64,000 bases of DNA from a virus (IMGVR_UViG_3300044833_000092:3541-67540); one strand, 5' to 3'; shown: positions 1 through 64,000, counted from the stretch's first letter. A program made the numbers and translations. The notes: generated from the sequence alone by a model not told the origin.

Positions 1-1515
1 TACGGCGTCGATGAGGCGATCATCACCGGCATGTCAGTTCTCTGGACGGAGATTTTCGTCCACCCCTCGGGCTTCAAGACACCGGGCAGCTTCTTCGACC
101 CCATCCGCAACCTGCTGCTCGATCCTGACGCTAAGCGGGTGCAGGACTGCATGTGGATCGCCAGGGAGTGTGTGCATCCGGTGTGGGAGGTTGAGGACGA
201 GTACGGCTGGAAGCGCGGCACGATGGCGGGCTCATTGGAATCGGCTTCGCGCCAAGCCGATTACCGCAACGATCCGACCGATAGCTACCATCGCCTCCAG
301 GGTCGCACCAACGACTTGATCCGTTATTGGAAAGTTTGGTCGAAGATGGGCATGGGCCAGCGGCTCGAAGGCGCGCTCAAGGGCGGCATGAGCGAGTACG
401 CTGAGGCCCTGGAGCCGCTGGGCAACTTCTGCTACTTGGTCATCGCTCCCAATTACAACTTCCCTCTGAACCTGCCGCCCTGGGTGCTGGAGCAATCGCT
501 CACGGATCAGAGCGTTGTGCAGAAGGCGATTCAGTGGCCCATACCATTCTGGCTGGACAAGGGGGCGTGGCCGTTCTCGGAACTTGCGTTCCACAAGATC
601 AGCGATCGCCTCTGGCCGAAGTCGCACTTGAGCCCGGCACTGGGCGAGTTGAAGTTCATCAATTGGGTGTACTCGCTCCTAATGGGCAAAATCCGCATGG
701 CCAGCCGCGATATGCTGGTGATGCTCCGCGGCATGTCCGACGACGTGAAGAACGCTATTAAGCACGGCCCGGACTACTCGGTTATCGAAGTCGAGAAGAT
801 GAACGACTCGATCGACAAAATCGTCCAGTGGTTGCAGACGCCGAAATTCAATCCCGAAATTTACAAAGTCTTGGACATGATGATGGAAATGTTCGAGAAG
901 CGCACCGGGCTCTCGGACCTGATGTACGGTCAGACGGCCCAGGCGTTCCGCTCGGCTCAAGAGGGCCAGATCAAACAGGCCAACGCCACGGTGCGGCCGG
1001 CCGACATGGGCCAGCAGGTGGAGGATTGGTCGAGCGAACTGGCCCGCAAGGAAATGGCCGCGGCCCGCTGGCAGATTACCGCGCAGGACGTACTGCCCGT
1101 CGTCGGCTCGGCCGGGGCCTGGGTGTGGCAGGAAGCGGTCCTGACCACGCCGCCGGAACAATTGTTCCATCTGTACGATTGCCGTATCGAGGCCGGCACC
1201 ACTCGCCGCCCCGACCGCGACCGCGATATCGAGAACCTCAATAAGGCGATGACAAACCTGTTCTCGCCTTTCTTTACTTACTTCCAGCAATCGATGGACG
1301 CCGATCCGGTCAACGCCCTCATCGGCGCGTGGGCCAAGTCGATTGGCCTGGATGCCGAGAAGTTTCTCTTCAAGCCACCGCCCCCGCCACCTGCTCCCGG
1401 TGGAACGCCGGGCGGTGGACCCCCTGGCCCTCCTGGTGCCGGCGCTCCCCCCAGCGCCGGGCCAGGAGGGCCTCCTCCAGCCGGCGCTGGCGCTCCGGCT
1501 GGTCCACCCCACTAG
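1..1515 (+). CDS. Portal protein (5'-truncated by window edge)
   Basis: Frame open from base 1 (YGVDEAIITGMSVLW...); segments WPKSHLSPALGELKFINW and KRTGLSDLMYG...RSAQE resemble podovirus-type portals; Pro/Gly tail. Confidence 0.75.
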   Translation, partial: YGVDEAIITGMSVLWTEIFVHPSGFKTPGSFFDPIRNLLLDPDAKRVQDCMWIARECVHPVWEVEDEYGWKRGTMAGSLESASRQADYRNDPTDSYHRLQGRTNDLIRYWKVWSKMGMGQRLEGALKGGMSEYAEALEPLGNFCYLVIAPNYNFPLNLPPWVLEQSLTDQSVVQKAIQWPIPFWLDKGAWPFSELAFHKISDRLWPKSHLSPALGELKFINWVYSLLMGKIRMASRDMLVMLRGMSDDVKNAIKHGPDYSVIEVEKMNDSIDKIVQWLQTPKFNPEIYKVLDMMMEMFEKRTGLSDLMYGQTAQAFRSAQEGQIKQANATVRPADMGQQVEDWSSELARKEMAAARWQITAQDVLPVVGSAGAWVWQEAVLTTPPEQLFHLYDCRIEAGTTRRPDRDRDIENLNKAMTNLFSPFFTYFQQSMDADPVNALIGAWAKSIGLDAEKFLFKPPPPPPAPGGTPGGGPPGPPGAGAPPSAGPGGPPPAGAGAPAGPPH

Positions 1516-1524
1516 GAGATTTTC

Positions 1525-1836
1525 ATGGCGGCTCTTACCTCAAAACTGCGGCGTCAACTGGAGTCCGCCTTGGCCGACAAGGCGCTGGCCAAGGAATTGT
1601 CCGATGCCATCGATGTTAATTCGGTCTACACCGGAGCCCCTGCCGCCGGTGCCGCCCAGGCCGCCGTCGTCAACAGCACCGGCGGCGTGGCCAACGGCAC
1701 AATGGCGGCCGTAGGCGTCACGAACACGGGCGACGTGAGTGCGGCGATCAACAAGAACTTCACCGAGCTGTTTAAGTTGCTCGATGCCATTCGCACCGCC
1801 CTGATCGCCAAGGCTGTCATCAAGGGCTCCGCGTAG
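1525..1836 (+). CDS. Small virion protein (head fibre/decoration-like)
   Basis: AGGAG SD; Ala/Gly-rich then amphipathic helix; follows portal. Confidence 0.5.
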   Translation: MAALTSKLRRQLESALADKALAKELSDAIDVNSVYTGAPAAGAAQAAVVNSTGGVANGTMAAVGVTNTGDVSAAINKNFTELFKLLDAIRTALIAKAVIKGSA

Positions 1837-1889
1837 GGCGAAACTCAGGGGTGGTGGATTTCCACCACCCCTGTCCGGAGGGCTATGTT

Positions 1890-2390
1890 ATGGGCAGCTT
1901 GATTGCGCTGATGGAAGAGACGGCGCTGCCGGTCGTCAGCGACGACGTGATGATCCAGGCGGCCTACCTGCAAATGCGCGCCGATGGCGTGACGCACAAG
2001 CTGGCGGAAATGCTGGCCTTGCAAGCGCCGCCCATGAGCAACACCGATCGGGAGTTCCTTGAAGGGACTCAGAATCAATTCGTCGGCGATGAAAAGACTG
2101 GCGACCTGTTCAAAAAAATTGCCAATCGCCGCGGCGTGAGCGTTACCGGCAAGCACTACGTTGGCGGCTTGGCAAAGTTCCCAGGTGATCCAGAGGCATG
2201 GGTCGGCAGCCGCGGCGACGTGAAGCGGGTATTGGAGGATCGCGGCTGGGGCTCGGAGGGGGCCGTCAACGTCGAGCCCAGGATCAAGCCGGTCAAAAGG
2301 GAAATGCAACTGCCCAAGGCTCTCAAGGGCGGCCTCAAGGGCCGCTTGCGTAAGAAGGGCCTGGGTTCGGATATTCTTGGAGACGGATAA
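1890..2390 (+). CDS. Hypothetical phage protein
   Basis: GGAGGG SD before ATG 1890; tightly packed with the next gene. Confidence 0.7.
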   Translation: MGSLIALMEETALPVVSDDVMIQAAYLQMRADGVTHKLAEMLALQAPPMSNTDREFLEGTQNQFVGDEKTGDLFKKIANRRGVSVTGKHYVGGLAKFPGDPEAWVGSRGDVKRVLEDRGWGSEGAVNVEPRIKPVKREMQLPKALKGGLKGRLRKKGLGSDILGDG

Positions 2391-2392
2391 TC

Positions 2393-3526
2393 ATGCTCAC
2401 CGCCGGCGACGTGGTAAACCGTTTGATCGATTACGTTGGCTCCAATCAGGCCAGCGACGGCTTGGCCCTCAGCAAGGCTCGCAGGGCCATGCAGGATGCT
2501 GTGCGCGTATTCTCCGGCATGTACCATTGGAACTGGTTCAAGCAGATCGGCAGAATCGACCTGCTTGCTTGGCAGGATTCAGGCACGATTGCCTACGATC
2601 CAACAGTCAACATAGTTACCTTGGCCGGGGCGACTTGGCCGTCTTACGCTGCGAGTGGAATGTTACGCAACGGCTCAGTCGTCGCTCGCGTTTCGAGCTT
2701 GATCGATGCGACGCATTTACGACTCGATCCGAATTACACTTTCCCTTCTATAGTCGCCGGCGGCGCAGCGTACCGCCTATACTTCGATCGCTACCATCTA
2801 CCAAGCGACTTCGCCGCCATGTTGACGCCCTACCGCGAGGATTGGTGGGGAGGCTTGCGGTACACGCCGCCGTCGGGCTGGCTCTACGGCACCCGCGGCG
2901 ACGACACCACCGGCATCCCGGCCACCTTCACGATTATGCCGAGTCCAGCGGGCGGCTTCGATCTGCTGGTGCGGCCAAGTCCAAACGAGTCGCGTACACT
3001 GGATTTCGTTTATTGCCGTTCCATGCGGCCGGTGCAGTTTGACGTGGGCTTGAACCAGGGGACGCTGACCGTGTCCAACGATGGGCTCACCGTCACCTGC
3101 ACCAAGAGCTTGTTCATGCCGGCGATGATCGGCTCAATCATCCGCATCACCAACAACGCCTTGGTTCCGGAGTTGCGTGGCGTCGTCATTCAAGAGACGC
3201 CGATCGCGGCCGTGCCCAGCGCCACGAGTCTGACGCTCTCGTCGCCGTGCCCCCTGGTGAACACCGCCGGCCTGGGATACACTATCTCCGATCCGATCGA
3301 CGTAGAACCCCTGGCAATGGCGACGTGTTTTCAGTGGTTGGCCATGCGGACCTTGGCTGTGGAAACCGGCAGCAAGGCGTCTGCGGCGATCGCGGCCGAG
3401 TTCGATGATAGCCTCAATACCGCCAAGTGCGCCGACGCCCGCTATGCCGGGCCGGACAGGGCAGGGCCACGCCACGGCGGTCTTGCGAATCGCTGGCAGG
3501 GACCGAGTGTCACAGAGGTTATGTAA
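2393..3526 (+). CDS. Head-tail adaptor / tail tubular protein A-like
   Basis: N-terminal helices ...FSGMYHWNW, RYHLPSDF, VRPSPN...LDFVY pattern of podovirus adaptors; position after portal. Confidence 0.6.
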   Translation: MLTAGDVVNRLIDYVGSNQASDGLALSKARRAMQDAVRVFSGMYHWNWFKQIGRIDLLAWQDSGTIAYDPTVNIVTLAGATWPSYAASGMLRNGSVVARVSSLIDATHLRLDPNYTFPSIVAGGAAYRLYFDRYHLPSDFAAMLTPYREDWWGGLRYTPPSGWLYGTRGDDTTGIPATFTIMPSPAGGFDLLVRPSPNESRTLDFVYCRSMRPVQFDVGLNQGTLTVSNDGLTVTCTKSLFMPAMIGSIIRITNNALVPELRGVVIQETPIAAVPSATSLTLSSPCPLVNTAGLGYTISDPIDVEPLAMATCFQWLAMRTLAVETGSKASAAIAAEFDDSLNTAKCADARYAGPDRAGPRHGGLANRWQGPSVTEVM

Positions 3527-3527
3527 C

Positions 3528-3998
3528 ATGGCGAAGAAATCAGCCGTTCACGCGCCAGAGCCCGAGCCTGAATTTGATCCCGAGCTTGAGCCCGAGTCCG
3601 AGCATGAGCCTATTCCCGAGAGCGAGGTTGCGAACGTCACCGTTCCTGATCCGCCGCCAGTGCCAATGACCGGCAAGAAGGTTCGCCCCAAGCCGTTCAG
3701 CGCCGAGCGGCACAAAGGGTTCGCCGGCACGCTTTGCATAATGGCGCAGTCGATCGGCGAAATGCAAAAGACAATCACCGAACATTACCCGAGCAGCACC
3801 GAGCCGGTGCGGGCGGTGCGTGAATTTATCCGCAGCTTCAACAAACTGCGGGCCGGGTTAAATTCCAAATACTTCAGCGAGGGCCAATCGTCGGATGGGC
3901 TCACGCCCTATTATCCTCCCGGTGGCCCGATCCTCAACGTGAGCAGCGGCGAGGCCGCCGCGGCCGACTCGGCCGCGGACGATCCGTTTGGAGGTTAG
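3528..3998 (+). CDS. Hypothetical protein with EP-rich N-terminus
   Basis: GAGG SD, ATG one base after the upstream stop. Confidence 0.6.
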   Translation: MAKKSAVHAPEPEPEFDPELEPESEHEPIPESEVANVTVPDPPPVPMTGKKVRPKPFSAERHKGFAGTLCIMAQSIGEMQKTITEHYPSSTEPVRAVREFIRSFNKLRAGLNSKYFSEGQSSDGLTPYYPPGGPILNVSSGEAAAADSAADDPFGG

Positions 3999-4000
3999 CC

Positions 4001-4183
4001 GTGACGCAAGAAAAGACTGCCTCAAAGATTCAGATGCGCGACTTCGCCGGCTTGGTCCTGAACATCGACCCGGCCGACGTGAGGCCGGGTACGTCCCAGG
4101 AGCAGACCAATATCACCTGTGCCCGCCCGGCGATGCTGGAGCTTCGCGCTGGCGTCATGCCTGTTCGTTATGAGGACCAGTAG
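4001..4183 (+). CDS. 60-aa protein resembling the N-terminal segment of nozzle/stabilisation proteins
   Basis: GGAGG SD; RDFAGLVLNIDPADVRPG...Q.N...LELRAG pattern. Confidence 0.55.
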   Translation: MTQEKTASKIQMRDFAGLVLNIDPADVRPGTSQEQTNITCARPAMLELRAGVMPVRYEDQ

Positions 4184-4185
4184 TC

Positions 4186-4491
4186 ATGTTCATCGGTTTC
4201 TCGCTTCTCAACGGCACGCTGCCCGATTGGCTGCAAGTCACCGATGCGAGCGGCACGCCGCTCGCGGCCGACGCTCCGCCGACCTATCGGGTCTTCTCGC
4301 CCGCCGGCGTCGAGCTGATACCGGCGGCTGGCGTAACGTCGGCGATCGGCGGAGCCACCGGCTTGTATCTGACCAGCGTTCCGCTGCTGGATTCATCTGG
4401 CTTCGAGATGGGCGAACGCTTCTATATCCTGTACTCATGGACCCTGGCGGGCGTCGCCAAGGTCGATGGCAGGACGTTTGGGGTCGTGTAA
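4186..4491 (+). CDS. Small beta-rich virion protein
   Basis: Coupled start/stop; shares DA.PT..V(Y/F)..AG with the next gene. Confidence 0.6.
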   Translation: MFIGFSLLNGTLPDWLQVTDASGTPLAADAPPTYRVFSPAGVELIPAAGVTSAIGGATGLYLTSVPLLDSSGFEMGERFYILYSWTLAGVAKVDGRTFGVV

Positions 4492-4934
4492 TGCCGGCGT
4501 TGCTGTCTTTTAAGCGGACCGGAACAAGATGGCTTGGGACGCACCAATTGGGCGACCGTCTCGGCTTGGCGCTGGTATGCACCAACGCCGGCATTCCGGC
4601 GCTGCCCGATGCCGCTCCGACCGCGGCCGTCTACGACTCCGCCGGCCGCCACGTCGTCACCTATTCCATACCGCCGGTGCGCACCGAGGACGCCATGTTT
4701 GCCAGGGCGATCCACCTGGGCCGGCTCTACGTCATCGGTCGTTACGCCGCCCGCCTCTCCTACGCTGTCGCCGGGTTGCAACGGGTCGGATTGGTCGTCT
4801 TCGACGTTGTTGCCGGCGGCGATCCGGCTGGAGCTGTGATAGCCGGCTATCCTTTCCACCGGCCCCAGGGTGAGTTTCACGTTCTCGATCTGGACTCCGG
4901 CGAATTGGTCCGGGGTCGAAACCCGTTCGTCTAA
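4491..4934 (+). CDS. Small beta-rich virion protein, probable paralog of 4186-4491
   Basis: TAATG overlap; PDAAPTAAVYDSAG. Confidence 0.6.
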   Translation: MPALLSFKRTGTRWLGTHQLGDRLGLALVCTNAGIPALPDAAPTAAVYDSAGRHVVTYSIPPVRTEDAMFARAIHLGRLYVIGRYAARLSYAVAGLQRVGLVVFDVVAGGDPAGAVIAGYPFHRPQGEFHVLDLDSGELVRGRNPFV

Positions 4935-4946
4935 AGGAGCTTCCCA

Positions 4947-5519
4947 ATGGTATCCGACCTTCCTGTCCTTCCGCCCCCTTCCATGCGCTGGCGCGGGGCC
5001 TACCTGTTCGACGTTCTTGCCCCGAAGCGCAAGAGCGGCACCCAAGAACTGCTTCGCACCTGGCGCAGGACGCATAAGCTGTTCGATCCCGAACTGATTG
5101 TGCCCAACGGCGTGACTGACCTGGGCATCAACGACAACGAGAACGTCTACTTCGCTGGCAGCACCCAGCGGAGCCCGTGGTACTTCGGCCTGATTGACAA
5201 CGCCGGCTTCACGGCGCTGGCCTCCGGAGACACGTCAGCTTCGCACGCCGGTTGGACAGAGTTCACAACCATCGTGGAGGCTAACCGTCAGGCGTGGTCT
5301 GTGGGTGCCGCGGCCGCCAAGACTATCACCGGCACCGCCAGCTCAGTGTTCACGATGGCCGGGGCCGCGAACATTAAGGGGGCGTTTCTGATTAGCAATA
5401 ACACGCTGGGCGGCAGCACCGGCATGTTGTGGTCCACCGGAGCTTTCGGTGTGGTTCAGGCTTTGGTGACAAGTCAGGCATTGCGCGTAAACTATACACT
5501 GACCGGAGCCTCGTCGTAG
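4947..5519 (+). CDS. Tail-fibre-associated virion protein
   Basis: AAGGAG SD; WYFGLI...HAGWTEF...IKGAFL...GMLWSTGAF pattern seen in phage fibre-type proteins. Confidence 0.6.
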   Translation: MVSDLPVLPPPSMRWRGAYLFDVLAPKRKSGTQELLRTWRRTHKLFDPELIVPNGVTDLGINDNENVYFAGSTQRSPWYFGLIDNAGFTALASGDTSASHAGWTEFTTIVEANRQAWSVGAAAAKTITGTASSVFTMAGAANIKGAFLISNNTLGGSTGMLWSTGAFGVVQALVTSQALRVNYTLTGASS

Positions 5520-5572
5520 GGGTGGTGGATTTCCACCACCTAGGCTATTGCGGCGCACCAATAGGAGGCAGA

Positions 5573-6319
5573 GTGGCACGGGTCAAAGCTATCGTCATCT
5601 GTACGCCGTCGCTGGGCGTCGTGTCGTTCTGGTGGGCCAGACAGATGATGAGTCTGGTTCACCCGCTCAACATCGGCAAAAAATTTGCGTTCGTCCAAGA
5701 CGACGGCGACAGCGGTGTAGCCGATACGCGCAACCAAATCGTCCATGACGTGCTGCGGATGGATAACGATACACTGGAGGTTGATTCGCTGTTTTGGGTG
5801 GACGATGACGTGCTGGTCATGCCGGGTGCGCTACTGGCCCTGTACAATCATCACGTCCCGATTGCCTCGGGCGTTTACTTTACCAAGTGCGAGCTGCCGG
5901 AGGCCCTGATCTTTCCAGGGCGATTGCACGGCACGGCCAAGTTCTATCCGAACGAGATTATCCGCGACGGCTGGGGCCACGGCATGGGCCTATGCCTCAT
6001 TAAGGCCGACGTGTACCGCAAGATGGCAGCGGCTGGCCTGGGAGTCGATCGTCACGGCAAGCCTGAGTGGTACAAGACCAGCAGCGACTTCAAGCTCGAA
6101 GGCAGCATGATCGACTGTGGCGGCACGGAAGATTTGTTCTTCCTGAACCGTGCCGGCGAGCTTGGCTACAAGACGGTCATCGATTGCACCAAGCACGCCT
6201 TTGGTTGGCACTACGACCTGAAAACTGGCCTGGGCTATCCTCAGAAGCAGTTCAACCAATGGGCGCATTGTCAGCCAATCGCTTGGGAAACCAACGACGG
6301 TCCTGTAACCTGGGAGTGA
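5573..6319 (+). CDS. GT-A fold (family 2-like) glycosyltransferase
   Basis: GTG start after AGGAGG; TRNQIV, LFWVDDDV (DxD), GMGLCLIK, TEDLFF motifs. Confidence 0.75.
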   Translation: MARVKAIVICTPSLGVVSFWWARQMMSLVHPLNIGKKFAFVQDDGDSGVADTRNQIVHDVLRMDNDTLEVDSLFWVDDDVLVMPGALLALYNHHVPIASGVYFTKCELPEALIFPGRLHGTAKFYPNEIIRDGWGHGMGLCLIKADVYRKMAAAGLGVDRHGKPEWYKTSSDFKLEGSMIDCGGTEDLFFLNRAGELGYKTVIDCTKHAFGWHYDLKTGLGYPQKQFNQWAHCQPIAWETNDGPVTWE

Positions 6320-6322
6320 GCA

Positions 6323-6853
6323 ATGGCGACCAAGAATCTGGAGAATTTTGAGACGCCCGGCGTCGTCGCTTGCACTCAGACTTCCCTGGGCATTGGCTCG
6401 TCGCGCGAATCGGCCGTCATCGACAACTCGGCGCTGCAATTTCTTGACGACGTAATTACGCTGACATTTACTATCGCCAGTGGCACGCCGTCTACGTCGG
6501 GGGCCAGTGTCAACATCTATGTCGCTGCCTCGCCGGATGGCACGCTGTTCCCAAGGGTCCAACTGCTAACCGGCGCTCCATTTCAGACTGGGGCTGGCGA
6601 CGCCTCGGTCGGAGCCTTGGGAGCGCCGAACAATTTGCGGATGATTGGCTCGTTCGGCTTGCAAACCACTGTTAGCGTTGGCGAGCGCACGTTTACCACT
6701 GAGCCCATGTCGGTCATGCAGGCGCTCGGCTACCTTCCCAAAAAGTACAGCATTATCATTGAAAATTCGACTGGCGTGGTGTTCTCTTCGTCCACCACCA
6801 CCACGGCTCAGAATCTGAACCACTCTCCGCTTTCGACCACCAGCGGCAACTGA
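6323..6853 (+). CDS. Beta-rich virion protein
   Basis: GGAG SD; Ser/Thr/Gly-rich beta-strand pattern in the virion module. Confidence 0.55.
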   Translation: MATKNLENFETPGVVACTQTSLGIGSSRESAVIDNSALQFLDDVITLTFTIASGTPSTSGASVNIYVAASPDGTLFPRVQLLTGAPFQTGAGDASVGALGAPNNLRMIGSFGLQTTVSVGERTFTTEPMSVMQALGYLPKKYSIIIENSTGVVFSSSTTTTAQNLNHSPLSTTSGN

Positions 6854-6860
6854 GGGCTCT

Positions 6861-8423
6861 ATGGTCCCGCAGGCGCTGCTTGTGGCTCCGCCAGTCAGTG
6901 TTGCCAGCGGCACGCTGGTTGGCATTGTTTCGTTCAGGGACAACTTGCGCCATCGCGTTGGCGGCGTGGTCGTCGGCGTCGTGGGCGGCACCACGGACCC
7001 GACGAGCGTAACGGACGATCAGAACAACCTCTACACGATGGTCACGTCCGCGAACGCCAGCGGAGCCATTCGTTCGTCCCTGTGGTATTGCCAGAGGATT
7101 TTCGGTTCTCCTAAGAGGATTACGGTCAAATGGCCCAGTAACGGCGCGGCCATTGTGCTGTCGGCTGTCTTTACCGATCAGCCGCTCCTGGTCACAACCT
7201 CAACAACCAATGCTGCAAACACAGGATCGTTGACGGTTGGTCCCTTGGCCGCCTCGAAGTCCGGCGAGGAATTAGTGTTCAGTGTCTGCGCCAGCAGCGG
7301 CAACCTCAACGGCGGGCCGGCAGGCTTCGTGTCTGTCAACCAGAGTGTCGCCGGTGGCTTCGGCTATGCGCTGCCGCCGAAGCGCGTCGCTACTTGGACC
7401 AATTCAGTTTCTGTTATCACCACAGCCTGTATTGCTTCCTTCCGGGCAATCCCGGTCGCAACCAATCCGTGGGCTTTCGATCCGATCGTCAAGTTTTCCG
7501 GCGGTACGCCGCCGGCTCCGCTGACAGCCTCGTACGCCGGAACGCTCACTTGGACCGGCACTTTTGTCGTTACCGGCGTCGATGCGCCATTTGGCACCAC
7601 GCTGACCTGGATGGCCACGGCGCTGCCGACCGGAGAGGACGTGGCCTATTCGGTCCTGCTCACTTGGACCGGCACGTTCGTCCTGGCCGGCGTTGATGAC
7701 TTCGTTGGTCACACGCTCACTTGGACCGGGACATTCCTGGCGGTCGGATTGGATGCCACCTGGGCAACCACGCTCACCTGGACCGGAGTGGACGCGGCAA
7801 CCGGGATCGATGAACAACCCCTGGTGACTACCTTGACTTGGACCGGGGCGTTCGCCATCACCGGCATCGATGCCACCTGGGCAACCACTCTCACTTGGAC
7901 CGGGGTGGACACAGCAACCGGCATCGATGAACAACCCTTGGCCGATACTCTTACCTGGACCGGCGCAGAAGTGGCCACTGGCGTCGATGCTCATTGGGCC
8001 ACTACCTTGACGTGGACCGGGACGTTCGCCGCCACCGGCGTCGATGCGCGGTTTGCCCATACGCTCACCTGGAGCTGGCTCATCGAGGCTAACCGTGCCG
8101 CCGAGTCCGCCGTATTTTCCCTGTTGCTCTGGAGCGACCATTTTAGCTTCGACCAGGCTCCGCGCGTGATTCTCAATTGGTTCGATAGCTTCGACATTCC
8201 AGGCGTAGTGCGGCCGCCGGCCTCGGCGTCGTTTGCCGATACGCTTACCTGGACGGAGGCGGCCGGCAGCGACTTGTCATGGTTCGATCGTTTGACGTGG
8301 ACCTCAGACCTGGGAAACCCGGTGTCGTCGGCGTTTTGGAGCGACACCTTGTTTTGGCACGACGCCAATGGCGGCTTCGATCCCAACGTCAACCTGCTTT
8401 CGACGGGCCGATACCGTCGCTAG
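6861..8423 (+). CDS. Fibre-like virion protein with TLTWTG repeats
   Basis: About ten 19-20 aa TLTWTG...G.D repeats; C-terminus FDPNVNLLSTGRYRR. Confidence 0.65.
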   Translation: MVPQALLVAPPVSVASGTLVGIVSFRDNLRHRVGGVVVGVVGGTTDPTSVTDDQNNLYTMVTSANASGAIRSSLWYCQRIFGSPKRITVKWPSNGAAIVLSAVFTDQPLLVTTSTTNAANTGSLTVGPLAASKSGEELVFSVCASSGNLNGGPAGFVSVNQSVAGGFGYALPPKRVATWTNSVSVITTACIASFRAIPVATNPWAFDPIVKFSGGTPPAPLTASYAGTLTWTGTFVVTGVDAPFGTTLTWMATALPTGEDVAYSVLLTWTGTFVLAGVDDFVGHTLTWTGTFLAVGLDATWATTLTWTGVDAATGIDEQPLVTTLTWTGAFAITGIDATWATTLTWTGVDTATGIDEQPLADTLTWTGAEVATGVDAHWATTLTWTGTFAATGVDARFAHTLTWSWLIEANRAAESAVFSLLLWSDHFSFDQAPRVILNWFDSFDIPGVVRPPASASFADTLTWTEAAGSDLSWFDRLTWTSDLGNPVSSAFWSDTLFWHDANGGFDPNVNLLSTGRYRR

Positions 8424-8456
8424 GGAGACAGGTGGTGGAAATCCACCGCCCTTGAA

Positions 8457-9374
8457 ATGGCGCTCCTTCCCGTACAAGCCAGCGTGGGCACCACCGGCAC
8501 CGGAACGGTCCGACCGACCGTCTTTCCGTCAACGGTGACGAGCGGCAATGGCGTGGTGGTTCTGGTGTCCTATGGTGCCAATACCTTAACGTCGATCACC
8601 GACACTGAGGGCAACGCCTATTTGCTGGCCGGCGTCGGTAGCTTCTTCGGAGCCGATCTGGCGGCCATCTACTATTGCGCCAACGTCACCGGCGGCCCGG
8701 TCTTTACGGCTACGGCCCACTTCTCTTCTTCAACGCCAGCCGAAATTATTGCCTTCGAGGTTCCTGGCAACCTGACTCTCCAGGCCGCCAATGCGTCCGC
8801 CGGCAACAGCGTCAATCCCGCTCCAGGCGCGGTCAACACTGGAGTCGTCAATACGCTTGTCTTTGTCGTTCTCAACAAGACCGGCTCCGTCATTACGCCG
8901 CCGGCTGGCTTCACCGAGGCTCGCAACACTGGCACGTCAGACGCTGCCTATAACCCCTATGCCACCGTGCAGGTGGGGCTCGATCCGCCCTGGTCAACCA
9001 CGGCCGGCACGCCCTGGGCCGCGGCGATCGCAGCCTTCTCGTCCACCGCAGGCGTCGGGCCGGCAACCGGCTTGGTGTTTGGAAACCTTACATTCTCGGG
9101 CTCATTCACCTTTGAGCCCGTCCTGGGCAACCTGCTGCGCTGGACGGCCTTCTTCGTCACCGGCGCTCCGATTGTGGCTAACGCTTCTTGGAGCGACACT
9201 TTGACCTGGAGCGTCAGCGCCATCAACGACTTGAACCTCAAGGATTTCATCCTGTGGACCGGGGCTAAGTTTGGCTTGGCCGAGTCGTACGACCGCCTGA
9301 CTGATACACTCTCATGGGCAGGGCGGTTCGAGCCAGACGTGAACTTGCTGGCGGCCGGCAGGTACAGGAGGTAG
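8457..9374 (+). CDS. Fibre-like virion protein, paralog of 6861-8423
   Basis: TSITDTEGNAY vs TSVTDDQNNLY; DTLTW repeats; C-terminus FEPDVNLLAAGRYRR. Confidence 0.65.
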   Translation: MALLPVQASVGTTGTGTVRPTVFPSTVTSGNGVVVLVSYGANTLTSITDTEGNAYLLAGVGSFFGADLAAIYYCANVTGGPVFTATAHFSSSTPAEIIAFEVPGNLTLQAANASAGNSVNPAPGAVNTGVVNTLVFVVLNKTGSVITPPAGFTEARNTGTSDAAYNPYATVQVGLDPPWSTTAGTPWAAAIAAFSSTAGVGPATGLVFGNLTFSGSFTFEPVLGNLLRWTAFFVTGAPIVANASWSDTLTWSVSAINDLNLKDFILWTGAKFGLAESYDRLTDTLSWAGRFEPDVNLLAAGRYRR

Positions 9375-9376
9375 GC

Positions 9377-9580
9377 ATGGTCAGCGTTGAAGAACGCATA
9401 CGCCAGCTCAAACAGGTGCCGCTTCTGGAAATCGAAATCGCCCGACTCAAGATTGAACTTGCCAGGGTGCAGCAGCGCCGCTGCGAGCTATGCCGGGAAA
9501 ACCAACAGCTCAAGACAGGTGGTGGAAATCCACCACCTGCTTCCCTTCGTGAACGAACGACGATGGCGGAGAATTTGTAA
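9377..9580 (+). CDS. Small coiled-coil protein containing motif A in frame
   Basis: AGGAGG SD; heptad-like IRQLKQ..LEIEIARLKIELARVQ. Confidence 0.55.
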   Translation: MVSVEERIRQLKQVPLLEIEIARLKIELARVQQRRCELCRENQQLKTGGGNPPPASLRERTTMAENL

Positions 9581-9694
9581 TGGGAAAAGGCCGTCCGCAC
9601 AACTTGGTTAACTTCAGCACGGACGAACTTATCGCCGAAATTAGAAAGCGAGGGGTGGAAAATTCCTAATTTATTTGCTGAAACCCCGGATGAC

Positions 9695-11986
9695 GTGGTT
9701 CTCATTGCCGATGGGTGGGGTCCAGTGTTGCGCTGGAACGGCTTCACCAATCAGGCGAGCCCGGCCGGCGTGCCGGCTCCGTCCAAGCTGCCGACCATGA
9801 CATTCTCCGGCACCGGCCCTATCGTCGGCGCGTACCGCTGCTTTCTGCGCTACATCGACGCCAACGATTACCCCGGCAACCTGACGCCCATCGCCCCGGC
9901 TGACGTGATTGCCCTGTCCCGCTCCGGTGTAGTCGCCAAGGCTGTGGCTGGCACGCCGATTGTATTGACCATCACGGCTCACGGATTCAATAATTCGACC
10001 ACCATCAAGACGACGGGCATCGCCGGCATCGTGGAGGCCAACGGCGTTTTCAAGGTGACGGTCATCGATGCCAACAATATCTCTCTCAACGGTTCGACCG
10101 CCGACGGGCTCAGCGAGTTCTACGGCGGCGGCGGGACTTGGATCGCCGGCACCGGCTTGGTGACGTACGGCAATCTGGAGGCTCCAGCGGACCCGCGAGT
10201 GGTGCGCCGTCAGATACTCCGCAACACCGATGGCCAGGAAGCGGTGTTCTACGTCGATATCGACACCACCGACCTGTCCAGCGCTACTCTTACCAGTACC
10301 CAGGACGACAACGCGCTCCAGACGGGCATCGCCGTGCCTTTTCTCGACTCCACTGGCAAGGACGTTTCCAATGTCAATGGCGAGCCGCCTAACAACAAGC
10401 CCTTGATCGTCTATCATCGAGGATTGGTTTTTATGGCTGGCGACGTGCGTTACACCGAGGGCGCTGTTGCCTTGACGTTCGGCTCCAATCAGGTGCATGG
10501 TATTGCAACGGAGTGGCGAGCGGCCGCGGCTGGCCGCTTCATCTACGTCGTCGGTGCGAACAAGGCGTACACGATTGCAGCCGTGGACGAGTTGAATCAG
10601 ATCGTCACCCTGACAGAGCCGTACCTTGCACCGTCGCAGCCGTACGCTTTCTATGCCATTTGTTCGGCCGAGCCGGATCAGCGCACCGTCTACTATTCCG
10701 ACGCCAGCCACGCCGAGGGCTTCTCGCCGCTTGTCGGCTTTACCATCGCCTCCGACGGCGACGACTTCACCGGCGAGTTGTCCTACGATTCGTTCCTCTA
10801 CATTCTGGAACGCTCGCATATCTACAAACAGACGTATCAAACCGATCCCAACACAGACGGTGCCGTCTACCAGAGTTCCGATCGCGGCTGCGTCAACCAG
10901 CGCTGCGCCGTTAAGGCGGGTGAGAGCGTCTACATGCTGGACGAGAAGGGCATTCACGCCTTTGGCGGCCGCAACGCCGGCGATCGCAGCGATCCGGTGC
11001 AGACGCTCTTTCGCCCAGACGTGCCGGGGCCGAAGATCAACTTCGCGGCGGGCCGTTTCTTTCACGGTGTCTTGGATCAGACGACCGAAGTTATACGCTG
11101 GTTCGTTTCGCTCTCGGGAACCTATCTCCCCCGCCACGCCATTTGCTATCAATACGATCTTGACCGCTGGTGGATCGAGGAGTATCCGTGGCCGATATCC
11201 TGCTCATTCGTCGGCCGCCTCTACCGCCGGGCTCCGCTGGAGACGTGGGGAGCCGGGCGCTTGCAGGTATTCCTGGGCTCGACCGGCCGCCGCGTGTTCG
11301 CCGTTGGAGCTTCGCCGCTCGACGGAGTGCCACCACTCAAGGAGTACGCCTGCCCCATCACGACCGCCGGGTTTAACTGGTTGGAAACGCCGTCAGCGCT
11401 GCCGCCGTGCGTCAATGCTCCAGTGGTGATTGTCGGCGGCCGTGGCAAAGGACAGCGGCGCATTGTGGTCTCTATGTCGGGAACGAGACTGCGCCTGCGC
11501 GATCCGTGGCTGGTGCAGCCCGACGTGACCAGCACCATTCAGGTTGGCGGTATCGAGTGGAGCTGGAAGTCTGGCTGGATGGAATGGGCTGACGAAGAGA
11601 CGACCAATCCGCGAGCGGTGGAAGTATCTTTCGGGCCTACGACGGTGCCCAGCGACGTGACCTTGAACCGCTTCCGTGACCGTAGCGATCAGGCTGACGT
11701 GATTGCTCTTGACCGTGCCGAGGACGGCGTGTTGGCTCGGGCCGGCGAGAGTGACGTATTGCTCTCGTTGGAACAGTTGCCGGGTGGCTTCGGACAGGCC
11801 CTGATGTTTTCGGGAAAGCAGTCGTACACTCGTGGGCCACAGGTTATCAGTGTGGGACTCAATGGTGTTGGCACCATCGATCCGGTGAAGCTCTATCAAA
11901 TCGACGTTGACGGCGTTGTCGATCCGACTGGAATCATTCCCGATCGTCAGCTGCGCCGCCAGGGCGAAGGCGGGGGAGGGGGATAG
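9695..11986 (+). CDS. Nozzle / DNA stabilisation (tail tubular B-like) protein with inserted beta domains; start uncertain
   Basis: Beta-propeller-type motifs (YHRGLVFMAG, VYYSD, DRGCVNQRC, VYMLDEKGIHAFGG, WSWKSGW); TAHGF...EANG FCCH-like insert. Confidence 0.7.
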   Translation: MVLIADGWGPVLRWNGFTNQASPAGVPAPSKLPTMTFSGTGPIVGAYRCFLRYIDANDYPGNLTPIAPADVIALSRSGVVAKAVAGTPIVLTITAHGFNNSTTIKTTGIAGIVEANGVFKVTVIDANNISLNGSTADGLSEFYGGGGTWIAGTGLVTYGNLEAPADPRVVRRQILRNTDGQEAVFYVDIDTTDLSSATLTSTQDDNALQTGIAVPFLDSTGKDVSNVNGEPPNNKPLIVYHRGLVFMAGDVRYTEGAVALTFGSNQVHGIATEWRAAAAGRFIYVVGANKAYTIAAVDELNQIVTLTEPYLAPSQPYAFYAICSAEPDQRTVYYSDASHAEGFSPLVGFTIASDGDDFTGELSYDSFLYILERSHIYKQTYQTDPNTDGAVYQSSDRGCVNQRCAVKAGESVYMLDEKGIHAFGGRNAGDRSDPVQTLFRPDVPGPKINFAAGRFFHGVLDQTTEVIRWFVSLSGTYLPRHAICYQYDLDRWWIEEYPWPISCSFVGRLYRRAPLETWGAGRLQVFLGSTGRRVFAVGASPLDGVPPLKEYACPITTAGFNWLETPSALPPCVNAPVVIVGGRGKGQRRIVVSMSGTRLRLRDPWLVQPDVTSTIQVGGIEWSWKSGWMEWADEETTNPRAVEVSFGPTTVPSDVTLNRFRDRSDQADVIALDRAEDGVLARAGESDVLLSLEQLPGGFGQALMFSGKQSYTRGPQVISVGLNGVGTIDPVKLYQIDVDGVVDPTGIIPDRQLRRQGEGGGGG

Positions 11987-11988
11987 CT

Positions 11989-12669
11989 ATGGGCATAGAG
12001 TCTTTTTTCGGCGCTCAGGCCGATCGCTTGCTCCGCAAAGAGTGGGGTGACGACGTGGACAGTTTCGCGCAGGAACTGGTGGCCATGTTCACGTCTAAGG
12101 AACCGATCAACCTGACCGGACCTGTGACAATCGATCGTGGGAACGCCGACAATGTTCCGGCACTCACGATCAACGATGGTACTAACGGCAGCTCAGCGCC
12201 GATCGTCATTAATCGTACCGATGGCACCGGCTCGTCGCAGCCAAACGTCGATAGCGGCGGCGGCTATTCATGCTGTGGCTCCAGTTCGCAAAATGCTCCT
12301 CCCAAGATGCCGCCGGTCGATCAAGGCAAATTCCCGCCGGTTCCACCTGTGACGCCGGCTGGACCTCCGGGCGGTCTGCCTGATCCCAACATGCCCAGGC
12401 GTGAGTTTAGCGGCACTATCCTGATAAAAGTCGTGCAGGGCGAGCCGGATGTCTTCGGCTGGAATGGTCAACAGGTGCCGTTCATAGCTACGGGCTGTGT
12501 CCCGTACAAGCCGCCATCGGTGAATGGCCCAACGAGTGCTTTCGATCCTAGCCTGAATCAGCCCGAGCCCGTCACGGCGCAGCTGGCGGCGTTCATGGCA
12601 AAGTGGAGTCTCGACGGTTACGATCTCATCGCCGACACCGTAGCCGGTCCCGGTTCTCCTTGTGCTTAG
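11989..12669 (+). CDS. Hypothetical virion-module protein
   Basis: SD and tight packing after the nozzle-like gene. Confidence 0.55.
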   Translation: MGIESFFGAQADRLLRKEWGDDVDSFAQELVAMFTSKEPINLTGPVTIDRGNADNVPALTINDGTNGSSAPIVINRTDGTGSSQPNVDSGGGYSCCGSSSQNAPPKMPPVDQGKFPPVPPVTPAGPPGGLPDPNMPRREFSGTILIKVVQGEPDVFGWNGQQVPFIATGCVPYKPPSVNGPTSAFDPSLNQPEPVTAQLAAFMAKWSLDGYDLIADTVAGPGSPCA

Positions 12670-12734
12670 GGCGAGCCGGACTATAATCTCAGGGGTGGTG
12701 GAAATCCACCACCTGAAAAACCAGGGGGCGTGCC

Positions 12735-13457
12735 ATGCCTTATGCGAATGTTGGTTCAGTCGATCCGATGCCGTACGCTGGCTCGGTACAACAGATGTCT
12801 GATAACTTTATGCCGAGTCTGCAAGGTCAGGCCAATCAAATGAATGCCAGCCGCGGAGGCGGAGGCGGAGGAGGCGGCGGCGGGGGCGGCTTGCCCGGCG
12901 TCGGGGCCGGCGGTTTCGTACAGAAAACATTTGAGAACCAGTACGACAACCCTGGGCTCGACCTTCAGAAGGCCCAGCTTGCTGCGTCCAACGCCCACTG
13001 GAACGCCGCCTTCGGCGCTCTTCAGGGTCAGCTTGGCGCTGGTGGACAACGCTTCTCGCCGGCGGCCGGCCTGGGACCGCATATCACCACCGGCGGCGTT
13101 TGGAACCCGCAGCAGGTGGATCAGCAGGTGAACGCTGCTCGGGCCAAAAACGATCAGACGGCGGCCACGCAAAGTCGGGCCGCTGCCCAGGGCGCTGTTG
13201 GCCGTGGCTTCGCCGGCAACTCGCCCATGATCGCGGCGCTCCAGGGCCAGATAGGCGGAGCGAACATTGCCGCCGACGCTTCCAGTGAGGCCGGCATCCG
13301 CAGCAACGCCGCGCAAATGAACGCGAACCAGACGCTGAGTTCGCAGACCGAGGCTCAGAACCAGTTCGCTGCCCAGCAAGCTCAAGAGACGCAACGGACT
13401 GCGCCGCTCTACGCCCGCCAGAACGCCTTGATCGCCGCCCTGGCCGGCATTGCCTGA
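12735..13457 (+). CDS. Ejection / DNA pilot-type internal virion protein
   Basis: Ala/Gln/Gly-rich helical protein with GRGFAGNSPM; position typical of podovirus core proteins. Confidence 0.55.
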   Translation: MPYANVGSVDPMPYAGSVQQMSDNFMPSLQGQANQMNASRGGGGGGGGGGGGLPGVGAGGFVQKTFENQYDNPGLDLQKAQLAASNAHWNAAFGALQGQLGAGGQRFSPAAGLGPHITTGGVWNPQQVDQQVNAARAKNDQTAATQSRAAAQGAVGRGFAGNSPMIAALQGQIGGANIAADASSEAGIRSNAAQMNANQTLSSQTEAQNQFAAQQAQETQRTAPLYARQNALIAALAGIA

Positions 13458-13487
13458 ACTATTGGTGCGCCGCAATAGGAGTCTATC

Positions 13488-14813
13488 ATGCCGGTTCCGA
13501 TTCAGACACTAAACCCCGACCAGCAACCACTCTGGCCGCAGGCGCAAAACTCTCCAGTCGGCCCGGATCAACAGCCGCTTCGCGGTCCACGCGATCCGCG
13601 CGAGGCGGTTATGAGTTACGGCCGGAGCGCCGAGGACTTAGGGGCTCCCGGCGCTCCGCTTGCGCCGCCCGCAGCGCCGCCGGCGGCACCGGCCCCGGCG
13701 GCGGCAGCGTCTCTGGCCGCAGCCGGCGGCCCCATGACGATCTACAACGGCACCAACCGGACCGACGTGAACTTTCAACCGGCCGCCGGCGGCGGCGTGC
13801 AGGCGCAATCGATGACTGATCCCAACACCGGGGCGGTGTTTCAGCGCAGTCCCGCCGGCGGCTGGACGGTGCCGGGAGCCGGCGGCCCTGGCATGAGTTT
13901 CAACGATGCCCAGGCAGGAATCCAGGGTCAACAAGCCCAGCAGACGCTCAACCTGAACCGCGGCTTCCTGCCGAGTAACATGCAAGCCGGCATGGATCAG
14001 ATTCTCCAGGGGATGCCGCCCGACATACGCAACACGCCTGGGGCCAGGGGCATGGCGATGGAGCAGATGAACAAGCAGGTTGGCCAGAATCAGGATTGGG
14101 CCAAGATCGGCCTAGGCCAAGGGGAATTGGATATCAAAAACCGCGGCCTCACCGAGGCTACCGATCCGATGAAGGTGCTGCGCCAACAGGCCGCGATCGC
14201 CATTGGCCACGCTCCCGACAAAGCCAATGAAATTCTCCAAGGCATGAACACCGCGATGGAGTCCAAGATGGGCCAGCGCGTCTTGGGAGGGGGAGTGGGA
14301 CCAATGCCCGGTGTTGGCCCGGCCGCCCCTGGCGTTGGCGGGCTCGCTCAGCCGGGCGTCAGTCAAGCCCCTGGGCAGTTGCCGCCGACGACGCTGGCTG
14401 GTGCCAATCCGGGTGCAACGCCGCGCAACAAGTTTGACTTGCAGAACGAGCAGGACGCGGCGTTCGGTCCGGAGTTGTCCGCGTCCGTGAGGGAGAATCC
14501 CACGATCGCCAATGGTACAGCGACGTTTCCAACATCAACGGCGGCGCTGTTGCAACAGGCGTATGTCTACGATCAGCAGCATCCAGGCTTCATGCAGCAG
14601 CACGGCAAGGCTTTGTTGGCCGCCATACGACAGCGGCGCGGCATCAACTCTCCCGAAGAAACTGCGGGCGCTATGGGCAAGACTTATGGCGTTCTCGGCT
14701 ATCCGTTGCTTGGAGATACGACTCCAGAAGACAAGGCTGGCGGCGCTTGGCGAGACGCCCTGGGCATGAAGAACGGCTTGCTCGGCAGTCGTGGTTCAGG
14801 TTTCCTCAAGTAG
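13488..14813 (+). CDS. Ejection-type internal virion protein
   Basis: AGGAG SD fused to motif B; low-complexity Gly/Gln/Ala/Pro. Confidence 0.55.
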   Translation: MPVPIQTLNPDQQPLWPQAQNSPVGPDQQPLRGPRDPREAVMSYGRSAEDLGAPGAPLAPPAAPPAAPAPAAAASLAAAGGPMTIYNGTNRTDVNFQPAAGGGVQAQSMTDPNTGAVFQRSPAGGWTVPGAGGPGMSFNDAQAGIQGQQAQQTLNLNRGFLPSNMQAGMDQILQGMPPDIRNTPGARGMAMEQMNKQVGQNQDWAKIGLGQGELDIKNRGLTEATDPMKVLRQQAAIAIGHAPDKANEILQGMNTAMESKMGQRVLGGGVGPMPGVGPAAPGVGGLAQPGVSQAPGQLPPTTLAGANPGATPRNKFDLQNEQDAAFGPELSASVRENPTIANGTATFPTSTAALLQQAYVYDQQHPGFMQQHGKALLAAIRQRRGINSPEETAGAMGKTYGVLGYPLLGDTTPEDKAGGAWRDALGMKNGLLGSRGSGFLK

Positions 14814-14829
14814 CAGAGCAGGTGACACG

Positions 14830-15285
14830 ATGCCTAATTCTAACATTCCTCAAGCGCCGCCTCACGCCTTGCCGCCGGGCGGCAGGTTCGTTGAGCCTCC
14901 GTCTGCCGGCGGTCGGGTCATTCAACGATCGGCCGATGGAGGTTCCGTCAATGTCACGATGCCTGACGGCACGCTGCATCAGTGGGATGCAAGCGGCCCG
15001 CGGGGCTCGGCCGGCCGATACTTGGGCTCCTCTGACGGCGGCCAGCCGCAAGCTGGCCAGACTCAGTTGCCGTCGCCGCCAGCTGAAACCCAAGATCAGC
15101 AATTGACCCGCTTGGCGGCTTATCAGTTTGGCACCGCTAACAGATACTTGGCGAACGGGCCGCGTGTGCCGGGTCCGAGCGATGCGACTCTCGATGCCAA
15201 TGCTGCTGGCTTATGGGACAAGGCGTTCGCGGCGGTTCCGCTGCAATTGAATCCGGCAGCGTTTGGCCTCGGAGGACCACAGTGA
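14830..15285 (+). CDS. Hypothetical protein
   Basis: AGGTG SD; in operon. Confidence 0.5.
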   Translation: MPNSNIPQAPPHALPPGGRFVEPPSAGGRVIQRSADGGSVNVTMPDGTLHQWDASGPRGSAGRYLGSSDGGQPQAGQTQLPSPPAETQDQQLTRLAAYQFGTANRYLANGPRVPGPSDATLDANAAGLWDKAFAAVPLQLNPAAFGLGGPQ

Positions 15286-15366
15286 TGGCAGAAGAGAGTC
15301 AGTGGCTGACGAACCCACGATCGTCCAGTTTCAGGGTGGTGGAAATCCACCACCTGACCGGGAGGC

Positions 15367-15573
15367 TTGAGCGTGAACTACTGGATTCTGTTCGCGGTCG
15401 CCCTGGCCGGCATTCTCTTTGGGGATGCGATAGGCATGTACAGCGAGCGGCGGGCATGGAAGGCCCGCGGCGCTGGCAACGACATTGGCTCGCCCCACTA
15501 CTGCGACGGAACGCTGTACTACGTCATCCGGTCACAGGTGTTCAACGATCGGTGTATTGTCAAAGTGCCATAA
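15367..15573 (+). CDS. Small membrane protein
   Basis: GGAGG SD; N-terminal TM helix WILFAVALAGILFG. Confidence 0.55.
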   Translation: MSVNYWILFAVALAGILFGDAIGMYSERRAWKARGAGNDIGSPHYCDGTLYYVIRSQVFNDRCIVKVP

Positions 15574-15588
15574 CCAAGGAGCCTCTCG

Positions 15589-16143
15589 ATGCCGCTTCCT
15601 CCGTTTCCTCCCGGTATGCCTCCCCCAGGTATGCCTCCTCCCGGTATGCCTCCTCCCGGTATGCCTCCTCCCGGTATGCCTCCTCCCGGTATGCCGCCGC
15701 CGGGCATGATGCCGCCAGGGCTGGGGCCGCCGCCCCTGGGGCCTCCCGGTATGCCACCGCCTGGAATGGGTGGCCCTCCAGGGATGGGTGGCCCGCCTCC
15801 AGGCATGGGCGGCATGGGTGGCCCACCGATGGACCCGGCGCTTATGGCGATGCTGGCGTCTATGCCGCCCGACGACGGCCCCGGTGGCGAAGCCGGCGGG
15901 ATCGGCGGCATGGACGGCTCGGGCATCGGCCCTCCCGGCTCGGGCGGCCAGCCGATGGACCCGGCGGTCCTGCAAATGATCGAGCAACTGATCGGCCCTG
16001 GCGGCCCTGGCGGCCCCGTACAGGGGCCTCGCGGTCCGGCGGGCATTCCCCCAGGCCCGGCCCCTCCAGGCCAGGGACAGCCAACCAGTGCGTGGCAACA
16101 GGCCCTTATGGGACTCGGGGCAGGGCCAGGGCTTGGCCGCTGA
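15589..16143 (+). CDS. Pro/Gly/Met-rich protein with GMPPP repeats
   Basis: AAGGAG SD; 15-bp tandem repeats about 15607-15705 with synonymous variation. Confidence 0.65.
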   Translation: MPLPPFPPGMPPPGMPPPGMPPPGMPPPGMPPPGMPPPGMMPPGLGPPPLGPPGMPPPGMGGPPGMGGPPPGMGGMGGPPMDPALMAMLASMPPDDGPGGEAGGIGGMDGSGIGPPGSGGQPMDPAVLQMIEQLIGPGGPGGPVQGPRGPAGIPPGPAPPGQGQPTSAWQQALMGLGAGPGLGR

Positions 16144-16209
16144 CCCCCATATTTGCCAGCGCCACGCGACGATCTCCCTTGGGGGTAGCCTTGGCGTCCT
16201 CCAAGGGAG

Positions 16210-16238
16210 AAGTCGCGCCATAAGCGATCCTGGCGCAA
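16210..16238 (+). repeat. 29-bp element E (AAGTCGCGCCATAAGCGATCCTGGCGCAA), copy 1
   Basis: Identical to 60590-60618; 24/29 inverted copy at 41203-41231. Confidence 0.9.
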
Positions 16239-16265
16239 CTGTGGGCATGTTAAGATGGGTAGAAT

Positions 16266-16673
16266 ATGGGAGTGGAACCGGCGATCGCCGAATCAGTGTG
16301 TGGCTTTTGCCAACAAAAGTTCATTCATCGCGTCGGTGAGCCACGGCGGTTTTGTTCGCCTGAGTGCCGCAGAGCAGAGAAGGCTTTGCAGCAATCCGTA
16401 AAACTGTCAAGTGGCAGCGCTGGCGCGGTTAATGAGCTTATCGTTTCGGCTGATCTGTTGCGTCGCGGATATCATATCTTCCGGGCGATTAGCCCAAGTT
16501 GTCCGTGCGACTTAGTGCTACTGCACGGCGGCCGATGTTGGCGAGTTGAGGTTACGACCGCCTACGAAAATATGGACGGCAGGATCGTTGTTACCAAGCA
16601 TAAGCCGGACAGATATGATATTATCGCCGGCGTACTGCCTGACGGCACGATTCATTATTCGTCGTTGCCATAA
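16266..16673 (+). CDS. Zn-finger PD-(D/E)XK endonuclease (homing-endonuclease-like)
   Basis: CGFC...FCSPEC; GAVNELIV...GY.IF...CDLV...RVEVTT; more AT-rich codons than neighbours. Confidence 0.75.
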   Translation: MGVEPAIAESVCGFCQQKFIHRVGEPRRFCSPECRRAEKALQQSVKLSSGSAGAVNELIVSADLLRRGYHIFRAISPSCPCDLVLLHGGRCWRVEVTTAYENMDGRIVVTKHKPDRYDIIAGVLPDGTIHYSSLP

Positions 16674-16723
16674 GGGTGGTGGAAATCCACCACCCTATTG
16701 CGGCGCACCAATAGGAGTTTTCT

Positions 16724-19700
16724 ATGTCGGTTGACTTCGACTCTCTCGTCGCCGATCCGTTCACTTACATCCGCAACAAACAAGCGATGGATCAACAGGC
16801 GGCCGCGGAACAGGACGCTGCCAACAAGAGCGCGATCGCGCAGCCGATGGGCCCGCAAGAGCAAGACGGTTTGCTCAAGCAGATGCTCGGGGCCGGAGCC
16901 TCGGGCCTGGGCTTCGTCGGCGGCACGCTCGGCAAGCTCTTCGGCGGCCGTGCCATCCGGGCCGGGCTCCAGGGCCTGACCGGCGGACCCATGAACTGGC
17001 GGGAACTGGCCAGCGTGATCCCCGGCTCCGACATTACCGGCCTCACCGATCCGGAACAGACCGTCACTGGCCGCAACCTGCTCGATCAGTGGGGCATGAC
17101 TTCGCCGACGACTCAGGACCAGCGCGGCACGTTCCAGTTGTCGGACCTGGCTGGCCCAGCCGTCGAAGCGGCCCTGGACCCGGCGACCTACCTGGCCTTC
17201 GGCGCTGGGGCCTCGACCAAGGCGGGACAGGCGGCCGAGCGGCTCGGGGTGCTGCCCAAGACGACGGCGGCCCGGATCGCCGGCTACACAGCGCCGGAGC
17301 AGATTGCCGCCAAGATGGGCATGACGCCGGCGGCCGCGGCTGCAAAAGCGGCCGAGGTTGGCGTCGATCTGAAGAGTCTGGTCGGCAAGCCGCTCGGCGG
17401 ACTTGTCGGCTTAAAATTGCCGTTCACGACGGCCGCGGATTCCGGGGCCATTCTCGGCACCGGCCCCTGGGCGCAGAAGGCGGCCGAAACGATCGGCACG
17501 CCATTCAAGTGGCTCGGCTCGACCAGGGCGGCCGACTACGCTCGGGCCATGTTCAACCCGGAGGCGCAGGGTCAGCCGTACGCCAGCACGCAAGCGGAAC
17601 TGATTGCCCAGGCCCCGTACACACGCACCGCCGGCGAGAACCTGCGGCGTGGGATCGGCGAGGCATACGATCCGCTCTTGGACTTCCGGGCCGCCGGTAC
17701 GCTGCCGCCGGAGTATGCTCCGATGGTGCGCGGCGCTGCTGAGGGCTTCGGCGTCCCAGGCCCGCAGCTTGAGGGTGTGAGCGATGCCATCGCCCAAGCG
17801 GCCGCCCAGGCGAGCGCCTTGAAGGATGCCGCTCGCCAGCGCTTCGAGTCCGCCGGCGGCCAGATCAGTTCTTGGGGCAGCGTGTTCCCAGACGTGCAGC
17901 ACTTCCCACGCTCGCCGACTCCGCTCGAAGTGCAGAGCCCCATCTTCCGCGGCAGCGGTCCTACGGAGAACCTGGGCAAGCAGTTCTACGCCGGCGTGCC
18001 CAACGCCATCCAGCGCAAGGATATTCTCGACTTGCCGGGCGGCACCGCTCAGGTCAACGAGTTGGTGCGGAACCCGGCGATCGGCACCAGTGCCCGCACC
18101 ATCGGGGCCGCCCCCGGCTCGCCGCTCGACAAGCTTATGAACGTGCCCGGTCACGCCGACGCCATCACCGCCAAGCTCCAGGCGGCTATGGGAGCTTTCG
18201 CCCCGGCCGACCAGTTGCAGATGCAGGCGCTCATGGCGGCCGACAAGGCGGGCTCTTTGGCCCCGGCCGACGCCGTGATCCTCGACGGGCTCCGCAAACA
18301 GTATCTGGCCAGCCGCGCTGCGATGATGGGTACGATCCGCGAGGACGTGCTTGGCATGAAGCCGGTGGACGTGACGCAATTGCTGGCGCTACGCAAGGCT
18401 CCTGGCCCACTGACGGCCGCGGACGCGGCCCGCTTGGCTGAGCTGGAAGGTATGGAGGCGAACGCCCGCATGATCGGCGGCCGCATGAGCCGCATGTATG
18501 CCGAGCGGGCCACTGGCACCCTGGGCGATCCGGCGGCCGATATCATCCCCGGCGTCAGTAGGAGCTTGCAAGACCGGGCGGCCGAAGAGTACCTGCGCTC
18601 GCAAGTGTTCCAGCTCGATCCGCAGCGGCTCGCCGAGTTGACCAACGAGGCCGGGCTCGATCCTGGCAGCGTGGCCGCCTGGGCCTCCTCGAAGCCTTCC
18701 GAGCGGGCCGCCACTCTCCAAGGACTCCAGATGCCGGGTAAGTCTGGCGTCGGTAATCTCATCAGCGAGACGGGTAGGATACTTACGCCGGCGGAGGCGC
18801 AGGAGCTTCTTTCGTCCGGCCACTTGGATCGCATCGCCCGGCCGCTGGCCAAGTACCTTGGCCAGCTCGATCCGCAGCGGCAGACGCGCGGCCTGTTCTC
18901 CAACGATCCGTTCTCCGACTTGCTCCGATACGGCGAGTCGATGGTCAAGGGCACTGAGAAAGCCGACGTGGTGACGAACGTGCTGGGCCGCAACGCTGCC
19001 TTCGGCGGGGCTGGCAACGTCAAACTCCAGCCGCTCTTGAAGGAGTTGAAGCTCAATACGCCAGTGGCGCAAGCCAGGATCATGGAGCAGATGAATGCCG
19101 CCGGCGGCTTGCCCGGCGGCGTTGCCGGCAAGCTCGGGGACATTGGCAAGGCCAGGGTGAGTCCGCAGATTGCCGAGGCCATTCAGGCGCTCAACCCGCG
19201 CACCAAGATGCCGGAGTACATCAAGCCGACGCTCGCGGCCATCGATCAGGCCACCGGGGCCACCCGCGCCGCTCTGACCTATCCCTGGCCGTCGTTCCAC
19301 GTCCGCAACCTTGTGACCGATGAAGTCAACTCTCTGATGCGCGTTGGACCCGGCGGCATCAAGTGGGGGCCGACGGCGCAGGCGCTGAGCCAGGGCAAGA
19401 ACCCCGAAGCGCTGTTGAGTCTGCCGATGATCCAGCGGCTGGGCATCACAGACCCGGCCGAAGCGGCTCGTGTCGTTGGCCGCGAGGCGTTCGCTACCCA
19501 GGCGTTCGGCCGCGGCCAGGGCCGGCTGACCACTGAGGGGATGCAGTCGGCCGAGCGTGGCATTCTGCCGGCGATCCCCGGCGCGATTCCTTCGGCATCC
19601 CTGGCCGACATTGGCAGCGGCAAGGTACTGCCCAAGGATTGGAGCTTCAACCCGGCCAGGACCGAGGGCATCCTTGGCCAGACCGAGACGAAGTTTGCTC

Positions 19701-20614
19701 CTGGCGTACTCGGCCGAACCGCGGCCGATTGGGAGGATACCACCGCTCGCGGCGGCTTGTTCCTGCACTTGCTGGAACAGGACTACACTCCCGCGGCCGC
19801 TCGGGCCATTGTCGATAAGACCGTCTACGGCGGCGCTCAGTTCACGCCGTTCGAGAAAGGTTTCGTGCGCCGGCTGATGCCGTTCTACGGCTACACCAAG
19901 TACGTCATTCCCCAGCAGTTGACCAACATCGCCAATTACCCTGGCGGCCTTGCTGCCCAGGGCATCCGCATGGCCAATGCCCAGCGGGATCAGGCCGGCT
20001 ACCTGCCGGAGTATCTTGCTGGCGGCTTGGCCATCCCGATCGGCCAGCAGGAGGACGGCACGCAACGCTACCTCTCCAAGCTCGACATGCCGTGGGAAAT
20101 GCCGTTCAACATGGTGAAGCCGGGCGGTAACGTATCCTCGACCATCACCGGCACCGGCATGGGCCTCCTGGGCCAGATGAATCCATTGCTCAAGGGCGCT
20201 CTGGAGGTTGCGACCAATCGTCAGTTCTACACTGGCCGCGATCTGGATACGCTTCAGCGCACGCTGACCGGCGTGCCGGCGATCGACAACCTGTTCTACA
20301 ACAGTCCGGCAGCGCGCGTTTTGACGACCGGCGGCACTCTGGCCGACGTGCGCAAGGACGTGCCAACGAAGCTGCTGGGATTGACGACGGGAGTTAAGCT
20401 GACCGATGTAGACATGAACCGCGAGCGTGCCTTTGGTACGCTCGCGGCCGTGAAGGATTATTTGGCTCACGATCCAAACGCTGCCCAGCACGTCAACTAC
20501 ACACCGGCGAAGGGGCAGGAGTTAACGCCCCAAGAAGTGCAGGTGTTCCAGTTGCTCAAGCAGTTGCAGGCCCAGGCGACTCACGCCGCGGCCGCGGCCA
20601 AGAAGGGCGGATAG
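16724..20614 (+). CDS. Large internal virion / ejection protein (large polyvalent protein-like)
   Basis: 1296 aa, Ala/Gly-rich; FHVRN, RRLMPFYGY, NPLLKGALEVATNRQFYTGR motifs typical of large ejected proteins. Confidence 0.7.
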   Translation: MSVDFDSLVADPFTYIRNKQAMDQQAAAEQDAANKSAIAQPMGPQEQDGLLKQMLGAGASGLGFVGGTLGKLFGGRAIRAGLQGLTGGPMNWRELASVIPGSDITGLTDPEQTVTGRNLLDQWGMTSPTTQDQRGTFQLSDLAGPAVEAALDPATYLAFGAGASTKAGQAAERLGVLPKTTAARIAGYTAPEQIAAKMGMTPAAAAAKAAEVGVDLKSLVGKPLGGLVGLKLPFTTAADSGAILGTGPWAQKAAETIGTPFKWLGSTRAADYARAMFNPEAQGQPYASTQAELIAQAPYTRTAGENLRRGIGEAYDPLLDFRAAGTLPPEYAPMVRGAAEGFGVPGPQLEGVSDAIAQAAAQASALKDAARQRFESAGGQISSWGSVFPDVQHFPRSPTPLEVQSPIFRGSGPTENLGKQFYAGVPNAIQRKDILDLPGGTAQVNELVRNPAIGTSARTIGAAPGSPLDKLMNVPGHADAITAKLQAAMGAFAPADQLQMQALMAADKAGSLAPADAVILDGLRKQYLASRAAMMGTIREDVLGMKPVDVTQLLALRKAPGPLTAADAARLAELEGMEANARMIGGRMSRMYAERATGTLGDPAADIIPGVSRSLQDRAAEEYLRSQVFQLDPQRLAELTNEAGLDPGSVAAWASSKPSERAATLQGLQMPGKSGVGNLISETGRILTPAEAQELLSSGHLDRIARPLAKYLGQLDPQRQTRGLFSNDPFSDLLRYGESMVKGTEKADVVTNVLGRNAAFGGAGNVKLQPLLKELKLNTPVAQARIMEQMNAAGGLPGGVAGKLGDIGKARVSPQIAEAIQALNPRTKMPEYIKPTLAAIDQATGATRAALTYPWPSFHVRNLVTDEVNSLMRVGPGGIKWGPTAQALSQGKNPEALLSLPMIQRLGITDPAEAARVVGREAFATQAFGRGQGRLTTEGMQSAERGILPAIPGAIPSASLADIGSGKVLPKDWSFNPARTEGILGQTETKFAPGVLGRTAADWEDTTARGGLFLHLLEQDYTPAAARAIVDKTVYGGAQFTPFEKGFVRRLMPFYGYTKYVIPQQLTNIANYPGGLAAQGIRMANAQRDQAGYLPEYLAGGLAIPIGQQEDGTQRYLSKLDMPWEMPFNMVKPGGNVSSTITGTGMGLLGQMNPLLKGALEVATNRQFYTGRDLDTLQRTLTGVPAIDNLFYNSPAARVLTTGGTLADVRKDVPTKLLGLTTGVKLTDVDMNRERAFGTLAAVKDYLAHDPNAAQHVNYTPAKGQELTPQEVQVFQLLKQLQAQATHAAAAAKKGG

Positions 20615-20616
20615 GC

Positions 20617-20967
20617 TCACGACTCCGGCGCAAGGACCGCGGTGACTGCAATGTCGTAGAAGCTCCCGTCGCCCAGCAAGTCAATTCCCAGGCCGACAGC
20701 GCGGAAGAGCGGCGTGCAGCGATAGCTCAAGACCGCGCTATTGGCCAAGCCGTCGCCGAAGCGGACGACGTAGCCGTTGGCACCACCGACGCACTCGATG
20801 GTGTAACTGCCGCCGAGAATGCCCCAGGAGTCGTTGCCGCTCCCGCCGGAGGGCGGCATGAGCCAAGGTAGCTGGTCGATCCGGTCGGGGTGTTCGCCAT
20901 CGACGCTGGTTATGTTCACGTTCAACGAGACAGTGGAGTCGATGAGTGGACACGCAGCAGCACGCAT
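20617..20967 (-). CDS. Hypothetical protein
   Basis: GGAGG SD before ATG 20967; TGnTATACT extended -10 near 21082-21090. Confidence 0.55.
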   Translation of the reverse strand: MRAAACPLIDSTVSLNVNITSVDGEHPDRIDQLPWLMPPSGGSGNDSWGILGGSYTIECVGGANGYVVRFGDGLANSAVLSYRCTPLFRAVGLGIDLLGDGSFYDIAVTAVLAPES

Positions 20968-21121
20968 AATGAGTCCTCCAAGAATGGGCCGGGAAATGAC
21001 GATGGCGGGGATGTTGCCGAGGCACCCCCGCCACCTAGCGTTCCTATTCCGATACCGACCGGAAGTCAGAGCGCTGAGAACAGTATAGCAACAAGGGTGG
21101 TGGAAATCCACCACCCTTGTT

Positions 21122-21394
21122 TTACTTCACCCGCCTGGGCGAACCGTCCGGCATGGCGATGCCCGACAGTTGCGTTGAGCCGGCATCCTCGGGACCGTTG
21201 TAGACAGGCCAGAGCCCGCTCAGCAGCGTGCCGCAGCGTGGACAAGTGTGGCAATGGAAGTCGTTGGCGCAGCTATCAGCGTGCTGCCAGACGTGGCCGC
21301 ACTTTTGGTTGCTGCACTTGTGCTTGTGAATGCTCACTTTCAGCGGCTCAGTCTGAACCTTCTTGGGCTTCGCTGCTCTCGGCATAGCTGCCAT
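21122..21394 (-). CDS. Zn-ribbon protein
   Basis: CSNQKCGHVW...CPRCG. Confidence 0.6.
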   Translation of the reverse strand: MAAMPRAAKPKKVQTEPLKVSIHKHKCSNQKCGHVWQHADSCANDFHCHTCPRCGTLLSGLWPVYNGPEDAGSTQLSGIAMPDGSPRRVK

Positions 21395-21432
21395 CCTTCC
21401 TGTTGGCCTTCCTATTGGTGCGCCGCAATAGC

Positions 21433-22050
21433 CTAGAGCCCCAGGGCCTCGGCCAAGTTCGTGACCAGCTCGTCGCCGACGATCGTGCCTCCCACCGCCT
21501 TGGCCCGGCGCTCCGTCTCTACCACGGCGCGTACGCTGGCCAGCATAGCTTCCACGGTCCGCAGTTTCTTGGTGACTTGGCGTTCGGCCTCATGGGCCGC
21601 CGTGGCTGAGGCGGCGTGGTAGTGGTAGGCCGCCTCACACTGATCGAGCAACCTGACGATCGTGTCGCCGGCGGCGTAGGTCGGGCCGCCGCCGAGGACA
21701 AAGCGCAGATCGTGCAGGGCGGCCAGCGGCGTGGGCGGCACAAGCTGCGGCACGACCAGCAAGCCGGTCATGGGGGCCAATCGCCTCATCGCTTCGGTGA
21801 TGGCTTCGGCGATGCGGTACAAGTCCGTGGGCGTGAATGCCCCGTCGCAGACGGCCTCGCCGTCCGGCGTCAGCTCGACGGTATCGCCTGTGTCGCTCTC
21901 GTCGTCCCATTCCTTGAGAAGCTCGTTGCGCACCTGCTCGCACGCGGAGTATATCTCTGGCCCCCATTTTGCCTGAACAGGGGCAATGTCGGCTAGAGCT
22001 TCGGCGTCCTCATCGGACAAACTGCCAGATGGAATCTGTTCGTCGGCCAT
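21433..22050 (-). CDS. Hypothetical protein
   Basis: GGAG SD; coherent ORF. Confidence 0.6.
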   Translation of the reverse strand: MADEQIPSGSLSDEDAEALADIAPVQAKWGPEIYSACEQVRNELLKEWDDESDTGDTVELTPDGEAVCDGAFTPTDLYRIAEAITEAMRRLAPMTGLLVVPQLVPPTPLAALHDLRFVLGGGPTYAAGDTIVRLLDQCEAAYHYHAASATAAHEAERQVTKKLRTVEAMLASVRAVVETERRAKAVGGTIVGDELVTNLAEALGL

Positions 22051-22164
22051 TTGTCTTGCTCCGTTAGGTGTGAAAATGGTCCCCGGTTGGTCGCATTTAT
22101 TTGCTCCGCTTCACCCATAGGTAGCGACTGCGGATAACCTTTCGGTACAACCGGGGCCGGGCAT

Positions 22165-22383
22165 CTACTTGCGAACCTTGATCGTGCAAAGGCCCTTGCG
22201 GGCTGGAATCTCGTCGCCCTTGACCCACTTGCCGGCGCTGCTGAGGCCGTCAACGCTCTCCTGATCCAGCTTGACGGGATACCATTCGTCCTTCTCTGTG
22301 TCGAATGCTTCAAGGGCCACGGCGTCGTAAGTGCCCTTGCGCTTGTCCGTGACTGTCAGCTTGTCGCCCTTCTTAACCTTCAT
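22165..22383 (-). CDS. Small basic hypothetical protein
   Basis: GAGGAGG SD; MKVKKGDKLTV. Confidence 0.65.
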   Translation of the reverse strand: MKVKKGDKLTVTDKRKGTYDAVALEAFDTEKDEWYPVKLDQESVDGLSSAGKWVKGDEIPARKGLCTIKVRK

Positions 22384-22399
22384 CGCAACCTCCTCTTGG

Positions 22400-22867
22400 T
22401 TAAAGATCGTTCCAACCATTTTTATCCGCCACAGCCTCCGGCGGCAGCGCCGGCTCGAAGAAGTGAAAGACGTACGTTGGCCCATCGGGCGGCCCCCGCC
22501 AGAACCCTAGCGTCACCTGGGCGTTGCCGACGAAGCGTATGCGGTCGATCATCAGGTTGACCACGCCGCGATTGTCGATCTTGCCGGTCATGTACTTCTC
22601 GGAAATTGAGCCCGGCGCAGCCACCGACGAGCTGACGTGCAGGTAGTTGCCGAAACTGTAATGGTCCACCGAGACGATCATGCGCAAGCCGTCGTGGAAG
22701 TCAAAGACGTTGCTGCGGTACAGGCCGGGGCGATCGAACTCTTTGTCCACAGGTTGGCCACGCTGATCCAAGGGCGGCTCGAACCTGTACCAGTTCCAGA
22801 CTTTCTCCACCGCTTGCGGCCAGCGGCGGCGTGCCAGGGTGGCGCTCTCGGGCTCGATCGGCAACAT
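22400..22867 (-). CDS. Hypothetical protein
   Basis: AGGAGG SD; LRMIVSVD...YLHVS resembles 26084-26503. Confidence 0.55.
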   Translation of the reverse strand: MLPIEPESATLARRRWPQAVEKVWNWYRFEPPLDQRGQPVDKEFDRPGLYRSNVFDFHDGLRMIVSVDHYSFGNYLHVSSSVAAPGSISEKYMTGKIDNRGVVNLMIDRIRFVGNAQVTLGFWRGPPDGPTYVFHFFEPALPPEAVADKNGWNDL

Positions 22868-22878
22868 GGCGTGACCTC

Positions 22879-23253
22879 CTAGTTTCGGCAATACTGCGAC
22901 GGCGTGTACCGCGACTTGGCGGTGAAGATTTTCACGTCCCAACAGTGAACCTGATGCTCGCCCAATTCAACCTTGGCGTTGATGACTTCGGCTACCGCGT
23001 GAGCAAACTGGTGATAGAAGCCCTGTTCATTCCAGGGCTCAGGGAGCTTTTCGGCCAAGCGGATTTGCTCCGTCAGCATCCTGGCCATTGCGCCTCCGAC
23101 CAGGGCGCGGGTGCAATAATCGGCCACGGCTGTGACACGTTGGGCCGTTGGCAAAGTCAGGCCGTTCGTCTGGACTGTGAGCATGAAAATGTCCGCGCAC
23201 CACAGGCGGCATTGCTCGACGGCCTGTTTCATCTTCACTTCGATATCGGGCAT
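22879..23253 (-). CDS. Hypothetical protein
   Basis: GGAGGGG SD just downstream of motif A. Confidence 0.6.
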   Translation of the reverse strand: MPDIEVKMKQAVEQCRLWCADIFMLTVQTNGLTLPTAQRVTAVADYCTRALVGGAMARMLTEQIRLAEKLPEPWNEQGFYHQFAHAVAEVINAKVELGEHQVHCWDVKIFTAKSRYTPSQYCRN

Positions 23254-23464
23254 GATTCCCCTCCGTAGAGGGGTGGTGGAAATCCACCACCCCTGGATTT
23301 CGTTCAGTCCGTGTGGCGAAAGTCGTGGGCCGTGGCTAACGGAACCGGCCGCCGCCAAAGGAACGCTTCAACCCGCTCGCTGCCCTCATCGACAAGCTCG
23401 GCCGTGAAGCCGTAGCGTTTGAGTGCATCGCGCAGGTGGCTGTTGAGTACGTCGTACAAGCCTA

Positions 23465-23821
23465 TCATCTTGTACTGGAGCTTTGCAAGGCGCACGAACT
23501 CTCGGAAGTGGCCCTGGCGTTTTCTATGGACGCTATCGCCAGAATGTCCAGGCGCTCGCCACCGTCCGTGACTCGGGCCAAGCCCTTGAGTCCCAATGGC
23601 GAATGGAAGTTCATCCAAGCCGTTCCGCCAAAGAGGCGTGCGAATAAGTCGGACACCATGTCTGCCGTCAAGGGGCCGATGACATTGAACTCGGCCGAGA
23701 GTGCTGTTACGTCGGCCGCCGCGGCCGCTATGTCGCCCTTGTCGAAGCCTACGGTGCGTACCGGGATGCCGATGGCTTCCAGAGAAAGGATCATGCCGCT
23801 CAGGTCGTCATTCGTCATCAT
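23465..23821 (-). CDS. Hypothetical protein
   Basis: GGAGG SD; overlaps helicase stop. Confidence 0.55.
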   Translation of the reverse strand: MMTNDDLSGMILSLEAIGIPVRTVGFDKGDIAAAAADVTALSAEFNVIGPLTADMVSDLFARLFGGTAWMNFHSPLGLKGLARVTDGGERLDILAIASIENARATSESSCALQSSSTR

Positions 23822-26087
23822 CGATTTCCGCCTCCATTTCTTTGAGCAGAGCGCTGATATCGTCAGCGTCCAAGTCCTCATCGTCCTCATCGTCGCCCAT
23901 GTCCTTCTCCAGGCTGGCCAGGGCGTTCCACGTCTCCTCATCGTAGTCGAGGGCGTCCGCTCGGAATATGTCTGCCGGGTCGGACAGGTCGCCCTGCTCG
24001 GCCAGCGAGCCCCACAGTTGCACGGCCGCTCCGGGGAGCATGTCGTCAATGGCCTTGGCCAGGGCCATCTGCATACTCACGTCGTCGCCGCCCATCGCTA
24101 CCAAGCCGTCCTCAGTGAACTTGCCTTCCAGGCTTTGAGCGGCCGCCAGCTTCTTGCCCATCAACTGCATGGCCGCCTCTTGAATGGTGCCTTCGTAGTA
24201 CAGGTAGTGGACCCGGCACTCCAGCTTCTGGCCGATGCGCCAGCTACGGGCGGCCGCTTGCCGCAGCGTGAACAAGTTGTAGCCCGTCTCATAAAAGATC
24301 AGGGTCGGGAAGTTGTGGCCCCCTTTCTTGTCGAACAGGTCCAGGCCGGTTTCTACCAGCTTGGGATGACTGACGACCACCTGATAGCGGCCGCCCTTGT
24401 TGTTGATCCAATGCTCGCGGTCGGTGGACTTGACCGATGAACGCAAAGCGATCGCCCGGACCCCGGCGTCGTTGACGATATCCACGATGCGGCTGAGTAC
24501 ATCGTGAGTGTCGGTGTTCTGGACGTAGACCCATACCTGTCGGCCGCTGGCGACTTCGGCTTTGATAAGCTCCAAGAGCTTCTTCTCTTTCGGCCGCAGC
24601 TTCTCGTGCAGGGTGATCGGCTGCACCACCGGCACGAAGAACTTGCCTTCCGGATTCCGCGGCGTGGGTTCGCCCCGCCGCCAGTAGCCGACCATCGGCC
24701 AGTTGAACGGATAGTCGATCCAGCAGAGCAAGGTCTGGAGCAAGGCCCCGAGCAGCGAGCGGTCGCCGTTGCGGATCAGTTCGCGGTTGGCTTCCCGTAG
24801 CTCCGTGTCGATGCGGAGATACTCTTTGGCCTGATCCGCGTCCGGCAGGATCGGCCAAGTGAACTCGCGCAGCTTTGGCAACTGGTCGCTGATCTGCTCC
24901 AGTTCCATGTAAGCCGTCACGCCCAGCAGGTGCCGGCCGAACAGCAAGGGTGAGACGCCGGGCCGGACGTACTCGGCGACGTTACGGCCCTTGGACTTGC
25001 CGCGGCCATGCTTGCCCGTCACTGTGGTTTCGCCGCTCGTCTCGGTCGTGACCCGCTCGATGCGGCCGTAGCGCTTGTCGAACAGGCCGGGATTGTTCCA
25101 GCCCAGCCCTTCGGCCAGCAGCGTCCGCGGATTCAGGCGGAACAGCAGCGGCCGGACGTGGTTGGCCAAGCCGCCGATCAGCGTGCCGGTCAGTGCCAGA
25201 GTCTTGCGACAGGCGGCCGCCATGCAGCCGGCCGCCTCGCCCTGCTCCGACGTGGCGCTCTTCTCTTCGTGGGCCTCATCGAGGACGAAGTAGTGGAAGT
25301 AATTCCGCAAACGCTTGTGGATGAACTTGTCTGGAGCGAAGCGGTCCAGGCCGCCGGCTTGCTTGCCCTTGTGCTGCCAAAGGCGCTCGCCGCACTCGGC
25401 CACGGTTTCGATCATGCCGTTGGGGCCGCCGCGTTGGCCGCGGGCCTTGCGCTTGCTGACGAAGTTCTTGCACGTCCGCTGGGCCTTGGCGAAATACTCC
25501 GGCGGCAGGAAGTTGCCATCCCTGTCCTTCTGTGGCAAGCCGCACTTCGGACAGCGCTGGCCCGGCCGCAGCTTGCGCAGCTTCTTGAAGCGCGTTGAGG
25601 CTGGCCGCCACTCCGCGCCCAGCTTGATCTTGTCGCGGCCGATGACGAACCACTCCGGGCACGTCGGCGCGATGCGGCGCTTGGCGTAGAGCTTCGGCAG
25701 CATCTTGCAGGAGTCCAGCATCGTCACCCTGGCGTCGGGGATCGTCGCCAGGATTTCCGCCTTCCACTTGTGAACCAAGTGGCCGGGGCACATCACGATC
25801 GCCCGGTACGGCTTGCCCTTGGCGTCCATGTCGGCGGTGACGATGGCCATGAAGGTCTTGCCGGTGCCCATCTTCGAGCAGAGCAAGATGCCGGGCTCGC
25901 GGGGAATGGCGGCCACCAGTCCGGCTATCAGGTGAGCCTGACTCGGGAACGGCTTGCGCTTGTAGCGCGAGAAGTCCGGCAGCGGATCGCGCCCCGGAAC
26001 GTGCAGGGGATTCAGGGCGCTCTCGGCGTTGTTGCCGAGCAGAGAGCCGTAGGTGGCCAGGTATTCATCGAGCGTGGTTGCGTTCAT
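23808..26087 (-). CDS. SF2 / SNF2-related helicase with Zn ribbon
   Basis: MGTGKT Walker A, DEAH, LTGT, TGLDL, QAAARSWRIGQ; CPKC insert. Confidence 0.9.
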   Translation of the reverse strand: MNATTLDEYLATYGSLLGNNAESALNPLHVPGRDPLPDFSRYKRKPFPSQAHLIAGLVAAIPREPGILLCSKMGTGKTFMAIVTADMDAKGKPYRAIVMCPGHLVHKWKAEILATIPDARVTMLDSCKMLPKLYAKRRIAPTCPEWFVIGRDKIKLGAEWRPASTRFKKLRKLRPGQRCPKCGLPQKDRDGNFLPPEYFAKAQRTCKNFVSKRKARGQRGGPNGMIETVAECGERLWQHKGKQAGGLDRFAPDKFIHKRLRNYFHYFVLDEAHEEKSATSEQGEAAGCMAAACRKTLALTGTLIGGLANHVRPLLFRLNPRTLLAEGLGWNNPGLFDKRYGRIERVTTETSGETTVTGKHGRGKSKGRNVAEYVRPGVSPLLFGRHLLGVTAYMELEQISDQLPKLREFTWPILPDADQAKEYLRIDTELREANRELIRNGDRSLLGALLQTLLCWIDYPFNWPMVGYWRRGEPTPRNPEGKFFVPVVQPITLHEKLRPKEKKLLELIKAEVASGRQVWVYVQNTDTHDVLSRIVDIVNDAGVRAIALRSSVKSTDREHWINNKGGRYQVVVSHPKLVETGLDLFDKKGGHNFPTLIFYETGYNLFTLRQAAARSWRIGQKLECRVHYLYYEGTIQEAAMQLMGKKLAAAQSLEGKFTEDGLVAMGGDDVSMQMALAKAIDDMLPGAAVQLWGSLAEQGDLSDPADIFRADALDYDEETWNALASLEKDMGDDEDDEDLDADDISALLKEMEAEIDDDE

Positions 26088-26503
26088 GGCTTGTCAATTC
26101 TCCCTTCGGTTGACTCGAACAGGTGCAGGGTCGTGGGGTGGATATCGACGTACTCAGCGCCGCCTGTGCGTCGCGGGAAGATCAGGACCATTGGAATGTC
26201 CGCCTGGATCAGGCGATACATCGCGTGCTTCAACTCGTCCCAGGTGGGCACGCGATCCGGCTTGCCCTGCTTGTCGCGGTGCGAGAGCGACAGGTGCCAG
26301 AGCGGGCGGCCCTGGAACACCATGTCATGGCTGACCAGGGCGACGAGGGCTCCGTCGTCTACGTCGGCCATGTAACCTTTGGGATCAGCCGCTTGTTTGC
26401 CGACGAATCTCTCTATCTGCTCCGGCGGCATTGGAATCCTGTACCAGCGGATGCCGCGAACCTTTTCGCTGATGGTGCCGGGTATGCCAGCTTGACGCTC
26501 CAT
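26084..26503 (-). CDS. Conserved phage hypothetical protein
   Basis: WHLSLSH...RVPTWDELK...EYVDIHPTTLHL motif; GGAGG SD. Confidence 0.7.
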   Translation of the reverse strand: MERQAGIPGTISEKVRGIRWYRIPMPPEQIERFVGKQAADPKGYMADVDDGALVALVSHDMVFQGRPLWHLSLSHRDKQGKPDRVPTWDELKHAMYRLIQADIPMVLIFPRRTGGAEYVDIHPTTLHLFESTEGRIDKP

Positions 26504-26583
26504 CGGACCCTCCGTTTGCAAGGGTGGTGGAAATCCACCACCTGACCTGAAAGCTATTGCGGCGCACCAATAGGCGGACGAGT

Positions 26584-27273
26584 CTACACAATCTTGATCG
26601 CCTTGTCCATCAGGCCCTTGCGGACGATCTTGTCCAGTTGCTCGTCCTCGGCCACCATGTAGGCGCAGTCGCAGCCGTAGCACTTGGCCTTAACGATCAG
26701 TTCGTTTATGAGCATCTGTTCGCAGATATAACCGGCCCATTCGCGGACGATCGGCGTGGTGAACCGGCCGTCGTTCAGTTCCTGCCAGACGGCTTCCTCG
26801 CTTAGCACCGGCATGAAGCCGGGTCGCTTGGACTTCAAGACCAAGTGGTAGGTGTTGAACCCCAAGCTGTGGGCAAACGCTTCGTAGCCGTAAGGCGAGC
26901 GTGTGAATGACGCCCCTGGAGCAATGCCGCTGCTGTAGTTACCGTCGCTGTGATCGACCCACAATTGGAACGTCACCTTGGGACTGTAGGCCACCGCCCG
27001 CAGAGCCTTGATAGAGCCCTGTGGACCGGCCACGCTCAGGTAGAGCAATTCTCTGCTGTAGTCCCTGGTGACGGCAGCGGCGTCGAAGGCGAAGCTGTGT
27101 TCGCATTCGGTGGCTGTGATTCTGAGTTGCCGGGTTTCTCGGCTGACGCTTCGAGTGGCGCTTCCAGCGCTGCTGCTGGGTTCTCGTCCAGGCCGTAGCC
27201 CGCCGGCATCTTGCCCGAGTGCAGGAGAATCTCGTACTCCTGTGCGTAAGTGCTGACTGTCATTAGCGACCAC
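26584..27273 (-). CDS. Conserved protein of methyltransferase-helicase modules; start unclear
   Basis: YLSVAGPQGSIKAL...FTTPIVREW; 5' part overlaps the recombinase and lacks a clear start. Confidence 0.55.
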   Translation of the reverse strand: MVANDSQHLRTGVRDSPALGQDAGGLRPGREPSSSAGSATRSVSRETRQLRITATECEHSFAFDAAAVTRDYSRELLYLSVAGPQGSIKALRAVAYSPKVTFQLWVDHSDGNYSSGIAPGASFTRSPYGYEAFAHSLGFNTYHLVLKSKRPGFMPVLSEEAVWQELNDGRFTTPIVREWAGYICEQMLINELIVKAKCYGCDCAYMVAEDEQLDKIVRKGLMDKAIKIV

Positions 27274-28010
27274 TTTTTCACTCCCTTTCTATTGGGGATT
27301 TTGGCCTCGAATAGTTTGTTGCCGATCGAACGCAACGTCTCGCCGTTGCAGCGCATAAGGTAGATGCGGCGCATCAGGCGCAACTCGTAATCGTTGACGA
27401 CCCAAACCCGGTGGTAAATATCGTGTCCCAGCTTCCTCTCACCCGTAGGCGTTTTCTTTACCATGAAGCCGTGAGGCGGGCTGGGCTTATGCACCAAACC
27501 CTGGCGCTCCTTCTCCGCCAGGACAGCCTTGACCCGCTCCCGGTTCAGGCTCCGCTCAAACTCCGCGAAGATGGACAGGAACGCCACCATCAAGCGACCC
27601 ATCGGATTGGACGTGTCGAGCCCATACTCAACGAAGTGGCAGTACACGCCCATCTTCTCCCAATGGTCGAGGGTGGCGAAGGTGTCCCCCATGTTGCGGA
27701 ATGCCCGGTCCGGCTTGGTGAAGATGATATGGTCCCCCGGTTGCACGGAGTCATAGACCACCTTGCCGGCCTTGCGTTGCCGGAACGGCACCCGCCCCGA
27801 CACTTCCTCATCGGCGAAGTAGCCGAGGTAGGTGCAGCCCAGCGCCTTGAGCCGCCATTCGACGTAACCCAGCAGTCGCTGCTCCTGGGCCTGGAGCGAA
27901 GTCTGCTGATGACCCGTCGATACCCGGCCGTAGGCAAAGACGCGGGCCGGCGGCGATGGCTCGCTGGCCACTTGAACCGATGGCTTCATGCTGCTCTTCT
28001 TGCGGGTCAC
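27036..28010 (-). CDS. Serine recombinase (resolvase domain plus partial recombinase domain)
   Basis: YGRVST catalytic motif, DEEVSG, KPDRAFR, GRLMVAFLSIFAEFERSLNRER. Confidence 0.9.
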   Translation of the reverse strand: MTRKKSSMKPSVQVASEPSPPARVFAYGRVSTGHQQTSLQAQEQRLLGYVEWRLKALGCTYLGYFADEEVSGRVPFRQRKAGKVVYDSVQPGDHIIFTKPDRAFRNMGDTFATLDHWEKMGVYCHFVEYGLDTSNPMGRLMVAFLSIFAEFERSLNRERVKAVLAEKERQGLVHKPSPPHGFMVKKTPTGERKLGHDIYHRVWVVNDYELRLMRRIYLMRCNGETLRSIGNKLFEAKIPNRKGVKKWSLMTVSTYAQEYEILLHSGKMPAGYGLDENPAAALEAPLEASAEKPGNSESQPPNANTASPSTPLPSPGTTAENCST

Positions 28011-28549
28011 GATCCTGCCCTCCTGACCTTACCCCGCGGCCGTGGCTCATCCTTGGCCGCAACGAACTGTTGGAAGTTGCCGCGGTTGACGGTGATGGCG
28101 CGCTTGGTGGCACGCTCATACTCGTTCCTCAGATTAGCCAACTCTTTGCTGACATGCTTTTCCAGTTCCTTAGCCTTGGCGATGACGCTCTGCACAGCCT
28201 TCTCGACCTTGGCGTCGTAGAGATACCAGTCGTGGCCACCCCAGGAGCGCACCCTGGCGCTGCCATCTTTCTTGGTGATGAAGCTTTTCTCCCAGGCCAC
28301 GGCCTCAAGCGCCTCGAAATCGCCAATGCTGATGCTGCCGCTCGGATCGTCAAAGCGCATGATTTTAATGCTGGCGTTGTGCCGCTTGAGCAGATCGTCC
28401 AGTTGCTTGATCGACGGCTTGATCTTCCAGCCGACTGACCAGAACATGGCGAAGCGGCCATCGGGCAGAAGGTACACCGGTGGATCGGTGGCTCGGAAGA
28501 GCTTGGCGTCAAACCCTTTGATCCGTTCTGTCTGTTTCGGTTCTGACAT
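28007..28549 (-). CDS. Hypothetical protein
   Basis: GGAG SD after motif A. Confidence 0.6.
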   Translation of the reverse strand: MSEPKQTERIKGFDAKLFRATDPPVYLLPDGRFAMFWSVGWKIKPSIKQLDDLLKRHNASIKIMRFDDPSGSISIGDFEALEAVAWEKSFITKKDGSARVRSWGGHDWYLYDAKVEKAVQSVIAKAKELEKHVSKELANLRNEYERATKRAITVNRGNFQQFVAAKDEPRPRGKVRRAGS

Positions 28550-28583
28550 GGCGATTCTCCCAGGTGGTGGAAATCCACCACCC

Positions 28584-29594
28584 TTACTTGAGTTCGTGAA
28601 ACGTGCCGTCTTGCGTGACGGCGCGGATGGACAGAATAAAACGCTCCGCTTCGACCGTCTTGTTCACCAGAGTGCCATCGTCGCGCTCTTCCGTGGTCGC
28701 CTCCTTGAGGTATGTTTCCTTGATACAGCTTCCCCGTATGACGTGGGGTTCTTCTCCCGGCGGGCGAACGGTGCCGTTCAGGTGCCCGGCCGAAAGCAGA
28801 ACGGCCGTGTGCCCCTTGGACAGCGGCAGCGGCGGGCGGCCCAATGGCAGGGGCACCGGCGGCCGCAAGTGTTCCTGCAACGGACTGGCCGCCAGTACCC
28901 GCTCTATCTCCAGCACCGTCATGGCCATCTTGGCGAACGTCCGTGGCCGCGCCTTACTCTTGGGGATGACGTACTTGCCGGCATCCGAGCCCACCAGAGC
29001 AGGCGGGATCGGCGGATACAATTCCTCCTGCCGCGACAATTCCTTGTGATACTTGCGCTTGACGCCGATGTAGAAGCTCTCGCGGAACTTGCGAACCTCG
29101 CCAGGAAACGGCGTCTGCTTGAAGTCGTCAAGCCGCGGGTTCAGGTACTGCAAGCCAGGGGAGTAGTCCCCCATCACGTCCTCGGGCACGACGTAGATCA
29201 GGATGCCGCCTACGGCCAGCCAGTCGAAACAACGGTGCAGGAACTGCTGCTGAGTCGAGCCGCCGCCTATCTCGTCGTCGTACGGCGGATTCAGGTACAG
29301 CACCTGTATACTGTTGGCCGTGATGGCGCAGTTGAACACGTCGGCCGGAGCCAGACAGCGCTCGTCGCCGATCTTCTGCTTGCACGCCCGAGCCCGGCCC
29401 TCGTCCAGTTCGACGGCCCAGGGCGAGGCTTCCTCGAACGCTGCCGCCAATTGATTGAGCGCCTCGCCCTTGCCGGCGCACGGGTCCAAGATGTTGAACG
29501 GCCCTTCGGCCGAGAGCGCCCGCAGAATCTTGGCGATCGCCGTTTCATGGGCCGGATAGAAGCCGGCCTTCTGCTGACTAGCCAGACGCGCCAT
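28584..29594 (-). CDS. Amino DNA methyltransferase (DUF6094-like)
   Basis: MARLASQQKAGFYP, ILDPCAGKG (SAM binding), LYLNPPYD. Confidence 0.85.
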   Translation of the reverse strand: MARLASQQKAGFYPAHETAIAKILRALSAEGPFNILDPCAGKGEALNQLAAAFEEASPWAVELDEGRARACKQKIGDERCLAPADVFNCAITANSIQVLYLNPPYDDEIGGGSTQQQFLHRCFDWLAVGGILIYVVPEDVMGDYSPGLQYLNPRLDDFKQTPFPGEVRKFRESFYIGVKRKYHKELSRQEELYPPIPPALVGSDAGKYVIPKSKARPRTFAKMAMTVLEIERVLAASPLQEHLRPPVPLPLGRPPLPLSKGHTAVLLSAGHLNGTVRPPGEEPHVIRGSCIKETYLKEATTEERDDGTLVNKTVEAERFILSIRAVTQDGTFHELK

Positions 29595-29792
29595 CGGTAT
29601 CCCCTTTTGGCTGGGTGTTGCCGGTCGAGCCCGGCACGCACGGTTCATGTACCCACTCGTAGACGCCGGTGAGGTTCAGCGACCTGACCAGCCGACCGCA
29701 CCAAGCACAGGTTGCCATGCAGCCGTAATACTCGTCAGCCCGCAGCAGCTTCCTGGGTGATTCACTGTCGCCGTTTGATATTGCGTACAGCA

Positions 29793-30170
29793 TCACTTCT
29801 TCCCCCTCATAAAGCCGGGCACCTTGCCGGCGATCTTGTCCGCGGCCGCCCGTTCCTTCCCTGCCCGCTTCCGCGACTTAGCGGTCAACGCCTCCCGCTG
29901 ACGAGCGATAGCTTCCGTCACCTTGGGCGGCAGGAACAACTGCACGCTGGTTTCGCTATCGACGTAGACGATGAACGTGGTGTCGCCTTGCTCCCTCTGG
30001 CGCAGCGTCCAGACGATGAATGTCTGTGCCGCCCCGATCAGCGGCGTATACAGGCTGATCGTGGAAGGCTTGGTAGCGCTCACGTCTGGCAGTTCAGCCA
30101 GTGAACCTAACATGCGATCGAACTTGCTGGGCGACTTGTAGTTCTGTTCCACGATGTTCTCTCTCGGCAT
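29793..30170 (-). CDS. Hypothetical protein
   Basis: AGGAG SD after motif A. Confidence 0.6.
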   Translation of the reverse strand: MPRENIVEQNYKSPSKFDRMLGSLAELPDVSATKPSTISLYTPLIGAAQTFIVWTLRQREQGDTTFIVYVDSETSVQLFLPPKVTEAIARQREALTAKSRKRAGKERAAADKIAGKVPGFMRGKK

Positions 30171-30249
30171 GTTCGTAGCTCCTGTAGAAGAGGGGTGGTG
30201 GAAATCCACCACCCCTCGGGTGTGACCTTCTATTGCGGCACCGCAATAG

Positions 30250-30762
30250 CTAACCGTCGATGGTGAAGTAGGCGTGACGGCCACGCTCCTGAACGAAGCA
30301 TAGACGCCTGCCGAAGTCGGGCGCTAGGAGCGTCCGGACGGCTTCGATGTACAACTTGTCAGTGACCAATCGACTCGCCGGATGCGGCACGACGACCATA
30401 GGCCCGGACCACAGCGGCGGCACGGCCTGACCAGCAACCGTACCACAGCATACTACCACGTCCGGCTTGTGCAAATCTAGCTCCGAAGCGATCCATTTTG
30501 GATCGGCCGGAAACTTGCCCGCTGAGTCCCCGTAGCTCACCTTGGGAGAGGCATTCGAGAACGCCATGTCCTCCCGCTCGAAGCAGTCCTCGCCCAGGAG
30601 CTTTCGGAGGCGATTGCCCGAGCGACAGCGGCCCGTAGCCCACAGCCAGCCGAGCCGCCATTCCGAGGACCATTCAGGGAGCGGGACCGCCACCCCCTTC
30701 TGCTTGTGCCAGCCGTGTAGTGGCCGGTGGAACCAAGCGTTCTGTAGAAACGTCAGTATCAT
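30250..30762 (-). CDS. Uracil-DNA glycosylase superfamily-like protein
   Basis: SGNRLRKLL, PDVVVCCG.VA, VVPHPASR motifs. Confidence 0.55.
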   Translation of the reverse strand: MILTFLQNAWFHRPLHGWHKQKGVAVPLPEWSSEWRLGWLWATGRCRSGNRLRKLLGEDCFEREDMAFSNASPKVSYGDSAGKFPADPKWIASELDLHKPDVVVCCGTVAGQAVPPLWSGPMVVVPHPASRLVTDKLYIEAVRTLLAPDFGRRLCFVQERGRHAYFTIDG

Positions 30763-31223
30763 TCGTCCTCCGGATGGTTGTCGCTGCTGATCGACGGCCT
30801 GTAGTCCTCGATCATCTTGGCGATGGCGCTCACGTCGCCGGCGAACTGGCTGGTCATGTTCCGCTGCTTGATTGCAGCCTCGCGGATTTTTCCGTGAAGC
30901 TCGTTGACGTGACCGTAGGCGTTCTTGGCCGCCTCCCGCAGTTCCATGTTCGTCTCCATGATGACGCGCAGGACATTGACGAGCCGGGCCGCCTCAGCCG
31001 CCGGCATGGGGCCGGTTGGCTTGTAGAGATTGAGCAAGCTGGGCCGCCCGCTGGTGATGGCAATGACAACCTCTTGCGTGGCACAGTGGACAAGCTCGGT
31101 CAGGTCGTCCAGGTTCCGCATCCGGAACGACTTGACCGTATCTGGTGCGGCGTCCACGTCAGCGAGTCCTTTCTTGGCGGTCGTGTGACCCTTGCTGTCG
31201 GTGCGCGTGATGAACTTTCCCAT
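30759..31223 (-). CDS. Hypothetical coiled-coil protein
   Basis: GAGG SD; ATGA overlap. Confidence 0.6.
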   Translation of the reverse strand: MGKFITRTDSKGHTTAKKGLADVDAAPDTVKSFRMRNLDDLTELVHCATQEVVIAITSGRPSLLNLYKPTGPMPAAEAARLVNVLRVIMETNMELREAAKNAYGHVNELHGKIREAAIKQRNMTSQFAGDVSAIAKMIEDYRPSISSDNHPEDE

Positions 31224-31291
31224 TGGGCCGTCCTCATGGTGCCTGTGGTTGGCCCATCCTATTGCGGCACCGCAATAGGATGGGCGACGGC

Positions 31292-31642
31292 TCAGCCGTC
31301 AAACGGAATCGTTGTCGGCTTCTTCGGCAGCTTACTGATATCGTTGCGCTCGATGCCCTCGCACAGCGCCAGGCGCACCAGTGTGTCCCACGATATCAGC
31401 CAGAAGTTGCCCGTCTGATTGGACTGGATGATCGGCAGACCGTTCAGGCCCATCGATATCTCGTAGGTCCACTTAGGTCGATTGGGATTCTCCAGTTGTC
31501 CCACGACCCGCCGGGGCGGTTCCAGCTTCTCGTCATACACTTGGCCCAGGGGGGCCGGATAGCTCGTCGGCGGAGCGCTCCAATTGGGGCGACGGGGCGC
31601 TTCCGGCAGACTTGGCTTGGCCGCGCGACGCTTCGCCATCAT
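31292..31642 (-). CDS. Hypothetical protein, paralog of 31533-31937
   Basis: QSNQTGNFWLISWDTLVRLALCEGI. Confidence 0.55.
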   Translation of the reverse strand: MMAKRRAAKPSLPEAPRRPNWSAPPTSYPAPLGQVYDEKLEPPRRVVGQLENPNRPKWTYEISMGLNGLPIIQSNQTGNFWLISWDTLVRLALCEGIERNDISKLPKKPTTIPFDG

Positions 31643-31937
31643 CCCTCCCGACGCCGGGTAAGCCGGGGTTCTGTTCCCGCGGCAAACCTTCCGGCAGTTC
31701 GTCGTTCAACTCAACGCCCTCGCCCACGGCCAGAGCGTAGAAATCCTTCCATCCTATGAAGAACACTTTGCCCGTCTTGACGGAGCGGAGCCCGACGCCG
31801 GCGGCCGACTTGCCGAAGATGGCCAGCATGTCTTGGCCGCCGCCGGTCCAGTAGCCGAGGTCTTGCCAGTCGGAAGGCATCGTGGTGCCTTTGGGATGCA
31901 ACTCTCCGAGCCCGGTCGCTCGCGTAATGCTTGCCAT
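31533..31937 (-). CDS. Hypothetical protein
   Basis: RSVKTGKVFFIGWKDFYALAVGEGV; GGAGG SD. Confidence 0.55.
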   Translation of the reverse strand: MASITRATGLGELHPKGTTMPSDWQDLGYWTGGGQDMLAIFGKSAAGVGLRSVKTGKVFFIGWKDFYALAVGEGVELNDELPEGLPREQNPGLPGVGRDDGEASRGQAKSAGSAPSPQLERSADELSGPPGPSV

Positions 31938-31946
31938 GCGAACCTC

Positions 31947-32384
31947 CTAAAGAACTTTGGTCTTACTGCCGAACTCCATTATCACCACGTCGCCGGAGCC
32001 GCTGGTCGCCTCGAAGTGCATAGCCTTGAAGAAATTCGCGGCTCCAGGCAGGAGACAATAGGGCACTTCCACCACGACTTGCACGCCGTCGCCGTGGCCC
32101 TGGATTAACAGTTGCTCCAGCAACTGCCGGCCTATGGCCATGCGCCACCAGTCGGGGTGGACCGTTAGATGCTTGATGATGCAGACGCCCGCGGCCTGTT
32201 CCCAGGAGAGCCAGCCGCGGACGCTCTGGTGACAATCGACGGCGACGACGTTGTGGCGGAACGGCTGGCGTAAACAGAACTCCACGTCGTTCATCGACAG
32301 GCACAACTTTGGGCTGACATGGCGGTGCGCCGCCCACTCCAATTCATGAACTTGCCATGCGTCACGCCACTTCATCGCCCTCAC
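31947..32384 (-). CDS. GNAT acetyltransferase (RimI-like)
   Basis: HLTVHPDWWRMAIGRQLL motif A; A..FFKAMHF motif B. Confidence 0.75.
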   Translation of the reverse strand: MRAMKWRDAWQVHELEWAAHRHVSPKLCLSMNDVEFCLRQPFRHNVVAVDCHQSVRGWLSWEQAAGVCIIKHLTVHPDWWRMAIGRQLLEQLLIQGHGDGVQVVVEVPYCLLPGAANFFKAMHFEATSGSGDVVIMEFGSKTKVL

Positions 32385-32676
32385 CTTTGTCTCCGGCACG
32401 ATCAGCCTCCCTTTGCCCAGGTGTCGGATTTCCACCACCCTTTAGGATATTGATACTCTCGGTCAGAGCGGTGAGCAAGCCTTCGGCTTCGGCCAGCGGC
32501 AGCACCGCCGAGAACGGCGAGCGATCGTGGGTAGCTACGGTGACGCAGACGCCACTGATGCCAGAAACGACCGCGATACCCATATGGTATGGCCAGCCAA
32601 GCCGAATGCGTTTCGCCTCTGCACCGTCGGCCAGGAGCATTAGCCTGACCTTTTGTTGCTGGTGAGTCAGCTTCAT
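32362..32676 (-). CDS. Hypothetical protein containing a motif A variant in frame
   Basis: AAGGA SD; KGGGNPTPG. Confidence 0.5.
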   Translation of the reverse strand: MKLTHQQQKVRLMLLADGAEAKRIRLGWPYHMGIAVVSGISGVCVTVATHDRSPFSAVLPLAEAEGLLTALTESINILKGGGNPTPGQREADRAGDKGEGDEVA

Positions 32677-32744
32677 CGGAGTGATCCTTGGAGCGCCGAG
32701 GGGAAGCCCGGCCTATTGCGGCGCACCAATAGGCCGGGCAGTCC

Positions 32745-33440
32745 TCACGCGACCTGGGTGCCGGCGGCGATCTTGAGCTTGTGATCCTCGATCAGCTTGG
32801 CGTCGGCCATGCTCAGGTTGCCCATCATGGTCAACAGTTCCAAGCTGTGCTTCCAGAGATTGGCGATGGCGTCGAAGGTCGGGCGATAGGCGAACGCCAG
32901 ACGCATCCGGTCGCCATCGGGAAGCTCCAGCTTCTCAACGGTGGCGTAAGCCTTGTCGGCATCGCCGCCGGCACCGGCCATCGCCGTGCAGATAGCGCTG
33001 GCCCGGTAGTGCCAGTCGGCCCAGGAGCGGCGATTGAAGTAGCGTGAGCCATACTCAACCACCTTATACTGCTTCTTGTGGGCCTCATCGAACTGCTCGT
33101 ACAGGCCAGTCGCCAGGAAAATGGCGAACGCTTCCGGACCCTGGCCGGCGTGCAAACCATAGTGGTGGACGTGGCCTTTCTCGGCGTCGGTGTACAGCAC
33201 CACCATGTCCGAATAGGTGGACGCCTTGGGCTTGTTCCAAAACTCGCCCGGCTTCTTCGGGTTGGTCGTCTGCGACATGAAGCGCTGCCGCCCCTTGGCG
33301 GCCCCGCGGGTCGCTGTCTCGGTCCAGAAGCGGATGCGGCAGCGCAGGGTAAACCCGAACGGATAATCCTCAACGACATGCGCCGTCTCGGGGGACGTGG
33401 CCCCCAGGATGATGACGGCCCCTTTGGCTTCTTCGCTCAT
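32745..33440 (-). CDS. Conserved phage hypothetical protein
   Basis: GAGG SD; VEDYPFGFTLRCRIRFW...WNKPKASTY. Confidence 0.65.
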   Translation of the reverse strand: MSEEAKGAVIILGATSPETAHVVEDYPFGFTLRCRIRFWTETATRGAAKGRQRFMSQTTNPKKPGEFWNKPKASTYSDMVVLYTDAEKGHVHHYGLHAGQGPEAFAIFLATGLYEQFDEAHKKQYKVVEYGSRYFNRRSWADWHYRASAICTAMAGAGGDADKAYATVEKLELPDGDRMRLAFAYRPTFDAIANLWKHSLELLTMMGNLSMADAKLIEDHKLKIAAGTQVA

Positions 33441-33492
33441 CTTGCTGTCCTCTGGTGGTGAGAAAAACTCAGGTGGTGGAAATCCGCCATCC

Positions 33493-33777
33493 TTAGTCAC
33501 GGTCAAGTCTATCGTGCTGACAGCCGATCTGCCCGCATTCGCCACAGTAATCTTTGCGCTTCAGTTCGATCAGGTCGTCCGGATCGACAGAGTGCTTCTT
33601 GTCGTCTCCGACTATGACGGCCACGACCTTGCCGGTCCGTTCCTCGATGCCGGTCCATTCGGTGTCGGCGTCTGGCTCAGTCTCCCAGCCTAGGATGCGG
33701 ACGGCAACAGCCGGCCAGCCTCCGATCCGGAAGCTGCCCGAGAACTTTTGGTCAGCTTCGTAGTGAGCGAGCTTCAC
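33493..33777 (-). CDS. Small protein with C-terminal Cys cluster
   Basis: AGGAGG SD fused to motif B; YCGECGQIGCQH. Confidence 0.6.
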   Translation of the reverse strand: MKLAHYEADQKFSGSFRIGGWPAVAVRILGWETEPDADTEWTGIEERTGKVVAVIVGDDKKHSVDPDDLIELKRKDYCGECGQIGCQHDRLDRD

Positions 33778-33874
33778 GATTGTCCTCCTATTGCGGCGCA
33801 CCAATAGCCGCTTAAAACGATGCGGGGCCGGACCCACTGTGAGCCCGGCCCCGCATCGCACTGTCCACAGCTCT

Positions 33875-33886
33875 ATTGTCCCATAA
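33875..33886 (-). promoter_or_regulatory. Repeated leftward promoter-like motif TTATGGGASAAT (also 38302-38313, 40055-40066, 41335-41346)
   Basis: Four same-orientation copies at gene boundaries; TGn-GACAAT resembles an extended -10. Confidence 0.6.
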
Positions 33887-33899
33887 ACGCCGGAGCTAA

Positions 33900-34166
33900 T
33901 CAAGCGTCCGGCTTGGTCAACCCGCACGACTGGCAAGCGATATCGGGCTTGCCATTGATGGTTCCGAAGTAGTGCCATTCATGCTCGCAGGTGGCTTGCA
34001 GGATCGCTAGGGCATCGCCGCTCCGGTCGCTCTCTTTCAAGGCCGCGGTCCTTTGTCGAAGCGCAGACTTGAACTTATCCTTGAGCGCATTGAGCCTGTC
34101 CTGCTGCTCCTGACCGAGCGGCTCGGGCTCGCCGGTAAACTCGTCTCTCCAACCTACAGCCGACAT
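33900..34166 (-). CDS. Small Zn-finger protein
   Basis: CEHEW...CQSCG; AGGAGG SD. Confidence 0.6.
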   Translation of the reverse strand: MSAVGWRDEFTGEPEPLGQEQQDRLNALKDKFKSALRQRTAALKESDRSGDALAILQATCEHEWHYFGTINGKPDIACQSCGLTKPDA

Positions 34167-34205
34167 GAGAAGCCCTCCTAATTCAGGTGGTGGAAATCCG
34201 ACACC

Positions 34206-34664
34206 CTAGTTGCGGTGATGCTGACAGGTCGGATCGACGCACTTCTGATTGAACGTATCCAGGGCCGCCGAAACTTCGCGGTGCAAGCGATCGCCCTGGA
34301 TGCAGAGCGAGTGACAGAAGTACGCCATCAGGTGACAGCGGGCGCTCCAGCAGGTTTCCCGCGGCGGCGAGAAGTTGCAGCCGACCGTCTCGTGAGCGAG
34401 AATGAAGTTAAAGATCAGATCGCGCAGCTCCTCGGGCGGAAGGAACTTGCGACTCTCGGGCTTGAGCTTTTCGAGCATGACTTGCAGCACGCCGATGAGG
34501 GCATCCTTGGCGTCTCCGCCCTCCTTCATGTAGCTGCCCAGGTTCGCGGCCAAGTCCTCCGTTCCAGCCAGCGGCATGTCGGCCGCCCTGGCGACATAGC
34601 CGGCCATTATGCCGATCGCCCCGGCTATGTCCTGCATGTTCTTGTGATTCAGTTCCAGACCCAC
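34206..34664 (-). CDS. Hypothetical protein
   Basis: AAGGAG SD. Confidence 0.6.
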   Translation of the reverse strand: MGLELNHKNMQDIAGAIGIMAGYVARAADMPLAGTEDLAANLGSYMKEGGDAKDALIGVLQVMLEKLKPESRKFLPPEELRDLIFNFILAHETVGCNFSPPRETCWSARCHLMAYFCHSLCIQGDRLHREVSAALDTFNQKCVDPTCQHHRN

Positions 34665-34679
34665 AGTTTGACTCCTTCG

Positions 34680-34991
34680 TTAGTAGATGTTGACGGGCTC
34701 GTTCGGCCAGACCACCTTGCGGCTGCGCAAGAGAGCCCGGATCAAATCGTCCACGGCCACGGCGCTCTTGATGCGCATGTACATCTGCGCCTCCAGCTTG
34801 TCACCGTCCGGCATGACGGCCAAGCCGTCGAAGCTCACCTGGACGGCCGTGGGCTTGCCGGAGCCGTCCGGCGTTGGGAACCACTGGCCGACATTGTACT
34901 CCTGAATGGCCACGAACGGCGAGCCGGGACGGATGCCGCCATGCGGCAGCACCGGCCCGTCCTCGCCGTAGATCGTTTCCCTGCTGCTCAT
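34680..34991 (-). CDS. Hypothetical protein
   Basis: GGAGG SD; ATGA overlap. Confidence 0.6.
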   Translation of the reverse strand: MSSRETIYGEDGPVLPHGGIRPGSPFVAIQEYNVGQWFPTPDGSGKPTAVQVSFDGLAVMPDGDKLEAQMYMRIKSAVAVDDLIRALLRSRKVVWPNEPVNIY

Positions 34992-35254
34992 GGGAACCTC
35001 CAATCGCCGCCTTCGAGCATGGCCAAGCAGCGGCGTGCAACCTTGGCCATGTAGGCTCGGCCTTGCTCCACAGTCACGTTACTCAGGTTGCCGACGCCCA
35101 AGCTGCTGGTCAGATCGCTGGCCAGCAGCTTGCGCAGCTGGCGGTGCCGCGGATCGAACTCGTCGTCAAAGACCATATTGCCGCAGGTGGAAGCGAAGGT
35201 GCCAACGGAAATCGCTATCTGCGGCAGATGGTAGCCCGCATGAAACACACTCAA
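34988..35254 (-). CDS. Hypothetical protein
   Basis: TTGA overlap with the upstream gene. Confidence 0.5.
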   Translation of the reverse strand: MSVFHAGYHLPQIAISVGTFASTCGNMVFDDEFDPRHRQLRKLLASDLTSSLGVGNLSNVTVEQGRAYMAKVARRCLAMLEGGDWRFP

Positions 35255-35472
35255 GGCGCACCCCTTTCGTCGGCGTCAGCGCACCGATCGCACTGGTAGC
35301 CCCTCTGCTGATCCTGCCGGGTCAAGACGTTCTTGGCCCCGCACGTCGGACAGTCGCAATCCCGCGGATTGTCCCTGGTCGCAGCTCGCAACGCCGAGTT
35401 ACCGCCCGGATCGGCGAACTCGCTACGGTCGTCGTCGTCGGTTTCGTCCGAGTCTCAATGTCTAACGCTCAT
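35251..35472 (-). pseudogene. Zn-finger gene with in-frame TGA at codon 6 (pseudogene or readthrough)
   Basis: MSVRH*DSDETDDDDRSEFADPGGNSALRAATRDNPRDCDCPTCG...YQCDRCAD; GGAG SD; not in the ORF track. Confidence 0.65.
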
Positions 35473-35507
35473 CGCTTGCTCTCCCTATTGCGGCGCACCA
35501 ATAGCGC

Positions 35508-36371
35508 CTAGTCCAAGTTGCTCCGGCTACCATCGTAGAAGAACTCGTAATCATTGGCCTCAAGGAAGTCTTCGACATGCTCCAGGTCTTCGGTGAGATA
35601 TTCAATCCTCCGATAGCCGAAGCCCTCCGTGTCCTTGTTGGCTTCCTTCATAAACTCTTCCAGTTCCTTCTCCAGTTCCTCTTGGGCTTTGTCGTACTTC
35701 TCCGGGCCGTCGAGAACGATGGCCCGCATCCGCTTTACGTCCTTGGGGAACATGCCGTTCTCGTCCAGATGGTCGAGAAGCAGAGTCGTCGGGACCAGAT
35801 CGCCGGACTCGGCCGCGGTGCGGCAGGTTAAAGCCATGCCGACCGTTGTGGTGTCGATGGCCGGGTTGGCAGGGCCGATAAGAGTTTCAGTCAGCCAATT
35901 CTCTACCTCCCAGCGCACATCCTCCGGCTCGAAGCTGGGGCATTCGTCTATGTCGATTATGACTTCGCCGCGCCAGTGGTAATTACTGGGGCGGTCGCCA
36001 ATGTCGATGGAGAACTCATAGCCGGCATCGTCCAGCAACTGCATCAATTCGATGATGCGCTTGCGCTGCTCCTTGGTCGTGAACTGCTTGTGATCGTCCA
36101 CGTTGGACATATCGGCCAGCACGGTACGGTCCAGGCGGCCGAAGAACGCCACGCCGTCGCCCTGGCAATAACTCAGCGACCAAGTGAGCCCGTTGCACTG
36201 GACGCCGTGGCAATACTTAGCATGTTCCTTGAGCGATTCCTCAAGGCTGTCGCTGTCGCTGGAATCCCAGCTTTCTTGGAGCATCTGCGAGCCCCAGGCC
36301 AGAGCCTTAGCCTTGGCTTTCGGTTTCAACTCGCCGATCTTGTAGACCCGGCGTTTCACGGTCCTTGCCAT
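35508..36371 (-). CDS. Conserved phage early protein
   Basis: AGGAG SD; LSYCQGDGVAF and EANDYEFFYDG motifs. Confidence 0.65.
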   Translation of the reverse strand: MARTVKRRVYKIGELKPKAKAKALAWGSQMLQESWDSSDSDSLEESLKEHAKYCHGVQCNGLTWSLSYCQGDGVAFFGRLDRTVLADMSNVDDHKQFTTKEQRKRIIELMQLLDDAGYEFSIDIGDRPSNYHWRGEVIIDIDECPSFEPEDVRWEVENWLTETLIGPANPAIDTTTVGMALTCRTAAESGDLVPTTLLLDHLDENGMFPKDVKRMRAIVLDGPEKYDKAQEELEKELEEFMKEANKDTEGFGYRRIEYLTEDLEHVEDFLEANDYEFFYDGSRSNLD

Positions 36372-36405
36372 GCGAATAACTCCTATTGGTGCGCCGCAAT
36401 AGCTC

Positions 36406-36816
36406 TTACGAGTATTGCCGGCAACCTCTGGATTCTTCGGGCACCCCCTGGTTGACCAGAACGTAGAACTCGCTTTCGCCATCTGGCTCGGGCAGGAAGT
36501 CGGCATCGAGCCCGCGGGCGTCGAGCCATTCCATTTCCCGCAAGCACTGGTCGCCGAAGTCTTTTTGCGATTCGGCCGAAAGCTCCGCGGCCAACTCTTC
36601 GACGTGGGCGGCCGCGTCACGCGCGGCCTCTTCATTGTTGAATGGCTGATAGGCGTGCAGGTGCGTATCGGTCCCATACCAGCCGCCTTCTTCGGGGCCG
36701 CCGTAGTACGGCGCGCTCTCCATGAGGCAGACGTACCACGTCTCGGCGTTCTTGGCCTCTTTGCATACGGCATCGAATGCCTGTTGCAGGAACTGTTCCG
36801 CCATAGCATCACTCAC
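36406..36816 (-). CDS. Acidic hypothetical protein
   Basis: YYGGPEEGGWY motif common in phage early proteins. Confidence 0.65.
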   Translation of the reverse strand: MSDAMAEQFLQQAFDAVCKEAKNAETWYVCLMESAPYYGGPEEGGWYGTDTHLHAYQPFNNEEAARDAAAHVEELAAELSAESQKDFGDQCLREMEWLDARGLDADFLPEPDGESEFYVLVNQGVPEESRGCRQYS

Positions 36817-37016
36817 TTTCTAAGGGTGGTGGAAATCCGACACCTGACAACCGGACAATAGGATAACCGCAATGCGGCTTGTAGTGCAAGCCACGATAGA
36901 CGACGATTGCCAACCAGATTGGAGCGTCACAAGACCAGCGATAGAGAGCCAGCGCCTCCGGCCCCTCGCACGGGTAGCCGGAGGACGCCAGTCTGAAACA
37001 CAGTTCATTCAAGTCG

Positions 37017-37628
37017 TCAAGGACATTGGACATGGTACGTCCCGAAGCGGCGCACGATGCGGACCGCATTAGTCCGCTTGAGAAGGCGACTGTCGCGCGG
37101 TATGACGTAAACGTCGCTCGCGCCGTTGTGGACCTTGCAGTAGAGGATGGCTTGCTGAACTGCCGCTTCCAAACCGTAGATCGGCCCACCCTGGCCGAGG
37201 CTGCGGCTTTCGTACAACAGCTCGTAGCCCAGCAGATTGTCGCTTTCGTCCGGCTGGAGCTTGCTGTAGTCTATCGCCTGCGCCGTATTGCTGACGACTT
37301 GATCCTGAGCCGTCTCCGGATCGGGCGCTTGCAGATTGACCGTCTCACTGGGCCTGCCGTCCAGGTGGAAGAAGTTCCGATGCTCGAAGTCGCTGTGCGC
37401 TCCACCCCGGAGCCGGTGACAGAACGCGAAGTAATCGCCCTGGTCCTCGATGTTACCGTTGCGGTGGTTCAACGACCAGACGTGGCCATCCATGACATAG
37501 AAGGCACAGTTGCCGTCCTCCTCGGCACCTATCAGTTGCCCTACCGAGCGCAGGTAAACGGCGCAGTCAGCGCGGTAGTTCGCCGACCCCAACATCCCCG
37601 CTTGATACAGATGATCCTTGAACGCCAT
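37017..37628 (-). CDS. Hypothetical protein
   Basis: AGGAGG SD fused to a motif B variant. Confidence 0.6.
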   Translation of the reverse strand: MAFKDHLYQAGMLGSANYRADCAVYLRSVGQLIGAEEDGNCAFYVMDGHVWSLNHRNGNIEDQGDYFAFCHRLRGGAHSDFEHRNFFHLDGRPSETVNLQAPDPETAQDQVVSNTAQAIDYSKLQPDESDNLLGYELLYESRSLGQGGPIYGLEAAVQQAILYCKVHNGASDVYVIPRDSRLLKRTNAVRIVRRFGTYHVQCP

Positions 37629-37665
37629 TGAATCCTCCTGTTGCGGCGCTGCAATAGCGCCTGGG

Positions 37666-38052
37666 TTAAACGACCTTGACGAACCGAACGTCGGCCGGGG
37701 CGAACCACTGAACGTCGTCGTCGTCCAGAAAGTCGTTCATGTCCCCGCCCTGGATCAGGTGACAGAGCGTATTGACGCCCTTCATCCTGAACATGGTTTC
37801 GCTGCTCTTGAGAATCCTACCGCCCTTCGTGTTGGTGACGTTCACCACTTCGATGATCTTGCCGAGCCAGCCGCTCTCGATCGAGCGGGCGAAGCGGCCG
37901 ACGCACTCCTCGGGCTTCGGCTTGACATTTCGGGCGCGGATCGCGGCGAAGTCAATCACCATGCCAGTGCCTTCACAGTTCGGGCAGTTGTCCCGCTGGA
38001 CCCCCGGCTTGCAACTGCACTTGGCCCCGGTCTTGGGCTGATATGCACTCAT
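37666..38052 (-). CDS. Zn-finger protein
   Basis: CSCKPGVQRDNCPNCEGTG. Confidence 0.65.
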   Translation of the reverse strand: MSAYQPKTGAKCSCKPGVQRDNCPNCEGTGMVIDFAAIRARNVKPKPEECVGRFARSIESGWLGKIIEVVNVTNTKGGRILKSSETMFRMKGVNTLCHLIQGGDMNDFLDDDDVQWFAPADVRFVKVV

Positions 38053-38088
38053 GCGAAGAACTCCTATTGCGGCGCGTCAATAGACGGC

Positions 38089-38295
38089 CTATTCCTTTTC
38101 GTACCCATCGAACCACGGACCGTAGCGGCGCGTGCGCCGCCGGGCGTCCTCGGACACCGCCGTCCGGCTGGATGCCTCTTTGTCGTTGCAATGCTCCTGC
38201 GCTTGTTGGAGCGTAAGTTTCCGCTTGACCGTGAGCTTGCGCCCAGGGGCCTTGTCATCGCCGAAGAAGTGGCGATTGACCGTGTACATATCCAT
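38089..38295 (-). CDS. Small hypothetical protein, probably leaderless
   Basis: LTLQQAQEHCND...WFDGY; ATG 6 nt after GAGAAT. Confidence 0.6.
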   Translation of the reverse strand: MDMYTVNRHFFGDDKAPGRKLTVKRKLTLQQAQEHCNDKEASSRTAVSEDARRRTRRYGPWFDGYEKE

Positions 38296-38330
38296 GCCTG
38301 CATTCTCCCATAAGTGTGAGGGTAAAGCCA

Positions 38331-38663
38331 CTACGCCAACGGCACGCAGTATTTGCCTTCCAGATCGTTACTGGCCCCGCTGGGCAGCATGAGCCTGACA
38401 GTGCAGCCGCGCGGATCGCCGCCCAGGATTACGCCGATATTCTCGGGGCCGCACAGGGCGAGCAGACGATTTGCGGCGGAGAGCTTTCTCTGCTTTTCCT
38501 GTTCGCTCAGCGGCCGATTGCAAGTCTCGTCGGTGTAGAGCCGATGGTAAGCCTTGCTGTGGGCCATAATCTTGACGGCCAGCGTGCGAATCGAATAGGG
38601 CGCGAGCGCCTTGCACTCGCGCCCCAGGGCGATCATAAACAGGTCGCGTTCCTTGATAGGCAT
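38331..38663 (-). CDS. Hypothetical protein
   Basis: GDPRGCTVRL motif; GAGG SD. Confidence 0.6.
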   Translation of the reverse strand: MPIKERDLFMIALGRECKALAPYSIRTLAVKIMAHSKAYHRLYTDETCNRPLSEQEKQRKLSAANRLLALCGPENIGVILGGDPRGCTVRLMLPSGASNDLEGKYCVPLA

Positions 38664-38682
38664 TGTGCCCTCGGGTTGGGTG

Positions 38683-39198
38683 TTAGACTTCGCAGACCAG
38701 TTCGCGCCGCCGATCGACGCGGGTGACGACCTTGCACTTCATGTCCTTGGTCACTTTCGTTTCGTAGCTGACCGTGACATTGGGGAACTTGGTGGGCGTC
38801 AGATCGACTTGAGCCAGGACGCGCTCCTTGCCGTTGACTTCGCGGACCACGACCGACTTGCTGCTCACCGGCATTGGCCCCAGCACCTTGGCCAGGGCCG
38901 TCAGCTTATCCTTCGTGGCTGTGAGATAGATGCTCTCGCTGTAGCTGCCCATGCGCGGCTCGAAGCCGGCCTCCTCCAGGTCGAAGAACACGGCATACGC
39001 TTCCCGCACCCAGCCGGGCAGCTTGCCGATATCCTCGCGGAGGCTCTGGATGCGAGCGTAACAACCCTTGATGGAATCCTCGAAGTAGGCCGTACGCTCT
39101 GCGATGCGCTCGGCGATCTTCTCTTCGCGCTCGTCCTGCTTGGCCTTGTCCACGTCGGCGAGCAGGGCGTCCACGGTACGGTCGAATTTGTCTGGCAT
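38683..39198 (-). CDS. Hypothetical protein
   Basis: GGAGTTATTCGCATG start context. Confidence 0.65.
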   Translation of the reverse strand: MPDKFDRTVDALLADVDKAKQDEREEKIAERIAERTAYFEDSIKGCYARIQSLREDIGKLPGWVREAYAVFFDLEEAGFEPRMGSYSESIYLTATKDKLTALAKVLGPMPVSSKSVVVREVNGKERVLAQVDLTPTKFPNVTVSYETKVTKDMKCKVVTRVDRRRELVCEV

Positions 39199-39283
39199 GC
39201 GAATAACTCCAGTTGAAGGGAAGGGAAAGAGGGGTGGTGGAAATCCACCACCCCAGGGAATGCTATTGCGACGCCGCAATAGC

Positions 39284-39541
39284 TCAGGCTCCGTCTCGCT
39301 TGTTGTCGCCGACAATGACCCGGAACTGCTTCATCAAGGTCCAGCGGCCATAGAGAGCATTGCCGTACTTGAGCGCCTCGTCGGCGGTCTTAAACGTCAT
39401 GCCGTTGCCGCAGAATTTTCCAGAGTTGTCCGCAAGTACCTCGACCTTGAGTACCTTGGACGGGTCGGCTTTGACAGTCGCTTCCAGCCCGGCGACCTCC
39501 TCGTGCGTCTGATGACAGATATCGCTGATTGCTTGTGCCAT
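39284..39541 (-). CDS. Hypothetical protein
   Basis: GGAGTCTTACGCATG start context. Confidence 0.6.
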   Translation of the reverse strand: MAQAISDICHQTHEEVAGLEATVKADPSKVLKVEVLADNSGKFCGNGMTFKTADEALKYGNALYGRWTLMKQFRVIVGDNKRDGA

Positions 39542-39619
39542 GCGTAAGACTCCAGTGGGATTGCGGCGCACCCATAGCTCGAAGTGAGCTATGGGTGCGC
39601 CGCAATAGGAAAGGGAAAC

Positions 39620-39979
39620 TCAAAGCTGGTCGAGAATGTCGCCGTCGCCGTCGTAGTCCAGGGCCGAGACGGCCCGCTGGGCACGCCGCTCGGGCTCGGA
39701 ACGGCGCGGGCCGCCGCTGACCAAGACAGAAGTGGGATCGTTGCTGACGGGCGGGATGACCAGCGGCTTGATGGTCAGGGCCATCTGCTTGGTGAGCCGC
39801 TGGTAGCGGATCATCAGGATGGTGCCGACCGGCACCCCCGATGCCTTGTTGAATACGCGGCCGTCGTTCGGGCCGCTCATCATGCGGAAGTCCTTGCCGG
39901 CGTTCCAGTCGGCCTCAACGGCCGCCTTGGACTTGTAATCGCGGCCGTAGGCCGGGACCACGCTGATTGTCTCTGGCAT
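39620..39979 (-). CDS. Hypothetical protein
   Basis: PAYGRDYKSKAAVEADWNAGKDF motif; motif B at start. Confidence 0.65.
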   Translation of the reverse strand: MPETISVVPAYGRDYKSKAAVEADWNAGKDFRMMSGPNDGRVFNKASGVPVGTILMIRYQRLTKQMALTIKPLVIPPVSNDPTSVLVSGGPRRSEPERRAQRAVSALDYDGDGDILDQL

Positions 39980-40083
39980 TCGTAAACCCCCTATTGGTGC
40001 GCCGCAATAGCCGGCAGCGAAGTGCCCCGGTCAGACCGCAGCGTCACAGTATCCATTGTCCCATAAGCAGAGGAGCAAATCCA

Positions 40084-40455
40084 CTACTCGGAACCCCGCT
40101 CGCCGATCAGGCGAAACGGCACTTCCTTCTGGAACAGCGCCCACTTCTCATCGCCCATGCCGCAAGCCATGACCACTCCGGTCGGGTTGGCCTTGATAGC
40201 CGCGGCCAGACAGGCGGCGCGGTCCAGGTACACGGCGACGCGCCCCTGCTCGTCCTGCAAGAGAAAGTCGAAAGTCGTGGCATCCATCGCAAAGAAGTGA
40301 TGGACCTTGCCGGCCTTGCCATCCTCGGTCACGCCTACGACGCCCGAGTACCAGCGGCCATCGCTCCTGCCCCGCTTAGGACGGTGCGGCTTGCGCTTGT
40401 GCTTACGCGGGCGCTTTCCATTTAATGAATCGCGCCCTTTCCAGTTCTTACTCAT
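40084..40455 (-). CDS. Hypothetical protein
   Basis: GAGG SD. Confidence 0.6.
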   Translation of the reverse strand: MSKNWKGRDSLNGKRPRKHKRKPHRPKRGRSDGRWYSGVVGVTEDGKAGKVHHFFAMDATTFDFLLQDEQGRVAVYLDRAACLAAAIKANPTGVVMACGMGDEKWALFQKEVPFRLIGERGSE

Positions 40456-40462
40456 CGGTTCC

Positions 40463-40786
40463 TCACTGGTAGTTGAAGTCGCAGGCCCCGTTACTGTTCA
40501 ACAGGATAGCCAGACCGCCCCACGAAAACTCTTCGGTGATCCGGAACTTATGGTGGCAAGGCGTTAGCTGACCCTCACGCGGGCAGAACGGACACGGCAC
40601 GTCGATCGTCACCTGGGGATACTCCAGGGCTCGGCCGCTGATGCGGCCCTCGAATGTACGGCACCCGCACTTCACGTCGATGGTCGGCAGGCTTTCCCGC
40701 ACCTTATCCGCGGTCCAAGGCCCCGCGGCCGGCTTGGTCAAGTCCGGTGTCGTAAGATGATCCACCGGCGTTTGTATCTTCCCCAT
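40463..40786 (-). CDS. Hypothetical Cys-containing protein
   Basis: AGGAGG SD fused to motif B. Confidence 0.6.
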   Translation of the reverse strand: MGKIQTPVDHLTTPDLTKPAAGPWTADKVRESLPTIDVKCGCRTFEGRISGRALEYPQVTIDVPCPFCPREGQLTPCHHKFRITEEFSWGGLAILLNSNGACDFNYQ

Positions 40787-40798
40787 GCGAAAACCCTC

Positions 40799-41017
40799 CT
40801 ATTGCGGCGCACCAATAGGACGCGCCTTTCGACTCCCCATTCTGAGCGGCCGCGGCAAGCCGATATGCAGCCTGCCAGCGTCGCCCCCATCAGCCGAGCC
40901 GCTCCCGGCCACAGCGGCCAGATAAACGCAAGGCTCGGAATGATAGTAGAACCTGACTTCGGCATCGGCCCCCAAATGGGCGGCCACGTCCAATATGTCT
41001 CGGACTCTCATCGGCAT
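40799..41017 (-). CDS. Small hypothetical protein
   Basis: GGGAG SD; stop codon lies within motif B. Confidence 0.4.
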   Translation of the reverse strand: MPMRVRDILDVAAHLGADAEVRFYYHSEPCVYLAAVAGSGSADGGDAGRLHIGLPRPLRMGSRKARPIGAPQ

Positions 41018-41403
41018 TCTCTCCCGCGGGGAACGGCCGCAAGAATCAGGTGGTGGAAATCCGACACCCTATTGCGGCGCATCAATAGCCTAATGCGGCG
41101 CGGCAATAGAAAGCGACGTTGGTTGCACGGCGGGCTCGGATCAGTCCAGCCCGCCTTTAGCTTGACGGCTGGTCGCTGGACTGCCGTACACTATGCCGGC
41201 AATTGCGCCAGGATCGATTCTGGCGGCCCTTGTCCGCAAGGCAGGGTAAAGCCTAGCCAAGGGCGGAATCGCCCCGCATACGTCAAGCTGGGCGAACGGC
41301 CGGCCGGCCCTGTCAACGGTACGGATACACTCCCATTGTCCCATAAAGGGCGGACTATTGCCACTAAGCAAGGGCCGGACCGAAAGGACAGGGGAGCGGA
41401 ACG

Positions 41404-41445
41404 AAAAGGGCCGGCCCTGTCCTTTGCAGAGGACAGGGGCGGCCG
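41404..41445 (-). terminator. Probable intrinsic terminator after 41466-42584
   Basis: CCCTGTCCT/AGGACAGGG stem with a short U-run on the minus strand. Confidence 0.45.
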
Positions 41446-41465
41446 GCGGATGACAGTAAGGCCGC

Positions 41466-42584
41466 TTACGCTGCGACGGCTTCCACGGTCGGGACCGTGG
41501 CGGCCGCGGCCGTTTCCTTGGCGGCCCGCTTTTCAGCCCGCGCCGCCTTTGCGGCGAGTCCGGCGGTCTTGATTCCTTCTACGGCATCATTGGCCGCGGA
41601 GCGGATGGCCCGGAGTCCTTCCAAGCGCGCTTTCGTTTCGATGGTAGTCGCCGCACCGAAAGCGGCGATAGACGACAGAATGTCCGCGAGTCCGAAGTCT
41701 CCTTGCTGAACGGCCACGGCCACGGCCGCGGCCCTGTTGACTTCGGCCGTCTTGCCGGACTCCGTGGCCACGACCGGGGAAGCCGCGGCCGCGAGAGCGC
41801 GGCCGATGCGCTTGGCGGAATCCGACACTTCCACCGGAACGACAGGGGCGGAGACTTCCTTTTCGCCCTTCGCCTTGCCGCGGCCCTTGGCGGTCTGGGC
41901 GAATGCTTTCTTAGCCTTGAGAAATTCCGAAAGCGTCATCGCCTTGCACGTCCCTGCCCCGGCGACAGCGGACTCCAGTAACTTGACGGACTCTTCCTTC
42001 CACTCCGGAACGAAAGAATACGCATAGGTCACGACCGGGCCGGCCGTCCCGTCAGCCTGATATTCAAGGGCCGGCGCGCTGTCATCCCGCGCCAGGAGGG
42101 GAAGGGCGGAATCGACAATTGACCGGCCCAACCGCACCATCTTTTCCGCGGACCAGACCCGCGACAGGGCCGCGTAGCCAAGGTAGCGCGAGATATTGAT
42201 ATCCCGCCCGTTGGGAACCATTCCGCCCAGCGTTTCCTTCAAGGCCTTGACGCAAGCCGTGAAGCGATTAGCCTTGCTGCCAGTCTCATGGAGCAGGCCG
42301 GCATTGAAGTAGGTCCACGCGGCATTGCCGACCGCGAGCGCGTCCGTCATCGCACCAAGGGACTCCTCGCCCAGCGCGTCCGCCACGTCCGCGGCGAGCT
42401 TGACTTGCGACAGGGCAAATACCCTGTCCGCTTCCTCTTGCGCGAGCCGGTGCGCCTCTGCGGCTTGGATGGCGGCGACTTTCTCTTCGGCCGTCAATTC
42501 GACTTTCGCCGGAATCTCAGCGGTCGTGGCCGTGACGACAGGGGCCGCGGTCGGGACCGCGGCAGTTTTCTTGTTCTTAGACAT
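41466..42584 (-). CDS. Ala/Lys-rich early protein
   Basis: GAGG SD before MSKNKK; own sigma70-like promoter. Confidence 0.7.
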   Translation of the reverse strand: MSKNKKTAAVPTAAPVVTATTAEIPAKVELTAEEKVAAIQAAEAHRLAQEEADRVFALSQVKLAADVADALGEESLGAMTDALAVGNAAWTYFNAGLLHETGSKANRFTACVKALKETLGGMVPNGRDINISRYLGYAALSRVWSAEKMVRLGRSIVDSALPLLARDDSAPALEYQADGTAGPVVTYAYSFVPEWKEESVKLLESAVAGAGTCKAMTLSEFLKAKKAFAQTAKGRGKAKGEKEVSAPVVPVEVSDSAKRIGRALAAAASPVVATESGKTAEVNRAAAVAVAVQQGDFGLADILSSIAAFGAATTIETKARLEGLRAIRSAANDAVEGIKTAGLAAKAARAEKRAAKETAAAATVPTVEAVAA

Positions 42585-42710
42585 TCGACATTCCTCTAGC
42601 GTCATCGGCTGACGCTGGCCGTTCCGAACCGGAGATAGCGAATTGCTTCCCCGTACCCTACAGAGTCGCAACGGCGGTTCCACCCGCCATTCTTTCCGCA
42701 AAGAATACAA

Positions 42711-42739
42711 ATGGTAATAAACTGCGGCGATTAAAGCAA
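42711..42739 (-). promoter_or_regulatory. Sigma70-like promoter TTGCTT-17-TACCAT
   Basis: Exact 17-nt spacer in an AT-rich patch upstream of 42584. Confidence 0.55.
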
Positions 42740-43007
42740 TAGGTGATTGCTTGCGCCAGGATGCCGTAGGACAGGGCCGGCCGGTCAAGGCAACCGATTG
42801 GCCATTGAAGGGCCGGAAAGTCGCAGGGCGGCCCAGCTGGGCGAACGGCCGGCCCTGTCCTACGGCAGGGGCAGGGCCGGACCGCGAGCGGTCCTATTGT
42901 GGCGTCGCAATAGGATTTAATGCCGCATAGAAATGCCAGTATAAATGAAATGGGCCGGCCCTGTTGACAGGGCCGGCCTTGCGTTTGCGTCCGGACCGCG
43001 AGCGGTC

Positions 43008-43370
43008 TTAACCTACGGCAATAGCCGAAAGCAACTCGGCACCGGCAAGGCGGGCCGCGGCGCGGGCGGCCCTTGCAGTTTGCTTTGCGTCCGCGGCGAA
43101 CTGCTCCAGTATCGCGGCTTCCCGGTGCAGCCGTTGACATTCTTCAAGCTGGGCGAGCTGGCCGTTGTACGGATACGGCAGGGCCTTACCCTTGCCAAGC
43201 GGCCGGCCCGGATAGGGCGGCGCGGCGGTCGGGATAGGCGGGCCGGCCGGCAGGAGCAGGGCCGGCAGCGGCCGCGGATTACAATGGCAGCCGTCGCCCA
43301 GCTGGCAATCACAATCGATACAAGTATCGGAAAGGATGACTCCGGGCCGGGAACCGTTTGCACTGGTCAT
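43008..43370 (-). CDS. Cys/Pro-rich hypothetical protein, first gene of the leftward arm
   Basis: GGAGGTTATTCGCATG start context; CIDCDCQLGDGCHC. Confidence 0.55.
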   Translation of the reverse strand: MTSANGSRPGVILSDTCIDCDCQLGDGCHCNPRPLPALLLPAGPPIPTAAPPYPGRPLGKGKALPYPYNGQLAQLEECQRLHREAAILEQFAADAKQTARAARAAARLAGAELLSAIAVG

Positions 43371-43558
43371 GCGAATAACCTCCAATGGGACAAGGGAACC
43401 GCGGCCGGTCGAATTGACCGGGCCGCACTAGAGAGTAGGTCACGAACGGCCGGCCCGCCAGAAAAAATGCGGAAACGGGCAAACGGGTTGAAATGGGAAC
43501 GGGTGACAGGGCCGCAAGCTGGGCCGGCCCTGTCCGCTCGCGGACAAGGCCGCGGGCC

Positions 43559-43617
43559 GGCCGGCAGGGCCGGCAGGGCCGGCAGGGCCGGCAAGGCCGG
43601 CAGGGCCGGCAAGGCCG
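43559..43617. repeat. 9-bp tandem repeat GGCCGGCA(G/A), about 6.5 copies
   Basis: Directly visible. Confidence 0.9.
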
Positions 43618-44151
43618 CAGAAAGGGCCGCCCCGCGGCCGTGTCGCCCTGCGACCAGACCGGAGGATGCTATGCGGCTTAGTCGGGAAACGTAGTCGATT
43701 TCACCCATATCAAGATCGAGTGGAGCGGACTGTAGATTCGCTGCTTAACGCGCGTGGCCAGGCGGGCAGGCGCGTGGCCACCCGTAGGCCCCCATCGCCT
43801 CCTCCCAGGTGTCACTACTCCTCGCCGAGATTTTTCCTTATGTCCCTTCGGTCCCTCGGGGCTACGGCGTAGCGTTTCTTCACGTCCGCGGCGTGTGGTT
43901 CCGTCAGGTGGTGGAAATCCACCACCTGCCCTCTTTGTTCGCCAGCGAACATTTCCCTTTCTCTCGCTTCGCTCGGCGTCCCGCTCACCGCTTCGCGTTC
44001 CTCATGTCCTGTCGTCCGGTGGACGATGCTCACGGCTTCCGTCAACGCTCCACTCCATGACTCAGACCGCGTAGCCAGTTTGCCGCATTTTTGGGTACTT
44101 ACACCCACAAGCACTTTGCTCATTTGCCCTCTCACCATCAGGAGGTCACTC

Positions 44152-45648
44152 ATGTTTTCGTCCTTCGGCTTCGCGTCCTCAGCGTTGCCCGTACTGGCGG
44201 TGGCTCTCGCTCTCTTCTACCTGCTCGGCAACCTGGACCTGTCGTCAGCCATTGCGTCGGCTGGCGATGCCGTTGTGGAGACGGGCGACTTCCGCTCCGG
44301 TACGGAACGTGTCCTTCCCGCTGGCGGTGGCGGGCCGACTCCTGCCGCGGCTCCCGCTCCTGCTGGAGGCGGGGCACAAGGCAGGGCACCAGCACCCGGA
44401 CAACCCGGCAGCACAGGCAGGACGCCGGCGGGAGGCCCGCAAGGTGGACAGCTGGCCCCGGCGATGGGCCAGCCTGGACCCGCGGCCGCGGGCCAGCCGC
44501 GTCCGGCCGGTCAGCCGCCCGCCCCTGGGCAACTGCCGGGCCAGGGCCAGCCGCAGCCCCAGCCGGCAGGTGGTGGAAATCCACCACCCCAGCCGGGAGG
44601 CCAGCAGGGTCAATGGGCTCTGCGTAACGAGCTTCAGCGGCTTGGCTGGGACGTGAGCGGCTTTACGGACGATGCTTCGGCGTGGCAGGCGTTGTCGGGC
44701 CGGCTGGCCCAGCAGCAGCAGGTCAACCAGCAGATGGCGGAGTACGCCCGCTGGGGGCAGTATTACGTCGCCAACCAGCGGCAGATTCAGGAAGCCCTTG
44801 CCAGGGGCCAGGGCCAGCCCACTCCTGTTCCGACGCCGGGTTCTCCGGGTTCGGTTGGCGGGGCGGCTCAGCAGGAAGATTGGTGGAAGGCCCCCGCCTG
44901 GAATCCCGAGAATGAAAAGTACATCAGCTTCGATCCGGCTACCGGGGCTCCGGTCGTGCCGATCGGCATGGACCCGTCGATCGCCAAGCAGTACCTGGAC
45001 TACAAGACGTGGCAGCGCGAGACGGTGGAGAAATTCTTCCGCGATCCGATCGGCACGCTCAAGCCAGGGCTGGAGCAACTGATCCGGTCCGAGGCTCAGA
45101 AGATCGCTGGCCAGCAGGTGGCCGGCTACGGCGATCAGCAGTTCGCTCAGAACTACGTCGCTTCGCAGCCCTGGATGTTCGCCAAGGATCAGGCGGGCAA
45201 CGTCCAGACCGATTACCTGGGCCAGCCGCTCCTGACGCCGGCGGGCAGCAAGTTCAAGCATTACCTCGAATATGCTCAGCGCTCCGGCATTCAGGACATT
45301 CGGGCTCAGCAACAGTGGGCCTACGGCATGGTTGAGCGCGATGCCCTTGCGTGGCAGCTTCAGCAGTATCAGGCCGGTCAGCAACCGGGAGGCCAGCCGG
45401 GTGGGCCGGCCCCGGCCGCTGGTCAGCCGGGCGCTCAGTTGACGCCGCAGCAGATTCAGCAGCAGCAACAGCAAGCGGCCCTGAACCTGGGCGGAGCAAG
45501 GCATATCCCCGGCAGCGGAGCCCAGGGCAACAACCCGGCCCCGACGCCGGGCAACGGCGGCGTGCCTCGAAAGCCGATCGGTCGCAATGCCCTGGTCAAC
45601 CGCCTTCAGGGTGCCCTTCAGGAAAAGGGCATCACGCAACTGAATTAG
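44152..45648 (+). CDS. Capsid scaffolding protein with hydrophobic N-terminal leader
   Basis: AGGAGG SD; P/G/Q-rich linkers, helical core, directly upstream of the capsid gene. Confidence 0.7.
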   Translation: MFSSFGFASSALPVLAVALALFYLLGNLDLSSAIASAGDAVVETGDFRSGTERVLPAGGGGPTPAAAPAPAGGGAQGRAPAPGQPGSTGRTPAGGPQGGQLAPAMGQPGPAAAGQPRPAGQPPAPGQLPGQGQPQPQPAGGGNPPPQPGGQQGQWALRNELQRLGWDVSGFTDDASAWQALSGRLAQQQQVNQQMAEYARWGQYYVANQRQIQEALARGQGQPTPVPTPGSPGSVGGAAQQEDWWKAPAWNPENEKYISFDPATGAPVVPIGMDPSIAKQYLDYKTWQRETVEKFFRDPIGTLKPGLEQLIRSEAQKIAGQQVAGYGDQQFAQNYVASQPWMFAKDQAGNVQTDYLGQPLLTPAGSKFKHYLEYAQRSGIQDIRAQQQWAYGMVERDALAWQLQQYQAGQQPGGQPGGPAPAAGQPGAQLTPQQIQQQQQQAALNLGGARHIPGSGAQGNNPAPTPGNGGVPRKPIGRNALVNRLQGALQEKGITQLN

Positions 45649-45684
45649 TTTCCTTACTCATCGCCCTGTCCACAGGAGGTTCTG

Positions 45685-46860
45685 ATGACCGGCTTTATGA
45701 TCGCTTTCCTGGTCCTCGCTTTGGGGCTCATCCTCTGGAGTCGAGCGGCCCCTTGGGTGGAAATTGTCGAGACGACCATTGACGATTACATCCGCGACGT
45801 GGAAGACGCCATCATGCGCGATTACAAGCTGCTGGCGCTCATCCAAAGTCGCGGCAACGTCCAGTTCAACAAGTCCGGCCTCAAGATGAATTGGAAGGTC
45901 AAGTATCGGCGCGCCATTCCGAAGGGCTACGCCGACATGGACGTGCAGACGTTCCCACGTCGCGTGCGCCACAAGACGGCCGTTCTCGGCTGGCGGGCCT
46001 ATGCCCTGGCCGAAGCCGTCAGCAAGCTGGACCGCTTGATGAACCGCGGGGCGGCGGCCATCGTCAACATCATCGCCGACAAGGTGCAGACGATGGTGGA
46101 CGATATGCAGACGTTCTTCAACGAGCAGGTGTACGTTGACGGCGAATTGGCCGGCAACGAGAAGGGCATCCACGGCCTGGAATCCATGTTCGGCTTCTCG
46201 GGCATTTCGCTCAACCAGCCGATCGCCTTGCCCTCGGACGTGTACGCGGGCATCAACACCGATCTTGGCTTCTACAACGGCCAGTGGGATTTGGCTCCGT
46301 CAGGCCCCGGTGCCGGCTTGCATGTCTGGCCCTCGGGCAAGGGCACGGTCGATTTCGACTTCTACAGCCCGCTCTTGGTGGATTACACCAACCCCTTCTG
46401 GAACGAGACGCCCAACATCTGGGCCAACACCTGCACGGAGGCGGTTCGCTACGGCCTCATCAACGGCCGTAAGAACAAGAGCAAGTCCGGCATGATCGAC
46501 GCCGTGTTCCTCGAACGCGAGTTGTACCGCCAGTGGGTCGAGAAGACCGCGGCCAAGGAGCGGCTGGTTATCAACCAGGGCGGCGGCGGCGATGGCCGCA
46601 CGCTCACCAGCCTGGGCTACGGCGACACCTTCAATTTCGAGGGTGCCGAGATTACCTACGAGTTCGGTACGCCGCCGCTAACCGGCTACGGCGTCAACGT
46701 CGATCAGATCGAGCTTGACTCCATGCAGGAGCGCCTCTTCCAACCCAATGGCCCCTACGAGCATGAGGTTGACAAGTCGATCCGGTATGACATTGATTTC
46801 TTCGGGAACTTCCGCTTCGATTCGCCGCGCTACTTCGTGAAGTGGTATCCCTACTCCTGA
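45685..46860 (+). CDS. Major capsid protein with hydrophobic N-terminal leader
   Basis: AGGAGG SD; TTIDDYIRDVEDAIMR.YKLLALI, YVDG...GIHGLES, FFGNFRFDSPRYF; 391 aa after scaffold. Confidence 0.8.
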   Translation: MTGFMIAFLVLALGLILWSRAAPWVEIVETTIDDYIRDVEDAIMRDYKLLALIQSRGNVQFNKSGLKMNWKVKYRRAIPKGYADMDVQTFPRRVRHKTAVLGWRAYALAEAVSKLDRLMNRGAAAIVNIIADKVQTMVDDMQTFFNEQVYVDGELAGNEKGIHGLESMFGFSGISLNQPIALPSDVYAGINTDLGFYNGQWDLAPSGPGAGLHVWPSGKGTVDFDFYSPLLVDYTNPFWNETPNIWANTCTEAVRYGLINGRKNKSKSGMIDAVFLERELYRQWVEKTAAKERLVINQGGGGDGRTLTSLGYGDTFNFEGAEITYEFGTPPLTGYGVNVDQIELDSMQERLFQPNGPYEHEVDKSIRYDIDFFGNFRFDSPRYFVKWYPYS

Positions 46861-46866
46861 CCCCTT

Positions 46867-46900
46867 CCCCAGGTGGTGGATTTCCACCACCTGGGGTTTA
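46867..46900 (+). terminator. Motif A hairpin with extended stem after the capsid gene (possible terminator/attenuator)
   Basis: CCCCAGGTGGTGGA-TT-TCCACCACCTGGGG then TTT. Confidence 0.45.
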
Positions 46901-46936
46901 CCCGCGATCTTCACTCGTTTCTTAGGAGATTTCTTC

Positions 46937-47548
46937 ATGTGGGAAGCAGCTTTGCCGTGGGAGCGCGGCTTCACGGCCAACTTCGGTCAGGCCGTCGTGG
47001 ACCCGCTCAGCTTCAAGAATCTGGAGGGGATGGAGTATTTCCTCCGCGACAGTTCCCCGAACTACCCTTCGGAGGAAACCAAGCGGCCGGTCAAGCTCCG
47101 TCTGGTCCGCAACAAGAGCGGCATCAACCTCCTGCCCAATCGTCTTGTGGTAATGAATCCACTGGACAACTTCAATAGCACGCTCGGCTACGCGGCGGCC
47201 GCGGACGGCGAGTGCGCTTACCCGGTGGACGAGTATCTGCCCGCCACCGGCGTCGCCCCCAACGACCTGTTCTACGTCGTCACCGGCGGCCCGGCGCAGG
47301 TTATGCTGCCGGCAGTCTCCCCGGACTCCGTTGTTCCCGGCGACTTGCTGGTCGTCAAGTTCCTGACCAGCAACGTCACTGTCCTCGCCGGCCGGGCCGG
47401 CAAGGCTGTGTTCCCAGATTCGTACGCCAGCGCTGCGGACGGGCTCGCCATCGCGGCGATGGTTCGCAACGCTTTCAAGAGCCTTTCCACAATGGCCGCC
47501 GTGAATGGCCTTGTGAAGGTGCAGGTTCCCTGGACGACCGCCTTCTAG
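46937..47548 (+). CDS. Capsid decoration/cement-like protein
   Basis: Follows capsid; VDEYLPATGVAPNDLFYVVTGGPA. Confidence 0.6.
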   Translation: MWEAALPWERGFTANFGQAVVDPLSFKNLEGMEYFLRDSSPNYPSEETKRPVKLRLVRNKSGINLLPNRLVVMNPLDNFNSTLGYAAAADGECAYPVDEYLPATGVAPNDLFYVVTGGPAQVMLPAVSPDSVVPGDLLVVKFLTSNVTVLAGRAGKAVFPDSYASAADGLAIAAMVRNAFKSLSTMAAVNGLVKVQVPWTTAF

Positions 47549-47680
47549 AACGAAGTCGGTCCTAAGAGAAAGGAGTCCCCGGTTTTCCGTTGAACGGGCG
47601 TTTGGTTTTCTGCGCGACGGGCTGCGAGTGGGTGCCCTGCTCGCAGCCCGTCGTCGCCTAAAGATAAAGAGGAGCCGGTC

Positions 47681-48142
47681 ATGGGCAAAGGTAAGAGCAA
47701 GAGTAAGAGCAAGAGTCGCTCTTACTGGAAGCGTAAGTACACCAAACTTGCGTTCAACAGCCAAGCGGCCATATCGAAGATTTTGTTCCGCGAGCGTCAC
47801 GCTCAGTACGAGCTGCGCTTCACTTCGCTGTCTACTGCAACCACCGCTGCCTTCGCCGCGGCCGAGAAGGCCTTGGCCAAGGCCGATGCGGCAATGGAGA
47901 AGCGCTTCGATTCTGTGAACGAGTTTCGCCAGACGCTCACGGATCAGGCGGCCACCTTTATTCCGCGAGCCGAGGCCGAGCAGCGTATCAAGGTCATCGC
48001 CGATAAGGTGGAATCCCAGGGTTCGGTGTCCGACAAGTCGATCGGACGGATAAGCCAAAGTGAGCGCGGCTGGAACTATCTGATCGGAGCCCTATTGGTC
48101 GCTGCCGCCTGGGCCGCGGTATTCGTCAGTCACAAGCCTTAG
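47681..48142 (+). CDS. Coiled-coil protein with C-terminal TM helix (holin/spanin-type candidate)
   Basis: EKRFDSVNEFRQTLTDQ; C-terminal WNYLIGALLVAAAWAAVF. Confidence 0.55.
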   Translation: MGKGKSKSKSKSRSYWKRKYTKLAFNSQAAISKILFRERHAQYELRFTSLSTATTAAFAAAEKALAKADAAMEKRFDSVNEFRQTLTDQAATFIPRAEAEQRIKVIADKVESQGSVSDKSIGRISQSERGWNYLIGALLVAAAWAAVFVSHKP

Positions 48143-48214
48143 CCTTGCCCAAACGGCCGGGATGGCTTAGAACAGGTGGTGGAAATCCACCACCTGTTTC
48201 TTTTGGAGCCACCC

Positions 48215-49165
48215 ATGTCCCAAGAGCCGCCGCTGATCCGCGATATCGTCATCGCCACCAATCCATTGCAGTATTGCACCCTCAAGCGCTTGCCGCCCGA
48301 GCTGCGCATCCCCGCGGCCGACTTGGCGGTCCAGCACAATCCGGCCAACCAGCCGCGGTTGGACCACTTCCACCCCTCCATGCTGGCTCCTGGCGTCGAG
48401 CCCGCGGAGTTCATTGCCCTGTTGACCAGCAAGTATTGGGGCACCAAGGGCGTCAAGCTGACCGTCTCGTTCATGGAACGCACGCCGACCGACTTGGCCA
48501 ACCGCATCCTGCTGCATATGAACGCCTGGGCGCAATGGGCCAACGTCACCTTCCTGCTGACCAACGGACAGGGCCAGATACGCATTTCTCTCGGACGCGG
48601 CGGCTACTGGAGCTATCTCGGCGTCGATAACCTCTCCATCGATCTACGTCAGCAGACCATGAATCTGGAACAGTTCACCATGCAGACGCCCGAGAGCGAG
48701 TTTCATCGCGTCGTGCGCCATGAGACGGGCCATGTCCTCGGCTTCCCGCACGAACATGCACGCCCGGCGATCGTGGCTTTGCTCGATCCGGCTCGCACCA
48801 CGGCGTTCTTCGAGGCTACCCAGGGTTGGACTGCCCAGGAGATCAACGAGCAGATACTCACGCCCCTGGACGAGAGCGACCTTCTCGATACGCCGGCCGA
48901 CGTGAAGTCCATCATGTGCTATATGTTCCCCGGTTCCATCACCAGGAGCGGCCAGCCGATCCCCGGCGGCAACGATATCGACCCCTCGGACGGAGAGTTT
49001 GCGGCTCGCATCTATCCCAAGGCGATCGTGCCGCCCACGCCGCCTGTTCCTCCGGTGCCGCCAGTTCCGCCAGTGGTTGGTTCGCCGACTGAGGTAATCA
49101 ACTTGGACCTGAAAGCCAAGAACGCCATTCTCCCTGGGGACTGGACTGTACAGGTACGTTCGTGA
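48215..49165 (+). CDS. Metzincin Zn metalloprotease (astacin/matrixin-like)
   Basis: HETGHVLGFPHEH (HExxHxxGxxH) and SIMCY Met-turn. Confidence 0.9.
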   Translation: MSQEPPLIRDIVIATNPLQYCTLKRLPPELRIPAADLAVQHNPANQPRLDHFHPSMLAPGVEPAEFIALLTSKYWGTKGVKLTVSFMERTPTDLANRILLHMNAWAQWANVTFLLTNGQGQIRISLGRGGYWSYLGVDNLSIDLRQQTMNLEQFTMQTPESEFHRVVRHETGHVLGFPHEHARPAIVALLDPARTTAFFEATQGWTAQEINEQILTPLDESDLLDTPADVKSIMCYMFPGSITRSGQPIPGGNDIDPSDGEFAARIYPKAIVPPTPPVPPVPPVPPVVGSPTEVINLDLKAKNAILPGDWTVQVRS

Positions 49166-49440
49166 TAGTATCTGTCGGCTTACCGTTCTGTTGGTTCCTC
49201 TTGTGGAGTCGTATCATGCGCATGGTCGTCTTCGTCGTTCTAATGTGCCTCTGGCTGTTCGGCGGCGGTTTCATCGCCTACGGAGCCCAGCAAGCCGTCA
49301 ATCCCGTCGCTTTCGGTGTCGTCACTCTGCTCCCCTGGCTTTGTGTGGCCATTCTCGGCTGGGAAATCTACCGGGGAGGGGCAGGTCCGGTTGTCTACCC
49401 TTATCCAGAGGCATATCCGCCGCACCAGCCGCGGCCCTGA
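49162..49440 (+). CDS. Small membrane protein (holin candidate)
   Basis: Two or three TM segments. Confidence 0.5.
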   Translation: MIVSVGLPFCWFLLWSRIMRMVVFVVLMCLWLFGGGFIAYGAQQAVNPVAFGVVTLLPWLCVAILGWEIYRGGAGPVVYPYPEAYPPHQPRP

Positions 49441-49587
49441 ATCCTATTGCGGCGCACCAATAGCCAAGGTGGGATCGAGCAATGAGCGGCAAATTGAAAA
49501 TGTCAAGTATCAAACAGGCGTACAAGCAGGCAAGAAAAAGCCTGAAGAACCGCCTCAAGAAACTAAAGCTCATCAAGGAGGCGTTTA

Positions 49588-49821
49588 ATGATCGGCCAGC
49601 CACGGAGCCCGCACCATCACTTTCCGCCGACGCAAATCGGACAGACGTTCCCGCACAGCAAATGGACGGTGATAGGCGAGCAGTATAAGATCAACGACTT
49701 CGTGTGGGTCGTGCCAGTACAATGCAAGTGCGGCACCAAGGCGGCCATCCCGCGCCAGCGCCTGTTCAAGGGCCTCTCACGCAGTTGCGTGAAGTGTGCC
49801 CGCAAGAGAGGTTGGAGGTAG
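49588..49821 (+). CDS. Small Zn-ribbon protein like HNH-associated N-terminal domains
   Basis: IGQTF...KWTVIG...QCKCG...SRSCVKC; GGAGG SD. Confidence 0.6.
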   Translation: MIGQPRSPHHHFPPTQIGQTFPHSKWTVIGEQYKINDFVWVVPVQCKCGTKAAIPRQRLFKGLSRSCVKCARKRGWR

Positions 49822-49891
49822 GGTGGTGGATTTCCACCACCCTACCCTACTGCCGGGTTTCCCAGGTGTTTTCGCCCATTGGAGGACAGTT

Positions 49892-50593
49892 ATGCTTCGT
49901 CAGCGTGCTTTACTACTGTCGTTCACGGCGGCCATTGCCGTCGTGACGCTGGCTCTCGCTCCTGGCTTGCTCGCCAAGCCGACCGAGATTCAGGTGACGA
50001 CTATCCGCGTTAAAGATGCGGATGGTCGCGTCCTCGCTACTCTTTCAGTTCCGTTGGTTGGCAGCGTTGAGGTTGTCTCGCCTCCCGGCGTGCCCACGCC
50101 GGTTATCGTGCCAACTCCTCAGCCGCCGCCGTTGCCCACGCCTCCCCCGGTAGTGCCGGTGCCGGCCCCGCCGCCGGTCGAGCCTCCGGCCCCGGTGGTC
50201 CCGCCAGTGACTCCGCCAAAGCCTCCGCCGCCGGCCCCGCCAATTGTGTCAACGGAGCCGGTGGCGTTTGCCATCGTCATCACCGACAAGCGCCAGGCGA
50301 TCGCCGTTGGCCAAGCAGCGGCCCTCCAGGCCGGTTCAACTCTCAAGGCGTCAGTCGAGGCCAAGGGCATCGGCTTCGCACAGTTCGACGCACTGAGCGC
50401 CGCCGTGCAGAACACGCCGGCTGACAAGGTGCCCGGCGGCGACTATAAGCAATGGTTGGGCAACCCCAAGTTCAAGCTGGCCCCAGCGCTCGGTACGCCA
50501 TGCTTGGTACTGGTCGATAAGGGCGGCCATCCTGTCAAGGCGCTTCCGTTGCCACCGGACGCGCCGAGTATCCTTGCTGCCATCCTCAACTGA
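49892..50593 (+). CDS. Secreted protein with Pro-rich linker
   Basis: GGAGG SD; signal peptide MLRQRALLLSFTAAIAVVTLALA. Confidence 0.65.
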   Translation: MLRQRALLLSFTAAIAVVTLALAPGLLAKPTEIQVTTIRVKDADGRVLATLSVPLVGSVEVVSPPGVPTPVIVPTPQPPPLPTPPPVVPVPAPPPVEPPAPVVPPVTPPKPPPPAPPIVSTEPVAFAIVITDKRQAIAVGQAAALQAGSTLKASVEAKGIGFAQFDALSAAVQNTPADKVPGGDYKQWLGNPKFKLAPALGTPCLVLVDKGGHPVKALPLPPDAPSILAAILN

Positions 50594-50611
50594 TTACCCA
50601 AAGGTCACACT

Positions 50612-51895
50612 ATGTCTTGCCTTCCCATCACGATCTCCGTCGTGACAACTGCCTTCGCTCTTGCCGTGACTTCATTGGCCAGGGCTGAGCCCGAGGGCCT
50701 GATACTGCCCACCCGCGAACTGATCGGCTTGGCCGATCTGATGATGACTCCCAAGCCGGGCTTACTCTGGCCGCGCTGGCGCTACCTGTCCTTTGCCGCG
50801 GCCTTGCCCGAGGACATTGACAAGCGCAAGGCGGCCGTGCGTTTTGCCCTGGCGGCCCTGAACCGTACCGCTGCCACTGAGGCTCAGTACCTTGCCCAGG
50901 TGACGCCGCTGCTGTGGGGCGTCGATACCGCTACGCTCGGCTGGCCGGACAGCGTTTGGGAGAGCTACGGCCGCACGGAGCATTACTACGAAGAGGCCGG
51001 CAGCGAAACCCTGAAGCTGTTCTTCAAGCTCAAGGCCGGCACCGAACGGCCCATCTTGCGCGCTGATGAGTTCATCGACGGTTGCTTTGCGCCGGAGCGT
51101 TACGCCGCGGCGCTGGCGATCCCGCAAACGAAAGAGGATTTTCTCAATACCTTTCTCGGTCCGCGCGGGGCGGCCGGAGCGGACCGGGCGTTCGGCATCA
51201 TCAGCGAGAAGTTGACAGTGGCGAACTTTCCCGGCAAGGTGGCCCGCTTCAAGCCGGCGGATCGTCCCGCCGTTTGGATGCGAGTGCTTTACGGCGACGA
51301 TCGCGGCCTCAACGAGCAGCGGCTGCATCCGGCGGATATCGACGGGGAACATACCGAGTTCAGTTGGGAGCTTCCCAACGGCCTGGGTGCCTACACCACT
51401 TACGATGCCACCGGCCGCTTGGCGCTGACGGTTAGTACCAAGCTCAGCAAGGACAAGCAGGGTCATTCGGTGCGGCTGGGCATCAGTTGCATCGAATGCC
51501 ATACCGCTGGCATTCGCGGCCTGGAGAACGCCGACGATCCCGATAAACTTCTTCTTCTGAACATCAACGCCGCCGAATGGAACAAGGAGCGGCTGATGTT
51601 CCTGGCTGGCGAGGACCAGAAGCGTTGGACTAATTCCCTGGCGGCCATTAACGGCCTTTCGCCGTCACGGAACGCCGATGCTCGCCGCAACATTATCGAT
51701 GACTTTGGCCATGATCTGACGCCTGGAGAGGCCGCCAGGGAATTGGGTCTGAGCGATTGGCCCGACGACAAACCGACGCCGCGGAAGAATTTTGGCGATG
51801 CTGTGGCCTTGTCCGCGGCGATGAAAGTCAATAAATTGTACTTAGAAGCGGCTCGCCAACGCATGTTGGCGTCCGGACAAATCAAGTCCCCCTAA
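50612..51895 (+). CDS. Secreted protein with a single CxxCH (possible c-type haem site)
   Basis: Signal peptide ending ARA; GISCIECH; ELPNGL.AY. Confidence 0.6.
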   Translation: MSCLPITISVVTTAFALAVTSLARAEPEGLILPTRELIGLADLMMTPKPGLLWPRWRYLSFAAALPEDIDKRKAAVRFALAALNRTAATEAQYLAQVTPLLWGVDTATLGWPDSVWESYGRTEHYYEEAGSETLKLFFKLKAGTERPILRADEFIDGCFAPERYAAALAIPQTKEDFLNTFLGPRGAAGADRAFGIISEKLTVANFPGKVARFKPADRPAVWMRVLYGDDRGLNEQRLHPADIDGEHTEFSWELPNGLGAYTTYDATGRLALTVSTKLSKDKQGHSVRLGISCIECHTAGIRGLENADDPDKLLLLNINAAEWNKERLMFLAGEDQKRWTNSLAAINGLSPSRNADARRNIIDDFGHDLTPGEAARELGLSDWPDDKPTPRKNFGDAVALSAAMKVNKLYLEAARQRMLASGQIKSP

Positions 51896-51914
51896 ACAAC
51901 CGGGAGGGTAGATC

Positions 51915-52397
51915 ATGTCGAGGTCACTGGTCACGTTAGCCGCATTGCTATCCTGCACCGCTGGCGTTCAGGCCCAGCAGTTTGTCGATTCCGCCGGGAA
52001 TCGCTATCAACTGGTCCCCATGCAGCAGCAGCAGCAGTTTCAGCAGGTGCCGGCCGCGGCTCCGCTGGCACAGACATTGGCTCCGTCGAGCCTGTTGCCG
52101 CAGTCTTTCCAGCAGCCGCAGCAGTTTGCCCAGGTCCAGCAGGTGCAACAGCAGCAGTTTCAGCAGGTGCCGGTGCAGCAGTTTGCCCAACAGCCGCAGC
52201 AGCAGCTTATTCAAGTGCCGCAGCAGCAGGCGCAAGTGCGCTACGTAGCCCTCGGCGGCGTCGGCCGCGGCACTGTCGGCGGCTGTGCCGGCGGCAACTG
52301 TGGTGCTGCCCGCGGCACCGGCGGTTGCTCTGGTGGCAACTGCGGTGGCGGCGGCGGTGCCTCCGCCGGCCGCGGCCTCTTTGGCCGCCGGCGTTGA
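51915..52397 (+). CDS. Secreted Gln-rich protein with GGC.GGNC repeats
   Basis: Signal peptide ending VQA; C-terminus GRGLFGRRR. Confidence 0.65.
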   Translation: MSRSLVTLAALLSCTAGVQAQQFVDSAGNRYQLVPMQQQQQFQQVPAAAPLAQTLAPSSLLPQSFQQPQQFAQVQQVQQQQFQQVPVQQFAQQPQQQLIQVPQQQAQVRYVALGGVGRGTVGGCAGGNCGAARGTGGCSGGNCGGGGGASAGRGLFGRRR

Positions 52398-52433
52398 CCC
52401 TCAACTGTTCGCCCGTCTTTTCCAAAGGAGTCC

Positions 52434-53078
52434 TTGATGTTTCGCTTCGCAATGGCAACCCTGGTGACATTTGCCTTGGCTCTGGAAGCCGCGGCCCATC
52501 CGCCGGCCCAGGTGACGTACATCCCTGGCCCCCAGGCTCAGGTGCAAGTCGCTTTTGCGCCGCGCCGGGCGTTCGCCGCCCCGATCTTCGCACCGCTTCC
52601 GGTCGCCTCCTACAGCAACGCCGTGACTTTCGTGCAGCCGCCGCCAGCGGCCACGTTCTTCATGGCCCCGCAGCCCGCTCCGATCGTGGTGCAGCAACCG
52701 CAGCAGCAGATCATCGTGCAGCAGCAGCAGCCGAGCGTGACCTACGTTCAGCCGCCGCCACAGCAGCAAGTGATCGTGCAACCGCAGGAGCAGGTGATCG
52801 AACCGCCGCCCGCCGCTCCGCTGGTGCAGTTCCAGCAGGAGGCGCAGGTGCAGTACGTTCAGGCTCCGCAAGCGGAAGTGCGCTTCGCCGTTCCGCGGCC
52901 ACGACTGTTTGCACCGTCCCCGGCGTTTGTCACTTACGCTCCGGCGTTTGCACCGGCGCTCGTGGCTTATGCTCCAGTCGCCTACGCCGGCGTGGCTGGC
53001 GTGCGTCATCACCTGGGCTTCATTGAGCGCCACGATATCAAGCGTGCGGCCATACAAGCCGCCCGCGCCGCTCAGTAA
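52434..53078 (+). CDS. Secreted Gln/Pro/Ala-rich protein
   Basis: AAGGAG SD; signal peptide ending AAA. Confidence 0.65.
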   Translation: MMFRFAMATLVTFALALEAAAHPPAQVTYIPGPQAQVQVAFAPRRAFAAPIFAPLPVASYSNAVTFVQPPPAATFFMAPQPAPIVVQQPQQQIIVQQQQPSVTYVQPPPQQQVIVQPQEQVIEPPPAAPLVQFQQEAQVQYVQAPQAEVRFAVPRPRLFAPSPAFVTYAPAFAPALVAYAPVAYAGVAGVRHHLGFIERHDIKRAAIQAARAAQ

Positions 53079-53080
53079 GG

Positions 53081-53332
53081 ATGGCTCCCTTGTTCTTCCG
53101 CAACGTAACCATCACCGTTGAAATCGGCCCCAAGGCCGAGGCGTTGGCCAAGGCGTATATCGCCTTGTTGCCCAGGCCGAACGCCATGACCCAGGCCGAG
53201 ACGGACGCCATCACGGCCGTCCTGACGCAAGAGGCGGCTACCCTGAAGGGGTTCAGGAACGATCCGAACCTGCCTTCGACGCCGCCGGGGCCGCCGCCAG
53301 GAGCCGAGACGACCGGCCGCCCGCTTTATTGA
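53081..53332 (+). CDS. Small helical protein
   Basis: MTQAE...NDPNLP shared with the next gene. Confidence 0.55.
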   Translation: MAPLFFRNVTITVEIGPKAEALAKAYIALLPRPNAMTQAETDAITAVLTQEAATLKGFRNDPNLPSTPPGPPPGAETTGRPLY

Positions 53333-53381
53333 CTCACTCTTTTCTGTAACCCGTTCGCCCAAGAACACAGGAGATTTCTCA

Positions 53382-53636
53382 ATGGTAGACCCGAACCTGC
53401 AAGCCGCCGTGGACGCGGTTGCCAAGGCCACCACCGACGTTGGGACGACCATCAAGTCGCTCGATGGCCTCATTACCACCAACATGACACCGGCCGACGT
53501 GAAGACCGTGACCGACACGCTGACCGGCATTGCCACCGCTTGCACGGCGATGGCCAACGATCCGAACGTGCCGGTGCCGGTGCCGGTGCCGCCGCCAATT
53601 CCGGCCGCGGCCCGTAAGGCCGGCCCGCGTCCGTAA
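53382..53636 (+). CDS. Small helical protein, paralog of 53081-53332
   Basis: AGGAG SD; MTPAD...NDPNVP. Confidence 0.6.
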   Translation: MVDPNLQAAVDAVAKATTDVGTTIKSLDGLITTNMTPADVKTVTDTLTGIATACTAMANDPNVPVPVPVPPPIPAAARKAGPRP

Positions 53637-53730
53637 TTTCAGGTGGTGGATTTCCACCACCCCTCCGCGGCCAGCCTATTGCGACGCCGCAATAGGCTGG
53701 CCGTTTCCTTACCCAATCAAGGAGTCAACC

Positions 53731-53949
53731 GTGGCCGATCCAGTAGCACCAGCCCTGAAGCTCCCCGCCGAACACGAAATCGCCCTGCATCAACAGTTGG
53801 TCAACATGGGCGTTCCCGAGAACGTCATTATGAAGGCCGGCGGTGCCGGCGGCTTCCTCTCCCGACTCGTCACCTTCGCCAAGAATCACCCTGGCATCAA
53901 GACGATCTTGACGGAACTGGTGACTGCCGGCATCGCCGCCGGCTCGTAG
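53731..53949 (+). CDS. Small hypothetical protein
   Basis: AAGGAG SD before GTG. Confidence 0.6.
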   Translation: MADPVAPALKLPAEHEIALHQQLVNMGVPENVIMKAGGAGGFLSRLVTFAKNHPGIKTILTELVTAGIAAGS

Positions 53950-53983
53950 GTTTCGTTCCCTTTCACTTTCAGGAGCCTCTATT

Positions 53984-54931
53984 GTGAACCTTATTCCCTT
54001 TCCGACTGAAATGCCGGACGACGCCTTGAGCGTCGTCGCCGCCTATCTGCGCGGCAATGGCAACACCGCCGAGGCCCTGCAAGCCGCCTGGATGGCCCAG
54101 GGCTTCATAATGGGCTCGGTCATTGGCAGCTACACGCCGCCAGTGCCGCCGCCAGTGGCGGGAGCCGGCCAACTCACCGGTGGCGATCCGCGTTTCTATG
54201 AGACGCCGCCCCATCCGCTGGCTCAGGCCCAGGCCCAGGTAGCGGCCATGACGAACGAGCAGCGGGCCGATTACCTCGAACACTTGATCCGTACCAAGGA
54301 CAAGAACGTCTCCACGATCGGCTCCCAGGGATCGCAGCACGCCATCTTCGGAGCCGGGGGCACCTTCAATTGGGGCAACGCCCTGGCGATCCTGTTCAAG
54401 ATCATCAACGATATTGTCGCGGGCGGCGGCTTCGGCCTGGGGATTCTGGTTCCCAATCCACCCGTAACACCCGGCGTCCCGGTGGCACCGGGGGCACCGC
54501 CGCAGATTGGTGCCCCTCCGCCGGCGGCGGCTCTCGATCAGAACCGCGGCTACACCGGCCACGCGGCCGGTGGCGTCGATCCCAGCTCGGGCCAGCGCCA
54601 GGATTCGACGCGGGAGCGCAGGCTTCTTCCGGGCGAGCCGCCACCTCCGGCACCGGGCACCTATCCGGCCGGCGTTGCGCCGGCGGGTCAGCAACCGTAC
54701 CAGCCACAGCCAGGGTCTGGCCCTCACTTCCCGAGGGCCAGCGATCCGTCGCCCGGCTCCGGACCCACTGGCGCGGTATGGCGCGAGCCGCCTCCAGGCC
54801 AGGGCGGCCCGGTGGGCAACCCGCCGCAAGGCAACCCGCCGCAAGGCAACCCGCCGCAAGGCAACCCGCCCCTGGGCGGCCAGCCGCACCGCGACAGCGG
54901 CCCCGGCGATGCCATTGGCGGCAACAGGTGA
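53984..54931 (+). CDS. Hypothetical protein with P/G-rich tail (GNPPQ repeats)
   Basis: AGGAG SD; 15-bp repeats 54815-54871. Confidence 0.6.
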   Translation: MNLIPFPTEMPDDALSVVAAYLRGNGNTAEALQAAWMAQGFIMGSVIGSYTPPVPPPVAGAGQLTGGDPRFYETPPHPLAQAQAQVAAMTNEQRADYLEHLIRTKDKNVSTIGSQGSQHAIFGAGGTFNWGNALAILFKIINDIVAGGGFGLGILVPNPPVTPGVPVAPGAPPQIGAPPPAAALDQNRGYTGHAAGGVDPSSGQRQDSTRERRLLPGEPPPPAPGTYPAGVAPAGQQPYQPQPGSGPHFPRASDPSPGSGPTGAVWREPPPGQGGPVGNPPQGNPPQGNPPQGNPPLGGQPHRDSGPGDAIGGNR

Positions 54932-55049
54932 CAAGAGAGACGGGCAGCGGCTGGTTGTGACCGCCAGTCGTGGCGGGTCCGTCAAGTCTGGCAAGCTGGC
55001 GGCCCGCCAGCCCGATTGATAACCATAGGCCCTTTAAGGGCCAAGGCGT

Positions 55050-55092
55050 GGCAGGGTGGTGGATTTCCACCACCCTGCCCTTTTCTTTTTTC
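55050..55092 (+). terminator. Intrinsic terminator built on motif A
   Basis: 14-bp stem GGCAGGGTGGTGGA/TCCACCACCCTGCC followed by CTTTTCTTTTTT at the end of the capsid operon. Confidence 0.7.
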
Positions 55093-55125
55093 GGGGGACC
55101 GTTAGTATGCTTTGAGGAGGTCACA

Positions 55126-55473
55126 ATGAACGTAAAAAAGATTAAGCGATTTCTTTCCAATCCTTTGATTGATTTCGTTGCCCCTGGCACCAGGGATTTT
55201 TGCCGCGGCTACCTCTGCCAGCTTGGAGGATTCCCCACGCCGGAGTTGGCGTGGACCGACGACGGCTGGGTCGAGCTGCGCTGGGAGCGTGGAAGCCGCC
55301 TGTTCGTCGTCCATGTTTTCGGCGACGTGCTGACGTTGGGGCTGTTCTCCAAGAACAGTGATGACCCGGCCCCCAAGCGGCTCAACCGCCAAGACCCGTT
55401 TGTCCAGACGACGCGATGGGCTCTGGAGTGGGTGACGGAGTGTCAGCCGGAGCGGGAGTCGCCTCATGGCTGA
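55126..55473 (+). CDS. Hypothetical protein
   Basis: GAGGAGG SD. Confidence 0.55.
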   Translation: MNVKKIKRFLSNPLIDFVAPGTRDFCRGYLCQLGGFPTPELAWTDDGWVELRWERGSRLFVVHVFGDVLTLGLFSKNSDDPAPKRLNRQDPFVQTTRWALEWVTECQPERESPHG

Positions 55474-55774
55474 CTCCCGCTGCCGGGTCGTCGGGTATTT
55501 CGATAACGCCAACGTCAGGGCAATTGGCGAGCGACTCCATCAGACTGGCCATGTCCTCGGCTTCCCGCGCCAGGGTGCGGGCCGCCAATGCTTCGCTGAG
55601 CAGTTCGCACAACAGAGCATTGGCGAATACCTTGCCGCCGCCCTTGGCTGCGACTTGAATGGACCGTTCGCTCTCGAAGCGTTTGAGAAGGCCGGGATTC
55701 ATCCAAAGTGTATAGCGGTCTACCACTTTGTTTGCCCCGGCTGGCGGCCGTCCGGCTTTGCGTTTTTCGGTCAC
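55382..55774 (-). CDS. Putative ribbon-helix-helix transcription regulator
   Basis: GRPP...RYTLWMNPGLLKRFE...NALLCELLSEAL; AGGAG SD; divergent from the replication operon. Confidence 0.5.
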   Translation of the reverse strand: MTEKRKAGRPPAGANKVVDRYTLWMNPGLLKRFESERSIQVAAKGGGKVFANALLCELLSEALAARTLAREAEDMASLMESLANCPDVGVIEIPDDPAAGVSHEATPAPADTPSPTPEPIASSGQTGLGG

Positions 55775-55795
55775 GATTATTCTCCTGTTGGACTG

Positions 55796-55843
55796 TTGCT
55801 TGTTTGCCGCGTTTATTGTACATTAGTCCCGCCGATTGACCAA
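55796..55843. promoter_or_regulatory. Overlapping divergent sigma70-like promoters
   Basis: Plus strand TTGCTT-17-TACATT; minus strand TTGGTC-17-TACAAT, sharing ATTGTACATT. Confidence 0.5.
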
Positions 55844-55874
55844 TGAGACACGTCAACCAAAGAAGGTCACACCA

Positions 55875-56828
55875 ATGACTCAGTCACCAGAAGTGGAAGA
55901 ACTCATCAAGCGGTTAGCGGCCCCGTTCACGCCGGCTCAAATCAAATTCAAGCCGCAGAGCGTCAACAAAGAAAAAACCCGCGCTCTGGCACTGGCATAT
56001 ATCGACGGCCATGCCGTTAAGGGAAGGCTCGACGAAGCTGTCGGCGTGGCGGGATGGCAAGACTCTTACGAAGTCCTAGACGATCGTTCTGTCAAATGCA
56101 CTTTGCGCGTCAAGATCGGCGACGAATGGATCACCAAGGAAGACGCCGGCGGTGCGAGCGATCAAGAGGACAAAGGCGACCGCATGAAGGCCGCCTTCAC
56201 TGACGCACTGAAACGTGCCGCCGTCAAGTTCGGCATCGGCCGCTTCCTCTACGAGTTGCCGAAGAATTGGTGGCCATACGATCCGGTGAAGAAAACCTTC
56301 GTCGGCACGCCCAATCTGCCGGCGAGCTTCTACCCTGACGGCAAGATACCGCGGCAGCAGCAGGCCCCGCAACAGCAACAGCAACAAGGTGGTGGAAATC
56401 CACCACCTGCCCAAGCGGCAGCGCCGCCTCCAGCGGCCAACCCGAAGCCCCCGGCGTCAGCGCCGGCGGTGAAGACGCCGGATGCACCGCCGGACAAACC
56501 ACCATCTGCCCCAAAGCCGACTGTTACGGTCCCAGCGGCGGCGGGGACAGGTGGTGGAAATCCGACACCTGCTCCGGCCCAGGCCAAGCCCAGGGTCCAG
56601 GCCCAACGGGCAGCGACGGCGCAGCTCGATGAGATCAACAATCTCTGCGGCGACCTGCGCTACGATCTGCCCTGGTTGCAGAATGCCCTGATGGAGAAGT
56701 TCGGCAAACAGGAGCCGGCCGACCTGACCGCCCTGGAGGCCGACGTTGTTCTCAAAGGATTGAAGCTGGCCCTATCGAAGAAAGGAGGCGCACCGACCGC
56801 AACCGCACCGAAGAAAAGTGGCTTTTGA
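55875..56828 (+). CDS. Rad52/Rad22-family single-strand annealing protein
   Basis: LAAPF...ALAYID...RLDEAVG...KEDAG...KAAFTDALKRAAVKFGIGRFLY. Confidence 0.9.
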   Translation: MTQSPEVEELIKRLAAPFTPAQIKFKPQSVNKEKTRALALAYIDGHAVKGRLDEAVGVAGWQDSYEVLDDRSVKCTLRVKIGDEWITKEDAGGASDQEDKGDRMKAAFTDALKRAAVKFGIGRFLYELPKNWWPYDPVKKTFVGTPNLPASFYPDGKIPRQQQAPQQQQQQGGGNPPPAQAAAPPPAANPKPPASAPAVKTPDAPPDKPPSAPKPTVTVPAAAGTGGGNPTPAPAQAKPRVQAQRAATAQLDEINNLCGDLRYDLPWLQNALMEKFGKQEPADLTALEADVVLKGLKLALSKKGGAPTATAPKKSGF

Positions 56829-56862
56829 TTACCCGCCCTACCCATTCACTTGAGGAGCATTC

Positions 56863-57708
56863 ATGTCAGCGACAGAAACACCCGAAGCGCCCGCGGCCGC
56901 AACCGAAACCCCCAAGGGCTCGGAACTGATCGAGAAGTCCGCCATCTTCAAGTACGGCAATCGCACGTTCAAGATTCCGTACGTCAAGCTGGCCGATCCT
57001 CTCACCAAAGAGGAAGACAAGGATCTTGAGGAATCGATCAAGGCCCTGGGCGTCATTCACGCCGTCGTCGTCACCGAGGACAATACGGTCCTGGCCGGCC
57101 ACAATCGCCTGATGAAGGCGAAGAAGCTTGAGATTCCCCTCAAGGACGTGCCCATTCAAGTGCGCAAGCGGGACGCCGGCACGGAAGAGCAGATCGAGGT
57201 TGCCTATGCGTCCAATTTCATTGGCCGCAAGTTCACTCCCGAGCGGCGGGCGCACGCCGCCCATATGCTCGCCAAGCTGGACTTCTCCGCCCGGCGGATC
57301 GCCAAGGTGATTGGCGTCCATCACACCACCGTCATCGATGACCTGAGCAAGGCCGATCCGTTCGCCCTGCCCGAGGAGGAGGAAGAGGAGGAGGCAACGG
57401 AAGGCGGCGAGGCGGCTACGAACGGTGCAGCGGCTGGAGGCAAGAAGAAAGCCAAGAAGGGAGGCAAGGATTTCGTCATCGGCTCGGACAACAAGAAGCA
57501 TCCCAAGAAGAAGAAACGGAAAGCCAAGTCGGCTGACCAGGAAGTCGTGGCCAACCAGCGGGCGAAACTCGTGCGCCGCAAGTGGAAGAAGAACGCCATC
57601 ACGGCCATCGGCTTGCTGGTCCGCTCCCTCGATCGCTTGGGGATCGGCGAGAAGCACGCGGCCAAGCTCCAGGCGCTCATGGACGAGGTTCGCGCCGTCG
57701 AGCTGTAG
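56863..57708 (+). CDS. ParB/Srx N-terminal domain protein with HTH
   Basis: LEESIKALGVIHAVVV...LAGHNRL; SARRIAKVIGVHHTTVIDDL. Confidence 0.8.
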   Translation: MSATETPEAPAAATETPKGSELIEKSAIFKYGNRTFKIPYVKLADPLTKEEDKDLEESIKALGVIHAVVVTEDNTVLAGHNRLMKAKKLEIPLKDVPIQVRKRDAGTEEQIEVAYASNFIGRKFTPERRAHAAHMLAKLDFSARRIAKVIGVHHTTVIDDLSKADPFALPEEEEEEEATEGGEAATNGAAAGGKKKAKKGGKDFVIGSDNKKHPKKKKRKAKSADQEVVANQRAKLVRRKWKKNAITAIGLLVRSLDRLGIGEKHAAKLQALMDEVRAVEL

Positions 57709-57755
57709 GCGTCTGCTTCACCCAGTTCGGAAATAACGCATCGCGGAGGGAGACG

Positions 57756-59267
57756 ATGCTAACGGCTTTGCAGCACCAGCTTCTTGGACTTGAAGCCGTG
57801 GACCGCGAGGAAGAGAGCGGCCGCGAACCGGTCGTGACCGTCTCTCCAACTGGCGGCGGCAAGACTTTCATGATGAGCGAACGGGCTCGTAGGCACGCGG
57901 AGGCGGGAGCCCGTACGCTCATCTTGACCAATCGACGCATTCTCCTGGGCCAGAGCAGTCGCTCTCTGGACGGCCAGGGCGTCACACATTCATTCCTGGC
58001 TGCCGGCTACGCCGACAACATTTGCGAGCGCGTGGAAGTCGGCAGCGTTCGCACGATTTTCAGCCGAGCCTTCAAGCGTAAGAAGTGGGCTTTCCCGCAC
58101 TACGATTACGTCGAGGTTGATGAGGCTCACGCCAACAAGAAGGGCGAGGCCGAGCAACTGATCGGTCACGCCATCCGCGCCGGCGCATTCGTCTGCGGCT
58201 GGACAGCGAGCCCCATTGGCATCGGCCATATCTATAAGCGACTCATTATCGCCGGCACCAAGCCCGAGTTGCGGGCCGCCGGCCTTCTGGTCCCATGTCA
58301 CGTCTTCGCTCCCGACGAGCCCGACCTACAAGGGGTCCAGCGCATCGACACCGGCGAATTCTCGCCGACGAAGGCCGCCAAGCGGATTATGGAGACAATC
58401 GTTTTCGCCGACGTATTCAAGGAATACGAGCGCCTCAATCCCGAGCGGCGACCGGCGCTACTGTGGGCTCCTGGCGTCGAGGAGTCCGGCTGGTTCGTCA
58501 AAGAGTTCCGCAAGATGGGCGTTAGCGCCGCCCATATCGACGGCAACACCAGCGACCGCGAGCGCGACGATATCTTCGCAGCCAGCAAGGCCGGCGACTG
58601 CAACGTGGTCTGTTCCTTCGGCGTTCTGCGCGAAGGTGCCGATATGCCGTGGATTTATCACGGCATTCTGGTTCAGGCGTGCGGAGCCCTGATGACCTAC
58701 ATCCAGATCGTTGGTAGGCTCTTGCGTGCCTGTGAGGGCAAGACTGAGTGCATCTTACAGGATCACGCCGGGGCGTGGTGGCGGCACGGTACGCCGAACA
58801 ACGATCCGGTCTGGCGCTTGACCGATACGGAGAAGTCGATCGCAGCCGCGAAGAAATACGAGTTCGAGCAAGGCACGGCGCATGAGCCAATGCGTTGCCC
58901 GAACTGCACCGGCATCCGCAGCTTCGTGGATTACTCGGCCCCGTGCCCGCACTGTGGCTACTGCTACTACCGCAGCGTCCGCGCCGTCCGCATGACCGAT
59001 GGACGCCTCGTCCAACAGGTTGGGACGGTGCATCAGAGAAAGGACAAAGGCGATGAAGACAAACGCATCTGGAAGAAATGTCTTTTCGCCGCCGCCTATT
59101 CGGCCGAACCGCGCACTGTCGCGCAAGCTGCGGCGGACTTTAGGCGGCGATCTGGCCACCATCTTCCGCCAGATATGCCCAACCTGCCGGAAGCGGGCTC
59201 AATCGACTGGGGACGCCCCGTCCCCAGCGTCTTCCCCTGGCTCAAGAAAGGCGGCAAAGTCCCATGA
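57756..59267 (+). CDS. SF2 DEAD/DEAH-box helicase with Zn ribbon
   Basis: PTGGGKT, DEAH, TASP, EGADMP, QIVGRLLR; CPNC/CPHC. Confidence 0.9.
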   Translation: MLTALQHQLLGLEAVDREEESGREPVVTVSPTGGGKTFMMSERARRHAEAGARTLILTNRRILLGQSSRSLDGQGVTHSFLAAGYADNICERVEVGSVRTIFSRAFKRKKWAFPHYDYVEVDEAHANKKGEAEQLIGHAIRAGAFVCGWTASPIGIGHIYKRLIIAGTKPELRAAGLLVPCHVFAPDEPDLQGVQRIDTGEFSPTKAAKRIMETIVFADVFKEYERLNPERRPALLWAPGVEESGWFVKEFRKMGVSAAHIDGNTSDRERDDIFAASKAGDCNVVCSFGVLREGADMPWIYHGILVQACGALMTYIQIVGRLLRACEGKTECILQDHAGAWWRHGTPNNDPVWRLTDTEKSIAAAKKYEFEQGTAHEPMRCPNCTGIRSFVDYSAPCPHCGYCYYRSVRAVRMTDGRLVQQVGTVHQRKDKGDEDKRIWKKCLFAAAYSAEPRTVAQAAADFRRRSGHHLPPDMPNLPEAGSIDWGRPVPSVFPWLKKGGKVP

Positions 59268-59539
59268 ACGCCGATAAGAAAATGGCGGCTATGCCGAGGT
59301 CTGCTCTTTACATCATCAGCATCGCAGCCCATACCTTGAACGATCAGAGCATGGTCGTCCATCACACGGCCTGTCTGGTGGAGGCAGCCAACAGGGACGA
59401 AGCCGCCGGCAAGGGCCAGCGTATCGCCGAGAAATATTATCCGCGCTCCCGTGGCTTCTCCGGCATTAGCGTGATAGCCATTGGCTACCACGTCATTGGT
59501 CCCAACGACGCCATCAAGCCAGCGAGCCCCAGGCCATGA
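59264..59539 (+). CDS. Hypothetical protein
   Basis: ATGA overlaps on both sides. Confidence 0.55.
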   Translation: MNADKKMAAMPRSALYIISIAAHTLNDQSMVVHHTACLVEAANRDEAAGKGQRIAEKYYPRSRGFSGISVIAIGYHVIGPNDAIKPASPRP

Positions 59540-59808
59540 ACGCTGCCGAATGGGAAGCTCTGCGCCTTCAGTATCCAGGCAAGCGCCGCTTCTACACCAA
59601 TGACATTGGCCAAGTGTATGAGTGGCCCTGGAAGTCGCCGATCATCCCTCATCGGGCTCGCCTCTGGACCGTGGAGAGCATGGATCGCTGGGTGAAGTTA
59701 TCAGGCCAAGACTTGGCATTTATCCTTGAACGCGAGGAACATGAGAAGCTCAAGAAACAGAAACCCAAAGGCAACAAAAAGGGCGACGTAGACCCAAGGA
59801 CACTCTAA
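59536..59808 (+). CDS. Hypothetical protein
   Basis: Coupled start/stop. Confidence 0.55.
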   Translation: MNAAEWEALRLQYPGKRRFYTNDIGQVYEWPWKSPIIPHRARLWTVESMDRWVKLSGQDLAFILEREEHEKLKKQKPKGNKKGDVDPRTL

Positions 59809-60344
59809 TGCTCAAACGTGACGAGATTACCAATCCAAACAGTTGCTGGAACAAGGCCCGCGAGGACGAGCGCTTGTTCATCCTTCTGGACCGCGACGAT
59901 GCAATGGCAGATACGATACAATTCTGGATCAACAAACGGATCGAGCTTGGCAAGAACAAGCCAGGCGATCCGAAACTGGTCGAGGCTGAAGAGTGCATCC
60001 GCCTCATGGCGTCGGAACGCGCCACGCGCGAAGCGATGAGCCACAAGCTGTTGAAGGAAGGAGGCAGGCAAGTAATGGCAACGATACAAGAGCGCCGCGA
60101 GGAACACGAAAAGCGATTTCCAAACACGACGGTTGTTGATATCTGCTTCATGGTGCGCGACTTTACGCGGGGAGATAGCTGCCACGGTGCCGACTGGTTT
60201 CTCGTGGCCATTAGATTTCTCAAGATGGTCGATGAGACGTGGATGCAACCAGTGCCCGAGGACATGGAGTTCGACTCCAGCGTACGCCGACTGGTCAAGG
60301 CGGCGATCGGCTACGCACCTCCAGGGGGGCGGACCAATGGCTGA
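59808..60344 (+). CDS. Conserved phage hypothetical protein
   Basis: SCWNKAREDERLFILLDRD motif. Confidence 0.65.
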   Translation: MLKRDEITNPNSCWNKAREDERLFILLDRDDAMADTIQFWINKRIELGKNKPGDPKLVEAEECIRLMASERATREAMSHKLLKEGGRQVMATIQERREEHEKRFPNTTVVDICFMVRDFTRGDSCHGADWFLVAIRFLKMVDETWMQPVPEDMEFDSSVRRLVKAAIGYAPPGGRTNG

Positions 60345-60582
60345 GGACGCTGGCCTGGAGTCGCTCTTTACCGTCTCGCCCAGGCGGCGGGTCCAGCACT
60401 TGCTGGAGATGGTTGAACGTGCCCGCAACCATCACCCGCGGACCGCCCGCTTCGTCCTGGCCGGCGTCATTGCCACCGTGGACCCTGAGACGCTGACAGC
60501 GGTAGCCGAGGCGATGGCCGACGCTTTGCGCAAGCGTGCGTACAAGCTCGTTTCCCAGGAGAATGAGGAAATGAGCCCATAA
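60337..60582 (+). CDS. Hypothetical protein
   Basis: In operon. Confidence 0.5.
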   Translation: MAEDAGLESLFTVSPRRRVQHLLEMVERARNHHPRTARFVLAGVIATVDPETLTAVAEAMADALRKRAYKLVSQENEEMSP

Positions 60583-60589
60583 AGCCCAC

Positions 60590-60618
60590 AAGTCGCGCCA
60601 TAAGCGATCCTGGCGCAA
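60590..60618 (+). repeat. 29-bp element E, copy 2
   Basis: Identical to 16210-16238. Confidence 0.9.
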
Positions 60619-60839
60619 TGGCTGGGGCCATTAGATAGCGGCATTTAATTCAGTGGCAGGTGGTGGATTTCCACCACCCTGGGGACAATGACATGATGCG
60701 GTTCCCACGAATGCCCGGCTGCGAGACGGGCTGGGAAAGCCATCTCGCATGGGCGGTGGCATTCTGCACGCTGGCGTGGGCAGCAATCTCGTTCGTGGCT
60801 GTGACGGCCTGGGTAGTCTTTCACTGGTGAGGTAACGCT

Positions 60840-61136
60840 ATGAGATACCGCAGACGCAAACCGGCCGAGATCGAGGCGTTCCAGATGACCAAGGAGCGCA
60901 GGGCTGACAACCGCGACTGGCCGGAGTGGCTGAATAAAGCGTGGAACAAACCTTCGACAGCCCACGGTGCCGTGTGGCCCTCCGGTCCTCGAACAGACAA
61001 AGGTTACTTGGTGGCCGATACGCCCGAGGGCTCGCTGACTGTCGGTTGGGATTGGTGGATCGTTTTTGTCGTTGCCACGGGCGAGCTACAGGTAATGAGT
61101 CCGGAACGCTTCGAGGCAAACTACGAGCCGGTCTAA
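60840..61136 (+). CDS. Conserved phage protein
   Basis: MRYRRRKPAEIEAFQ...TPEG...FEANYEPV; GAGG SD. Confidence 0.75.
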   Translation: MRYRRRKPAEIEAFQMTKERRADNRDWPEWLNKAWNKPSTAHGAVWPSGPRTDKGYLVADTPEGSLTVGWDWWIVFVVATGELQVMSPERFEANYEPV

Positions 61137-61161
61137 TGCGGCGCACCAATAGGAGGGAACC

Positions 61162-61365
61162 ATGAACTACAGGTTCAAGGCCAAAGACTGTCCTGACGCC
61201 AACGGGCGAGTTCCGCTTAAGAACGAGCGGAAGTGGAAGCTAAGGTTTCCACTGGACGACGGGGGCGAGCTGACGATCGAGATTGGCAAGACTGGCTGGA
61301 ACGCTCTCAAGGAAATGCTGGCGCAGGAAGCGGCCGACGACGCCGCGGAGGGCGTCGAGATATGA
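61162..61365 (+). CDS. Hypothetical protein
   Basis: AGGAGG SD fused to motif B. Confidence 0.6.
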   Translation: MNYRFKAKDCPDANGRVPLKNERKWKLRFPLDDGGELTIEIGKTGWNALKEMLAQEAADDAAEGVEI

Positions 61366-62252
61366 GCCATCACGATGAACTGTGCGAATACTACGCTCCC
61401 GTCTTGGCGCAGCTTGAGAATCTGAACTGGCAACCCAACGGCAACGCCGCAGCCAATTGCCCGGCCCACGACGATTGCACCCGCTCGCTTTCGGTGAAGT
61501 TCGGCCGCCAGGACGAGTTGCTTGTCAAGTGCCATGCCGACCAGGGCTGCACCTTCCTGGCGATCGCCGGGGCTCTCCAGCGCTTTAGCAAAGATTTCTT
61601 CCGTCACGCCGCCGGTAACGACCGGCCTACAGAGTCGTTTGTTGAGGCGTACGATTACACGAACGTCGAAGGCGAAGTAACCTATCAGTCCATGCGCTTC
61701 TTTCCCAAGCGTTTCCAGATGCGCCGCCCGGACCCGGAGCGGCCCGGCTCATGGATCAACAACATGGACGGCGTGGTCCGTGTTCCCTACCGCCTCAGCG
61801 AGATTGCTTCGTCCTCAAAAGACCGTACCGTCTTCGTTGTCGAGGGCGAGACAAAGGTGCATTGTCTGGAAGATTTAGGCTTCCTGGCGACGTGCAACGC
61901 CGGCGGTTCGGAGAAGTGGCAATTGGACTGGTTGCCATATTTTTTGGGACGCCCCCTTGCCATTTTGCCCGATCATGACGAAAAAGGATGGCGGCACGCG
62001 GCCGTTGTGGCCAAGTGTCTGGTCGGAACCGCGGCACCGCTCCGCATCGTGGAGTTGCCCGGCCTGAAGCTCAAGGACGATGTCTTGAACTGGCGTAAGC
62101 GTATGCCTGAAAACCGCGGCGTGGTGGCGGAAGCCATCAAGGCCGCGGTTCTTTGCGCGCCGCCCTACGATCCCGCCAACGATCCGCAAATGAAGTTGGC
62201 AATCCTCCGCATGGAGATTGCCCGAGCTATGGCCATGTCGGGAGGTATATAA
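61362..62252 (+). CDS. DNA primase (Zn-binding plus TOPRIM), no fused helicase
   Basis: CPAHDD..SLSV...KCHA..GC; FVVEGE, LPDHDEKG, KDDVLNW. Confidence 0.85.
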   Translation: MSHHDELCEYYAPVLAQLENLNWQPNGNAAANCPAHDDCTRSLSVKFGRQDELLVKCHADQGCTFLAIAGALQRFSKDFFRHAAGNDRPTESFVEAYDYTNVEGEVTYQSMRFFPKRFQMRRPDPERPGSWINNMDGVVRVPYRLSEIASSSKDRTVFVVEGETKVHCLEDLGFLATCNAGGSEKWQLDWLPYFLGRPLAILPDHDEKGWRHAAVVAKCLVGTAAPLRIVELPGLKLKDDVLNWRKRMPENRGVVAEAIKAAVLCAPPYDPANDPQMKLAILRMEIARAMAMSGGI

Positions 62253-62291
62253 AAAAAAGGAACCCGCCGGTCATAACCTCCGGCGGGTTCC
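62251..62291 (-). terminator. Intrinsic terminator on the minus strand
   Basis: 12-bp perfect stem GGAACCCGCCGG/CCGGCGGGTTCC with U8 tail on the minus strand. Confidence 0.8.
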
Positions 62292-62305
62292 AAAAACGCG
62301 AGACG

Positions 62306-62344
62306 GCAGACATGCAGACATGCAGACATGCAGACATGCAGACA
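62306..62344. repeat. 8-bp tandem repeat GCAGACAT, about 5 copies
   Basis: Directly visible. Confidence 0.95.
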
Positions 62345-62358
62345 CCCATAACAACACC

Positions 62359-62387
62359 ACTTTACGGCGTTGCACGTCTGCCGTCAA
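62359..62387 (-). promoter_or_regulatory. Sigma70-like promoter TTGACG-17-TAAAGT
   Basis: Near-consensus -35 and -10 with 17-nt spacer. Confidence 0.6.
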
Positions 62388-62714
62388 TACCCCACGAAAG
62401 AAAAATCGCTGCCTTGATTGCAGCAACGGTACGGTAGCGGACGCCGCTGAGTAATGCGTCCGGACCGAGCGGGCCGGGGCCATCAGACCCTGGATAGCAA
62501 AACAACATCGGCTAACTGCCGGACCCCGTTGCGGATTTGACCGTTCCCAAGCCTCTCCCTTCTAGGGGGTAGGGGGTAGTCCGTCTAGTGGCCGGGAAGC
62601 GCAGCGGACCGGCACGGTGTCCTTTGCTATGGGCACCGCCCCTCTTCCTGCTCTGAGCGAGGAAGACCCGGCAGCATGATGTGATTCGATCTCTCTTGAA
62701 TAAGGACGAGTCCA

Positions 62715-62963
62715 ATGGCTGACAAACGCCGCCTGACGCCCGAGGAGCTTGCCATCGCCGTGAAGTGCTACGTCGCTGGCAACACGCCCCTGGACAGACT
62801 GCCGTACACCTTCGAGTTTGACGACCTCTGGCAGCGTGTCAACGCCGGCTTGAAGGTGCCACTCTCGAAGAACGAGCTATGGCTGGTCTTGTCCAACGCC
62901 CGCAAGATCAAGAAGCTGCCGGCGCTGCGCAAGCGGGGTGGTGGAAATCCACCACCCTTGTAA
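62715..62963 (+). CDS. Hypothetical protein ending in motif A (GGGNPPPL)
   Basis: AAGGA SD; LDRLPYTFEFD...NARKIKKLP. Confidence 0.6.
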   Translation: MADKRRLTPEELAIAVKCYVAGNTPLDRLPYTFEFDDLWQRVNAGLKVPLSKNELWLVLSNARKIKKLPALRKRGGGNPPPL

Positions 62964-63300
62964 CGTCCCGGTCGTTTCGATACCCTAACGCCAGAAAGGG
63001 CACCTGCAATGCCGGTCGTGAAAACACTCTATGGACCAGTCGATGAAAAAGCGCGGCCCTCGCGCCGCCGGAAGAACCCCGGACTGTTCGTCAAGGTTAG
63101 CATTACGCGGACTGGACCGTTGTGTCGGGCTATGGCCTACCATCGACTGGTCGAGGGAGCCTTTGGTCGAGTGGCCCACAGCGCCTACGTCTGGCTCTTG
63201 GTGCCACGCGGCGACAAGCTCGCGGCCATCAAGATGAGTCGCGTGGCCAAGAGGCTCACCAAGGCCGGCTATGCCCACGTCGAACTGAGGGTCATAGGCG

Positions 63301-63681
63301 ATGACCAAGAAGCAGCTGGCGGGAGCCGGGGTGCCCAAGGAAATCCTGGCACAAATGTTCCCGGCGAGCGGGCATCACAAGTACCGGGCCAGGGCCGCCG
63401 TGGACCCGGTACACGGCAGGTTCGCCAGTCAAAGGGAGTATCGGCGCTGGGGCGTTCTGTACCTGCTCTGGCAGCAGGGTGAGATACAGCATTTGCGGCG
63501 GCAGGTGGAGTTCCAGCTCAAGGTCAACGGGAAACTGGTCACGCGGTATATCGCTGACTTCGTGTACGAGGAAGCCGGCGAATTGATCGTGGAAGACTGC
63601 AAAGGCTTCCGCACGCCCGAGTACAAACTCAAAAAGAAACTGCTGCTCGCTTGCCACGGGCTCTCCATCCGCGAGACTTAG
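63301..63681 (+). CDS. DUF1064-like PD-(D/E)XK nuclease
   Basis: HKYRAR...FASQRE...RQVEFQL...YIADFVY...VEDCKG.RTPEYKLKKKL. Confidence 0.85.
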   Translation: MTKKQLAGAGVPKEILAQMFPASGHHKYRARAAVDPVHGRFASQREYRRWGVLYLLWQQGEIQHLRRQVEFQLKVNGKLVTRYIADFVYEEAGELIVEDCKGFRTPEYKLKKKLLLACHGLSIRET

Positions 63682-63683
63682 CC

Positions 63684-64000
63684 GTGGCCGCCTGGAACGA
63701 CCTGTCCCTCATATCGCCGTTGACGGCCGAAGAGAAGGCCACGGTGGACCAAGCCGTGCCCCATCTTCGCGGGCTCCTCTACGGCCGCTTTTCCGGTTAC
63801 GTCAGGATCATTGGCTACGACGACGCCTGGGAGGCGTGCGCCTCGGCCCTGATGCGGGCGGTCAAGACCTGGGACGCCTCCCGTTGCGGCTTCGAGTCGT
63901 ACGCAAAATTCTTCCTGCGAAAATTTCTTTTCGCCGCTATGGTGGAACGCTCATCTGCCAAGCTGCCTATGTCGATCGGCGACTTCGACACCTTTCTCTC
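63684..64000 (+). CDS. Sigma-70-family factor-like protein (region 2; 3'-truncated)
   Basis: Own translation: ...GYDDAWEACASALMRAVKTWDASRCGFESYAKFFLR resembles sigma region 2.2-2.3; not in the ORF track. Confidence 0.6.
   Translation, partial: MAAWNDLSLISPLTAEEKATVDQAVPHLRGLLYGRFSGYVRIIGYDDAWEACASALMRAVKTWDASRCGFESYAKFFLRKFLFAAMVERSSAKLPMSIGDFDTFL

Follow-up and report, generated by a model that had tools for sequence, protein, structure and literature searches.

A dispersed palindrome in a soil phage genome, read in a single frame as a Gly/Pro linker peptide, as a probable hairpin-forming signal at gene boundaries

How does a short palindrome come to be written, in one and the same reading frame, into six coding positions of a phage genome, and is it the DNA or the encoded peptide that is kept there? 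The palindrome, motif A, is carried by a 67.5-kb (67,540 bp) uncultured orphan soil phage with terminal repeats, of which a stretch of 64,000 nucleotides, referred to below as the window, was analyzed. It comprises 22 bp, R-GGTGGTGG-AAAT-CCACCACC-Y, with GGTGGTGGAAATCC as its 14-mer core. The core occurs 29 times in the window against 0 expected (100 shuffles), all 29 matches being exact in a search that tolerated one mismatch, and 30 times across the whole record; allowing up to three mismatches in the 20-mer yields no extra locus (52 strand-hits, corresponding to the same 29 loci). Fourteen nucleotides, loop included, are identical in 30/30 copies, and all 13 substitutions fall at positions 15-19: the 5' arm is invariant, and the 3' arm differs in seven copies. 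The 3' arm variant CCGACACC, with the same two substitutions each time, is present in five copies, four of which cluster at 32.4-41.1 kb. Every copy has R at position -1 and Y at position +21; these flanks pair with each other in 15 copies, with no excess over the ~15 expected by chance. The conserved unit is 20-22 bp long. The exact 20-mer has no match in IMG/VR; elsewhere it is found only as unrelated single copies, 12 in metagenome contigs and 6 among the 185,579 species genomes scanned, in none of which it is multi-copy.

Six of the 30 copies lie within ORFs and, as the initial annotation had claimed, all six are read in the sense direction in frame 0, the peptide being GGGNPTP for the copies at 32420 and 56550 and GGGNPPP for the other four. 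The probability that six copies share one of the six orientation and frame states by chance is 1.3e-4, and counting only ORFs with homologues, 4/4 copies are still sense and in frame 0. The reality of the host ORFs, on which the claim depends, is borne out: 5/5 are called by outside pipelines too, and 3/5 have homologues. The first copy (9518-9537, plus strand) encodes GGGNPPP 14 codons upstream of the stop of a 67-aa ORF (9377-9580, plus strand), which is called by the JGI and Logan pipelines and in which GC3 falls from 0.66 ahead of the motif to 0.50 in the tail that follows. On the minus strand, the copy at 32420-32439 has the CCGACACC 3' arm and lies in a 104-aa ORFan (32362-32676), annotated as a gene by the database pipeline, for which a homologue search returned only itself. 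The copy at 44569-44588 (plus strand) encodes residues 140-146, within a P/Q/G-rich stretch, of a 498-aa ORF (44152-45648, plus strand) without a family match, which lies immediately upstream of the major head gene and is a putative scaffold protein from that position alone. Its orthologue P0122 (46% identical) aligns from residue 27, which indicates that the ORF is real at full length. Two further copies, 56388-56407 (GGGNPPP, residues 172-178) and 56550-56569 (GGGNPTP, residues 226-232, CCGACACC), both on the plus strand, fall within the same linker of a 317-aa Rad52/Erf-like single-strand annealing protein (55875-56828, plus strand), the identity of which had been correctly proposed (PF04098, 2.6e-16; phrog_1097, 2e-37). 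Finally, the copy at 62937-62956 (plus strand) provides the terminal residues, GGGNPPPL-stop, of an 82-aa ORF (62715-62963, plus strand) belonging to a real small-protein family with 72 homologues.

The in-ORF copies are confined to unconserved linkers or C-terminal tails, in agreement with their earlier description; among 57 Rad52-like homologues, identity is 0.12-0.15 at the linker copy positions versus 0.57 in the N-domain. The GC3 over predicted genes is 0.77, and the A/T-ending codons of the motif are indeed rare (shares: GGT 0.12, GGA 0.10, AAT 0.27, and CCA 0.13). Given the peptide, the motif codon string has a probability of 5.9e-6 per copy, a likelihood that had been suggested for computation. 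The GNPPQ repeats at 54815-54871 (plus strand), named as an internal control, use the common codons GGC AAC CCG CCG CAA. The rare codons of the six copies are identical to those of the 24 intergenic ones, and GGGN in the predicted proteome is motif-encoded in 6/6 cases, with no other occurrence. Because these rare codons are shared and no other sequence encodes GGGN, it is the nucleotide motif that dictates the peptide: the conserved unit is the DNA signal, not the protein segment. This supports the earlier proposal that a nucleotide motif is kept inside genes where a flexible linker tolerates it.

In the orthologue P0122, GGGNPPP is absent; therefore, at least the site at 44569 is not ancient. 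At the protein level, the Rad52-like orthologue P0002 contains GGGNPPPAQ at the equivalent linker spot, and the three nearest homologues of the 82-aa protein (P0129, P0131, and P0163) have the C-terminus (G)GGNPPVD. These four carriers are distant relatives (~40-55% protein identity), and the peptide at their equivalent places would argue for long retention of the sites. Motif A might then be an old, clade-wide phage signal whose GGGNPP footprint is left at equivalent linker and tail positions, which we advance only tentatively. In sense frame 0, the GGN arm is read as Gly and the complementary CCN arm as Pro, and both T-A stem pairs (bases 3-18 and 6-15) connect third codon positions; therefore, hairpin and peptide could persist together as the stem co-varies. 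If this is true, selection on DNA or RNA structure in coding sequence outlasted the near-saturation of the surrounding gene, and such signals could be traced from protein databases alone.

Although coding sequence makes up 88% of the window, 24/30 copies are intergenic. They mostly lie at gene boundaries, in many cases 0-7 nt past a stop codon and 13-50 nt ahead of the next start. Several neighbor a second palindrome, motif B, which has 19 copies, none in a CDS, and whose reading frames contain, as judged by eye, a stop codon or bulkier residues. Minus-strand intergenic copies of motif A are found at 1850-1869 (13 nt past a stop, four additional stem pairs), 5521-5540 (1 nt past a stop, followed by motif B), 46872-46891 (11 nt past the major head gene, 13-bp stem, -29.2 kcal/mol), 49822-49841 (beginning right after a stop codon), 53642-53661 (followed by motif B), 55055-55074 (13-bp stem and T run, the clearest intrinsic-terminator form), and 60659-60678. 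Those on the plus strand are located at 8431-8450 (3' arm variant CCACCGCC), 12694-12713, 15335-15354, 16675-16694 (abutting motif B, upstream of a 1296-aa ORF), 21096-21115 (six additional stem pairs, terminator-like on both strands), 23272-23291 (flanked by minus-strand genes), 26523-26542 (adjoining motif B), 28563-28582 (1 nt past the stop of a minus-strand gene), 30194-30213 (adjoining motif B, four additional stem pairs), 33472-33491 (3' arm variant CCGCCATC), 34186-34205 (CCGACACC), 36825-36844 (CCGACACC), 39233-39252 (terminator-like on the transcribed, minus strand), 41049-41068 (CCGACACC, abutting motif B), 43907-43926 (in a 781-bp non-coding region separating divergent operons), and 48175-48194 (12-bp stem, then a T-rich tail). 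Long open frames cross some intergenic copies too in this GC-rich genome (e.g., frame 0 at 28563 and 43907); they were set aside, as they overlap better-supported genes or have a GC3 that is not coding-like, and one of them, ORF 43754-44074, is missing from the protein collection.

Perfect cores fold into GC-rich hairpins of -18 to -29.5 kcal/mol (z -3.8 to -6.3). The stem is lengthened by at least two Watson-Crick pairs in 11/24 intergenic copies (P = 6e-5) and by at least three in 8/24 (P = 4e-7), the extensions having a different sequence in each copy. Two CCGACACC copies without extra flanking pairs, at 34186 (-9.7 kcal/mol, z -0.6) and 32420 (-10.9 kcal/mol, z -1.1), are no better in energy than shuffled sequences, yet the 14-mer is kept in both. 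Of the 27 copies within the 60 kb scanned (the copies at 60659 and 62937 lie outside), 5 resemble intrinsic terminators, with a T-rich tail after the stem on the strand that is transcribed, so that a T/U run is not characteristic of the motif. A pure terminator role, against which the initial annotation had also argued, is unlikely because of this small number of terminator-like copies and because the weak-folding CCGACACC retains the 14-mer. With respect to transcription, the intergenic copies divide into 17 antisense and 7 sense, whereas the in-ORF copies are sense in 6/6 cases (Fisher P = 0.003). Such mixed orientation is awkward for an RNA signal acting in one sense.

The reading that we prefer (probability of about 0.6) is that motif A acts at the nucleotide level as a hairpin-forming punctuation element at gene boundaries that a sequence-specific factor recognizes. 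It would probably act through transcript attenuation or through the protection or processing of 3' ends, and a few copies, in which flanking pairs lengthen the stem and a T run follows, might serve as full terminators. The Gly/Pro reading in sense frame 0 may do no harm, which would explain why copies within ORFs persist; those at 9518, 32420, and 62937 could be gene-end copies through which the ORF reads.

Alternatively, a dimeric phage regulator could bind motif A as a duplex-DNA operator, the ~30 palindromes forming a global silencer, a roadblock, or a genome organizer, which we consider rather unlikely. The in-frame copies would then be real operators where the protein tolerates them, and the candidate binder would be a putative ParB-like/HTH-like protein (56863-57708), adjoining the Rad52-like gene. 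Dispersed operator palindromes have a parallel in the KorB OB sites of plasmid RK2. The invariance of 14 nt including the loop, the half-site R-GGTGGTGG with R/Y fixed and without co-variation, and the retention of weak-hairpin variants are all consistent with an operator; the chance-level pairing of the R/Y flanks and the weak folding of CCGACACC fit duplex DNA better than a hairpin. The sites are also independent of the direction of transcription, with 15 consecutive intergenic copies on one absolute strand. However, in a symmetric dimer site both arms would be expected to decay, whereas substitutions affect the 5' arm of no copy and the 3' arm of seven; stem extension through variable complementary flanks is unexpected for a protein site; and the binder is weakly assigned (phrog_6218, 2.3e-10, with Pfam ParB_N and HTH_23 matches under cut-offs). 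The closest precedent comes from Cluster O mycobacteriophages, whose 17-bp palindromes the operator would also resemble. As described in the available text of PMC4351075, these repeats (TGTTCGG-NNN-CCGAACA) number more than 30 per ~70-kb phage genome, have invariant inverted arms and an AAA/TTT spacer, are mostly intergenic with about a third coding, are missing from the host and other phages, have an unknown function, and occur in phages with ParB-like proteins. Motif A likewise consists of 30 invariant, dispersed, phage-specific inverted repeats with an A/T spacer, both inter- and intragenic, in a genome encoding a putative ParB-like protein. It differs in its 8-bp arms and 4-nt spacer, in the one frame and orientation of its in-ORF copies, which encode a Gly/Pro linker peptide (that text states no frame rule for Cluster O), in a 3' arm that varies when the 5' arm never does, and in the many copies extending into long hairpins. 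Sequence and host are unrelated, and the likeness is therefore one of kind, not of homology. Stoperators of Cluster A mycobacteriophages are likewise short and scattered over a phage genome, ~30 of them in narrow gaps between genes, but according to the same text they are asymmetric and oriented with transcription, whereas motif A is palindromic and of mixed orientation.

Less probable still is a selfish mini-palindrome of the REP or RPE (Rickettsia palindromic element) kind, spread by copying and surviving where it is harmless, whether in intergenic gaps or, read in frame, in disordered linkers. REP/BIME elements are short GC-rich palindromes that occur as several families side by side and affect mRNA ends; REPs are extragenic by definition and dependent on a RAYT transposase. 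Motifs A and B are similarly intergenic palindrome families side by side; motif A is also found in ORFs, and no Y1/HUH (RAYT) transposase is present among the 18 Pfam families matched by the 91 predicted window proteins (the first 3.5 kb of the genome contain the terminase gene and a 159-aa ORF without a Pfam match). The identity of the copies, with no decayed one within three mismatches, speaks for such spreading, as do the clustered CCGACACC copies, which suggest copying or gene conversion, and the empty site in P0122. Against it stand the flanks of the 30 copies, in which no target-site duplication is seen (a 4-nt direct repeat only at 5521), a unit of merely 20-22 bp and not a ~100-150 bp element with terminal inverted repeats, the lack of many host-chromosome copies in the species genomes and of any match in IMG/VR, and the peptide at equivalent positions in distant orthologues. 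The suggested likeness to RPEs thus stands as an analogy: in both, a palindromic family lies in frame within unrelated ORFs and adds a conserved peptide that leaves the protein intact, as far as PMC10969869 describes it, and here 6/6 in-ORF copies are tolerated in frame 0. It does not extend to mobility, since RPEs are bacterial chromosomal elements of ~150 bp regarded as MITE-like (PMC10969869), whereas motif A is a short, mostly intergenic phage motif without a mobile-element hallmark. It is very improbable that selection acts on the protein, with GGGNPP as a short linear motif (e.g., a docking site) and DNA identity secondary: the peptide recurs in P0002, P0129, P0131, and P0163 from other contigs, but 24 copies are untranslated, the six coding copies are identical at every synonymous site, and the peptide is missing from 118/120 listed Rad52-like proteins (carriers: the query P0001 and P0002) and 69/73 listed small-family members. 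Hardly any weight is given to the GGTGGTGG arms as Chi-like sites on both strands that protect or recombine linear phage DNA. The octamer presumably resembles the Chi-type GCTGGTGG and is present on both strands of every perfect copy; however, it occurs outside the motif 3 times versus 2.75 expected, and Chi function would not account for the invariant loop and flanks.

The frame rule itself recalls DNA uptake sequences, which are likewise nucleotide motifs in genes with a reading-frame bias, located at poorly conserved residues and inflating the peptides they encode (available text of PMC2817400). These sequences, 9-12 nt long, function in transformation; a bacterial genome contains hundreds to thousands of them, and the frames they favor use preferred codons (Findlay and Redfield 2009, PMC2817400), whereas the 30 copies of motif A belong to a phage and are read in rare codons.

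The 14-mer GGTGGTGGAAATCC matches the window (bases 3541-67540 of the virus record) at 29 sites, all of them exact although one mismatch was allowed, and at none in 100 shuffles; the whole 67,540-bp record contains 30 copies (22 forward and 8 reverse). Alignment of the copies yields the palindrome GGTGGTGG-AAAT-CCACCACC, referred to as motif A, and a search of the window with the 20-mer, with three mismatches allowed, returned no extra loci. Perfect 20-mers constitute 22 of the 29 window copies. The remaining seven deviate solely in the 3' arm, which reads CCGACACC in five copies (32420, 34186, 36825, 41049, and 56550), CCGCCATC at 33472, and CCACCGCC at 8431. Bases 1-14 are invariant in all 30 copies, each of which is preceded by a purine and followed by a pyrimidine. 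Four of the five CCGACACC variants are located within 8.7 kb (32420-41068) and the fifth lies at 56550; the clustering points to copying over short distances, to gene conversion, or to a separate class of site.

Six copies fall within ORFs and, as observed in the initial annotation, all six are in sense orientation and in frame 0, being read as GGGNPPP at 9518, 44569, 56388, and 62937 and as GGGNPTP at 32420 and 56550. The probability that all six share a single state, out of six combinations of orientation and frame, is 1.3e-4. The predicted genes have a GC3 of 0.77, and the codons used by the motif hold small shares of their families (GGT 0.12, GGA 0.10, AAT 0.27, and CCA 0.13); the codon-usage likelihood proposed earlier as a check gives P = 5.9e-6 for the motif A codon string given the peptide. 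The predicted proteome contains GGGN at six places, in every case written by motif A, while GGG outside the motif is most often written GGCGGCGGC (11 of 38). The GNPPQ repeats at 54815-54871, cited previously as an internal control, are indeed written GGC AAC CCG CCG CAA. The rare codons and the encoding of GGGN by the motif alone show that conservation lies in the nucleotide motif and not in the peptide, and support the earlier inference that the motif is selected or inserted at the nucleotide level.

The six possible readings of motif A are GGGNPP, VVEIHH, WWKSTT, GGGFPP, VVDFHH, and WWISTT, of which GGGNPP alone constitutes a typical flexible linker. The codons for Gly (GGN) and Pro (CCN) are each other's reverse complement, which explains this Gly/Pro reading; in frame 0, third codon positions are linked by the two T-A stem pairs (bases 3-18 and 6-15). 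A second dispersed palindrome of the same phage, motif B (CTATTG-N8-CAATAG), has 19 copies, none of them in a CDS. By inspection, TAG closes one of its frames per strand, the remaining frames encoding bulkier residues. This poorly translatable palindrome, absent from genes, serves as an internal control. It is very probable that the nucleotide motif imposes the peptide and that genes accommodate the motif in no other frame and nowhere but in flexible segments. Motif A provides a clean natural case in which a nucleotide signal prevails over codon choice and a fixed heptapeptide is written into unrelated proteins.

The ORFs were called with a self-trained codon model, by which 88% of the window is coding. 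The Rad52/Erf-like gene (55875-56828), which contains two copies, matches PF04098 (2.6e-16) and phrog_1097 (2e-37) and has 1029 homologues at E <= 0.001 (8000 candidates scored). The scaffold-like ORF of 498 aa (44152-45648) is situated just upstream of the major head gene (phrog_9953), and its 555-aa orthologue P0122 aligns from residue 27 with 46% identity over 412 columns. The Logan pipeline predicts the same 498-aa product, whereas JGI gives a 331-aa form starting at 44653, downstream of the motif; the Logan call and the orthologue favour the longer, motif-containing form. For the small ORF at 62715-62963, the search gave 72 further family members at E <= 0.001. The boundaries of the two remaining ORFs (9377-9580 and 32362-32676) are identical in the calls of outside pipelines; their GC3 is about 0.5 in the tail after the motif versus 0.66-0.68 before it, and the homologue search with 32362-32676 returned itself alone. 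Should these two not be genes, the frame-0 reading would still apply to all four copies left, which lie in three supported genes. Inspection by eye revealed no slippery-site frameshift signal upstream of the in-ORF hairpins.

The positions of the copies are consistent with weakly constrained segments. In an alignment of 58 Rad52-like proteins, both motif-encoded heptapeptides occupy columns with 0.12-0.15 identity to the query, compared with 0.57 in the N-domain; the linker that contains them is rich in Pro, Ala, and Gln and connects the Rad52 domain to a C-terminal domain common to few homologues. The scaffold-like copy is placed within a P/Q/G-rich stretch, and the other three lie 0-19 codons upstream of the stop. 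Judging from composition and alignment, the linker segments are presumably disordered. Among the 120 Rad52-like matches listed, the peptide is confined to the query and its homologue P0002. In P0002 the Rad52 domain is immediately followed by GGGNPPPAQ, which matches the first Rad52-like copy at all nine residues, within a linker that does not align otherwise; another homologue, P0003, has GGGSPPA at that position. Of the 73 small-ORF family members listed, four contain the peptide, namely the query itself plus the three members nearest to it (P0129, P0131, and P0163), whose C-termini read (G)GGNPPVD; 11 further aligned family members are without it. The comparison of orthologues suggested in the initial annotation gave, at the level of protein sequences, a divided result: the peptide recurs in P0002, P0129, P0131, and P0163 and does not occur in the scaffold-like P0122. 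The peptide-carrying homologues were not found in IMG/VR. If this possible footprint is nucleotide-driven, protein databases could be mined for hidden DNA or RNA signals.

Of the 24 intergenic copies, eight begin 0-7 nt past a stop codon, and most lie 13-50 nt upstream of the next start. Perfect copies have folding energies of -18 to -29.5 kcal/mol. Intergenic stems are extended by at least two Watson-Crick pairs in 11 of 24 cases (P = 6e-5) and by at least three in eight (P = 4e-7), with differing sequences and with the fixed purine/pyrimidine flank allowed for. Only five of the 27 copies in the 60 kb scanned (21096, 39233, 43907, 48175, and 55055) were flagged as resembling terminators on the strand that is transcribed. 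With respect to the direction of transcription, the intergenic copies divide into 17 antisense and 7 sense, as against six of six sense in ORFs (Fisher P = 0.003). Fifteen consecutive intergenic copies (genome 11,971-47,447, window 8431-43907) are forward whatever the gene direction, a pattern (permutation P = 0.0016) inseparable from the gene-block structure; outside this interval, minus-strand copies predominate. The run of forward copies raised the idea of a replication-linked strand rule, which was set aside: the GC-skew turning points fit only one of the two switches (maximum near 5 kb of the window), and gene strand is a confounder.

The overall account, in which motif A is a nucleotide-level signal, is given a probability of about 0.6. 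As to its role, we tentatively propose that the motif could act as a hairpin-forming punctuation signal recognized by a sequence-specific factor, a suggestion somewhat short of even odds. Its main rival is a duplex-DNA operator. Two points favour such a site over a hairpin: the purine and pyrimidine flanks pair at the chance rate (15 of 30), and the 14-mer is retained in all five CCGACACC copies, though in two of the three that were folded (34186 and 32420, at -9.7 and -10.9 kcal/mol) the core hairpin is no better than shuffles. The third, at 56550, reaches -23.3 kcal/mol (z -3.5) by using extra flank pairs. The next alternative is a selfish element. As to mobility, no target-site duplication is present at the motif A copies and no Y1/HUH transposase family occurs among the 18 Pfam families matched by 91 predicted proteins. 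A Chi-like site was rejected, as GGTGGTGG outside motif A is found three times versus 2.75 expected. Rfam returned no family and the tRNA scan no hit.

The nearest precedent is the 17-bp repeat of Cluster O mycobacteriophages, described in PMC4351075 as present in 34 copies whose 7-bp arms do not vary and whose spacer is AAA/TTT, one third of them in coding regions, absent from the host and other phages, and of unknown function. Unlike that repeat as it is presented there, motif A follows a strict frame rule and may have left a peptide footprint in distant relatives. Rickettsia palindromic elements are likewise in-frame palindromes, but they measure ~150 bp and are regarded as mobile (PMC10969869). 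A general precedent is offered by uptake sequences, DNA motifs that select certain frames and poorly conserved residues inside genes (PMC2817400). Motif A is new in that it obeys a strict single-frame rule giving Gly and Pro, in that its two arms are conserved asymmetrically, and, possibly, in the peptide footprint suggested by the distant homologues. With motif A, the unexplained class of dispersed phage palindromes gains a representative from an uncultured soil phage.

IMG/VR contains no exact match to the 20-mer; there, a 17-mer gave 13 single-copy rows and a wobble-degenerate 20-mer at least 114, with no multi-copy contig among the matches listed. The exact 20-mer occurs only as 12 single unrelated copies in JGI metagenome contigs and as six, about the chance level, in one genome each of 185,579 species; such single copies are unrelated and mostly ordinary hairpins. 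The phage itself is an orphan: an 8-kb blastn query had no match among 50,697 phage records, and IMG/VR offers no close relative of the major head protein or of the large terminase. The Rad52-like protein led to distant loci only (L009-L014, L033, and L034), none with a dispersed repeat, and P0002 had no match in 401 genomes of the phylum of locus L031. One of the distant loci, the unrelated IMG/VR phage L012, which has a Rad52-like gene, carries at 15030-15285 a 15-bp unit (GCCAACTTGTCACGC-like) repeated in tandem; the array resembles iterons and is not dispersed.

Among sequencing runs, one DNA run labelled soil metagenome, perhaps the source sample, contains the phage, and no RNA run is listed. 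The contigs of the DNA run show no variant at any motif A site, and their joints have sides of 20-24 letters, which fit repeats. The phage ends in direct terminal repeats measured at 127 bp. Many Rad52-like homologues are named from Gemmataceae MAGs, and the host is, by these names, possibly a planctomycete. The genome encodes an SU10-type portal, a T4-type terminase N-domain, a serine recombinase (27036-28010), two helicases and a primase, a UDG-family protein, a DUF1064 resolvase, and a methyltransferase. A ParB-like protein (56863-57708; phrog_6218, 2.3e-10, with sub-threshold HTH matches) is encoded directly downstream of the Rad52-like gene with its two motif copies and is a candidate motif A binder.

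Motif B is an imperfect palindrome whose 19 intergenic sites span 5545-53676 (e.g., 5545, 16695, and 36383); it frequently adjoins a Shine-Dalgarno sequence (..CAATAGGAG) and is sometimes in tandem with motif A, in either order. The 781-bp non-coding region between divergent minus-strand and plus-strand operons (43371-44151) contains a run of GGCCGGCAGG-like 10-mers and several GACAGGGCCGGCC hairpins, and may be an origin or control region. At 15589-16143, an ORF starting at 15589 opens with a (PPGMP)n repeat built from a repeated CCTCCCGGTATGCCT unit; although the gene was called from 15805, the longer form is likely the real one. The ORF at 16724-20614 (1296 aa) has the highest coding score in the window and matches no Pfam or PHROG family. 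A strong terminator-like site (A-run/hairpin/A-run) opens the 462-bp gap at 62253-62714, and tandem repeats of the form (CAGACATG)n come after it.
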